NCBI GenBank assembly: GCA_964016885.1
Contig: OZ024741.1
Span: forward strand, 405,294,001-405,358,000
Source of the DNA: Eledone cirrhosa
Taxonomy: Eukaryota
DNA length: 64,000 bases
Direction of reading: 5' to 3'
The notes beneath the pieces were generated by a model, which searched no databases, had not been told where the DNA came from, and saw nothing but the letters and a program-made list of their open reading frames with translations. Shown piece by piece: positions 1 to 64,000 of this stretch (position 1 is the first letter of the stretch; the number at the start of each line of letters is the position of its first letter). Both the position numbers and the translations under genes were made by a program.

Positions 1-3000
1 TGTATGGAGTCATAACTACTGGGGGAGTCATAGGGACACTGTCATAATGTATGTATAGAGTCATAACTCCTGGGGGAGTCATAGGGACACTGTCATAACG
101 TATGTATGGAGTCATAACTACTGGGGGAGTCATAGGGGTACTGTCAATGTATGTATGGAGTCATAACTACTGGGGGAGTCATAGGGACACTGTCATAATG
201 TATGTATGGAGTCATAACTACTGGGGGAGTCATAGGGGCACTGTCAATGTATGTATGGAGTCATAACTACTGAGGGAGTCATAGGGGCACTGTCATAATG
301 TATGTATGGAGTCATAACTACTGGGGAGTCATAGGGGCACTGTCATAATGTATGTATGGAGTCATAACTACTGGGGGAGTCATAGGGGCACTGTCAATGT
401 ATGTATGGAGTCATAACTACTGGGGGAGTCATAGGGACACTGTCATAATGTATGTATGGAGTCATAACTACTGGGGAGTCATAGGGGCACTGTCATAATG
501 TATGTATGGAGTCATAACTACTGGGGGAGTCATAGGGGCACTGTCAATGTATGTATGGAGTCATAACTACTGGGGGAGTCATAGGGACACTGTCATAATG
601 TATGTATGTAGTCATAACTACTGGGGGAGTCATAGGGGCACTGTCATAATGTATGTATGGAGTCATAACTACTGGGGGAGTCATAGGGGCACTGTCAATG
701 TATGTATGGAGTCATAACTACTGGGGGAGTCATAGGGATACTGTCATAATGTATATATGGAGTCATAACTACTGGGGGAGTCATAGGGGCACTGTCATAA
801 TGTATGTATGGAGTCATAACTACTGGGGGAGTCATAGGGACTCTGTCATAATGTATGTATGGAGTCATAACTACTGGGGGAGTCATAGGGGCACTGTCAT
901 AATGTATGTATGGAGTCATAACTACTGGGGAGTCATAGGGGCACTGTCATAATGTATGTATGGAGTCATAACTACTGGGGGAGTCATAGGGACACTGTCA
1001 TAACGTATGTATGGAGTCATAACTACTGGGGGAGTCATAGGGACACTGTCATAATGTATGTATGGAGTCATAACTACTGGGGGAGTCATAGGGGCACTGT
1101 CAATGTATGTATGGAGTCATAACTACTGGGGGAGTCATAGGGACACTGTCATAATGTATGTATGGAGTCATAACTACTGGGGGAGTCATAGGGACACTGT
1201 CATAATGTATGTATGGAGTCATAACTACTGGGGGAGTCATAAGGACACTGTCATAATGTATGTATGGAGTCATAACTACTGAGGAGTCATAGGGACACTG
1301 TCATAATGTATGTATGGAGTCATAACTACTGGGGGAGTCATAGGGACACTGTCATAATGTATGTATGGAGTCATAACTACTGGGGGAGTCATAGGGACAC
1401 TGTCATAATGTATGTATGGAGTCATAACTACTGGGGGAGTCATAGCGGCACTGTCATAATGTATGTATGGAGTCATAGGGGCACTGTCATAATGTATGTA
1501 TGGGGTCATAACTACTGGGGGAGTCATATGACACTGTCATAACGTATGTATGGAGTCATAACTACTGGGGGAGTCATAGGGGCACTGTCAATGTATGTAT
1601 GGAGTCATAACTACTGGGGGAGTCATAGGGGCACTGTCAATGTATGTATGGAGTCATAACTATTGGGGGAGTCATAGGGACACTGTCATAATGTATGTAT
1701 GGAGTCATAACTACTGGGGGAGTCATAGGGACACTGTCATAACGTATGTATGGAGTCATAACTACTGGGGGAGTTATAGGGGTACTGTCAATGTATGTAT
1801 GGAGTCATAACTACTGGGGGAGTCATAGGGACACTGTCATAATGTATGTATGGAGTCATAACTACTGGGGGAGTCATAGGGGCACTGTCAATGTATGTAT
1901 GGAGTCATAACTACTGGGGGAGTCATAGGGGCACTGTCATAATGTATGTATGGAGTCATAACTACTGGGGAGTCATAGGGGCACTGTCATAATGTATGTA
2001 TGGAGTCATAACTACTGGGGGAGTCATAGGGGCACTGTCAATGTATGTATGGAGTCATAACTACTGGGGGAGTCATAGGGACACTGTCATAATGTATGTA
2101 TGGAGTCATAACTACTGGGGAGTGATAGGGGCACTGTCATAATGTATGTATGGAGTCATAACTACTGGGGGAGTCATAGGGGCACTGTCAATGTATGTAT
2201 GGAGTCATAACTACTGGGGGATTCATAGGGACACTGTCATAATGTATGTATGGAGTCATAACTACTGGGGGAGTCATAGGGGCACTGTCAATGTATGTAT
2301 GGAGTCATAACTACTGGGGGAGTCATAGGGACACTGTCATAATGTATATATGGAGTCATAACTACTGGGGGAGTCATAGGGGCACTGTCATAATGTATGT
2401 ATGGAGTCATAACTACTGGGGGAGTCATAGGGACTCTGTCATAATGTATGTATGGAGTCATAACTACTGGGGGAGTCATAGGGGCACTGTCATAATGTAT
2501 GTATGGAATCATAACTACTGGGGAGTCATAGGGGCACTGTCATAATGTATGTATGGAGTCATAACTACTGGGGGAGTCATAGGGACACTGTCATAACGTA
2601 TGTATGGAGTCATAACTACTGGGGGAGTCATAGGGACACTGTCATAATGTATGTATGGAGTCATAACTACTGGGGGAGTCATAGGGGCACTGTCAATGTA
2701 TGTATGGAGTCATAACTACTGGGGGAGTCATAGGGACACTGTCATAATGTATGTATGGAGTCATAACTACTGGGGGAGTCATAGGGACACTGTCATAATG
2801 TATGTATGGAGTCATAACTACTGGGGGAGTCATAAGGACACTGTCATAATGTATGTATGGAGTCATAACTACTGAGGAGTCATAGGGACACTGTCATAAT
2901 GTATGTATGGAGTCATAACTACTGGGGGAGTCATAGGGACACTGTCATAATGTATTTATGGAGTCATAACTACTGGGGGAGTCATAGGGACACTGTCATA

Positions 3001-3226
3001 ATGTATTTATGGAGTCATAACTACTGGGGGAGTCATAGGGACACTGTCATAATGTATGTATGGAGTCATAACTACTGGGGGAGTCATAGGGACACTGTCA
3101 TAATGTATGTATGGAGTCATAACTACTGGGGGAGTCATAGCGGCACTGTCATAATGTATGTATGGAGTCATAGGGACACAGTCATAATGTATGTATGGAG
3201 TCATAGGGACACTGTCATAATGTATG
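1..3226. repeat. Tandem array, 51-bp unit (49/50-bp variants), ~63 copies, open at window start; SINE-derived
   Basis: Unit TGTATGGAGTCATAACTACTGGGGGAGTCATAGGGACACTGTCATAATGTA; variant patterns recur at a 1593-bp offset (ORF-track hits 653/2246 and 1058/2651). Confidence 0.97.
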
Positions 3227-3600
3227 TTTCTTGGACATTTTAAAAACCTGACAGCGCTCATCTCCACTCCAGGTCTGATTACAGTTGAATTCTTCCAAAG
3301 AGAGAGAGAGAGAGAAAGTGCTAGAGTGGAAGTGAGAAAGAGAGTGAGAGAGTGGAAGTGAGAAAGAGAGTGAGAGAGAGAGTGAGAGAGTGAGAGTGAG
3401 AGAGTGCTGGAGAGGAAGTGAGAAAGAGGGCGAGGAAGTGAGAAAAAGAGAGAGGAAGTAAGAAAGAGTTAGGGAGAGTTGACCCGAATACTGGATTGTT
3501 ACTTTGTGTATCGACCTCAAAAGAATAAAATCGAAATTGATCTTGGTAGGATTTGAACTCAAAATGTTGCAGAGCATTCTGACTTTGAGAATTTGTTAGC
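3227..3600 (-). mobile_element. Degenerate tRNA-derived SINE with internal (GA)n-rich tract, continuous with the 51-bp array
   Basis: Matches 34040-34380 (+) and 20190-20505 (-): GGATTTGAACTC B-box complement and CTCCAGG(T/C)CTGA(T/A)TACAG segment. Confidence 0.75.
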
Positions 3601-3964
3601 ACAGGTATAATTAAGGAAATATTACCTGTATTTATCTAACATCTACTCCAGGGGGAAGAACTTATGTCAGTTCCACTTCATAAGATGGAATTGGAACTAA
3701 ACATTGTCCAACGAGGCCTTTCACCTTTCACCCTTTAGCATTTAAACCGGCCATATCCAGCCAGAACTCTGTCATTTCTTTCTGTCCAAACCGACAGTAA
3801 TCGGCTGCTCATACTGATGTTAAGGTATTGTTCTCAAAATAAATAATATCAAAATCTCGTCAATTCAGTATTATGTGAGATAAAGTGTTTTCCATGAAAA
3901 TACAATACTATATATGGAGTAATGTAAATGCAGTAAATTATACAATTGGTCCACATTATTTGTG

Positions 3965-4362
3965 AATTGGCAGTATCGGTAGAGGGTCGGACGCCATGCT
4001 TTGACGCATAGAGTTACGGCCCATGCCATTCTGAGTTCAAATCCCGTCGAGGTTAACTTTGCCTTTCATCCTTACGGGGTCGATAAAATAAAGTACCAAT
4101 AATGCACTGGGTAATTGCTGGCCTTGTGCTGAAAGAAGAAACAATTATTTATGACAAATATCTAATGGGCGGTGGATTGGCAGTATCAGTAGAGGGTCGG
4201 ACGCCATGCTTTGCAGCAAAAGAGTTACGACCCTTTATGGTCTGAGTTCAAATCCCGCTGATGTTAACTTTGCCTTTCATCCTTACGGGTTCGATAAAAT
4301 AAAGTACCAGTAATACACTGGGATAATTGCTGGCCTTGTGCCAAAAGTAGAAACAATTATTT
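3965..4362 (+). mobile_element. Two tandem copies of a tRNA-derived SINE (MetaSINE-like central domain)
   Basis: GAGTTCAAATCCC B-box followed by TTTGCCTTTCATCCTTACGGG(G/T)TCGATAAAATAAAGTACC; 3' end AGAAACAATTATTTAT. Confidence 0.85.
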
Positions 4363-4364
4363 AT

Positions 4365-5210
4365 GATAAATTACTTGATGTATTCCATATAATTGTTTAT
4401 ACAAAGTCAGAAAACAGCACAGTTCCCATGGCTTTCGGAAACATTTTTTCATGCTCAGAGTTGCTGAAGCATGGAACAAACTACCTGCATCAGTTGTTAG
4501 CTGTCGAGACACTACATCCTTTAAAACCTCCATGGAACAAACTACCTGCATCAGTGTTTAGCTGTCGAGACACTGCATCCTTTAAAACCTCCATGGAACA
4601 AACTACCTGCATCAGTTGTTAGCTGTCGAGACACTACATCCTTTAAAACCTCCATGGAACAAACTACCTGCATCAGTTGTTAGCTGTCGAGACACTGCAT
4701 CCTTTAAAACCTCCATGGAACAAACTACCTGCATCAGTTGTTAGCTGTCGAGACACTGCATCCTTTAAAAACCCCATGGAACAAACTACCTGCATCAGTT
4801 GTTAGCTGTCGAGACACTGCATCCTTTAAAAACCCCATGGAACAAACTACCTGCATCAGTTGTTAGCTGTCGAGACACTACATCCTTTAAAACCCCCATG
4901 GAACAAACTACCTGCATCAGTTGTTAGCTGTCGAGACACTACATCCTTTAAAACCTCCATGGAACAAACTACCTGCATCAGTTGTTAGCTGTCGAGACAC
5001 TGCATCCTTTAAAACCTCCATACTTCCTGACATTCGCCAACACTACACCTGATGTCCCCCCTCCATACACACGCACACATGTATATCATGACGCATACAC
5101 TATTCACTTCCCTGACCTTTGTATATTATTTTATGTACTATACATGCACCTTTGATGAGTTGTAGTGCACCTGAGCACTGTACACAATAATTTCATTATT
5201 ATTATTATTA
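4365..5210 (+). mobile_element. 3' fragment of a CR1/L2-group LINE with an internal 61-bp tandem array
   Basis: From 4436 reads RKHFFMLRVAEAWNKLPASVVSCRDTTSFKTS, the typical ORF2 C-terminus; 3' UTR ends in an (ATT)n tail at ~5195-5210. Confidence 0.75.
4470..5020. repeat. Tandem array, 61-bp unit, ~9 copies
   Basis: Unit CATGGAACAAACTACCTGCATCAGTTGTTAGCTGTCGAGACACT(A/G)CATCCTTTAAAACCTC. Confidence 0.97.
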
Positions 5211-5444
5211 TATATATGTCACTAATACATTAACCATACTCCCAAATTATATACAACATTCCTGGATTAGTATTTGACTTATATATAAACACAGGTTGTG
5301 TTTATTGGTACTGTTTATATATAATTCTTATGACATTTCCTTCAAAACATTCAAAACTATTTTCCTCACATGTCTAATAAAATGTCATGTAAACAAACCT
5401 TTTGTAGCTCTTAACAGACTAAATCTCTGTTAATGAATTCTTGA

Positions 5445-5688
5445 AGGTGAGTAATTGGCAGAGTTGTTTGAACGTCAGATAGAAATAGTTGCATAGAATG
5501 TTTTGTAGTATTCATTCCAGTTCTCTGGGCTCTGAGTTCAAATCTCGCCGATGTCAACTTTGCCTTTCATCCTTCTGGGGGTTCATAAAAACGGTACCAG
5601 TTCAGTACTGTGGTAGATTCTCTCTCTCTCTCTCTCTTTCACTCTCCTTCTCTCTCTATGTCTCTCTCTCTATCTCTCTCTCTCTCCA
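5445..5688 (+). mobile_element. tRNA-derived SINE followed by (CT)n
   Basis: GGTGAGTAATTGGCAG head, GAGTTCAAATC, TTGCCTTTCATCCTT core. Confidence 0.75.
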
Positions 5689-6892
5689 ACATATTATATT
5701 ATCCAAGATATTCTTGTATACAGCATATTGACTTTACATCATATACAAAGCATTTTAAATCTTTCAATGGAAGGTATTGAAATGACTTGCATACGATGTA
5801 AGGTTAATGTCCTGAATAAAAGTGTAACAAGAAAGCAATCAACACAGTACAATGAAGAAATTTTATGGCTTCATATATATATATAGAAAGAGGGAGCAAT
5901 GTAAATGCTAAAGGGTTAATTATTGTTTTTTGAACCTGATGGCATCTCCAATTAATGTATTTTCCTCATGGCAACAAATGTAAAATCTTGTGTATTCCCT
6001 TATTGATCTCTTAGCATGTACAGGTCTGTGCTTTGCTAATGAAATCAGACTATGACTAAAGCCGAAATATGTCCAGAGTAGACTCCCACACTTGCTTGAC
6101 AAATGAAATGCTGTTATTGACTGTCAATTCCTAACTGCTCCCTGTATTACATTAATATGTATTTTGTTTTACTTTTAAGTGTTTTTAATTTATTAGTAGC
6201 CAATATAATTTCATTTCCATGCAGTAAAATATATGTTGCAAATTTTCTATCCAACAAAGACTAACTAGTCCTTAATATATACACTTGGTTCTCAAATAAT
6301 TATCCCTGCGTTTATTAATTTTTCAAATATTTTGGGTTGGGGTCTCAATGTGTAAACTAAATCACTAATTCTGGTTTTAAAAAATCAACAGAGACAACCT
6401 AAAAAAATTACTGATTTTTCAATCATCTCCTCCTGCTTATTCCAGAGTCAATAAAATGAAGTACCAGTAATACACTGAGGTTGATTTAATTAACTTTGTC
6501 GTTCCCCAAATTTGCTAGCCTCCTACCTTAATTAGAAATTAATATTTTTTTACACTGTTACTTTGCTAATAACTAACCTTGTCTTTGCACTTGCTACAAT
6601 TGTATTCTGAGTACAAATTTTGTACTGGCTCTGATCAATAGCTCTTGTATTGGCTCTGATCAATAACTAATGATCAAAAATTTCCAGCCATAACCATCCA
6701 ATAGATTGGTAGATTTGTTTGTATTGAATGTGTGGCCTCACAGTATTTGTTTTATTAATTTACATTCTGAGTTCAAATTCCACCGAGGAATTGAACTCTC
6801 AGCACTAGTCAGGATTAACTGCCCAACCACAGGAGCACAACTGATCATGAAAGTTGGAATGGGTGGAGGATGGTTGTGGTCAAATGTTACTG

Positions 6893-7290
6893 CATCATCA
6901 TCATCATCATCATCATCATTTAACGTCTATCTTCCACGCTAGCCTGGGTTAGACGGGAATTGTCCTACTTGAGGCAAGATTGGTCAGGTAACTGTATCTC
7001 GCTCATATAGGACTGACTGGCGGGTTTTCTATGACTGGATGCCCTTCCTAACACCAACCACATTTACAGTGTGGACTGGGAGGTTTTTACCGTGTTACCT
7101 ACCCGGCCACATTACAGCGTGGACTGTGTGTTTTTTTTTTGTCGTGACACCTACACGATCTCATTAGTTTGGACTGGATGTTGTAGTACCAACATAACTT
7201 TACAGTGAAAGGGTGGTGATGGTGGGAGTGGAAGGGTGGAGTTGGGGTAGTGGGATATTTGCAGTCGAATGATAATGATGATGACGACAA
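6893..7290 (-). mobile_element. RTE-related non-autonomous retroelement / 3' UTR copy
   Basis: (CAT)n tail and GGATGCCCTTCCTAACACCAACC; reverse complement of 12990-13338 and 23400-23745. Confidence 0.8.
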
Positions 7291-7533
7291 TTGTGACAGA
7301 TTCCTACCAGAGAATCTAACCTCACCAGTGTTTATCACATACATTTGTCAGGCCTACAGTATGAGACTCTACCCTCTAGGGTAGCTACATTTAGTGAGGT
7401 GTTCTTGGTCAATAAGATTTAAGTATCTTGGTCATGAACACAACACAGTATAAGTGTACATTATGATGGTCTGTTCTTTTGGTTCTTTGTCTGAAACCAT
7501 GAAATCAGTGACCCATGTCTTATTGTTGAACCC

Positions 7534-7750
7534 CATCATCATCATCATCGTTTAATGTCTATCTTCCATGCTAGCATGGGTAAGACGGGAATTGTCCCAC
7601 TTGAGGCAAGATTGGTCAGGTGACCGCGTCTCGTTTGTATAGGACTGTCTGGCAGGTTTTCTACGGCTGGATGCCCTTCCATATTTAGTGTGGACTGGGA
7701 GGTTTTTACCATGTTACCTACATGGCCACATTACAGCGGGGACTGTGTGT
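7534..7750 (-). mobile_element. RTE-related 3' end copy
   Basis: Closely similar to 6893-7130. Confidence 0.8.
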
Positions 7751-8124
7751 TAAAAGGGCAGCATACATGACATTAGCACAGAACCCAGGAGATTGATGTG
7801 GGGAAAGGGAGAAAGAAAGTATAAGATTCATGAGTTATTGCTGACTAGGGGGGACCCCCCCTCCCCATCTCCCAGAGACGTTGTGCACAGCAGAATATGA
7901 TTGCATTCAGGATATGGAAAGGTGGGGGGTGCTGAACTTCTCTTAAAATTGAAAGGATGTGAGATGTTTATTTTTTATGTGGCTGTTTCAAATACCTATG
8001 ACCCCCTGGACTGTTGTACAGACTGACCTTTCGCCCTCATATAGGCTCTGCTGTTAACCACTACTCTGATCTACATTAGTAATCAGTCGGAAATCAATGA
8101 CCATTTGTCTGATTCTAAGCTTTT

Positions 8125-8320
8125 ACTGGTCGCTCTCCGACAGGTTTGCGGTAGTACCCTTGGCAGTGGAGACTTCTGGTGTCCTTGGCTACCTCCCTAC
8201 TCACCACCATAGGCGCTGAGCTGGCCAGCCGCAGATGTGAGCCCCATGAGTTGGAATGGCTTTTCCAGCGCATCTCCCTTGCCGTCCTCCGAGGAAACAC
8301 CTCCATTCTGTCCACCGGGG
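8125..8320 (+). mobile_element. C-terminal fragment of an RLE-type (CRE-like) non-LTR retrotransposon
   Basis: Reads PLAVETSGVLG...IGAELASRRCEPHELEWLFQRISLAVLRGNT, matching the P-x-A-x-E-T-x-G ... FQR-x-S-x-A-x-x-RGN terminus of CRE-clade proteins. Confidence 0.7.
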
Positions 8321-8885
8321 CTGTGGGGAGGCCACCAATATGATTGACTGACTTGTCATGTTTGGAGCTAATACTACTTGCTTACTTTAATGTTTCAATT
8401 GTTTCCTAAAGTCATTCAATCAGAAAGCGCTATAGTTGGGTTGTTAGTAAGTAATAGAAATGTCACCTAACTAACTATAAGATCTCTTGCTTTAACAGCT
8501 TAGAAATATCTAAATTTGCATCACCATCAAACCCACACTAACATTGGTGGAGAATATATGTAAAATAACAACAAAAATTCTTTTTTTTAAAGACTTCCAA
8601 TATATATTTTAAGTGAAGTTTTATGTTTCTCTTCATTCCGCTCCCTATATATTGTTATACAAATAATTGATATATTATAAATTATGACAAAATATTCAGT
8701 ATTTTTTTATCAAAATGTTTATCTTTACATTAATGATCTCAAGGAAAAATTAATATTGGTTTTATTTATTTGTCTAAGATTGATGACGAGAATCGTCTGT
8801 CTTCATGAGACCTTTGGTAAATGGAATAATTGTCTTATGTTGTTTATTACATAACTAAATAGCTCAGCGATTCTCGCTGAATTTA

Positions 8886-8924
<39 letters not shown>

Positions 8925-9177
8925 TCACAATTGTTTTAAATGGACATTAAAATGACATTGATGATATATATATATGTATGTATGTATTTTCCTCACTTAA
9001 AAAAGCTTCAAGCACAGGCATTGCTTGATATGTGACACTTTTTATTTTGTTTTTTTTGCAATGCATGGTATTGCTGGCCATAGGCAAGTTCCGAGCAGGG
9101 CTTAAAAGCCATGTGCGTGATGCTCATGTTTGAGTATCAATTGATGGCATTACTCAAAATCAAGTTGCAGCCATCAT

Positions 9178-9209
9178 CATATATATATATATATATTTAT
9201 ATTTATATT

Positions 9210-9241
<32 letters not shown>

Positions 9242-9319
9242 TATATACATATATATATATTTATATTTATATATATATTTATATATATATATATACATAT
9301 ATATATATTTATATTTATA

Positions 9320-9386
<67 letters not shown>

Positions 9387-9387
9387 T

Positions 9388-9419
<32 letters not shown>

Positions 9420-9438
9420 CATATATATTTATATTTAT

Positions 9439-9469
<31 letters not shown>

Positions 9470-9593
9470 CATATATATATATACACACATATATATATAT
9501 ACACACATATATATATATACACACATATATATATATACACACACATATATATATATATATATACACATATATATATATATACACACACATATA

Positions 9594-9691
<98 letters not shown>

Positions 9692-9758
9692 TACACATAT
9701 ATATATATATATACACATATATATATATATATATACACATATATATATATATATATAT

Positions 9759-9841
<83 letters not shown>

Positions 9842-9930
9842 TATATATATATACACATATATATATATATACACATACATATATATTTATATATACATAC
9901 ATAAATATATATATACAGATATATATATAT
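9178..9930. repeat. Compound (TA)n/(CA) microsatellite, ~750 bp
   Basis: Direct reading. Confidence 0.98.
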
Positions 9931-10079
9931 GGTGTGTGAATTGTCAGAAATAAAATGAAATTAAACTATTAATGTGTGGAGTTATTTATTCAGTTGAACA
10001 GAACAAGGAACAAGGATACTTCTTCATATTGTTGTTGTTGTTGTAAAGATTGTCATCATCATCATTATATATATATATA

Positions 10080-10323
10080 TGAAGTATTTCCATAGGAAGG
10101 GTAAAGGAAAAGAGAGTGCTCTATGTAGACTACAGAGCTATTAAGTTATGTAATGAACAACATAAAACAATTATTCCATTTACCAAAGGTTTCACGAAGA
10201 CAGACGAACTCGACACAGACATCTGAAATCGCTCATCGATTTCAGATGTCTGTGTAGAGTTCATCTGTCTTCGTGAAACCTTTGGTAAATGGAATAATTG
10301 TTTTATGTTGTTCATTACATAAC
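10080..10323. mobile_element. Penelope-pLTR-like module with 87-bp-arm palindrome (10145-10323), between (TA)n tracts
   Basis: Arms 10145-10231 and 10237-10323, loop CTCAT; same family as 8780-8870 and 14003-14165. Confidence 0.7.
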
Positions 10324-10689
10324 AATATATATATATATATAATTAAATTAAATTAAAAGTAGGATGACGCTTGTATATAAAATAAACACATGAAACAATT
10401 ACAGGGGATAATTTGTGAAGAGTGTAATCATAGTTATGGAGGTAACATATTAAAAATTAACAAGAACCTTGAATATAGATACCTTGCAATAAAGAATAAT
10501 CTTTACCAATTATCCTCTAATTGATTGATGTGTTTATTTTATATACATGCGTCATCCTACTTTTAATTTAATTTAGTATAAATGCTCGGATTTACTACTT
10601 GGAATCTTAGAGCTTATTCTACAGGTGGTATGGCACATGATTCTGATATTCTCAGACATGACATCCTTAATCTAATTTTGGTAATATAT

Positions 10690-11025
10690 ATCATCATCAT
10701 CATCATCATTTTACGTCCACTTTTCCCGGCTTGCAAGGGTGGGACGGGAACTGATTTTGGCTTCATTTCTACAGCTGGATGCCCTTCCTAACACCAACCT
10801 CATTTACAGTGAGCGCTGGGTGCTTTTTTGCCGTGGCACCTCCACGACCACTTTGCAGTGGAATGATAGGGATCCCAGTCCCTATCATCTCATTTCTACA
10901 GCTGAGTAAACTGGAGCAATGTGAAATAAAGTGTCTTGCTCAAGGAAACAACACATCACCCAGTCTGAGAATTGAACTCACAACCTTTCAATTGCAAGGC
11001 CAATACTCTAACCACTAAGCCATGT
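10690..11025 (-). mobile_element. RTE-tail element (10690-10860) plus CORE/V-type tRNA-derived SINE (10865-11025)
   Basis: (CAT)n tail; AAGTGTCTTGCTCAAGG core; reverse complement of 23890-24045. Confidence 0.75.
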
Positions 11026-11728
11026 ATATATATGTATACTCACCAAACATTATACACACACGCAAACGCATGTGCAGAGACAGAGACAAGAATAAATAAT
11101 TAAATAAATAAATAAAATAAAAATGGCGTAGACATTGCAATACAACAGGAGGGAACATAATAGTACCACTGATGATGTTGCAGATGTGCAACAAAAGAAC
11201 TTCGATAGACTATATATATATTTATATCTGTATTTTTAACTGCTGGTCTATCAATGATAAACATTGATTGCCAAATAAATTAACTATGGAAATATAAAAG
11301 ATACAGAAGCGAAAACCAACCAAAGAGTGAGTGTGTTCTGTTATTATTTCTGGCAATATTTTTACAATATGACCCCCCCCCCCCCCCAAGTATAACAATA
11401 TATATATATATGTGTGGTTGGCAGCTGAGAGATAAGAGTACTGAATACCGAAGCAGAGTTCTAATTTATTATGGCTAAATATTCATTTTATTAAGGCTAA
11501 ATAGTGAATGTTGTTACTCTGGAGTTTTGCCTGTTTATCACAGAAAAAATATAGGAAAAACAAGTTGAAAATGTTATTGGAGTCTTTTAGAAGGTTTATT
11601 AACAAAAACTTCACAGTTTTATGATTTTGAAAATTGAAACCAGTAAATTTTTTGTAAATAATTTTTTTAAAGACTCCAATTGCTTTTTCAGTTTCTTTTT
11701 CCTATATATATATATATATATATATATA

Positions 11729-13338
11729 CTTGGAGAAAGCCTTTGACAGAGACCCCGCTCCATTATCTTGTGGGCTCTTAGAAAACTAGGAGTATATAAG
11801 TGGCTTGTGAGAGCTATACAAGCCATGTACAGAGGAGCAGTCAGCAAGATTAGAATTAACAATGAATATAGTGAAGAATTTAGCGTAAAAGTAGGTGTTC
11901 GCCAATGCTCTGTCCTTAGCCCCTCCTGCTTATTATTGCCCTTCAGGCTATAACAGAAGAGTTTAAGACTGGCTGCCCATGGGAACTTCTATATGCAGAT
12001 GATCTAACTCTCATAGCTGAATCTATGGCCGAACTAGAGAAGAAATTCCAAACATGGAAGCATGGCCTAGAATCAAAAGGCCTTAAAGTTAACTTGTCTA
12101 AGACTAAAGTTCTAGTATGTAGAAAGGAAAATAGGGCACAGGTGCCCTCTGGGAAATGGCTGTGCTCAGTGTGTAGGAAAAGAGTAAGTAGAAATTCCAT
12201 TCTATGCCCCAAATGTAAACTATGGGTACATAAAAGATGTAGTGGGATCACAGGCAAGCTATGAAAGAATGTAGGTTTTATATGTGGCCAGTGCTCAGGT
12301 GCAGTAAGTAGCAAGTGCCTACTGGATACTAGTTCCTTCAACTGCCCAGGTGGTTCTATAGACATAGTAGACACTTTCCGTTATCTGGGTGACAAAATCA
12401 GCAGTGGAGGAGAGAGTTCTGAAAGTACAGTAGCCAGAGAAAGAACAGAATGAAAAAAGTTCAGAGAGATAATACCACCATTAGCTGCAAATATTTTCTC
12501 TCTAAAAATGAAAGGCAGATTGTATGATACTTGTATACAAACAGCAATGTTATATGGCAGTGAGACATGGGCCTTGTGTGCAGAGGATCTGCACAAATTG
12601 GAGAGGAACGAAGCATGCATGCTCCGATGGATGTGCAATAGTAATATACACGAATGGCAAAACGTAAATGAACTAAGTGAGAAATTAGGAATAAGATGGA
12701 TCAGATGCTGTTTACTAGAGAGGAGATTGCATTGGTATGGAGATGTGATGCGTATGAAGGACAACAACTGTATAAAAAAGTGCAGAGCGATCAAAATTGA
12801 TGTAAGCTATGGAGTAGGTAGACCCATAAAAACCTGGGATGAGGTGATAAAAACTGACCTTGCACACTTACACCTCTCTAAGACACTGGATCAAGATCTT
12901 TGGTGCTATGCAGTTATACAGAAGACTTGCCTTCGCTTACGTATGAATTTGAACCTACAGTCAGCAGGCACCTCTTAACCCAATATACACCCCACCCTGC
13001 ACCCCCTACTCCATCATCCCACCCCCACCAACCTTTCTCTGTAAAGTTATGTTGGTACCACAGAACATCCAGTTCACACTCTAAAGTGGTCGTGTAGATG
13101 TCACGACAAGAAGCACCCAGTCCACACTATAAAGTGGTTGTGTAGGAGACACGGTAAAAAGGCTCCCAATCCACACTGTGTGGTTGGCGTTAAGAAGGGC
13201 ATCCAGCCATAGAAAATCAGCCAGAAATAGTTCTATACAAGCAAGACACAGTCACCCAACCAATCTTGCCTCAAGTGAGACAAACCCGTCTAACCCATGC
13301 TAGTAAGGAAGATGGACGTTAAACAATGATGATGATGA
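11729..13338 (+). mobile_element. 5'-truncated, degenerate RTE-clade LINE (RT pseudogene, 3' UTR, (GAT)n tail)
   Basis: LEKAFD, VGVRQCSVLSP, LLYADDL, FRYLGD, MLYGSETW, RLHWYGDVMR and GRPIKTW motifs spread over several frames with stops and frameshifts. Confidence 0.92.
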
Positions 13339-13947
13339 TATACACATATATATATATCCAAATATTTGGGGTCCATGGGCAATCCTCTGGCTGAACAGGA
13401 TGGTAAAATAGAGCAGTTACAAGGCATAGGTAAATATCCAAGTTGGAAATACAAAGATTGCCGCTTAAGCGTGGAAAATATAGTTGAAGGAGACGAGAAA
13501 GGCTTAAAGCTGACATGTCAAACTTCCTTTTCTCTTTTCCATATAAAGCGTGAAACTAATAAGACTTTTTGTACATCTGTTTGTTGTCTCCTTGAACTAT
13601 ATATATATATATATAACCTATCACATGAGTAGGGGTGTGGTCCAGGGACCAAGAACACCAGTCTCCTTCTCAGCAAGGAAGATGGAAAAAAATTACCTCT
13701 TAATTTTAAATCTTTAATTTTTAGTTTTTAATTCTTAATAATCCTTTTCAAATTGTAATACTCAACATTTGAGATGAATTTTAATATATCGAAACCGGTA
13801 ATACTTTATATACTTTATAAAACTCTTTTTTAAAAGAATTGTCCCTCTCATTTTTACAATAATGTCACTTTGATGAATCAAAGAAAGGGAAAAAAGAAAA
13901 ACAGGCCCTAAAATATATTTTCAGTACTATTTCCAACTTCACCTTTG

Positions 13948-13983
<36 letters not shown>

Positions 13984-14096
13984 GTATTTATATATATATA
14001 TATGAAGTATTTCCGTAGGAAAGGTAAAGGAAAAGAGAGTGATCTATGTAGGTTAAAGAGTTTTTCAGTTATGTAATAAACAACATAAGATAATTA

Positions 14097-14160
14097 ATTC
14101 ATTTACCAGTGGTTTCTTGAAGATAGATATTTATATTTGTCTTCAGTCATCAGAAAGAAT
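14097..14160 (-). ncRNA. Type I hammerhead ribozyme motif, slightly degenerate
   Basis: Minus strand: ATTCTTT-CTGATGA-(C)TGAAGA...TCTTCA(A)-GAAA-CC ACT GG-TA-AATGAAT; intact core, mismatches in stems I and II. Confidence 0.7.
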
Positions 14161-14664
14161 AATATGGAAACTATATATATATAGTCTGGGACTAGCTGTT
14201 GAAATGGCAAGAGCTCAGCCATTGGGTCTTGACACTTTATAATATATATATTTATAGACATCCAGCTTAGAATAAGCACATTGTATCTCTACATGTTGTA
14301 AGAACTGACTAAAAGGGTTGGTGTCAGGAAGGGCATGTAGTTGTAAATCATTGCCTCAAAAAGTCCTCTCCAGCCCATGTCAGCATGGAAATGTTAAAGT
14401 AATAACAATGATGATGGCAGATGACATTCCCTTGCTCTTCAGTTTCCAAGGGCTTATAACACCTTTGCCCCTTCCTTCTGAACCCCAGCCCCATGGACCT
14501 TAGCGTATCCCTAGTTCTTAAAAGCCATTTCTATCACTGGGTTAACTACATTTTTTTTTTTAGTTATAAGCTTCATTGTGAAAACTTAAATAAATATAAA
14601 TACATTTTAGCTATTCTTTTTGTAAACAGAAAAATATAAAGAATTTCTTTCCAGTCATTCTTTT

Positions 14665-14910
14665 TAACCCTTTCATTGACATATTTCTTATGAAAAAACA
14701 CTGACTATGATTTTACCGTTTTGAAAATAATCAAAGATTTAGTGATTTAGTAAAGAAGTCTTACTTTATCATTATTAAGCTAGTGTTTGGAATATAACAA
14801 ATATTCTTACATAAAATTATGACATAAGGTTTAAATTTAAACACAAACACTTTGAAATATATGATTTATATCCTAGATGTCTAAGGTGGTTTGGTATGGA
14901 AAGAGTTCAG
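14665..14910. mobile_element. piggyBac-like MITE
   Basis: TTAACCCTTTC start, degenerate GAAAGAGTTCA end; homologous to 21353-21783. Confidence 0.5.
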
Positions 14911-15275
14911 CAATCTACCAATGAAAAATATGTATATAAGGTTAACAAGTACTTTCAACATTTTCCTGTTGTTATGTACTGTCAAGCTTAGTAGATAAAT
15001 AGATGAGTCAGTGTATGTTAGAAACCACAATAGTTAAGAAAGGATGGATTATATCAGGTCAGAGACAAGACATAGTTCATTTATAGTAGATCCTGTTTCA
15101 TACAGAAGCAACAGAATGAACTCCATATGACTTCCTTCTACTTTATCTCTCTACATTGGGGGTTCCCTAACCTATTTTGTCATGGAGCCCATATTATATT
15201 TTATGGACAAAGCTGCTGGCACTATGATTTTAAGTAGGCCGTGAAATGGAACTATAGTATTGAAACTAATAATAT

Positions 15276-16538
15276 GGGACCAAGAACACCAGAAGTCTCC
15301 ACTACTACAGGGTCTACCACAAACCTATCAGTAGGGATGTGGTCTGGGGACCAAGAACACCAGAAGTCTCCACTATTACAGGGTCTACCACAAACCTATC
15401 AGTAGGGATGTGGTCTGGGGGCCAAGAACACCAGAAGTCTCCACTATTACAGGGTCTACCACAAACCTATCAGTAGGGATGTGGTCTGGGGACCAAGAAC
15501 ACCAGAAGTCTCTACTGCTACAGGGTCTACCACAAACCTATCAGTAGGGATGTGGTCTGGGGACCAAGAACACCAGAAGTCTCTACTGCTACAGGGTCTA
15601 CCACAAACCTATCAGTAGGGATGTGGTCCAGGGGCCAAGAACACCAGAAGTCTCCACTACTACAGGGTCTACCACAAACCTATCAGTAGGGATGTGGTCC
15701 AGGGGCCAAGAACACCAGAAGTCTCCACTACTACAGGGTCTACCACAAACCTATCAGTAGGGATGTGGTCTGGGGACCAAGAACACCAGAAGTCTCCACT
15801 ACTACAGGGTCTATCACAAACCTATCAGTAGAGATGTGGTCTGGGGACCAAGAACACCTGAAGTCTCCACTACTACAGGGTCTACCACAAACCTATCAGT
15901 AGGGATGTGGTCCAGGGGCCAAGAACACCAGAAGTCTCTACTGCTACAGAGTCTACCACAAACCTATCAGTAGAGATGTGGTCCAGGGGCCAAGAACACC
16001 AGAAGTCTCTACTACTACAGGGTCTACCACAAACCTATCAGTAGGGATGTGGTCTGGGGACCAAGAACACCAGAAGTCTCCTCTACTACAGGGTCTACCA
16101 CAAACCTATCAGTAGAGATGTGGTCTGGGGACCAAGAACACCAGAAGTCTCCACTGCTACAGGGTCTACCACAAACCTATCAGTAGAGATGTGGTCTGGG
16201 GACCAAGAACACCAGAAGTCTCCACTGCTACAGGGTCTACCACAAACCTATCAGTAGGGATGTGGTCTGGGGACCAAGAACACCAGAAGTCTCCACTACT
16301 ACAGGGTCTACCACAAACCTATCAGTAGAGATGTGGTCTGGGGACCAAGAACACCAGAAGTCTCCACTACTACAGGGTCTACCACAAACCTATCAGTAGA
16401 GATGTGGTCTGGGGACCAAGAACACCAGAAGTCTCCACTGCTACAGGGTCTACCACAGACCTATCAGTAGGGATGTGGTCTGGGGACCAAGAACACCAGA
16501 AGTCTCCACTGCTACAGGGTCTACCACAAACCTATCAG
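15276..16538. repeat. Tandem array, 71-bp unit, ~18 copies
   Basis: Unit GGGACCAAGAACACCAGAAGTCTCCACTACTACAGGGTCTACCACAAACCTATCAGTAGGGATGTGGTCTG. Confidence 0.97.
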
Positions 16539-17798
16539 TGAGTGGCTGATACATGGACAGTTGGCCCTCTACAATTTCCTGGCTAGCTTATCATGATGAA
16601 CATTTTATGTAACCTGACTACCAAGTGGGAAACTATTTCACTATATCAAGGCTATCTTATATTTCATGAGCTGGATTTATGAGTCACTTTCAGTAAATTC
16701 AATTGAATTATCTATAGTCCAAAGAATTGTTCTCTTGAGGCTTATCACAACAACAACAACAACAACAACATTCCACAGAGACTCCATCATAGTAGATGTT
16801 CTAATAACCTAGAAATGGATGAGATAGTAACAGGCCTTACTTGAGAGTGGGGCAAACAACAATTGTGTACAATTTTGAGAAGGTCACATCATCTCAATTC
16901 TAATTCTTCATTTATATAACTTTAAACTATATTATAGAGGAAGACCACGAAAACATGGGCGGAGGTGGTGAGAGCAGACCTCAGATCGCTGAAGCTCACG
17001 GTGGAGATGATGAAGGACCATGACAAGTGAAGAGATCCTGTGCTGAATAGGATCCGTCCCACCCTTGCAAGCAAGGAAAAGCGGACGTAAAATGATGATG
17101 ATATTTAATCTTATATATTTAAGTATTATATATATTATTTGTATCTATTTTCATTCTGTAAGAATCATAAATAATTTGTAATGTTATTTATACAACGGTG
17201 AATAAATATAAGAATGTTCTTTAAATACAAAAAAATAAAAAAAACTTTAAAAGGTTTATCAATCCCTGCTTTATATTCACTGTCAATCCAGTCGATTCCT
17301 TTGTCAGGTTTCTATGATGATGATGATATATGAATTTTTGTGATTCTGTCACAACACGTGAAGAGAGAGGTGTAGTTTGACTGCCCCATACTACTCCTCT
17401 TTCTTTATGTCTGCTGCCTGTGTGAATGTGTATGTGTGTAAAAGGAAGGAAGGGGTCGTGAAAAAGCTATAGCAAAATAGTGGCTGGTGTTCCATTTGCT
17501 ATGCTGTGTATGTCTGAGTGTATATTTTTATAATGAATGAATTTGTAAGTGTGTGTGTCTTTGCATGTTATATTTATATACTTATACATATAAATGTATG
17601 CATATGCACATACGCACATACATATACAGATACTCCTCAGCATGTTGAAAAAAATCTTAGTATATATATATTTATATATATATATACTTGAAAGCAAGGT
17701 TTTTTAATATGTCCCTAACACAGTAAAGTTATAAATAATTGTAAATAAACCTTCTTAAAGACTCCAATTGCATTTTCAACTTCTTTTTCCTATATATA

Positions 17799-19088
17799 CG
17801 AGCGGGGTTCAAAAAGTTCGCAGAATTTTTCAGAAAATAATCTATTTTTCAAAAAATATGATTTACCTTCAATTTATTTTTCTACATAGTTGCCATCCAG
17901 GTCAATACACTTCACAAGGCGATGCTTCCAGCTTCGTAAGCCATCTCTAAAGAAAGTTGAAGGCCTTGTTCGAAGCTATGTGTTAGCAGTGTTTTTAGCT
18001 TCTTCAACACCACTAAAACGGGTCCCTTTTAGCATTTCTTTGAGTTTTGGAAAGAGGAAAAAGTCTGATGGGGCTAAATCTGGACTATAAGGCGGGTGAG
18101 GAAGCACTTCCCATCGAAATTCTCGAAGAACCTCTTTTGCAACCTGCGCAGAATGCGCTGGTGCATTGTCATGGTGAAACAAGATCCCACCATGAAGTTT
18201 CCCTTTTCATTTCTTTATTAATGTCTCTTTCAGCTTCCTTAAAACATTTGCATAGTAAGCTCCTGTCACAGTTCTTTGACCTTCAAGATAATCTATTAGT
18301 ATCACCCCATCTGAATCCCAGAAAATGGTGGCCATCACTTTTTGATCCGACTTTTAAGATTTGAACTTGATTGGCCTCGATGATCCACGTGGAAGCCACT
18401 GTTTTGACTGCTGTTTGGATTCAGGATCATACTGGTAGATCTAGGTTTCATCTCCGGTGATGATTCTGGTCAGGAAATGCTCTTCATCAACTTCAATTTT
18501 GTTTAATATCGCCAAAGACAGATCACTTCGAAGAATCAGCTGATCAGGGCGCAACACTTTTGGGACCCATCGCGCTGAAAGCTTGCTTAGTCCCAAATTA
18601 TCGTGCAGAATTGAATTTGCCGAACCATATGAAATGTCTATGGACTTAGCTAACTGATTAACTGTTATTCTTCGATCTTCTTCAATTAAAGTCTGTGCAG
18701 CCTCAACGTTTTGGTCATTTTTTGATGTTCCTGGTCTTCCACTGCGATGGTCGTCTTTCCCTTGTTTGAATCGCTGAATCTACTTGTAGACAGCAGTTTT
18801 CTTTAGAGCAGTAGTACCGTAAACTTTAACTAAATCCGCCATAATCTGTGTCCCTTTCCATTTGAGTTTCACCAGAAACTTGATATTCGATCTTATCTCA
18901 AAATAACTATTTTCCGTTGTTCCCAAAAGAGGTTTTTTAAAGTGTGTCAGTACAGCACAATAGTCCGCGCATGACTGACTGCAAGTGACTAATAGCAAGG
19001 TAAACACCCAGTGACAATGTTCTGACATGTTTAATATTGTTTTAACCTGATTTTTTTCTTGCTACGATAAAATTCCGCGAATTTTTTT
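17799..19088 (-). mobile_element. Mariner (DD34D) transposon with inactivated transposase and truncated right TIR
   Basis: HHDNAPAH, LPHPPYSPDLAPSDFFLFPKLK, SARWVPK and ITGDET motifs plus N-terminal RSNIKFLVK; left end TA|CGAGCGGGGTTCAAAAAGTTCGCAGAATTTT, right end retains only AAAATTCCGCGAATTTTT. Confidence 0.93.
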
Positions 19089-19256
19089 CCGCGAATTTTC
19101 CTTTACGGGATCTTCTGAGTTTCAGAAGATCCCGTAAACGGTGAAAGCAGCAATTCTTTGCTTAAACTTTAATCTGTTATTTTAATATATATATATATCC
19201 TCACTGAACTTATACCATTAAGTTCACATGAAGATATGTCACTATCTTAACACAAA

Positions 19257-19328
19257 ATATTATATTTTATCTGATGAAAGCGTACTTAAATATAAGTACC
19301 CTTGAAATACGTATAATAAAATAAATAT
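19257..19328 (+). ncRNA. Type I hammerhead ribozyme with canonical core
   Basis: TATTTTAT-CTGATGA-AAGCGTACTTA AATA TAAGTACCCTT-GAAA-TACGTA-TA-ATAAAATA: 8-bp perfect stem I, 11-position stem II with one C-C mismatch, palindromic stem III; predicted cleavage after 19315. Confidence 0.85.
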
Positions 19329-19906
19329 GGTTTTATAAAGATATTTTCAATTTATTAATATTATTGATATTAATGATACTCCAGATAAATTTTGTTGAGT
19401 GCTTCTAAACTGTTGTAAAATTAACTTTGTTGAATAATCAACAAACCAAATAACTCATTGTGTGTATATATATATATATATATATATAGTTTTTTCCTTT
19501 ATACAAGGAGGCTAGTCACACTGAAATTCTTGAGTGTTCCTGTTCAATTTCTACTTCCTGTCAACAGGATACAAATCCTAATATATTTAGAAAACAATTG
19601 TTTCATCCACATATATTGTTATATTATTTTGACTGTGCAGTATACTGTCAGTTATCCTTTGTGGAAAACCTGTGACATAGTGCTTAGAATGTTTATCTTG
19701 TGATTGGGGGAGTAGGATAGAAAGTACAGTTGATTTCAATGGAATTTGAGCAAAAGACATCAACTTCTTCAATCTCTTTTACTCTTTTTCCTGTTCCAGC
19801 CATCTGGCTGAGGCCATGCTGGGGCACTGGCCAGAATTCTCCCACCTCTTTCTATTCCAACTGGCTGCTCATACTTATGTTAAGATATTGTTCTCAAAAT
19901 AAATAA

Positions 19907-20095
19907 TTGTTTCTACTTTTGGCACAAGGCCAGCAATTACCCCAGTGCATTACTGGAACTTTATTTTATTGACCCCTTAAGGATGAAAGACAAAGTTAAC
20001 CTTAGCGGGATTTGAACTCAGACTGTAAAGGGCCGTAACTCTATGCTGCAAAGCATGGTGTCCGAACCTCTACCAATACTGCCAATCTACTGCTC
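19907..20095 (-). mobile_element. tRNA-derived SINE with 18-bp target-site duplication
   Basis: TGTTCTCAAAATAAATAA at 19889-19906 and 20096-20113; uninterrupted host repeat at ~3800-3900. Confidence 0.88.
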
Positions 20096-20189
20096 TGTTC
20101 TCAAAATAAATAATATCAATATTTTATAGATTCAATATTATGTGAGATAAAGTGTTTACCATGAAAATACATATATATGTGTAAGTATA

Positions 20190-20505
20190 TATATGGTCCC
20201 GTAACTCCTGATAGAATTGTAAGGACACCATATTGGCATACAGCGTTTGTTGGGAATTTTAAGCCTGGCGGAGTTCACCCCTCTCCAGGCCTGAATACAG
20301 CAGTTTTTTTTCCCAGAGAAAGATAGAAAGTAAGAGAGAGGAAGAATCGATCCAGGTACTTGAAGGGTACTTTTTTTTATTGATCTCGAAAGGATGAATG
20401 GCAAAATTGACCTCGGCGGGATTTGAACTCAGAGTGCAGAGAACCAGAATGAATACCATAAAGCATTCTATCCAACGTTCTAACGATTCTGCCAATTCGC
20501 CTATT
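20190..20505 (-). mobile_element. tRNA-derived SINE, long form
   Basis: GGATTTGAACTCAG and CGATTCTGCCAATTCGCC head; same family as 34040-34380. Confidence 0.8.
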
Positions 20506-21352
20506 CTGCAAATATAGAGTAATTTAAGTGCTACAGGGTTCAGTCTATGTCTATGGTGACACCACTTAACTGTTGTCATTTGTTTATATCCCTTACTTAG
20601 CAGTTCTACAAATAGAGATTGATAAAATAAGTACCAAACTTAAAAATAAATACTGAGGGTGATATGATCAGCCAAACCCCTGAGGTAGTGCCTCAGCATC
20701 ACCATAGTTCAATGACTAGCTGAGTTATTATTGGTCAACAGACTGACCACAGCAGAGGAAATAGCCTAAATATGGTTGTTGTTGTTATTGGTCAAAAGAC
20801 TGACCACAGCTTTAGCAGGGGAAATTACATGTTATTTTTCCATGCTCGCATAGGTTGGACAGGTCCTTTTTAGTACAGTATCGCTCCACTCACTGCATTC
20901 CTATCATCTCCTCTCTGAGTCTCAACAATTTCAGATCAGTTCTCACCACCTCCATCTAGGTCTTCCTTGGTCTACCACTTCTGTGACTTCCTTCTACTGG
21001 GATTTCCTGAAGACACATACATGAATGCAGACACAGATCTTAGTCATGGCAACTGTGAAGAATATACTTCAATAAAGAGGTGTAATAAGATTAAAACATG
21101 TCTATTGTTGGATTTATAGATGAGATCCACTCCCATCCGCAGTCTATTTTCCCCCAAAAAGTCACACAGGCTTGGTTTTATGGATAGAAAGTTAATTTCA
21201 CAACCATTTGGTTTAGGGGTTAATTCCATTGAGTATTTCTCTGACAATATATCTTCTACTATAGTCTCAAGCTGAACAATATTACTGTATTACACAGGGC
21301 CAGACCTTTACCTGCTGAGGCCCTAAGCTTTATGAAATTTGAGGCCCTTCTC

Positions 21353-21783
21353 TTAACCCTTTTACGACTGTATTTCTAATGAAATATACTCTATTTCAAT
21401 TAATTAAGGAAGAGTTTTGAGAAATTTAATGAAATTATTAATCATTAGTGCCAAGAAATGCCAGTAAAAGGAGGCCACAGTAGAGGTAAACCAAGAAAGA
21501 CCTGGGCAGAGGTTGTGAGAGCTGACCTCAAATCACTGAAACTCAAGAGGCGATGACAGGATCGCAGCATGTTGAGAGATGCTGTGCTGAGAAGCATAAA
21601 GCATAAAAAAGCAGATGAAAAAATGATGACGATGATTTCATTACTAAGATAGTAACATAATGTAAGGTTCTTATATAAAATAATGTTGGAAGATTTTAAT
21701 TTAAATTGGAAACCTTTAAAATGGGTGGTTTTATTTCATAGAACCAGAGCTGGTTTTAGCCAGGCTGGTAACTAAAGTGTTAA
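21353..21783. mobile_element. piggyBac-like MITE containing an RTE 3' fragment (~21465-21635)
   Basis: TTAACCCTTT ... AAAGTGTTAA ends; RGKPRKTW-coding RTE end inside. Confidence 0.55.
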
Positions 21784-21809
21784 AAATTTTGAGTAAAAGA
21801 ATTAAAATT

Positions 21810-21960
21810 AATTGTTTCTACTTTTGGCACAAGGCCAGCTATTACTCAGTGTATTACTGGTACTTTATTTTATCGACCCCGTAAGGATGAAAGGCAAAGT
21901 TAACCTCGGCGGGATTTGAACTCAGAATGGCAAAGGCCGTAACTCAATGCGTCCGACCCT
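21810..21960 (-). mobile_element. tRNA-derived SINE
   Basis: Reverse complement of the 3965-4145 family. Confidence 0.85.
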
Positions 21961-22089
21961 ATAATGATATATGATTATTATTTATTAATTATTACAAAAC
22001 TAAATTAATTACAAAATGTTTCTTTTAACTAATTAATTGATATATTCCATTTTCCACATAGAGAAATAAAAATATATTTTTAAAAATAA

Positions 22090-22395
22090 GGTCCCTGAGG
22101 GTGTGTGACCCTAAGCTATAGCTTATATAAAAGTCCAACACTGGCTACCCTGAGGCCCCCAAGAATGTGTGACCATAAGCTATAGCTTATATGTAAGTTC
22201 AGCACTGGCTACCCTGAGGCCCCCAAGGGTGTGTGACCCTAAGTTATAGCTTACAGGTAAGTCCAACACTGGCTACCCTGAGGCCTCCAAGAGTGTGTGA
22301 CCCTAAGCTATAGCTTATAGGTAAGTCCAACACTGGCTACCTTGAGGCCCCCAAGGGTGTGTGACCCTAAGTTATAGCTTACAGGTAAGTCCACC
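22090..22395. repeat. Tandem array, 64-bp unit, ~5 copies
   Basis: CTGGCTACC recurs at 22141, 22205, 22269 and 22333; unit contains the palindrome TAAGCTATAGCTTA. Confidence 0.93.
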
Positions 22396-22744
22396 AATGA
22401 TATTACAAGTGGAAGATATAGTAGTGTGTGTATACCATTCCTTGTGATATTTGCTACTGTAATACTTAATTTTTCTGTAAATTACTAGCGGGGCCGGTGG
22501 TGTTGGTGATGGTAGATGCTTTGGTTCTCCACTCAAGTTATACTTGAAAGTATCTTATAGGCAGGCTGTAATGAAGCATGTCTTCTTTTAAACCATCAAT
22601 TAATAATGAAGGTTTACCACACAATTAAAACTAAATACAAGTCCTGCTCTAGAATTACATAGCTTACATACAAAGTTGAGGCTGTGTGAGTCTTCAATTA
22701 TATTAATTAGTGGATAAATAGCAATAAATTGGCAGGACTGGTAC

Positions 22745-23015
22745 ATCATCATCATCACCGTTTTACGTCCGTTCTTCCACACTAGCATGGGTTAGACTGG
22801 TTGTCCTGTTGTGGGCAGTGTCCGGTTGGCTGGCCTTGTCTTGCTCATACGGGAACTGATTCTGGCTTGATTTCTACAGCTGGATGCCCCTCCTAACACC
22901 AACCTCATTTACAGTGAGTGCTGGGTGTTTTTTGTCCATAGCGCCTACACGTCCACTTTACAGTGTGGGCTGGGTGCTTTTTTGCAGTGACACCTCCATG
23001 ACCACTTTGCAGTGG
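22745..23015 (-). mobile_element. RTE-related non-autonomous element
   Basis: (CAT)n tail; reverse complement of 25560-25760. Confidence 0.78.
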
Positions 23016-23289
23016 GAGGGGTTGGGGGCCTATTGTCTATATGCTTCAGGGCATATTGTTTATATGCTTCAGTATTGTCTATACAGCGTCGGACAAAATA
23101 CTTGGCGGTATTTATTTACAACTTTCTGCATTCTGAGTTCAAATCCTGTTCCAAGGTCAACTTTGCTTTTTATCCTTCAGGGTTAATATAACTCAATTAC
23201 CCCTTCAACCAATATGCTGGCCTTGTGAACCCCTTTTTTTTCGCTTTAATTGTATATTTTTGTGTATTATATTTATAAGGTTAAATTCC

Positions 23290-23745
23290 GACCTTACACA
23301 CTTACACCTAAGACAATGTCACTCAACCGAGATCTTTGGCACTACGCAGTAATACAGAAAACCCGCCTTGCCTATGTACAAAGCGAAACCTAGTCAGTAG
23401 GCACCTCTTAACCAAATATACACCCCAATCCACTACCCCCACCCCTTTCTCTGTTAAGTTATGTTGGTAGCACAACATCCAGTCCAAACTAATGAGGTCC
23501 TGTAGGTGTCACGACAAAAAACACACGGTCTACGCTGTAATGTGGCTGTGTAGGTAACACAGTAAAAACCTCCCAGTCCACACTGTAAATGTGGTTGGTG
23601 TTAGGAAGGGCATCCAGCCATAGAAAACCTGCCAGACAGTCCTATACGAGCGAGACATGGTCACCCGACCATTCTTGCCTGAAGTAGGACAATTCCCGTC
23701 TAAACCCATGCTAGCGTGGAAGACAGATGTTAAACGATGATGATG
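23290..23745 (+). mobile_element. RTE LINE 3' end
   Basis: Homologous to 12855-13338, (GAT)n tail. Confidence 0.82.
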
Positions 23746-23884
23746 AAGGTTCCGTGAATTCTATTTTTATGTGAAACTTATATTTTAATGTAGACTCTGT
23801 CATAATGATGAAAAGGAAGAGTTTATCACTGTTAGTTTTTGAGAAGGGTTGGAGTGTCTGTGAGTATGGCCGGATATAATGGGG

Positions 23885-24140
23885 AGCAACTATGGTTAGA
23901 GCATCGGGCTTGCAATCGAAAGGTTGTGAGTTTAATTCTCGGACCGGGTGATGTGTTGTTTCCTTGAGCAAGACACTTTATTTCACATTGCTCCAGTTTA
24001 CTCAGCTGTAGAAATGAGATGATAGGATTGGGGTCCCTATCATTAAATTACCAAAGACACCTCCAACGAGATATACCTTGGAGGAGGCCAGCTAAACCTG
24101 CATAGGAGTGAGCTGTAACAACAATTGCCTCTGGACACCT
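23885..24140 (+). mobile_element. CORE/V-type tRNA-derived SINE
   Basis: TGGTTAGAGC A-box-like head; TTCCTTGAGCAAGACACTTTATTTCAC core. Confidence 0.75.
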
Positions 24141-24359
24141 GCAGTATGGAGGGTGGGGGGGGGGGGGCACCTGCGACGACCGTAACAATTTATTTTTGCC
24201 CTCAGCTGGGCTTTTTAGTTTTAAGATGGTTAGAATTTTTTAATTTAATATCTGTATGTATAACTTTTTAATTCCAATTACTTGCGCCAAGGTAACTTTG
24301 ATGTGTATAAGGGGATCGCAAGGTCAAGATCCAACCCTGATATATAAACAACAATAAAT

Positions 24360-24579
24360 GATTGTTTCTACTTTAGGCACAAGGCCAGCAATTTTTGGGG
24401 AGGGGAAAGTCGATTAAATTGACACCAGTGCATTACTGGTACTTTATTTTATCGACTTCATAAGGATGAAAGGCAAAGCTAACCTCGGCGGGATTTGAAC
24501 TGAGAACGTAAAGGGCCGTAACTTTATACCACAGAGCATGGTGTCCGACGTTCTACCGATTTTGACAATCCACCGCCCT
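24360..24579 (-). mobile_element. Full-length tRNA-derived SINE with probable TSD TATAAACAAC
   Basis: Head CAATCCACCGCC, core GGATGAAAGGCAAAG, flanking direct repeat. Confidence 0.85.
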
Positions 24580-24658
24580 TATAAACAACTATAATTAATA
24601 TAAACACCAAATAGTGATAAAACAATAAAAAAAATAACATGCTATCTTCATATAATTA

Positions 24659-24856
24659 CGAGGGTCGGTTGAAATGTTCATAGGCTGACTATAAAGGAAT
24701 GATGCTAGAGCTGTGAAATCTTGCATGCATTAATTTCAACTCTTCTTATTAATAACTGCATTGTTTATTTCCAGGGACTATGTTGAAAAATAAACCTCAT
24801 TTGGTCATTCCATGAGAGTATCTTGGTCAGCCTATGAACATTTTATCCAAACCTCA
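24659..24856. mobile_element. Mariner-derived MITE, ~200 bp
   Basis: TA|CGAGGGTCGGTTGAAATGTTCATAGGCTGAC ... GTCAGCCTATGAACATTTTATCCAAACCTC imperfect TIRs. Confidence 0.8.
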
Positions 24857-24878
24857 TTATATATATATATATAGAGAG

Positions 24879-25462
24879 AGAGAAAATTGAGGTTGGTAAT
24901 GGCACATGGAATATATAAGAGACAGAATACTTTTTTGTGAAAAAACATAATTTTATAAGGTAAGGAAATAATAAAGGGTATACAAAATGACCGGTTTCGA
25001 TGGGTCTGCAAAAGCCATTTTTCAAATGTTGATTAATATTAAGAAAAATTAATAATACGAAGAGTTAAAATTTGAGATTTGAAAATTCAAGTATAAAATT
25101 CATTGTGGGATTTCATAGCAGTTTTCATCTAGGTAGCAACAACAGGTTGACTGCTGTGTCCCTTTTACTACCAGAAAGGGACACAGCAGTCAACCTGTTG
25201 TTGCTACCTAGATGAAAACTGCTATGAAATCCCACAATGAATTTTATACTTGAATTTTCAAATCTCAAATTTTAACTCTTCGTATTATTAATTTTTCTTA
25301 ATATTAATCAACATTTGAAAAGATGGCTTTTGCAGACCCATCGAAACCGGTCATTTTGTATACCCTTTATTATTTCCTTACCTTATAAAATTATGTTTTT
25401 TCACAAAAAAGTATTCTGTCTCTTATATATTCCATGTGCCATTACCAACCTCAATTTTCTCT
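24879..25462. repeat. Near-perfect palindrome, ~287-bp arms and 9-nt loop, with a hammerhead-like motif in each arm
   Basis: Arms 24879-25165 and 25175-25462, loop TACTACCAG; CAACAT-TTGAAAA-GATGG...CCATC-GAAA-CCGG-TC-ATTTTG at ~25310-25358. Confidence 0.93.
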
Positions 25463-25492
25463 ATAACCTTCGTTTTGTGTAGAAAATTACAC

Positions 25493-25532
<40 letters not shown>

Positions 25533-25559
25533 GGGCGGTGGACTAGGGAAGGGCGTGTA

Positions 25560-25760
25560 GGCGCCACAGAAAATAGCACCCAGCACTTACTGTAAATGAG
25601 GTTGGTGTTAGGAAGGGCATCCAGCTGTAGAAATCAAGCCAGAATCAGTTCCTGTATGAGCAAGACAAGGTCAGCCGACTGGACACTGCCAACAACAGAA
25701 CAAACCCGTCTAACCCATGCTAGCGTGGAAGAACGGACGTAAGAGGGTGATGATGATGAT
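25560..25760 (+). mobile_element. RTE-related non-autonomous element
   Basis: GGTTGGTGTTAGGAAGGGCATCCAGCTGTAGAAA ... (GAT)n tail. Confidence 0.8.
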
Positions 25761-25794
25761 ATATATAATTAGAAAGTGAACAACACAAAATATA

Positions 25795-25865
25795 ACTACT
25801 CCATTACCGAAGGTTTCTGGACTACAGACGATAATACGTCTGGATCGTTCGCCAGATAGAGATAG
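25795..25865 (-). ncRNA. Degenerate type I hammerhead motif (core CUGGCGA)
   Basis: Minus strand: CTCTAT-CTGGCGA-...CAGACG TATTAT CGTCTG...-GAAA-CC TTC GG-TA-ATGGAG. Confidence 0.55.
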
Positions 25866-27026
25866 ATGTGAAATGAAATTTATAATCTGTTAAAAATTGG
25901 AAGTGAGGCTGGAAAAATAACGGGATAAAAATTAAAATACATAGCAATATAGAAAAAGACGTGTACATACATATACACGCACGTACACATTCAGATAAAA
26001 GGAAAATATATATTTATATATCTATACATACATACAAGCAAACACACACATATATACACACAAACATACGTGTACACGGACATACACATGTACTTACGCA
26101 TATATATAGATACACACACACTCATATATATATATATATATATATATACATACATGCATATATATGTATATACGGCACAGACACACTAGTCTGCGAAAAC
26201 ATACATACGCGAACACACACACATATATATATACACGTTTATCCCGGGTTCAATCGGGGTAACCACACTAAGTAAAGTACTCAATACAAAGCAGAGTATG
26301 AATATATAAAGGAGAAAAGCTTCTACAGGACTGCTTCAGTCCTGTAGAAGCTTATATATATAACATGAATGACTCACATACACAACTTTAATAACTATGT
26401 GACGAGAGACGGAAGTTGAGAAAATAGAAAAACAAACACAGACTCTTGTGGTATATCAACGATTAATTATAAACATTTAAGATTAATTTCTTAAAACTAA
26501 AATGAAATAAAACGATGTATATGTATATTTCTTTATATCATTTTTTAATTTTTTATTTAACAATGTTAATGTGAGGAGATCGATAATGTTTTTATTTTGA
26601 TATTTTGTTTGTATTGCGGCAGTGAAAAATGAAGTTGTGTAGTTTAAAATAGTTAAGAAATCCGTGATATTAATGTGAAATGAGGTATATATAAATATAT
26701 ATATATATACATACGTAAGCTAACTTTAGGTTTAATCAATATATAATATATATATCGATCAAGTTTCTCGGTACAAGCTCAAACTTCAGTTCAGAGCATC
26801 TATACTATAAGAATAAACGATATATATATTACAAGATATATCGATTGAGAAATTAACTAATATTTTGTATATACATAAAAAACAATAATATGTAAATTTA
26901 AATACATACTCCTAGATGTAAAATGGTGTAAACATTCATACATAAGACACACGTGTGTGAGTAATAACTGGGCCCACACATACCGAAAATAACATTGCCG
27001 CGGGAACGAAACTTTTAAGAGTCTGT

Positions 27027-28106
27027 TTATTCATCACGATTGAAATTTATGATTTCTTCGTAAATAAGACCAAGCCATTCGGCTTGGTTCAGTTCCATAT
27101 CGGAATATCTGTCAGAAAAATGAGGTGCATGCATTAAATCCCTCTGTTTGTAATGATCTGTAAAGAAAGGATGTTTCATTGCCTCAACTACCGATATTCG
27201 ATTATCAACATCTAAGTTAAATATTTGGTCCAAAATATTGAGTGTATCTTTATCATGAGTTTTGAAAAACTCTGAGAAATCTTGTTTAACAAATGTTCCG
27301 AAATGTTTGATCATATTAATAGCATCATCACAAGTAAATTTTTTAAGCATTTCATAATCTGGTGTTCCGACTAAATAGAGTATCTGCTTTATTTGGTCGG
27401 TGAAATTATGCCCTCTTATTACAGCTCGGTTGGTTAACATCTCGCCTATGATGCAACCCACAGACCACACATCGGCTGTCTGGTAGTAATTCTCCCAGTT
27501 AAGAATGATTTCAGGTGCTCTGTACCATCTTGTCTGTACGTAACCTGTCATTTTAAGACCGACCTGTCGGGCCAGTCCAAAATCCATAATTTTGATACAG
27601 TCATCATCAGTAACACCGATGTTACTGGGTTTTAAGTCACGATGGATGACACCAGCAGAGTGAATGTAGTGAAGTCCACAAAATATTTGGTAAACGAGTG
27701 ACTTGATCCGAGGTAATTGAAGTTTATCGCTTTCCAAAAGAATTTTCAAATCTTTCGGATAGTATGTTGAAACAAGGTAGAGGTTTTCCAAATCATTTTT
27801 ACATACAGCTGTTGTAAATATATCAAGCAAATCGATAACGTTTTTGTGATGCATGTGTTTCAATAAACAGATTTCGCGGTACGTCCGTTTAGTATCCATT
27901 AATGAGGAGAAAGGCCTGCATAATTTCTTTATGGCAACCTTAGAGTTCGTAAGTTTGTTATGTGCCATACAAACATTACTAAAACTTCCACTACCAATAT
28001 ATTCTAGAGAGCTGTAACGGTCCGGGTGAATCCATTTAATAGCAAACTCCTCAGTAAGTTCGTAGGATGGTGGGATGTAATCCATCTTTGTCGAAGCTTT
28101 TCTCAT
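27027..28106 (-). CDS. Single-exon p38-family MAP kinase (MAPK14-like, divergent), 359 aa from the first ATG
   Basis: Uninterrupted ORF with VAIKKL, KRTYREI, HRDLKPSNI, DFGLAR, the p38-diagnostic TGY activation motif and TRWYRAPE. The ORF-track start at 28163 is GTG; first ATG is at 28106, alternative ATG at 28085. Confidence 0.95.
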   Translation of the reverse strand: MRKASTKMDYIPPSYELTEEFAIKWIHPDRYSSLEYIGSGSFSNVCMAHNKLTNSKVAIKKLCRPFSSLMDTKRTYREICLLKHMHHKNVIDLLDIFTTAVCKNDLENLYLVSTYYPKDLKILLESDKLQLPRIKSLVYQIFCGLHYIHSAGVIHRDLKPSNIGVTDDDCIKIMDFGLARQVGLKMTGYVQTRWYRAPEIILNWENYYQTADVWSVGCIIGEMLTNRAVIRGHNFTDQIKQILYLVGTPDYEMLKKFTCDDAINMIKHFGTFVKQDFSEFFKTHDKDTLNILDQIFNLDVDNRISVVEAMKHPFFTDHYKQRDLMHAPHFSDRYSDMELNQAEWLGLIYEEIINFNRDE

Positions 28107-29163
28107 AGTAACTTCTTTTTTACTGTATTTGATATATTTTAAAATTAAATAATCTATATACACATAGATAACATTTCAAATTGCTCACAATTCTTTCAGA
28201 ATAATATTACAAATATAATGTCGTTGATAAATGCAGCTAACAAATACAACCAACCATCGCCAGGAACCTCACAAAAACAAGGCACCAAAACACATGAGCG
28301 AGAGGAAGTAAGTTAGTGATGTTTAACTAACAGGGTTGGTTTATAGTTACAAATATCACAGATTTCTTGTAAAGGGAGATTACATTCACGGAAAAGACAG
28401 TGATGTATTTTTTATTGGTCCAGCAGTTATTACAATAACTGACAAGCACGTTATCAGAACAATTAACTTCCCCCAGAGTTCCACGAAACTAAAAGAGTTA
28501 AATAAATTGATAGATAGAGAGATATGTTTCTTTATTTGCCACAAGGACACACAAGAAAAGGGGACAATAGAAAGACATACAGTCGTGTACAAAAGTTTTA
28601 ATATAACAATCGAAATCCCCAATAGGGGGGAGGCGTTACAAATGGGTTGTTTTATACCCCGTAGATAGAACAACCCTCAACTCCAGGAGCGTGTTGTGCA
28701 AGTGCTCCTTTCTTCTTTTCACTCTCTTATTCAACCTACAGGTTTATATATAAAGAAGGCCCAATCACTCGGGCTATTCTCGCCACATTCACCCACCTTT
28801 CAGTAAATAGATAGATAGATAAATAGATAGATAAGTATAAATAAATAAAAGTTAAAAACTAATTTAAAAAAAGTGATATTAATTAATTTTTCAAGATATT
28901 GACAGTTAATTTATTAAATAACCTGATTATCTAAAAAACTTTCTCTGCTAGAAACATGAAAAGAAATAGAGGAAAGTAAAAGTTTGTCTACTATAATGAC
29001 CTAGATTTTCAGCTATAATTAGTTGATGGGTGAAATAGTTGACTGTGACCAACTCGTTTGTTAACTCCACCCACCACTGCTAGGAGGGGGAGGGACTAAT
29101 AATAAACTATTGTATAATGTTTCTTTTTCCTTCTCTTCAGAAATAAGGTTTCTAATAGTAAAT

Positions 29164-29195
<32 letters not shown>

Positions 29196-29197
<2 letters not shown>

Positions 29198-29845
29198 CAT
29201 AGGTTAAGAATAACGTCCTCGAAATTGAAACTAGGTTTTCTGACAAGTGAATGTGTTTTTTTTTTTTTTTACAATGAAATTTACGATACACTCTGTTTAT
29301 TTACAACAGGTCTCTATAGTGATATGGTGTTAATTAGTATTGCGTGTGTGATTATTTTCTCTTATATATATATATGTGTGGGTGTGTATATGTGTGTATA
29401 TATATGTGTCTGTATGTATATATATATGTGTGTTTGTATATATGTGTTTGTGTCATCATCATCGTTTAGATGTTTTTGTAATATCTTGCCAAAGTTGGCA
29501 CCAACTATAAACAAATTAAGGCCGGGTCATAAGAAGGACAGAATGATAAGGGATTTGGGTAAAAACATCTAAACGATGATGATGACACAAACACACATAT
29601 ATATACAAACACACATATATATATACATACAGACACACATATATACACACATATACACACCCACACATATATATATAAGAGAAAATAATCACACACGCAA
29701 TACTAATTAACACCATATCACTATAGAGACCTGTTGTAAATAAACAGAGTGTATCGTAAATTTCATTGTAAAAAAAAAAAAAAAACACATTCACTTGTCA
29801 GAAAACCTAGTTTCAATTTCGAGGACGTTATTCTTAACCTATGCC
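29196..29845. repeat. Long inverted duplication, ~283-bp arms and 83-bp spacer
   Basis: 29196-29477 is the reverse complement of 29561-29845; flanked by (TA)n. Confidence 0.93.
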
Positions 29846-29910
29846 TATATATATTTCGTTTCTGAATTTGTTTAGCAAGATTCTTTATCTGAAAACGTGT
29901 GTTGAAACCG

Positions 29911-30005
29911 ATATTGTTATACTTTGGGAGGGTCATGTTGCCAATAAGAAACAACAATCGCAGGTGCGTGTGTTTCTTATTGGCAACATGACCCTCCCAA
30001 AGTAT

Positions 30006-30012
<7 letters not shown>
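29911..30012. repeat. Hairpin with ~42-bp arms next to (TA)n
   Basis: ATTGTTATACTTTGGGAGGGTCATGTTGCCAATAAGAAACA ... TGTTTCTTATTGGCAACATGACCCTCCCAAAGTATAACAAT. Confidence 0.9.
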
Positions 30013-30058
<46 letters not shown>

Positions 30059-30329
30059 CAGTTCTAGTCCTGTAGAATAATAATAGATTTGAAGAGTAGA
30101 ATCCAAAGAGGGCTCGATAAGGATAAATATATATAAAAAATATAAGAATCCTAGAGCAAATATTTATTAAAATAACAAATTAAAGTTTAAGCAAAGAATC
30201 GCTGCTTTCACCCTTAACGGGAACTTCTGAAACTAAAAAAAAATCAATCTGCGTTCACAGATTGATTTTTTTTTAGTTTCAGAAGATCCCGTTAAGGTCT
30301 GTTATTTTAATATATATATATAGGAAAAA

Positions 30330-30432
30330 GTATGACCCCGACGGCAGAGCTCAAGCCGTTTCGACGGCTATTTCTGGACTAAATTAGAATTTTTAGCCTG
30401 GTGAATAAATAGCCGAACTTGTCAAGGGGTAC
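30330..30432 (-). ncRNA. Type I hammerhead ribozyme with U3-A8 core variant, in the Penelope pLTR
   Basis: Minus strand: GTACCCC-TTGACAA-G TTCGGCTATTT...AAATAGCCGT C-GAAA-CGGC TTGAGCTCT GCCG-TC-GGGGT; GUC cleavage triplet. Confidence 0.75.
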
Positions 30433-30756
30433 TTCCTTATATGGGAAGATTGTAGTTGTCAAGAGGATTGGTTAAAATTGGTTGTAAACACAAATAAGTC
30501 TAACATGGCATTTGGTGGGAGGTAGGGGTGGCTGAACTTGCCTGTAGAACAATAGGGGAGTGAGTGGAGCGGTCAAGCGTTGAAAGTGATATGTATACAG
30601 CAGATTCTAAGGATAGTGTATGAAGTGGAGGAGGGAGGTTATAGAATAGGTAAATCGAATGTGAGTAGGAGACAATAAAAGATAATAGAAATAAATAAAA
30701 TAATATATAAAATTAGATAGTGAGAAATGAATAAAAAAAATCACAATGCTATCTTA

Positions 30757-31717
30757 GGCGCTCACGGCTCTCTGGCAGGCGGACCCGGCTGTCAGTGGAG
30801 AATCCACCTCGACATTCTATAGAGGGCTGGTGGTTAGCAGGTGCGACGACGCCCTCGGAGAAGCCCTAGGCATGGAGGAAAACGAACTGGCCAACCTGTT
30901 CGGTAGGACATTCAGCCCGGGACCCATGGATACTTCCAGAGGTCCCTGGCCTGGCAGTGCTACCGAGGGCCTCTGCCCGTTCGAGAAAGGCTCTACAGAC
31001 ACGGGCGCCCGGGTAGGGACCTCTCGAAAAAGATCTGTCCGAGATGCGTGTGCGACGAGGAAACCGTTGCACACGCATTGGTACACTGTTCGGGCATTGC
31101 CGATCTGTGGGGCTATGTCGAACAACTGCTGTCAAGGGTGGGACCGATCCGGTTGACCACCGAGTCTACTGTAACGATCAAGCCGCCTCCCCCCTTCAAA
31201 AACGAAGGAGAAGCGGTGTTTCTGTGCGTAATAGCCATGGCGAAAGAGGTTGTATGGTGGACGCGTCTGAAAGGACTGAGGTCAGACACCTTTCTGTCTG
31301 GCCAACAACTGGTCCGTTTTTTCCGATATCATTTCGGAAGAAGGATCAGGATGGAGAGAGAGGTGCTGCACCCCAGCCGTTTTTATGAAAGATGGGTGAA
31401 AGTGGCGAGAATGGCCCGTGTGAATGGGCCTTCACTCTACATCAGACTATAGGTGAGGAAGATGAAAGATCAAGGGAGCACCCCTCTCTGTGCTCCTGAG
31501 GAGAAGGGTTGCACACCTTTTTTCGGGGGTGTGTGCGACCCCCCAAGGCGCCTCCTCCCTATTGAGGATTTTGTTATTAAATTTATTTTTGTTATATTTT
31601 ATTTTATTTTTATATCTTGTTATTGCTTCCCCCTTATTGAGGACGCCTTGTTATGTAAACTCCCCTCATTGTACTTGTCCCACTTTTTGATGCCCTGGTG
31701 GCAAATAAAAAGAAAGT
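30757..31717 (+). mobile_element. 5'-truncated Tx1/L1-clade LINE (zf-RVT C-terminus and 3' UTR), TSD TATCTTA
   Basis: LAWQCYRGPLPVRE, ICPRC..DEETVAHALVHC...LW; stop at 31452; AATAAA; TATCTTA at 30750-30756 and 31718-31724. Confidence 0.85.
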
Positions 31718-33039
31718 TATCTTACAATTACAGGTTAATAAGTTGAGAATAGAAAAAAACTTGTAGAAATTGAGTAGTACCAAAACTGATACAAAATTAA
31801 AGGTGTTTTACACGTTTGCTATAAGTAGTTAGTAAAACGTATTCGGCCAATTCTATCTTAAAATTACAGAGGTGAGGGAACTGATGCTACAGAGGCCCGA
31901 TGGGATGCATCGGGGTAGGCGAAAGGGGAAAAGCAGACGAGGAAGGAAATAGGGGGTGGAAGGAAGTGATAGGATGAGACAAGAGGAAGAAGAAGACAAT
32001 GAGGAGAAGAAAAGAAAAGAGATACATCTACCTATGTAAGCTGGGGTTTCCCCTAACTTATTCGGCAAGTGGGGAGGGGGGGGGGCTATCAGCCCTTGTC
32101 TACCCACCCGGGTCGTTATGGGGTTTGAGGGCGAGGTAAGTCCTCGCAATCTGTGTTTGCATGCGGTTACCAGTTCGTCTTTCTTGTTTAGGAGTTGGTC
32201 CTTCGAAAACACCATTTGTAATGTTTCCTCCGAGCATAAGTTACACGGACGGCGTCCTCCCGTGTAATAGTTAGCTCTGGACAGTAAGCTCCAAGTGAGA
32301 TTGTAGGTTATATTATTATCGTCCCTAACCCGAGTCAATTTCCTGGACGTTACCCTTAACCTCGAAAATGATTTGTACTACCCATACAGAAAACCAAACG
32401 ACAACCTGCACTACATCCACCGCCGCTGTCAGATGGTTTTGCCAGTAAAATATGTCCAGTGATTCTCTCCTCGGACATTCTAACCATATTTCCATAATAT
32501 CAGAGCTGTGATCTCTCAATTTGGAGAAGTAGCGTCTCTACCCGGAGTGACTCATTGATCTCCAAGCTATATACTCTATCGAGTAACGTTACAATAAAAT
32601 AAAAAAAGGTTTAATTACCCAATCTTAGGTAATTATACCTTTTATTTTTTACGAAGGTCATATTGTATATCAGTCTCAGCTATACAATATGATGGACGGG
32701 ACATAGTTGGGAGACATTGGTCGTAATAGCTCCATCATCAGAGTTGAACTGGGGTCCAGCTCAACAATGTTGATGTTTTTGTTATTACCCTCTGTTACTA
32801 ATAATGTTAAAACTATTCGGATGTGGTTCAAAGTTACTTGTCTTTGTATCTACTTTGCTTTCTTTCCTTCATCCATGCTTGCTCCCCTTTACTGAGTGAC
32901 ATTCTTTCCTTCCCAACATAGACTAGTTCCACAAAGGATATGGATGAAGCTTTGCTAGAATAGAGAGAGCTGATGAGGATAGACGGAAGCAGAGAGTATG
33001 GGACAATCTGCATTCAAGGGAAACTTTTAACTCTCTCTT

Positions 33040-33710
33040 TGATCATTCTGGTCAATTTTCTAGGTGCCGCTTACTTTCTGTAAGAGCGAAGTTCTCAGGG
33101 GACTGGATTGATGCCCTGCCTGTGGCCAACATTGGTGGTCATCTCAGTCAGGGCAAGCTCTGCATCTGCATTGCACTCTGAGTGGGAGCCTGAGATATCG
33201 CTGTGGTAGATCCCTCAACTCTACAAGCCTAATGCTGGTCGTTTCGCCCGCCATATCCTGCTAAACCTGATCATTAAACGGGCCCTAGCTCCAGTTCTGG
33301 AGCCGGCTGGATTATCCAGAAGTGATGGGAAGAGACGAGACGGCCTTACCCTTTGTCCTTGGGTAAGAGGTAGGTGTCTCATCAGGGATGCCACAGTCAG
33401 TGACTTTTTTGCTCCTTCCAACATCATGGACGCCGCAGTAAATTTGGAGGTCATTGCTTCCGCTGCCGAACGGAATAAAATCCGGAAATACTGGGATCTG
33501 TCTAACAATTATTTTCCAGCCTGTGGCGTTTGAGATGCTCGGAGGAGTTGGCTGCTGACAGCGTAGTTCTTGTCATCATTGGCGGCTCGTCTTACCGAGG
33601 TGTCGGATGATGCCCGTGAGGGTATCTGGTTGTTTCAGCGCCTTAGCCTCGCCATCACCCGTGTTAATTCTGCGGGAATAGAAGTTGCCATCGGCCGCCA
33701 TGAGGAATTG
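33040..33710 (+). mobile_element. Degenerate restriction-like endonuclease region of a CRE-like non-LTR retrotransposon
   Basis: GDWIDALPVANIG, GRFARHILLNLIIKRAL, LEPAGLSRSDGKRRDGLTLCPW, DATV, AAERNKIRKY, PVAFEMLG, WLFQRLSLAITRVN. Confidence 0.85.
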
Positions 33711-34037
33711 AAACCCCATAACTTCTATATATCGTCTAGTCGGTATCTGGAGATACCGACTAGCCATGCTGAAATACTATAAAATAGCTTATGAAATAGG
33801 GTGAAGTCCCTTAAAAGACTGAAAAATGAGTTACCATCGGCCGCTATGAAGAAATGTCTCCTACATACGGTCTCGCCGATATCTGGAAGATATGAGGATC
33901 AATTGTTCATAGCAGCCGATAGTAACCTGTCTTTAAGGGTCTTCACCCAATTTTATAACCCATTTTATAGCATCACCGTTCGTGAACACACCATTCTATA
34001 TATTCACTTTATATTCTCAGCACTTAACTGTCTTAGT

Positions 34038-34450
34038 AGGTGGTGAATTGTGAGAGTTGTTAGAACGTCGGATAGAAAACTTTGTAATTCCAGCTCTCTG
34101 CTCTCCAAGTTCAAATCCCGCCAAAGTCAACTTTGCCTTTCATCCATTCGTGGTCGATAAGAAAATGTACCAGTTAAGTACTGGGGTTGATTCTTTCTCT
34201 ATATCTCTTTCTCACTTCCTTTCTCTCAATCTCTCTAACCTTCTCTGGAAGAAATCTACTGTATTCAGACCTGGAGAGAAGATGGGCTCTGCCAGGTTTA
34301 AAAGATGCCCTAGAAACGCCATATTTCAATACAGCGTCCCTACGACTCTTCGGGAGTTACCGGTCCACACCATACCATCGTCCTCAGTATTTTATTTTAT
34401 TGAACTCAGATGGAAAAAAGTTGATCTTGGATGAATTTAAACAGAGATTA
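34038..34450 (+). mobile_element. tRNA-derived SINE, long form
   Basis: GGTGGTGAATTG head, AGTTCAAATCCC, TTTGCCTTTCATCC core, CT-rich linker. Confidence 0.8.
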
Positions 34451-34526
34451 TAAATAAATATTCGTAATAAACTAACTCTAGTTGTTTGTTCGACTCTCAA
34501 ACGATACTCTTTTCCATCCACCCCGT

Positions 34527-34713
34527 ACACACATGCACACACATACACATACACACATACACACACACACACACACACTTATGTACATACACATACATAT
34601 ACATACACACATACACACACTTATACACATACATATATACACACACACTTATGCACATACACATACATATACACACACACACTTATGCACATATACATGC
34701 AGACATATACATA

Positions 34714-34796
<83 letters not shown>

Positions 34797-34812
34797 CACA
34801 CACACACACACC
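34527..34812. repeat. (CA)n compound microsatellite
   Basis: Direct reading. Confidence 0.97.
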
Positions 34813-34829
34813 ACAATGGTTGAGTTGAA

Positions 34830-36290
34830 ATGATTATATGACATCGATTGCCAAGTCAGCTGACCAGAAAGTTGGTTCGATCTTTCGTATTGTGCAAAAA
34901 AATTCTTCATGCCTAAAATATCTTCTATCTTCTATCTTTTCCGCCCGGGACCAATGGACAACTTCCAAAAGTCTCTGGCCTGGCAGTGCTACCGGGGAGC
35001 GCTACCAGTTCGAGACGAGCTCTACAGACACGGGCGCCCGGGTAGGGACCCATCGAAAAAGATCTGTCCGAGATGCGTGCGCGACGAGGAAACCGCCGCA
35101 CACGCATTTGTACACTGCCCGGGCGTTACCGACCTGTGGGGCTATGTAGAACGACTATTGTCGCGGGTGGGACCAATCCAGTTGACCACTGAGTCTATTG
35201 TCATGATCAAACCACCACCCTCCTTCAAAAAAGAGGGAGAGGCGGTTTTCCTATGTGTTATGGCTATGGTGAAAGAGGTTATATGGTGGACGAGGTTAAA
35301 AGGGCTGAGGTCAGACACCTTTCTCGAGCAACTGATTCGTTTTTTCACATATCATTTTGGAAGAAGAATCAGGATGGAGAGAGAGGTGCTGTACCCCAGC
35401 AAATTTTATAAAAGGTGGGTGAATGTGGCAAAGATGGCCCGAATGGTTGGGCCTTCTCTCTATATAAGCCTGTAGGTTGAGGAAGAGAGGAAGAGAGGAA
35501 GGGAGTACTCACTCTTGGTGCGCCTGGAGATGAGGGTTTTACATTTTTTCGGGGTGTGTACAACCCCTGTGTAACACCTCCCCCCTATTGGGGATTTCAA
35601 TTGTTATTTGTTATTGTATTAATAGTTTTATTTTCATATACCTGTATGTAAACTCCCCATTTGTATTTGTCCCCTTCTTTTGTGCCCTTGTGGCTAATAA
35701 AGAAATTTATCTTCTATCTTTATATCTCTACCATTTGTATTAGTATTGAGTACTGTTGTCACATCTAGTCAGGTGGTTCTGTTGTGGAACTTGAGTTTAA
35801 ATAAGATCTAAAGAAGACAGAAGCTGATATAATAAGTCAGGACCAACATTATTGGTCGTGACTTATTATGTCAGTTTCTATCACTATCACATCGTTGTAA
35901 TGTTCCCTCATTGCCTTATATCTTTATAACTCTACCATACGTTCATGTATTGAGTACTGCTGTCACTTCTAGTCTGGTGATTCTGTTGTGGAACTTGAAA
36001 GTTTAGAGAAGATCTAAAGAAGAATTATCAACATTATTGGTTCTGACTTATGTCGGTTTCAACACGGAATGCTGATTCTCTTTACCTTTTTTTTAATAAA
36101 TATTTTCATGAAAATTATTCTGATGAGCTTTCCTCTTTCTTGTCTCAGTTCACAAGTTTAAACACACCAGACTAGCAACTAGGTCTCACCTATTTACAGT
36201 TGAAGTTCCTAAATGTAATGATAGATTCTCTTCTGACAGTTTCTTCCCTCACATCTCACCTATGTAAATCTCTTCTGCCTGTTTCTTCCC
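34830..36290 (+). mobile_element. Degenerate CR1/L2-group LINE ORF2 3' part, split by a Tx1/L1 insertion, partly duplicated, running into the 44-bp satellite
   Basis: SIAKSADQKVGSIFR, then after the insertion YLYISTICISIEYCCHI*SG (repeated at ~35920-35975), SLSHRCNV, KYFHENYSDELS, TRLATRSHLFTVEVPKCN, DSFFP. Confidence 0.8.
34940..35707 (+). mobile_element. Second 5'-truncated Tx1/L1-clade LINE, TSD TATCTTCTATCTTT
   Basis: Protein closely similar to 30900-31452 (FQKSLAWQCYRGALPVRD...CPRC...H...C); direct repeats at 34926-34939 and 35708-35721. Confidence 0.87.
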
Positions 36291-36771
36291 TCTCACCTCT
36301 GTAACTCACTCCCAGTTTCTTCCATCACATCTCACCTATGTAACTCTCTCTCCCAGTTTCTTCCCTCACATCTCACCTATGTAACTCTCTCTCCCAGTTT
36401 CTTCCCTCACATCTCACCTATGTAACTCTCTTCTGACAGTTTCTTCCCTCACACATCTCACCTATGTAACTCTCTTCTGAAAGTTTCTTCCCTCTCATAT
36501 CTCACGTATGTAACTCTCTTCTCCTAGATTCTCCCCTCTCACATCTCACCTATGTAACTCTCTTCTGATACTTTCTGCCCTCTCACATCTCACGTATGTA
36601 ACTCTCTTCTACCAGTTTCTTCACTCTCATATCTCACCTATGTAACTCTCTCCCAGTTTCTTCCCTCTCACATCTCACCTATATAACTCTCTTCTCCCAG
36701 TTTCACCCTCTCACATCTCACCTATGTAACTCTCTTCTGATAGTTTCTTCCCTTTCACATCTCACGTATGT

Positions 36772-36808
<37 letters not shown>

Positions 36809-39800
36809 AGTTTCTTCCCTCTCACATCTCAACTATGTAACTCTCTTCTTCCAGTTTCTTCCCTCTCACATCTCACCTATATAACTCTCTTCTGGTAGTT
36901 TCTTCCCTTTCACATCTCACCTATGTAACTCTCATCCTGTTTCTTCCGTCTCACATCTCACCTATGTAACTCTCTTCTCCTAGTTTCTTCCCTCTCACAT
37001 CTCACCTATGTAACTCTCTTCTCCTAGTATCTTCGCTCTCACATCTCGCCTATGTAACTCTCTTCTCCTAGTTTCTTCCCTCTCACATCTCGCCTATGTA
37101 ACTCTCTTCTCCTAGTTTCTTTCCTCTCACATCTCACCTATGTAACTCTCTTCTCCTAGTATCTTCCCTCTCACATCTCGCCTATGTAACTCTCTTCTCC
37201 TAGTTTCTTCCCTCTCACATCTCGCCTATGTAACTCTCTTCTCCTAGTTTCTTCCCTCTCACATCTAACCTATGTAACTCTCTTCTCCTAGTTTCTTCCC
37301 TCTCACATCTCGCCTATGTAACTCTCTTCTACTAGTTTCTTCCCTCTCACATCTCACCTATGTAACTCTCTTCTTCTAGTTTCTTCCCTATATCATCTCA
37401 CCTATGTAACTCTCTTCTCCTAGTTTCTTCCCTCCCACATCTCACCTATGTAACTCTCTTCTCCTAGTTTCTTCCCTCTCACATCTCACATATGTAACTC
37501 TCTTCTAGTTTCTTCCCTCTCACATCTCACATATGTAACTCTCTTCTTCTAGTTTCTTCCCTCTCACATCTCACATATGTAACTATATTCTCCTAGTTTC
37601 TTCCCTCTCACATCTCACATATGTAACTCTCTTCTCCTATGTTCTTTCCTCTCACATCTCACATATGTAACTATCTTCTCCTAGTTTCTTCCCTCTTACA
37701 TCTCACCTATGTAACTCTCTTCTACTAGTTTTTTTCCCTCTCACATCTCACCTACGTAACTCTCTTCTCCTAGTTTCTCCCCTCTCACATCTCACATAAG
37801 TAACTCTCTTCTAGTTTCTTCCCTCTCACATCTCACATATGTAACTATCTTCTTCTAGTTTCTTCCCTCTCACATCTCACCTATGTAACTCTCTTCTCCT
37901 AGTTTCTCTCACATCTCACATATGTAACTCTCTTCTAATTTTTTCCCTCTCACATCCCACATATGTAACTCTCTTCTTCTAGTTTCTTCCCTCTCACATC
38001 TCACCTATGTAACTCCCTTCTCCTAGTTTCTTCCCTCCCACATCTCACATATGTAACTCTCCTCTCCTAGTTTCTTCCCTCTCACATCTCACCCATGTAA
38101 CTCTCTTCTCCTACTTTCTTCCCTCTCACATCTCACATATGTAACTCTCTTCTTCTAGTTTCTTCTCTCTCACATCTCACATATGTAACTCTCTTCTTCT
38201 AGTTTCTTCCCTCTCACATCTCACCTATGTAACTCTCTTCTCCTAATTTCTTCCCTCTCACATCTCACCTATGTAACTCTCTTCTAGTTTTTTCCCTCTC
38301 ACATCCCACATATATAACTCTCTTCTTCTAGTTTCTGCCCTCTCACATCTCACATACGTAACTCTCTTCTTCTAGTTTGTTCCCTCTCATATCGCGCCTA
38401 TGTAACTCTCTTCTCCTAGTTTCTTCCCTCTCACATCACGCCTATGTAACTCTCTTCTCCTACTTTCTTCCCTCTCACATCTCACCTATGTAACTCTCTT
38501 CTCCTAGTTTCTTCCCTCTCACATCTCACCTATGTAACTCTCTTCTTCTAGTTTCTTCCCTCTCTCATCTCACCTATGTAACTCTCTTCTCCTAGTTTCT
38601 TCCCTCTCACATCTCACCTATGTAACACTCATCTCCTAGTTTTTCCCTCCCACATCTCACCTATGTAACTCTCTTCACTTAGTTTCTTCCCTCTCACATC
38701 TCACCTATGTAACTCTCTTCTCCTAGTTTTTTCCCTCTCACATCTCACCTATGTAACTCTCTTCTTCTAGTTTCTTCCCTCTCGCATCTCACCTATGTAA
38801 CTCTCTTCTCCTAGTTTCTTCCCTCCCACATCTCACATATGTAACTCTCCTCTCCTAGTTTTTCCCTGTCACATCTCACCTACGTAACTCTCTTCTCCTA
38901 GTTTCGTCCCTCTCACATCTCACATATGTAACTCTCTTCTTCTAGTTTCTTCCCTCTCACATCTCACATATGTAACTCTCTTCTTCTAGTTTCTTCCCTC
39001 TCACATCTCACCTATGTAACTCTCTTCTCCTAATTTCTTCCCTCTCACATCTCACCTATGTAACTCTCTTCTCCTAGTTTCTCCCACATCTCACCTATGT
39101 AACTCTCTTCTAGTTTTTTCCCTCTCACATCCCACATATGTAACTCTCTTCTTCTAGTTTCTTCCCTCTCACATCTCACCTATGTAACTCTCTTCTTCTA
39201 GTTTCTTCCCTCTCACATCTCACCTATGTAACTCTCTTCTCCTAATATCTTCCCTCTTACATCTCACCTATGTAACTCTCTTCTCCTAGTTTCTTCCCTC
39301 TCACATCTCACATATGTAAATCTCTTCTTCTAGTTTCTTCCCTCTCACATCTCACCTATGTAACTCTCCCCTTCTAGTTTCTTCCCTCTCAAATCTCACC
39401 TATGTAACTCTCTTCTCCTAGTTTCTTCCCACTCACATCTCACATATGTAACTCTCTTCTTCTAGTTTCTGCCCTCTCACATCTCACATACGTAACTCTC
39501 TTCTTCTAGTTTGTTCCCTCTCATATCGCGCCTATGTAACACTCCTCTCCTAGTTTCTTCCCTCTCACATCACGCCTATGTAACTCTCTTCTCCTACTTT
39601 CTTCCCTCTCACATCTCACCTATGTAACTCTCTTCTTCTAGTTTCTTCCCTCTCTCATCTCACCTATGTCACTCTCTTCTCCTAGTTTCTTCCCTCTCAC
39701 ATCTCATCTATGTGATACTCATCTCCTAGTTTTTTCCCTCCCACATCTCACCTATGTAACTCTCTTCACTTACTTTCTTCCCTCTCACATCTCACCTATG

Positions 39801-42800
39801 TAACTCTCTTCTCCTAGTTTTTTCCCTCTTACATCTCACCTATGTAACTCTCTTCTTCTAGTTTCTTCCCTCTCGCATCTCACCTATGTAACTCTCTTCT
39901 CCTAGTTTCTTACCTCCCACATCTCACATATGTAACTCTCCTCTCCTAGTTTCTTCCCTCTCACATCTCATCTATGTAACTCTCTTCTCCTAGTTTCTTC
40001 CCTCTCACCTCTCACATATGTAACTCTCTTCTCCTAGTTTTTCCCCTCTCACATCTCACATATGTAAATCTATTCTCCTAGTTTCTTCCCTCTCACATCT
40101 CACCTATGTAACTCTCTTCCCCTAGTTTTTTCCATCCCACTTCTCACCTATGTACCTCTCTCTCCCAGTTTCTTCCTTCTCACATCTCACATACGTAACA
40201 CTCTTCCCCTAGTTCCTTCCCTCTCACATCAGACGTATGTAACTCTCTTCTTCTAGTTTCGTCCCTCTCACATCTCACATATGTAACTCTCATCGTCTAG
40301 TTTCCTCCCTGTCACATCTAACCTATGTAACTCTCTTCTCCTAGTTTCTTCCCTCTCACATCTCACCTATGTAACTCTCTTCTAGTTTCTTCCCTCTCAC
40401 ATCTCACATATGTAGTTCTCATCGTCTAGTTTCTTCCCTCTCACATCTCACCTATGTAACTCTCTTCTCCTAGTTTCTTCCCTCTCACATCTCAGCTATG
40501 TACCTCTCTCTCCCAGTTTCTTCCTTCTCACGTCTCACCTATGTAACTCTCTTCTCCTAGTTTCTTCCCTCTCACATCTCACCTATGTAACTCTCTTCTT
40601 CTAGTTTCTTCCCTCTAACATCTCACATATGTAACTCTCTTCTAGTTTCTTCCCTCTCACATCTCACCTATGTAACTCTCTTCTCCTAGTTTCTTCCCTC
40701 TCACATCTCACATATGTAACTCTCTTCTTCTAGTTTCTCCCCTCTCACACCTCACATATGTAACTCTGTCCTCCTAGTTCTTCCCTCTCACATCTCATAT
40801 ATGTAACTCTCTTCTCCTATGTTCTTCCCTCTCACATCTCACATATGTAACTCTCTTCTCCTAGTTTCTTCCCTCTTACATCTCACCTATGTATCTCACT
40901 TCTCCTAGATTCTTCCCTCTCACATCTCACATAAGTAACTCTCTTCTTCTAGTTTCTTCCCTCTCACATCTCACCTATGTAACTCTCTTCTCCTAATTTC
41001 TTCCCTCTCACATCTCACCTATGTAACTCTCTTCTCCTAGTTTCTTCCCTCTCACATCTCACATATGTAAATCTCTTCTAGTTTCTTTCCTCTCACATCT
41101 CACCTATGTAACTCTCCTCTTCTAGTCTCTTCCCTATCAAATCTCACCTATGTAACTCTCTTCTCCTAGTTTCTTCCCTCTCACATCTCACATATGTAAC
41201 TCTCTTCTAGTTTCTGCCCTCTCACATCTCACATACGTAACTCTCTTCTTCTAGTTTGTTCCCTCTCTTATCGCGCCTATGTAACTCTCTTCTCCTAGTT
41301 TCTTCCCTCTCACATCACGCCTATGTAACTCTCTTCTCCTACTTTCTTCCCTCTCACATCTCACCTATGTAACTCTCTTCTTCTAGTTTCTTCCCTCTCA
41401 CATCTCACCTATGTAACTCTCTTCTTCTAGTTTCTTCCCTCTCACATCTCACATACGTAACTCTCTTCTTCTAGTTTCTTCCCTCTCACATCTCACCTAT
41501 GTAACTCTCTTCTTCTAGTTTCTTCCCTCTCACATCTCACATAAGTAACTCTCTTCTAGTTTCTTCCCTCTCACATCTCACATATGTAACTATCTTCTTC
41601 TAGTTTCTTCCCTCTCACATCTCACCTATGTAACTCTCTTCTCCTAGTTTCTCTCACATCTCACATATGTAACTCTCTTCTAATTTTTTCCCTCTCACAT
41701 CCCACATATGTAACTCTCTTCTTCTAGTTTCTTCCCTCTCACATCTCACCTATGTAACTCCCTTCTCCTAGTTTCTTCCCTCCCACATCTCACATATGTA
41801 ACTCTCCTCTCCTAGTTTCTTCCCTCTCACATCTCACCCATGTAACTCTCTTCTCCTACTTTCTTCCCTCTCACATCTCACATATGTAACTCTCTTCTTC
41901 TAGTTTCTTCTCTCTCACATCTCACATATGTAACTCTCTTCTTCTAGTTTCTTCCCTCTCACATCTCACCTATGTAACTCTCTTCTCCTAATTTCTTCCC
42001 TCTCACATCTCACCTATGTAACTCTCTTCTAGTTTTTTCCCTCTCACATCCCACATATATAACTCTCTTCTTCTAGTTTCTGCCCTCTCACATCTCACAT
42101 ACGTAACTCTCTTCTTCTAGTTTGTTCCCTCTCATATCGCGCCTATGTAACTCTCTTCTCCTAGTTTCTTCCCTCTCACATCACGCCTATGTAACTCTCT
42201 TCTCCTACTTTCTTCCCTCTCACATCTCACCTATGTAACTCTCTTCTCCTAGTTTCTTCCCTCTCACATCTCACCTATGTTACTCTCTTCTTCTAGTTTC
42301 TTCCCTCTCTCATCTCACCTATGTAACTCTCTTCTCCTAGTTTCTTCCCTCTCACATCTCTCCTATGTAACACTCATCTCCTAGTTTTTCCCTCCCACAT
42401 CTCACCTATGTAACTCTCTTCACTTAGTTTCTTCCCTCTCACATCTCACCTATGTAACTCTCTTCTCCTAGTTTTTTCCCTCTCACATCTCACATATGTA
42501 ACTCTCCTCTCCTAGTTTTTCCCTCTCACATCTCACCTACGTAACTCTCTTCTCCTAGTTTCGTCCCTCTCACATCTCACATATGTAACTCTCTTCTTCT
42601 AGTTTCTTCCCTCTCACATCTCACATATGTAACTCTCTTCTTCTAGTTTCTTACCTCTCACATCTCACCTATGTAACTCTCTTCTCCTAATTTCTTCCCT
42701 CTCACATCTCACCTATGTAACTCTCTTCTCCTAGTTTCTCCCACATCTCACCTATGTAACTCTCTTCTAGTTTTTTCCCTCTCACATCCCACATATGTAA

Positions 42801-45800
42801 CTCTCTTCTTCTAGTTTCTTCCCTCTCACATCTCACCTATGTAACTCCCTTCTCCTAGTTTCTTCCCTCTCACATCTCACATATGTAACTCTCCTCTCCT
42901 AGTTTCTTCCCTCTCACATCTCACCCATGTAACTCTCTTCTCCTACTTTCTTCCCTCTCACATCTCACCCATGTAACTCTCTTCTCCTACTTTCTTCCCT
43001 CTCACATCTCACATATGTAACTCTCTTCTTCTAGTTTCTTCCCTCTCACATCTCACCTATGTAACTCTCTTCTCCTAGTTTCTTCCCTCTCACATCTCAC
43101 ATATGTAAATCTCTTCTTCTAGTTTCTTCCCTCTCACATCTCACCTATGTAACTCTCCTCTTCTAGTTTCTTCCCTCTCAAATCTCACCTATGTAACTCT
43201 CTTCTCCTAGTTTCTTCCCTCTCACATCTCACATATGTAACTCTCTTCTTCTAGTTTCTGCCCTCTCACATCTCACATACGTAACTCTCTTCTAGTTTGT
43301 TCCCTCTCATATCGCGCCTATGTAACACTCTTCTCCTAGTTTCTTCCCTCTCACATCACGCCTATGTAACTCTCTTCTCCTACTTTCTTCCCTCTCACAT
43401 CTCACCTATGTAACTCTCTTCTTCTAGTTTCTTCCCTCTCTCATCTCACCTATGTCACTCTCTTCTCCTAGTTTCTTCCCTCTCACATCTCATCTATGTA
43501 ATACTCATCTCCTAGTTTTTTCCCTCCCACATCTCACCTATGTAACTCTCTTCACTTACTTTCTTCCCTCTCACATCTCACCTATGTAACTCTCTTCTCC
43601 TAGTTTTTTCCCTCTTACATCTCACCTATGTAACTCTCTTCTTCTAGTTTCTTCCCTCTCGCATCTCACCTATGTAACTCTCTTCTCCTAGTTTCTTACC
43701 TCCCACATCTCACATATGTAACTCTCCTCTCCTAGTTTCTTCCTTCTCACCTCTCACATATGTAACTCTCTTCTCCTAGTTTTTCCCCTCTCACATCTCA
43801 CATATGTAAATCTATTCTCCTAGTTTCTTCCCTCTCACATCTCACCTATGTAACTCTCTTCCCCTAGTTTTTTCCTTCCCACATCTCACCTATGTACCTC
43901 TCTCTCCCAGTTTCTTCCTTCTCACATCTCACATACGTAACTCTCTTCTCCTAGTTCCTTCCCTCTCACATCAGACGTATGTAACTCTCTTCTTCTAGTT
44001 TCGTCCCTCTCACATCTCACATATGTAACTCTCATCGTCTAGTTTCCTCCCTGTCACATCTAACCTATGTAACTCTCTTCTCCTAGTTTCTTCCCTCTCA
44101 CATCTCACCTATGTAACTCTCTTCTAGTTTCTTCCCTCTCACATCTCACATATGTAATTCTCATCGTCTAGTTTCTTCCCTCTCACATCTCACCTATGTA
44201 ACTCTCTTCTCCTAGTTTCTTCCCTCTCACATCTCAGCTATATACCTCTCTCTCCCAGTTTCTTCCTTCTCACGTCTCACCTATGTAACTCTCTTCTCCT
44301 AGTTTCTTCCCTCTCACATCTCACCTATGTAACTCTCTTCTTCTAGTTTCTTCCCTCTAACATCTCACATATGTAACTCTCTTCTAGTTTCTTCCCTCTC
44401 ACATCTCACATATGTAACTCTCTTCTTCTAGTTTCTCGCCTCTCACATCTCACATATGTAACTCTCTCCTCCTAGTTCTTCCCTCTCACATCTCATATAT
44501 GTAACTCTCTTCTCCTATGTTCTTCCCTCTCACATCTCACATATGTAACTCTCTTCTCCTAGTTTCTTCCCTCTTATATCTCACCTATGTATCTCACTTC
44601 TCCTAGATTCTTCCCTCTCACATCTCACATAAGTAACTCTCTTCTTCTAGTTTCTTCCCTCTCACATCTCACCTATGTAACTCTCTTCTCCTAATTTCTT
44701 CCCTCTCACATCTCACCTATGTAACTCTCTTCTCCTAGTTTCTTCCCTCTCACATCTCACATATGTAAATCTCTTCTAGTTTCTTTCCTCTCACATCTCA
44801 CCTATGTAACTCTCCTCTTCTAGTCTCTTCCCTATCAAATCTCACCTATGTAACTCTCTTCTCCTAGTTTCTTCCCTCTCACATCTCACATATGTAACTC
44901 TCTTCTAGTTTCTGCCCTCTCACATCTCACATACGTAACTCTCTTCTTCTAGTTTGTTCCCTCTCTTATCGCGCCTATGTAACTCTCTTCTCCTAGTTTC
45001 TTCCCTCTCACATCACGCCTATGTAACTCTCTTCTCCTACTTTCTTCCCTCTCACATCTCACCTATGTAACTCTCTTCTTCTAGTTTCTTCCCTCTCACA
45101 TCTCACCTATGTAACTCTCTTCTCCTAGTTTCTTCCCTCTCACATCTCACATACGTAACTCTCTTCTTCTAGTTTGTTCCCTCTCATATCGCGTCTATGT
45201 AACTCTCTTCTCCTAGTTTCTTCCCACTCACATCACGCCTATGTAACTCTCTTCTCCTACTTTCTTCCCGCTCACATCTCACCTATGTAACTCTCTTCTC
45301 CTAGTTTCTTCCCTCTCACATCTCACCTATGTAACTCTCTTCTTCTAGTTTCTTCCCTCTCTCATCTCACCTATGTAACTCTCTTCTCCTAGTTTCTTCC
45401 CTCTCACATCTCACCTATGTAACACTCATCTCCTAGTTTTTTCCATCCCACATCTCACCTATGTAACTCTCTTCACTTAGTTTCTTCCCTCTCACATCTC
45501 ACCTATGTAACTCTCTTCTTCTAGTTTCTTCCCTCTCGCATCTCACCTATGTAACTCTCTTCTCCTAGTTTCTTCCATCCCACATCTCACATATGTAACT
45601 TTCCTCTCCTAGTTTATTCCCTCTCCCATCTCACCTATGTAACTCTCTTCTCCTAGTTTCTTCCTTCTCACCTCTCACATATCTAACTCTCTTCTCCTAG
45701 TTTTTCCCCTCTCACATCTCACATATGTAAATCTCTTCTCCTAGTTTCTTCCCTCTCACATCTCACCTATGTAACTCTCTTCTCCTAGTTTCTTCCCTCC

Positions 45801-48800
45801 CACATCTCACCTATGTACCTCTCTCTCCCAGTTTCTTCCTTCTCACATCTCACATACGTAACTCTCTTCTCCTCGTTCCTTCCCTCTCACATCTCATGTA
45901 TGTAACTCTTTTCTTCTAGTTTCGTCCCTCTCACATCTCACATATGTAACTCTCATCGTCTAGTTTCCTCCCTCTCACATCTCACCTATGTAACTCTCTT
46001 CTCCTAGTTTCTTCCCTCTCCCATCTCACCTATGTAACACTCTTCTCGTAGTTTCTTCCCTCTCACATCTCACATAAGTAACTCTCTTCTAGATTCTTCC
46101 CTCTCACATCTCACATATGTATCTCTCTTCTTCTAGTTTCTGCCCTCTCACATCTCACCTATGTAACTCTCTTCTCCTAGTTTCTCTCACATCTCACCTA
46201 TGTAACTCTTTACTAGTTTTTTCCCTCTCACATCCAACATATGTAACTCTCTTCTTCTAGTTTCTTCCCTCTCACATCTCACCTATGTAACTCCCTTCTC
46301 CTAGTTTTTTCCCTCCCACATCTCACATATGTAACTCTCCTCTCCTAGTTTCTTCCCTCTCACATCTCACCTATGTAACTCTCTTCTCCTACTTTCTTCC
46401 CTCTCACATCTCACATATGTAACTCTCTTCTTCTAGTTTCTTCCCCCTCACATCACACATATGTAACTCTCTTCTTCTAGTTTCTTCCCTCTCACATCTC
46501 ACCTATGTAACTCTCTTCTCCTAGTCTCTTCCCTCTCACATCTCACCTATGTAACTCTCTTCTCCTAGTTTCTTCCGTCTCACATCTCACATATGTAACT
46601 CTCTTCTAGTTTCTTCGCTCTCACATCTTACATATGTAACTCTCTTCTTCTAGTTTCTTCCCTCTCACATCTCTCCTATGTAACTCTCCTCTCCTAGTTT
46701 CTTCCCTCTCACATCTCACCTGTGTAATTCTCTTCTCCTAGTTTCTTCCCTCTCACATCTCACATATGTAACTCTCTTCTTCTAGTTTTTGCCCTCTCAC
46801 ATCTCACATACGTAACTCTCTTCTTTTAGTTTGTTCCCTCTCACATCTCACATATATAATTCTCTTCTTCTAGTTTCTTCACTCTCACATCTCACCTATG
46901 TAACTCTCTTCTCCTAATTTCTTCCCTCTCACATCTCACCTGTGTAACTCTCTTCTCCTAGTATCTTCCCTCTCATATCGCGCATATGTAACTCTCTTCT
47001 TCTAGTTTCTTCCCTGTCACATCTCACATATGTAACTCTCTTCTTCTAGTTTCTTCCCTCTCACATCTTACCTATTTAACACTCTTCTCCTAGTTTCTCT
47101 CACATCTCACCTATGTAACTCTCTTCTCCTAGTTTCTTCCCTCTAACATCTCACCTATGTAACTCTATTCTCCTAGTTTCTTCCCTCTTACATCTCAACT
47201 ATGTAAATCTCTTCTACTAGTTTTTTCCCTCTGACATCTCACATATGTAACTCTATTCTTCTACTTTCTTCCCTCTCACATCTCATCTATGTAACTCTTT
47301 TCTCCTAGTTTCTTCCCTCTCACATCTCACATAAGTAACTCTCTTCTAGTTTCTTCCCTCTCACATCTCACATATGTATCTCTCTTCTTCTAGTTTTTGC
47401 CCTCTCACATCTCACCTATGTAACTCTCTTCTCCTAGTTTCTCTCACATCTCACCTATGTAACTCTCTACTAGTTTTTTCCCTCTCACATCCCACATATG
47501 TAACTCTCTTCTCCTAGTTTCTTCCCTCTCACATCTCACCTATGTAACTCTCTTCTTCTAGTTTCTTCCCTCTCTCATCTCACCTATGTAACTCTCTTCT
47601 CCTAGTTTCTTCCCTCTCACATCTCACCTATGTAACACTCATCTCCTAGTTTTTCCCTCCCACATCTCACTTATGTAACTCTCTTCACTTAGTTTCTTCC
47701 CTCTCACATCTCACCTATGTAACTCTTCTCCTAGTTTTTTCCCTCTCACATCTCACCTATGTAACTCTCTTCTTCTAGTTTCTTCCCTCTCGCATCTCAC
47801 CTATGTAACTCTCTTCTCCTAGTTTCTTCCCTCCCACATCTCACATATGTAACTCTCCTCTCCTAGTTTTTTCCCTCTCACATCTCACCTACGTAACTCT
47901 CTTCTCCTAGTTTCGTCCCTCTCACATCTCACATATGTAACTCTCTTCTTCTAGTTTCTTCCCTCTCACATCCCACATATGTAACTCTCTTCTTCTAGTT
48001 TCTTCCCTCTCACATCTCACCTATGTAACTCCCTTCTCCTAGTTTCTTCCCTCTCACATCTCACATATGTAACTCTCCTCTCCTAGTTTCTTCCCTCTCA
48101 CATCTCACCCATGTAACTCTCTTCTCCTACTTTCTTCCCTCTCACATCTCACATATGTAACTCTCTTCTTCTCGTTTCTTCCCTCTCACATCTCACATAT
48201 GTAACTCTCTTCTTCTAGTTTCTTCCCTCTCACATCTCACCTATGTAACTCTCTTCTCCTAATATCTTCGCTCTCACATCTCACCTATGTAACTCTCTTC
48301 TCCTAGTTTCTTCCCTCTCACATCTCACATATGTAAATCTCTTCTTCTAGTTTCTTCCCTCTCAAATCTCACCTATGTAACTCTCTTCTCCTAGTTTCTT
48401 CCCTCTCACATCTAACATATGTAACTCTCTTCTTCTAGTTTCTGCCCTCCCACATCTCACATACGTAACTCTCTTCTTCTAGTTTGTTCCCTCTCATATC
48501 GCGCCTATGTAACTCTCTTCTCCTAGTTTCTTCCCTCTTTTATCACGCCTATGTAACTCTCTTCTCCTACTTTCTTCCCTCTGACATCTCACCTATGTAA
48601 CTCTCTTCTCCTAGTTTCTTCCCTCTCACATCTCACCTATGTAACTCTCTTCTTCTAGTTTCTTCCCTCTCTCATCTCACCTATGTCACTCTCTTCTCCT
48701 AGTTTCTTCCCTCTCACATCTCACCTACGTAATACTCATCTCCTAGTTTTTTCCCTCCCACATCTCACCTATGTAACTCTCTTCACTTACTTTCTTCCCT

Positions 48801-51800
48801 CTCACATCTCACCTATGTAACTCTCTTCTCCTAGTTTTTTCCCTCTCACATCTCACCTATGTAACTCTCTTCTTCTAGTTTCTTCCCTTCCACATGTCAC
48901 ATATGTAACTCTACGCTCCTAGTTCCTTACCTCTCACATCTCACCTATGTAACTCTCTTCTCCTAGTTCCTCCCCCTCACATCTCACCTATGTAACTCTC
49001 TTCTCCTAGTTTTTCCCCTCACACATCTCACATATGTAAATCTATTCTCATAGTTTCTTCCCTCTCACATCTCACCTCTGTAACTCTCTTCTCCTAGTTT
49101 CTTCCATCCCACATCTCACCTATGTAACTCTCTTCTCCTAGTTTCTTCCCTCTCACATCTCACATATGTAACTCTCTTCTTCTAGTTTCTTCCCTCTCAC
49201 ATCTCACATATGTAACTCTCATCGTCTAGTTTCTTCCCTCTCAAATCTCACCTATGTAACTCTCTTCTCCTAGTTTCTTCCCTCTCACATCTCACATATG
49301 TAACTCTCTTCTTTTAGTTTCTTCCCTCTCACATCTCACCTATGTTACTCTCTTCTCCTAGTTTCTTCCCTCTCACATGTCACGTATGTAACTACGTTCT
49401 TCTAGTTTCTTCCCTCTCACATCTCACATATGTAATTCTCTTCTTATATTTTCTTCCCTCTCACACCTCACACATGTAACTCTATTCTTCTAGTTTCTTC
49501 CCTTTCACATCTCACCTGTGTAACTCTCTTCTCCTAGTTTCTTCCCTCCCACATCTCACATATGTAACTCTCCTCTCCTAGTTTCTTCCCTCTCACATCT
49601 CACCTATGTAACTCTCTTCTCCTAGTTTCTTTCCTTCTCACATCTCACATAATTAACTCTCTTCTTCTAGTTTCTTCCCTCTCACATCTCACATATGTAA
49701 CTCTCTTCTCCTAGTTTCTTCCCTCTCACATCTCACATATGTAACTCTCTTCTTCTAGGTTCTTCCCTCTCACATCTCACATATGTAACTCTCTTCTCCT
49801 AGTTTATTCCCTCTCACATCTCACCTGTGTAACTCTCTCCCCCTAGTTTCTTCCCTCTCACATCTCACCTATGTAACTCTCTTCTCCTAGTTTCTTCCCT
49901 CTCACATCTCACCTATGTAACTCTCTTCTTCTAGTTTCATCCCTCTCACATCTCACATATGTTACCCTCATCGTCTAGTTTCTTCCCTCTCACATCTAAC
50001 CTATGTAACTCTCTTCTCCTAGTTTCTCCCCTCTCACATCTCACGTATGTAACTCTCTTCTTCTAGTTTCTTCCCTCTCACATCTCACATATGTAACTCT
50101 CTTCTCCTAGTTTGTTCCCTCTGACATCTCACATATGTAACTCTCTTCTCCTAGTTTATTCCCTCTCACATCTCACCTATGTAACTCTCTCCCCCTAGTT
50201 TCTTCCCTCTCACATCTCACCTATGTAACTCTCTTCTCCTAGTTTCTTCCCTCTCACATCTCACCTATGTAACTCTCTTCTTCTAGTTTCTTCCCTCTCA
50301 CATCTCACATATGTAACTCTCATCGTCTAGTTTCTTCCCTCTCACATCTCACCAATGTAACTCTCATGTCCTAGTTTCTTCCCTCTCACATCTCACATAT
50401 GTAACTCCCTTCTCCTAGTTTTTTCCCTCCCACATCTCACATATGTAACTCTCCTCTCCTAGTTTCTTCCCTCTCACATCTCACCTATGTAACTCTCTTC
50501 TCCTACTTTCTTCCCTCTCACATCTCACATATGTAACTCTCTTCTTCTAGTTTCTTCCCCCTCACATCACACATATGTAACTCTCTTCTTCTAGTTTCTT
50601 CCCTCTCACATCTCACCTATGTAACTCTCTTCTCCTAGTCTCTTCCCTCTCACATCTCACCTATGTAACTCTCTTCTCCTAGTTTCTTCCGTCTCACATC
50701 TCACATATGTAACTCTCTTCTAGTTTCTTCGCTCTCACATCTTACATATGTAACTCTCTTCTAGTTTCTTCCCTCTCACATCTCACATATGTAAATATCT
50801 TCTTCTAGTTTCTTCCCTCTCACATCTCTCCTATGTAACTCTCCTCTCCTAGTTTCTTCCCTCTCACATCTCACCTGTGTAATTCTCTTCTCCTAGTTTC
50901 TTCCCTCTCACATCTCACATATGTAACTCTCTTCTTCTAGTTTTTGCCCTCTCACATCTCACATACGTAACTCTCTTCTTTTAGTTTGTTCCCTCTCACA
51001 TCTCACATATATAATTCTCTTCTTCTAGTTTCTTCACTCTCACATCTCACCTATGTAACTCTCTTCTCCTAATTTCTTCCCTCTCACATCTCACCTGTGT
51101 AACTCTCTTCTCCTAGTATCTTCCCTCTCATATCGCGCATATGTAACTCTCTTCTTCTAGTTTCTTCCCTGTCACATCTCACATATGTAACTCTCTTCTT
51201 CTAGTTTCTTCCCTCTCACATCTTACCTATTTAACACTCTTCTCCTAGTTTCTCTCACATCTCACCTATGTAACTCTCTTCTCCTAGTTTCTTCCCTCTA
51301 ACATCTCACCTATGTAACTCTATTCTCCTAGTTTCTTCCCTCTTACATCTCAACTATGTAAATCTCTTCTTCTACTTTCTTCCCTCTCACATCTCACCTA
51401 TGTAACTCTTTTCTCCTAGTTTCTTCCCTCTCACATCTCACATAAGTAACTCTCTTCTAGTTTCTTCCCTCTCACATCTCACATATGTATCTCTCTTCTT
51501 CTAGTTTTTGCCCTCTCACATCTCACCTATGTAACTCTCTTCTCCTAGTTTCTCTCACATCTCACCTATGTAACTCTCTACTAGTTTTTCCCTCTCACAT
51601 CCCACATATGTAGCTCTCTTCTCCTAGTTTCTTCCCTCTCACATCTCACCTATGTAACTCTCTTCTTCTAGTTTCTTCCCTCTCTCATCTCACCTATGTA
51701 ACTCTCTTCTCCTAGTTTCTTCCCTCTCACATCTCACCTATGTAACACTCATCTCCTAGTTTTTCCCTCCCACATCTCACCTATGTAACTCTCTTCACTT

Positions 51801-54800
51801 AGTTTCTTCCCTCTCACATCTCACCTATGTAACTCTTCTCCTAGTTTTTTCCCTCTCACATCTCACCTATGTAACTCTCTTCTTCTAGTTTCTTCCCTCT
51901 CGCATCTCACCTATGTAACTCTCTTCTCCTAGTTTCTTCCCTCCCACATCTCACATATGTAACTCTCCTCTCCTAGTTTTTTCCCTCTCACATCTCACCT
52001 ACGTAACTCTCTTCTCCTAGTTTCGTCCCTCTCACATCTCACATATGTAACTCTCTTCTTCTAGTTTCTTCCCTCTCACATCTCACATATGTAACTCTCT
52101 TCTTCTAGTTTCTTCCCTCTCACATCTCACCTATGTAACTCTCTTCTAATTTCTTCCCTCTCACATCTCACCTATGTAACTCTCTTCTCCTAGTTTCTCC
52201 CACATATCACCTATGTAACTCTCTTCTAGTTTTTTCCCTCTCACATCCCACATATGTAACTCTCTTCTTCTAGTTTCTTCCCTCTCACATCTCACCTATG
52301 TAACTTCCTTCTCCTAGTTTCTTCCCTCTCACATCTCACATATGTAACTCTCCTCTCCTAGTTTCTTCCCTCTCACATCTCACCCATGTAACTCTCTTCT
52401 CCTACTTTCTTCCCTCTCACATCTCACATATGTAACTCTCTTCTTCTAGTTTCTTCCCTCTCACATCTCACATATGTAACTCTCTTCTTCTAGTTTCTTC
52501 CTTCTCACATCTCACCTATGTAACTCTCTTCTCCTAATATCTTCGCTCTCACATCTCACCTATATAACTCTCTTCTCCTAGTTTCTTCCCTCTTACATCT
52601 CACATATGTAAATCTCTTCTTCTAGTTTCTTCCCTCTCAAATCTCACCTATGTAACTCTCTTCTCCTAGTTTCTTCCCTCTCACATCTAACATATGTAAC
52701 TCTCTTCTTCTAGTTTCTGCCCTCCCACATCTCACATACGTAACTCTCTTCTTCTAGTTTGTTCCCTCTTATATCGCGCCTATGTAACTCTCTTCTCCTA
52801 GTTTCTTCCCTCTTTTATCACGCCTATGTAACTCTCTTCTCCTACTTTCTTCCCTCTGACATCTCACCTATGTAACTCTCTTCTCCTAGTTTCTTCCCTC
52901 TCACATCTCACCTATGTAACTCTCTTCTTCTAGTTTCTTCCCTCTCTCATCTCACCTATGTCACTCTCTTCTCCTAGTTTCTTCCCTCTCACATCTCACC
53001 TATGTAATACTCATCTCCTAGTTTTTTCCCTCCCACATCTCACCTATGTAACTCTCTTCACTTACTTTCTTCCCTCACACATCTCACCTATGTAACTCTC
53101 TTCTCCTAGTTTTTTCCCTCTCACATCTCACCTATGTAACTCTCTTCTTCTAGTTTCATCCCTCTCGCATCTCACCTATGTAACTCTCTTCTCCTAGTTT
53201 CTTCCCTTCCACATGTCACATATGTAACTCTACGCTCCTAGTTCCTTACCTCTCACATCTCACCTATGTAACTCTCTTCTCCTAGTTCCTCCCCCTCACA
53301 TCTCACCTATGTAACTCTCTTCTCCTAGTTTTTCCCCTCACACATCTCACATATGTAAATCTATTCTCATAGTTTCTTCCCTCTCACATCTCACCTATGT
53401 AACTCTCTTCTCCTAGTTTCTTCCATCCCACATCTCACCTATGTAACTCTCTTCTCCTAGTTTCTTCCCTCTCACATCTCACATATGTAACTCTCTTCTT
53501 CTAGTTTCTTCCCTCTCACATCTCACATATGTAACTCTCATCGTCTAGTTTCTTCCCTCTCAAATCTCACCTATGTAACTCTCTTCTCCTAGTTTCTTCC
53601 CTCTCACATCTCACATATGTAACTCTCTTCTTTTAGTTTCTTCCCTCTCACATCTCACCTATGTTACTCTCTTCTCCTAGTTTCTTCCCTCTCACATGTC
53701 ACGTATGTAACTACGTTCTTCTAGTTTCTTCCCTCTCACATCTCACATATGTAATTCTCTTCTTATAGTTTCTTCCCTCTCACACCTCACACATGTAACT
53801 CTCTTCTTCTAGTTTCTTCCCTTTCACATCTCACCTGTGTAACTCTCTTCTCCTAGTTTCTTCCCTCCCACATCTCACATATGTAACTCTCCTCTCCTAG
53901 TTTCTTCCCTCTCACATCTCACCTATGTAACTCTCTTCTCCTAGTTTCTTTCCTTCTCACATCTCACATAATTAACTCTCTTCTTCTAGTTTCTTCCCTC
54001 TCACATCTCACATATGTAACTCTCTTCTCCTAGTTTCTTCCCTCTCACATCTCACATATGTAACTCTCTTCTTCTAGGTTCTTCCCTCTCACATCTCACA
54101 TATGTAACTCTCTTCTCCTAGTTTATTCCCTCTCACATCTCACCTGTGTAACTCTCTCCCCCTAGTTTCTTCCCTCTCACATCTCACCTATGTAACTCTC
54201 TTTTCCTTGTTTCTTCCCTCTCACATCTCAACTATGTAACTCTCTTCTTCTAGTTTCATCCCTCTCACATCTCACATATGTTACCCTCATCGTCTAGTTT
54301 CTTCCCTCTCACATCTAACCTATGTAACTCTCTTCTCCTAGTTTCTCCCCTCTCACATCTCACATATGTAACTCTCTTCTTCTAGTTTCTTCCCTCTCAC
54401 ATCTCACGTATGTAACTCTCTTCTTCTAGTTTCTTCCCTCTCACATCTCACATATGTAACTCTCTTCTCCTAGTTTGTTCCCTCTGACATCTCACATATG
54501 TAACTCTCTTCTCCTAGTTTATTCCCTCTCACATCTCACCTATGTAACTCTCTTCTCCTAGTTTCTTCCCTCTCACATCTCACCTATGTAACTCTCTTCT
54601 TCTAGTTTCTTCCCTCTCACATCTCACATATGTAACTCTCATCGTCTAGTTTCTTCCCTCTCACATCTCACCTATGTAACTCTCATGTCCTAGTTTCTTC
54701 CCTCTCACATCTCACATATCTAACTCTCTTCTTGTAGTTTCTTCCCTCTCACATCTCACGTATGTAACTCTCTTCTTCTAGTTTCTTCCCTCTCACATCT

Positions 54801-57800
54801 CACATATGTAACTCTCTTCTCCTAGTTTGTTCCCTCTCATATCTCACATATGTAACGCTCTCCTCCTAGTTTCTTCCCTCTTACATCTCACCTATGTAAC
54901 TCTCTTCTCCTAGTTTTTTCCCTCTCACATCTCACCTATGTAACTCTCTTCTTCTGGTTTCTCCCCTCTCGCATCTCACCTATGTAACTCTCTTCTCCTC
55001 GTTTCTTTCCTCCCACATGTCACATATGTAACTCTACTCTCCTAGTTTCTTCCCTCTCACATCTCACCTATGTACCTCTCTTCTCCTAGTTTCTTCCCCC
55101 TCACATCTCACATATGTAACTCTCTTCTCCTACTTTTCCCCCTCTCACATCTCACATATATAAATCTCTTCTCCTAGTTTCTTCCCTCTCACATCTCACC
55201 TATGTAACTCTCTTCTAGTTTCTTCCATCCCACATCTCACCTATGTAACTCTTTTCTCCTAGTTTCTTCCCTCTCACATCTCACATATGTAACTCTCTTC
55301 TTCTAGTTTCTTTCCTCTCACATCTCACATATGTAACTCTCATCGTCTAGTTTCTTCCCTCTCAAATCTCACCTATGTAACTCTCTTCTTCTAGTTTCTT
55401 CCCTCTCACATCTCACATATGTAACTCTCATCGTCTAGTTTCTTCCCTCTCACATCTCACCTATGTAACTCTCATGTCCTAGTTTCTTCCCTCTCACATC
55501 TCACATATGTAACTCTCTTCTTGTAGTTTCTTCCCTCTCACATCTCACGTATGTAACTCTCTTCTTCTAGTTTCTTCCCTCTCACATCTCACATATGTAA
55601 CTCTCTTCTCCTAGTTTGTTCCCTCTCATATCTCACATATGTAACGCTCTCCTCCTAGTTTCTTCCCTCTCACATCTCACCTATGTAACTCTCTTCTCCT
55701 AGTTTTTTCCCTCTCACATCTCACCTATGTAACTCTCTTCTTCTGGTTTCTTCCCTCTCGCATCTCACCTATGTAACTCTCTTCTCCTCGTTTCTTTCCT
55801 CCCACATGTCACATATGTAACTCTACTCTCCTAGTTTCTTCCCTCTCACATCTCACCTATGTAACTCTCTTCTCCTAGTTTCTTCCCCCTCACATCTCAC
55901 ATATGTAACTCTCTTCTCCTACTTTTCCCCCTCTCACATCTCACATATATAAATCTCTTCTCCTAGTTTCTTCCCTCTCACATCTCACCTATGTAACTCT
56001 CTTCTAGTTTCTTCCATCCCACATCTCACCTATGTAACTCTTTTCTCCTAGTTTCTTCCCTCTCACATCTCACATATGTAACTCTCTTCTTCTAGTTTCT
56101 TTCCTCTCACATCTCACATATGTAACTCTCATCGTCTAGTTTCTTCCCTCTCAAATCTCACCTATGTAACTCTCTTCTCCTAGTTTCTTCCCTCTCACAT
56201 CTCACATATGTCACTCTCTTCTCCTAGTTTCTTCCCTCTCACATGTCACGTATGTAACTACCTTCTTCTAGTTTCTTCCCTCTCACATCTCACATATGTA
56301 ATTCTCTTCTCCTAGTTTCTTCCCTCTCACACCTCACACATGTAACTCTCTTCTTCTAGTTTCTTCCCTCTCACATCTCACCTGTGTAACTCTCTTCTCC
56401 TAGTTTCTTCTCTCCCACATCTCACATATGTAACTCTCCTCTCCTAGTTTCTCTCACATCTCACCTATGTAACTCTCTACTAGTTTTTTCCCTCTCACAT
56501 CCCACATATGTAACTCTCTTCTTCTAGTTTCTTCCCTCTCACATCTCACCTATGTAACTCTCTTCTAGTTTCTTCCATCCCACATCTCACCTATGTAACT
56601 CTTTTCTCCTAGTTTCTTCCCTCTCACATCTCACATATGTAACTCTCTTCTTCTAGTTTCATCCCTCTCACATCTCACATATGTTACCCTCATCGTCTAG
56701 TTTCTTCCCTCTCACATCTAACCTATGTAACTCTCTTCTCCTAGTTTCTCCCCTCTCACATCTCACAAATGTAACTCTCTTCTTCTAGTTTCTTCCCTCT
56801 CACATCTCACGTATGTAACTCTCTTCTTCTAGTTTCTTCCCTCTCACATCTCACATATGTAACTCTCTTCTCCTAGTTTGTTCCCTCTGACATCTCACAT
56901 ATGTAACTCTCTTCTCCTAGTTTATTCCCTCTCACATCTCACCTATGTAACTCTCTTCTCCTAGTTTCTTCCCTCTCACATCTCACATATGTAACTCTCT
57001 TCTTCTAGTTTCTTCCCTCTCACATCTCACCTATGTAACTCTCTTCTAATTTCTTCCCTCTCACATCTCACCTATGTAACTCTCTTCTCCTAGTTTCTCC
57101 CACATCTCACCTATGTAACTCTCTTCTAGTTTTTTCCCTCTCACATCCCACATATGTAACTCTCTTCTTCTAGTTTCTTCCCTCTCACATCTCACCTATG
57201 TAACTCCCTTCTCCTAGTTTCTTCCCTCTCACATCTCACATATGTAACTCTCCTCTCCTAGTTTCTTCCCTCTCACATCTCACCCATGTAACTCTCTTCT
57301 CCTACTTTCTTCCCTCTCACATCTCACATATGTAACTCTCTTCTTCTAGTTTCTTCCCTCTCACATCTCACATATGTAACTCTCTTCTTCTAGTTTCTTC
57401 CTTCTCACATCTCACCTATGTAACTCTCTTCTCCTAATATCTTCGCTCTCACATCTCACCTATATAACTCTCTTCTCCTAGTTTCTTCCCTCTTACATCT
57501 CACATATGTAAATCTCTTCTTCTAGTTTCTTCCCTCTCAAATCTCACCTATGTAACTCTCTTCTCCTAGTTTCTTCCCTCTCACATCTAACATATGTAAC
57601 TCTCTTCTTCTAGTTTCTGCCCTCCCACATCTCACATACGTAACTCTCTTCTTCTAGTTTGATCCCTCTCATATCGCGCCTATGTAACTCTCTTCTCCTA
57701 GTTTCTTCCCTCTTTTATCACGCCTATGTAACTCTCTTCTCCTACTTTCTTCCCTCTGACATCTCACCTATGTAACTCTCTTCTCCTAGTTTCTTCCCTC

Positions 57801-60800
57801 TCACATATCACCTATGTAACTCTCTTCTTCTAGTTTCTTCCCTCTCTCATCTCACCTATGTCACTCTCTTCTCCTAGTTTCTTCCCTCTCACATCTCACC
57901 TATGTAATACTCATCTCCTAGTTTTTTCCCTCCCACATCTCACCTATGTAACTCTCTTCACTTACTTTCTTCCCTCTCACATCTCACCTATGTAACTCTC
58001 TTCTCCTAGTTTTTTCCCTCTCACATCTCACCTATGTAACTCTCTTCTTCTAGTTTCTTCCCTCTCGCATCTCACCTATGTAACTCTCTTCTCCTAGTTT
58101 CTTCCCTTCCACATGTCACATATGTAACTCTACGCTCCTAGTTCCTTACCTCTCACATCTCACCTATGTAACTCTCTTCTCCTAGTTCTTCCCCCTCACA
58201 TCTCACCTATGTAACTCTCTTCTCCTAGTTTTTCCCCTCACACATCTCACATATGTAAATCTATTCTCATAGTTTCTTCTCTCTCACATCTCACATATGT
58301 AACTCTCTTCTCCTAGTTTCTTCCATCCCACATCTCACCTATGTAACTCTCTTCTCCTAGTTTCTTCCCTCTCACATCTCACATATGTAACTCTCTTCTT
58401 CTAGTTTCTTCCCTCTCACATCTCACATATGTAACTCTCATCGTCTAGTTTCTTCCCTCTCAAATCTCACCTATGTAACTCTCTTCTCCTAGTTTCTTCC
58501 CTCTCACATCTCACATATGTAACTCTTTTCTTTTAGTTTCTTCCCTCTCACATCTCACATATGTCACTCTCTTCTCCTAGTTTCTTCCCTCTCACATGTC
58601 ACGTATGTAACTACCTTCTTCTAGTTTCTTCCCTCTCACATCTCACATATGTAATTCTCTTCTCCTAGTTTCTTCCCTCTCACACCTCACACATGTAACT
58701 CTCTTCTCCTAGTTTTTTCCCTCTCACATCTCACCTATGTAACTCTCTTCTTCTGGTTTCTTCCCTCTCGCATCTCACCTATGTAACTCTCTTCTCCTCG
58801 TTTCTTTCCTCCCACATGTCACATATGTAACTCTACTCTCCTAGTTTCTTCCCTCTCACATCTCACCTATGTAACTCTCTTCTCCTAGTTTCTTCCCCCT
58901 CACATCTCACATATGTAACTCTCTTCTCCTACTTTTCCCCCTCTCACATCTCACATATATAAATCTCTTCTCCTAGTTTCTTCCCTCTCACATCTCACCT
59001 ATGTAACTCTCTTCTAGTTTCTTCCATCCCACATCTCACCTATGTAACTCTTTTCTCCTAGTTTCTTCCCTCTCACATCTCACATATGTAACTCTCTTCT
59101 TCTAGTTTCTTTCCTCTCACATCTCACATATGTAACTCTCATCGTCTAGTTTCTTCCCTCTCAAATCTCACCTATGTAACTCTCTTCTCCTAGTTTCTTC
59201 CCTCTCACATCTCACATATGTCACTCTCTTCTCCTAGTTTCTTCCCTCTCACATGTCACGTATGTAACTACCTTCTTCTAGTTTCTTCCCTCTCACATCT
59301 CACATATGTAATTCTCTTCTCCTAGTTTCTTCCCTCTCACACCTCACACATGTAACTCTCTTCTTCTAGTTTCTTCCCTCTCACATCTCACCTGTGTAAC
59401 TCTCTTCTCCTAGTTTCTTCTCTCCCACATCTCACATATGTAACTCTCCTCTCCTAGTTTCTCTCACATCTCACCTATGTAACTCTCTACTAGTTTTTTC
59501 CCTCTCACATCCCACATATGTAACTCTCTTCTTCTAGTTTCTTCCCTCTCACATCTCACCTATGTAACTCTCTTCTAGTTTCTTCCATCCCACATCTCAC
59601 CTATGTAACTCTTTTCTCCTAGTTTCTTCCCTCTCACATCTCACATATGTAACTCTCTTCTTCTAGTTTCATCCCTCTCACATCTCACATATGTTACCCT
59701 CATCGTCTAGTTTCTTCCCTCTCACATCTAACCTATGTAACTCTCTTCTCCTAGTTTCTCCCCTCTCACATCTCACAAATGTAACTCTCTTCTTCTAGTT
59801 TCTTCCCTCTCACATCTCACGTATGTAACTCTCTTCTTCTAGTTTCTTCCCTCTCACATCTCACATATGTAACTCTCTTCTCCTAGTTTGTTCCCTCTGA
59901 CATCTCACATATGTAACTCTCTTCTCCTAGTTTATTCCCTCTCACATCTCACCTATGTAACTCTCTTCTCCTAGTTTCTTCCCTCTCACATCTCACATAT
60001 GTAACTCTCTTCTTCTAGTTTCTTCCCTCTCACATCTCACCTATGTAACTCTCTTCTAATTTCTTCCCTCTCACATCTCACCTATGTAACTCTCTTCTCC
60101 TAGTTTCTCCCACATCTCACCTATGTAACTCTCTTCTAGTTTTTTCCCTCTCACATCCCACATATGTAACTCTCTTCTTCTAGTTTCTTCCCTCTCACAT
60201 CTCACCTATGTAACTCCCTTCTCCTAGTTTCTTCCCTCTCACATCTCACATATGTAACTCTCCTCTCCTAGTTTCTTCCCTCTCACATCTCACCCATGTA
60301 ACTCTCTTCTCCTACTTTCTTCCCTCTCACATCTCACATATGTAACTCTCTTCTTCTAGTTTCTTCCCTCTCACATCTCACATATGTAACTCTCTTCTTC
60401 TAGTTTCTTCCTTCTCACATCTCACCTATGTAACTCTCTTCTCCTAATATCTTCGCTCTCACATCTCACCTATATAACTCTCTTCTCCTAGTTTCTTCCC
60501 TCTTACATCTCACATATGTAAATCTCTTCTTCTAGTTTCTTCCCTCTCAAATCTCACCTATGTAACTCTCTTCTCCTAGTTTCTTCCCTCTCACATCTAA
60601 CATATGTAACTCTCTTCTTCTAGTTTCTGCCCTCCCACATCTCACATACGTAACTCTCTTCTTCTAGTTTGATCCCTCTCATATCGCGCCTATGTAACTC
60701 TCTTCTCCTAGTTTCTTCCCTCTTTTATCACGCCTATGTAACTCTCTTCTCCTACTTTCTTCCCTCTGACATCTCACCTATGTAACTCTCTTCTCCTAGT

Positions 60801-63800
60801 TTCTTCCCTCTCACATCTCACCTATGTAACTCTCTTCTTCTAGTTTCTTCCCTCTCTCATCTCACCTATGTCACTCTCTTCTCCTAGTTTCTTCCCTCTC
60901 ACATCTCACCTATGTAATACTCATCTCCTAGTTTTTTCCCTCCCACATCTCACCTATGTAACTCTCTTCACTTACTTTCTTCCCTCTCACATCTCACCTA
61001 TGTAACTCTCTTCTCCTAGTTTTTTCCCTCTCACATCTCACCTATGTAACTCTCTTCTTCTAGTTTCTTCCCTCTCGCATCTCACCTATGTAACTCTCTT
61101 CTCCTAGTTTCTTCCCTTCCACATGTCACATATGTAACTCTACGCTCCTAGTTCCTTACCTCTCACATCTCACCTATGTAACTCTCTTCTCCTAGTTCTT
61201 CCCCCTCACATCTCACCTATGTAACTCTCTTCTCCTAGTTTTTCCCCTCACACATCTCACATATGTAAATCTATTCTCATAGTTTCTTCTCTCTCACATC
61301 TCACATATGTAACTCTCTTCTCCTAGTTTCTTCCATCCCACATCTCACCTATGTAACTCTCTTCTCCTAGTTTCTTCCCTCTCACATCTCACATATGTAA
61401 CTCTCTTCTTCTAGTTTCTTCCCTCTCACATCTCACATATGTAACTCTCATCGTCTAGTTTCTTCCCTCTCAAATCTCACCTATGTAACTCTCTTCTCCT
61501 AGTTTCTTCCCTCTCACATCTCACATATGTAACTCTTTTCTTTTAGTTTCTTCCCTCTCACATCTCACATATGTCACTCTCTTCTCCTAGTTTCTTCCCT
61601 CTCACATGTCACGTATGTAACTACCTTCTTCTAGTTTCTTCCCTCTCACATCTCACATATGTAATTCTCTTCTCCTAGTTTCTTCCCTCTCACACCTCAC
61701 ACATGTAACTCTCTTCTTCTAGTTTCTTCCCTCTCACATCTCACCTGTGTAACTCTCTTCTCCTAGTTTCTTCTCTCCCACATCTCACATATGTAACTCT
61801 CCTCTCCTAGTTTCTCTCACATCTCACCTATGTAACTCTCTACTAGTTTTTTCCCTCTCACATCCCACATATGTAACTCTCTTCTTCTAGTTTCTTCCCT
61901 CTCACATCTCACCTATGTAACTCTCTTCTAGTTTCTTCCATCCCACATCTCACCTATGTAACTCTTTTCTCCTAGTTTCTTCCCTCTCACATCTCACATA
62001 TGTAACTCTCTTCTTCTAGTTTCATCCCTCTCACATCTCACATATGTTACCCTCATCGTCTAGTTTCTTCCCTCTCACATCTAACCTATGTAACTCTCTT
62101 CTCCTAGTTTCTCCCCTCTCACATCTCACATATGTAACTCTCTTCTTCTAGTTTCTTCCCTCTCACATCTCACGTATGTAACTCTCTTCTTCTAGTTTCT
62201 TCCCTCTCACATCTCACATATGTAACTCTCTTCTCCTAGTTTGTTCCCTCTGACATCTCACATATGTAACTCTCTTCTCCTAGTTTATTCCCTCTCACAT
62301 CTCACCTATGTAACTCTCTTCTCCTAGTTTCTTCCCTCTCACATCTCACATATGTAACTCTCTTCTTCTAGTTTCTTCCCTCTCACATCTCACCTATGTA
62401 ACTCTCTTCTAATTTCTTCCCTCTCACATCTCACCTATGTAACTCTCTTCTCCTAGTTTCTCCCACATCTCACCTATGTAACTCTCTTCTAGTTTTTTCC
62501 CTCTCACATCCCACATATGTAACTCTCTTCTTCTAGTTTCTTCCCTCTCACATCTCACCTATGTAACTCCCTTCTCCTAGTTTCTTCCCTCTCACATCTC
62601 ACATATGTAACTCTCCTCTCCTAGTTTCTTCCCTCTCACATCTCACCCATGTAACTCTCTTCTCCTACTTTCTTCCCTCTCACATCTAACATATGTAACT
62701 CTCTTCTTCTAGTTTCTTCCCTCTCACATCTCACATATGTAACTCTCTTCTTCTAGTTTCTTCCTTCTCACATCTCACCTATGTAACTCTCTTCTCCTAA
62801 TATCTTCGCTCTCACATCTCACCTATATAACTCTCTTCTCCTAGTTTCTTCCCTCTTACATCTCACATATGTAAATCTCTTCTTCTAGTTTCTTCCCTCT
62901 CAAATCTCACCTATGTAACTCTCTTCTCCTAGTTTCTTCCCTCTCACATCTAACATATGTAACTCTCTTCTTCTAGTTTCTGCCCTCCCACATCTCACAT
63001 ACGTAACTCTCTTCTTCTAGTTTGTTCCCTCTCATATCGCGCCTATGTAACTCTCTTCTCCTAGTTTCTTCCCTCTTTTATCACGCCTATGTAACTCTCT
63101 TCTCCTACTTTCTTCCCTCTGACATCTCACCTATGTAACTCTCTTCTCCTAGTTTCTTCCCTCTCACATCTCACCTATGTAACTCTCTTCTTCTAGTTTC
63201 TTCCCTCTCTCATCTCACCTATGTCACTCTCTTCTCCTAGTTTCTTCCCTCTCACATCTCACCTATGTAATACTCATCTCCTAGTTTTTTCCCTCCCACA
63301 TCTCACCTATGTAACTCTCTTCTTCTAGTTTCTTCCCTCTCGCATCTCACCTATGTAACTCTCTTCTCCTAGTTTCTTCCCTTCCACATGTCACATATGT
63401 AACTCTACGCTCCTAGTTCCTTACCTCTCACATCTCACCTATGTAACTCTCTTCTCCTAGTTCCTCCCCCTCACATCTCACCTATGTAACTCTCTTCTCC
63501 TAGTTTTTCCCCTCACACATCTCACATATGTAAATCTATTCTCATAGTTTCTTCCCTCTCACATCTCACCTATGTAACTCTCTTCTCCTAGTTTCTTCCA
63601 TCCCACATCTCACCTATGTAACTCTCTTCTCCTAGTTTCTTCCCTCTCACATCTCACATATGTAACTCTATTCTTCTAGTTTCTTCCCTCTCACATCTCA
63701 CATATGTAACTCTCATCGTCTAGTTTCTTCCCTCTCAAATCTCACCTATGTAACTCTCTTCTCCTAGTTTCTTCCCTCTCACATCTCACATATGTAACTC

Positions 63801-64000
63801 TTTTCTTTTAGTTTCTTCCCTCTCACATCTCACATATGTCACTCTCTTCTCCTAGTTTCTTCCCTCTCACATGTCACGTATGTAACTACCTTCTTCTAGT
63901 TTCTTCCCTCTCACATCTCACATATGTAATTCTCTTCTCCTAGTTTCTTCCCTCTCACACCTCACACATGTAACTCTCTTCTTCTAGTTTCTTCCCTCTC
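36228..64000. repeat. Satellite array, 44-bp pyrimidine-rich monomer, ~630 copies, open at window end
   Basis: Monomer CTCACATCTCAC(C/A)TATGTAACTCTCTTCT(C/T)CTAGTTTCTTCCCT (CCTATG at 36961 and 37005); kb-scale block duplications of variant monomers. Confidence 0.99.

Follow-up and report, generated by a model that had tools for sequence, protein, structure and literature searches.

The 64,000-nucleotide stretch of the Eledone cirrhosa genome analyzed here (the window; C2:405,294,001–405,358,000) lies on a contig of 416 Mb, about 11 Mb from its end, in an assembly of 3.0 Gb, and contains five tandem arrays, each apparently built from a mobile element. This raises the question of whether a process peculiar to the locus converts element fragments into satellites, or whether the arrays reached it from elsewhere. 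We consider it rather probable that four of the five arrived as ready seeds, in a chromosome end that is generally rich in arrays, following a scheme of birth, spread, and growth. The evidence for each step is given below.

The arrays and their parent elements

All five arrays were confirmed by TRF. The window contains the following arrays, parent sequences, and other element remnants:

1–3227 (TRF), minus strand: 51-bp array that also contains some 33-bp units and derives from the 3′ part of a dispersed SINE-like repeat
3228–3600, minus strand: remainder of that SINE-like parent, directly adjoining the array
4400–5205, plus strand: 5′-truncated 3′ end of an APE-type LINE, which houses the 61-bp array
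4470–5021 (TRF, 9.0 copies): 61-bp array, with CATG at both unit ends and the shared 45A mark in its first unit
8003–8330, plus strand: C-terminus of a putative RLE-type LINE, an unamplified relative of the 71-bp parent
13615–13661, minus strand: partial unit of the 71-bp family, of the 76-bp type
15276–16575, minus strand: 71-bp array with a piece of its parent (TRF 15276–16539, 17.8 copies; about 35 bp of the parent extend rightward)
21295–22399, plus strand: putative hAT-like MITE broken up by later insertions, with its 5′ end at 21295
22101–22393 (TRF, 4.6 copies): 64-bp array, the 3′ terminal segment of the MITE including its TIR
34034–34378, plus strand: copy of the SINE-like repeat that gave rise to the 51-bp unit, here unamplified
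36014–36226, plus strand: ORF2 C-terminal part of a second APE-type LINE, which runs into the 44-bp array
36227–64000, plus strand: 44-bp satellite (TRF 36291–64000, 635 copies), which continues beyond the window
11714–13345, 17790–19050, 30700–31720, and 34930–35715: other element remnants, namely one LINE piece that matches RT, a piece that we take to be mariner-like (its only match, to an HTH, is weak), and two LINE ends of the zf-RVT type

Sequence comparisons support the original prediction that all five arrays are amplified fragments of mobile elements, and each appears to derive from a dispersed element. Every unit matches unamplified copies dispersed in the genome, with a mean best local identity of 78% for the 51-bp unit (12/12 copies), 95% for the 61-bp unit (12/12), 84% for the 71-bp unit (13/13), 82% for the 64-bp unit (11/11), and 82% for the 44-bp unit (17/17). 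The source sequences were expected either next to the arrays or unamplified in the window, and this is indeed where they lie: the 61-bp array has contiguous parent sequence on either side and each of the other four arrays on one side, and unamplified matches are present at 34320–34375 for the 51-bp unit (E 2.6e-4) and at 8139–8189 and 13625–13661 for the 71-bp unit. The arrays vary internally, have higher-order periods, and recur at many loci, and an assembly artefact was therefore rejected as their source.

A Pfam search with the five parent peptides gave no match. The predicted origin of the 61- and 44-bp units in the C-terminal coding sequence of LINE ORF2 is borne out by matches to proteins with RT and APE domains. 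The 61-bp parent is the C-terminus of a protein with a reverse transcriptase and an APE endonuclease, that is, of an APE-type LINE (188-aa frame of one copy 57% identical to P0001, which carries PF00078, PF14529, and PF03372; E 1e-61). The 44-bp parent is 51–52% identical to P0011 and P0012, which carry RT and APE domains; three of its ten homologs carry RT, two of these also APE, and the Atlas neighbours of its peptide are unnamed mollusc clusters. A pairwise comparison between the C-termini of the two parent LINEs was not significant (E 0.07), and we presume only from the C-terminal motif that both belong to the CR1/L2 clade.

The 64-bp unit, the weakest case of the prediction, was likewise traced to the terminus of a DNA element. 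Its parent is an element of about 290 bp that has terminal inverted repeats and lacks an ORF. An 8-bp TSD, which is a feature of hAT elements, matches at 6 or more of 8 positions in 5/9 copies and at 8/8 in the copy L295. We describe the parent as a hAT-like MITE, with the unit formed by its 3′ end including the TIR.

Two of the proposed labels stood in part. The 51-bp unit does come from a dispersed repeat, a short, high-copy sequence with 723 first-look candidates, but its designation as a SINE has no database support, as an Rfam search returned two chance-level rows and no tRNA. Such short repeats presumably resemble octopus SINEs. For the 71-bp unit, a C-terminal endonuclease origin is supported by motifs of the RLE type, but the CRE label has no support from databases: Pfam, PDB, and a homolog search gave no match, and no linked RT domain, for this parent, and Atlas matches stayed below 0.9. 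In translations of two frameshifted natural copies, read by eye, a cysteine/histidine knuckle, RH, a PD core, and KX2KY follow one another before the C-terminus. With the motif order of RLE LINEs as given in the consulted part of PMC5678591 for reference, these motifs suggest that the parent is the C-terminus of an RLE-type LINE. The 71-bp unit is collinear in the dispersed element at other loci.

Copy numbers were first estimated at about 5, 9, 18, more than 60, and more than 600; TRF gives 4.6, 9.0, 17.8, and 635 for four of the arrays, and two of the arrays are longer than the window shows. The 51-bp array starts about 2.37 kb to the left of the window and spans 5,594 bp in total (about 110 units). 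The 44-bp array extends over 118 kb (about 2,700 units) and ends at C2:405,448,488, where no LINE 3′ part was found; it has higher-order periods of 2.6, 8.7, and 16.6 kb.

Probable movement of 61-bp arrays between LINE copies

The 61-bp family comprises both single and arrayed copies of its LINE. Of 29 parent copies selected by their 3′ UTR, 8 have several units and 16 a single one, and in 5 the unit is truncated; of 29 selected by upstream ORF2, 1 has two units, 25 are single, and 3 lack the unit. Loci were taken from the 40 best-ranking candidates of each search and were not drawn at random. Single copies carry a subfamily mark within the unit in 33/41 cases. Duplication in place would put such a mark into every unit, but this was seen in 0/30 arrays, 15 of which are mosaic, and in 0/9 of the arrays that had not been found through their own units (p=1e-5). 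In some arrays the resident unit is even split, with foreign units between its parts; L013 has the left mark of the resident in unit 1, the right mark in unit 5, the last, and three unmarked units between them. These patterns suggest that arrays are probably transferred from one LINE copy to another through ectopic conversion, and at least once an array moved together with the LINE itself. The latter is indicated by L013, L015, and L138, which share a 3′ deletion and array marks and differ in their 5′ ends, and in which the array therefore moved with its LINE.

The 45A mark is found in the first unit of 17/30 arrays, in the last unit of none, and in 1/41 singles, a first-unit count that is inflated because 22/30 arrays were retrieved by a query holding the units of the window itself. 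Among unbiased arrays with a 5′ end, 45A occupies the first unit in 0/7 and 14C takes its place in three. The 45A-first arrays sit on at least six different 3′ backgrounds, and their 5′ and 3′ flank sites are in phase in 15/16 cases, the sole exception being the array of the window. Resident copies that contain a foreign tract while their two flanks stay in phase were seen in the 61-bp family only, and some of the cases share ancestry. The 27A mark was absent from the last unit of all five arrays of that background, and the correlation of 5′ and 3′ flank distances did not separate singles from arrays (0.24 in both).

The arrays also have a characteristic position. Of the LINE copies within 20 Mb of a chromosome end, 9/22 are multi-unit, as against 0/27 of those lying deeper inside (p=0.0002; the count leaves out one unplaced copy, and the cut was picked after the first set had been seen). 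A rank test that needs no cut gave p=0.0013, with one chromosome length assumed. Similarly, 0/29 placed array loci fall in the interiors of C1–C4, compared with 13/39 parent copies (p=0.0003), and the 61-bp satellite is present in 3/40 distal or small-chromosome samples (described below).

These marks and junctions would be accounted for if a seed travels with its element to other loci and, in the 61-bp family, is also copied into resident single-unit LINE copies, probably by out-of-register ectopic gene conversion. In such a transfer, a broken resident copy would invade an arrayed paralog at its first unit, copy several units, and re-anneal out of register; RNA or circular donors may also take part. 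It may well be, although we would not go so far as to call it probable, that this LINE-born minisatellite behaves as an infectious array, which copies itself into single-unit parent LINEs across subfamilies, but does so only on small chromosomes or close to chromosome ends, spares nearly all of ORF2 and can therefore also ride its LINE, and seeds satellites of many kilobases. If so, the thousands of parent LINE copies would form a genome-wide reporter of ectopic recombination.

A competing explanation, which we regard as unlikely although it is the strongest of the rivals, dispenses with transfer into resident copies: masters with two or more units would transpose in the style of LTR12, SVA, or DTC84, mosaics would be made within the masters, and interior arrays would contract or be lost. 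The joint movement in L013, L015, and L138 fits this scheme, as do two-unit copies in a fixed order (L139, L142, and L155), the shared junctions of the 64- and 76-bp families, and the coding capacity of an array-bearing copy, in which the 188-aa ORF2 end stays open and the duplication alters only the last ORF2 residues. The scheme is at odds with the absence of multi-unit copies and array loci from chromosome interiors, where parent copies are found, and with the occurrence of one first-unit mark on at least six 3′ backgrounds, which means that repeated exchange is needed even among masters.

Transfer of the kind proposed here has partial precedents, as it is already known from the consulted parts of PMC7403614 and PMC4384637 that satellites can insert themselves into other repeats and that TE copies can convert one another. 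In Drosophila, Rsp-like repeats inserted into 1.688 clusters, so that new arrays likewise arose inside existing repeats, and SDSA-type interlocus conversion or eccDNA was proposed for their spread (Sproul et al, 2020; PMC7403614). There, the target was an unrelated satellite reached via microhomology, whereas in the present case copies of the parent LINE offer their homologous single unit as the target. Non-allelic gene conversion of ISX similarly spread a variant horizontally across the insertion sites of a TE family (Ellison & Bachtrog, 2015; PMC4384637), but that variant consists of two point changes under selection, whereas the tandem array considered here shows no sign of a function. Searches of an open-access library returned no account of arrays passing between subfamilies of their parent LINE. 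How a new satellite reaches many loci is a question on which the consulted part of PMC7403614 leaves conversion and eccDNA undecided. In the 61-bp LINE, subfamilies carry marks, single copies occur next to arrayed ones, and position has a sharp effect, which makes retrotransposition, conversion, and repeated birth separable by counting.

Several loci of this family have further features. About 170 kb from the copy in the window, the opposite strand carries a further 61-bp array with at least 130 units (L290, C2:405,466,001–405,474,000). Ten near-identical loci at C20:3.57–4.84 Mb and at C27:14.37 and 14.95 Mb contain a 61-bp array beside a 54-bp array; those on C20 are spaced about 100–450 kb apart, and the loci together represent a large segmental repeat. 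In another parent copy, L113, a different segment of about 41 bp is duplicated directly 3′ of the unit.

Shared junctions and independent births

The remaining families differ in how far their arrays share an origin. Among 29 copies of the 64-bp parent selected by their 5′ end, 12 are single, 3 are multi-unit, and no 3′ end was found for 14; the junction between units is identical at 14/15 loci. In the 71-bp family, at least 16/20 fetched array loci have a 76-bp period, and the junctions form a graded series in which the shorter junction of the window occurs beside a longer one in two other arrays. The array of the window is a shortened version of this family, whose 76-bp form occurs genome-wide. 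Flank-selected 71-bp parents (n=29) include 19 single copies, 8 truncated copies, and 2 with different duplications (2/21 informative parents), and all copies of a second set, read by eye, are single (24/24). L193 and L194 are counted as independent births. Flank or unit similarity among arrays of this older family is no tighter than among singles, and the family gave no conversion signal; some of its arrays lie in chromosome interiors. Two in-frame variants, L175 (78/60 bp) and L158 (72 bp), form repetitive open frames of 544 and 221 aa, which could be miscalled as genes.

Other flank-selected copies of the 44-bp parent are single in 17/19 cases. Among five 44-bp arrays examined elsewhere, those at C2:411.75 Mb and on C211 have derived flank and unit variants in common with the array of the window, and the one on C1165 consists of a derived unit type. 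The array on C26 has ancestral units and flanks and looks like an independent birth. The region C2:411.75–411.77 Mb, where two units matched, was considered as a segmental duplicate of the window and rejected, since the alignment consists of shared repeats only. At C211:701,100–702,400, a copy of the parent LINE carries a second array beside the 44-bp array, with a 77-bp unit from its own 3′ UTR. For the 51-bp unit, all fetched parent copies are single (12/12), and array-type matches were found at the window locus only, with 40/723 candidates scored.

In the proposed scheme, birth would consist in the rare duplication of a segment of 44–76 bp between short repeats at its ends, guided by microhomology. 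The ends of the 44-bp unit carry a 12-bp imperfect repeat with 1–3 mismatches (3 copies shown), and the 61-bp unit is flanked by two CATG. If slippage at the same microhomology recurred at many loci, each array could instead have been born in place. For the set of arrays as a whole we consider this improbable: the resident mark predicted in all units is missing throughout the 61-bp arrays tested, and junctions that are not templated are common to many loci. The data contradict birth in place in the 61-, 64-, and 76-bp families. For the 51-bp array, known at a single locus, it is the best account, and the ancestral state of the C26 array and the differing duplications among 71-bp parents also speak for it.

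That arrays can derive from TEs, be carried by elements, and contain position-fixed variants is already established in the consulted parts of PMC3389668, PMC9659126, and PMC3879986. Human minisatellites include multi-locus tandem repeats and the internal repeats of LTR12 and L1PA (Ahmed & Liang, 2012; PMC3389668). As here, they come from TE segments, some with flanking short direct repeats, and some are carried by elements and expanded locally. In the human genome, according to the consulted part of that study, 23% are TE-derived, mostly with two units and without genomic hotspots, whereas the present arrays reach 118 kb and concentrate at ends and on small chromosomes. The DTC84 MITE of the clam Donax is a further mollusc element with a short array and position-fixed variants (Satovic & Plohl, 2013; PMC3879986), but it has internal repeats and an AA target duplication, whereas the 64-bp unit includes the 3′ TIR and its element an 8-bp TSD; a position-fixed variant occurs here in a LINE. 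Chicken HinfI/CR1 and a cetacean L1 satellite similarly have monomers from LINE ORF2 or 3′ ends (PMC9659126). Compared with these LINE-derived satellites, units here measure 44–76 bp and are still collinear in hundreds of parent copies.

Array density along the chromosomes

The original prediction took five element-derived arrays in one window as a sign of a general local process. As a background, we analyzed sixty 10-kb stretches at fixed positions, 20 each from distal regions (ends of C1–C4), small chromosomes, and interiors (200 kb per class), counting arrays with a unit of 30–130 bp and at least 3 copies. Distal samples contained 15 such arrays covering 63 kb, and small-chromosome samples 25 covering 29 kb; the single interior row proved to have a 16-bp unit, which leaves no true 30–130-bp unit in 200 kb. 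Complex-array DNA thus makes up about 31% of large-chromosome ends and almost none of the interiors. This contrast, for which searches of an open-access library gave no earlier description, is a basic feature of this 3-Gb genome. At 5 arrays per 64 kb, the window matches the distal rate (4.8), and its density is therefore ordinary for a chromosome end.

Nor does the origin of the units set the window apart. When distinct monomers were compared with a masked library of unselected DNA, 14/35 background monomers matched a dispersed repeat, compared with 160/300 distal and 168/300 small-chromosome controls (328/600; p=0.12). The TE-derived share of arrays is thus no higher than that of random DNA, an outcome that the original prediction had itself named as speaking against it. 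The five units of the window scored only 3/5, which shows that the test under-detects diverged arrays; a modest TE enrichment may remain compatible with these counts, as the control is less sensitive for such arrays. At least 57% of the non-tandem DNA of the window is dispersed repeat, and 201/290 GC-matched controls gave a match; on these lower-bound repeat shares the chance of five of five is 0.06–0.16. Mobile elements would thus be the source of the arrays because they form most of the DNA, not because they are favored; TE-derived satellites are well known, and five of five in the window is to be expected.

The suggestion that the five arrays represent successive stages in satellite birth did not hold up either. 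Copy numbers of about 110, 9, 18, 5, and 2,700 are unrelated to the respective parent identities of 78, 95, 84, 82, and 82%, so the arrays do not form one series, and four of the five units recur as arrays at many loci with shared junctions or marks, so that here too a single local succession is excluded. A local process confined to the window, for which the TE origin of all five units and the second large 61-bp array about 170 kb away might be cited, is accordingly very improbable, given the background-like density and TE share, the multi-locus families, and the lack of a relation between copy number and divergence. The observed positions are consistent with the last step of the birth, spread, and growth scheme, in which unequal exchange would enlarge the seeds in place, chiefly on small chromosomes and close to chromosome ends, where more recombination presumably takes place.

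The window also contains an intronless open frame of 382 aa (27027–28175, minus strand) that encodes a complete protein kinase domain (Pfam E 2.5e-58), presumably p38-like by its TGY motif and possibly a retrocopy. Seven fold-back palindromes lie at 24879–25462, 29187–29854, 10145–10323, 10344–10575, 11549–11707, 29911–30013, and 30212–30297, several of them with (TA)n runs at their borders. A further 54 palindromes, up to 5.4 kb long, were counted in the 60 fixed samples, both in interiors and at ends.
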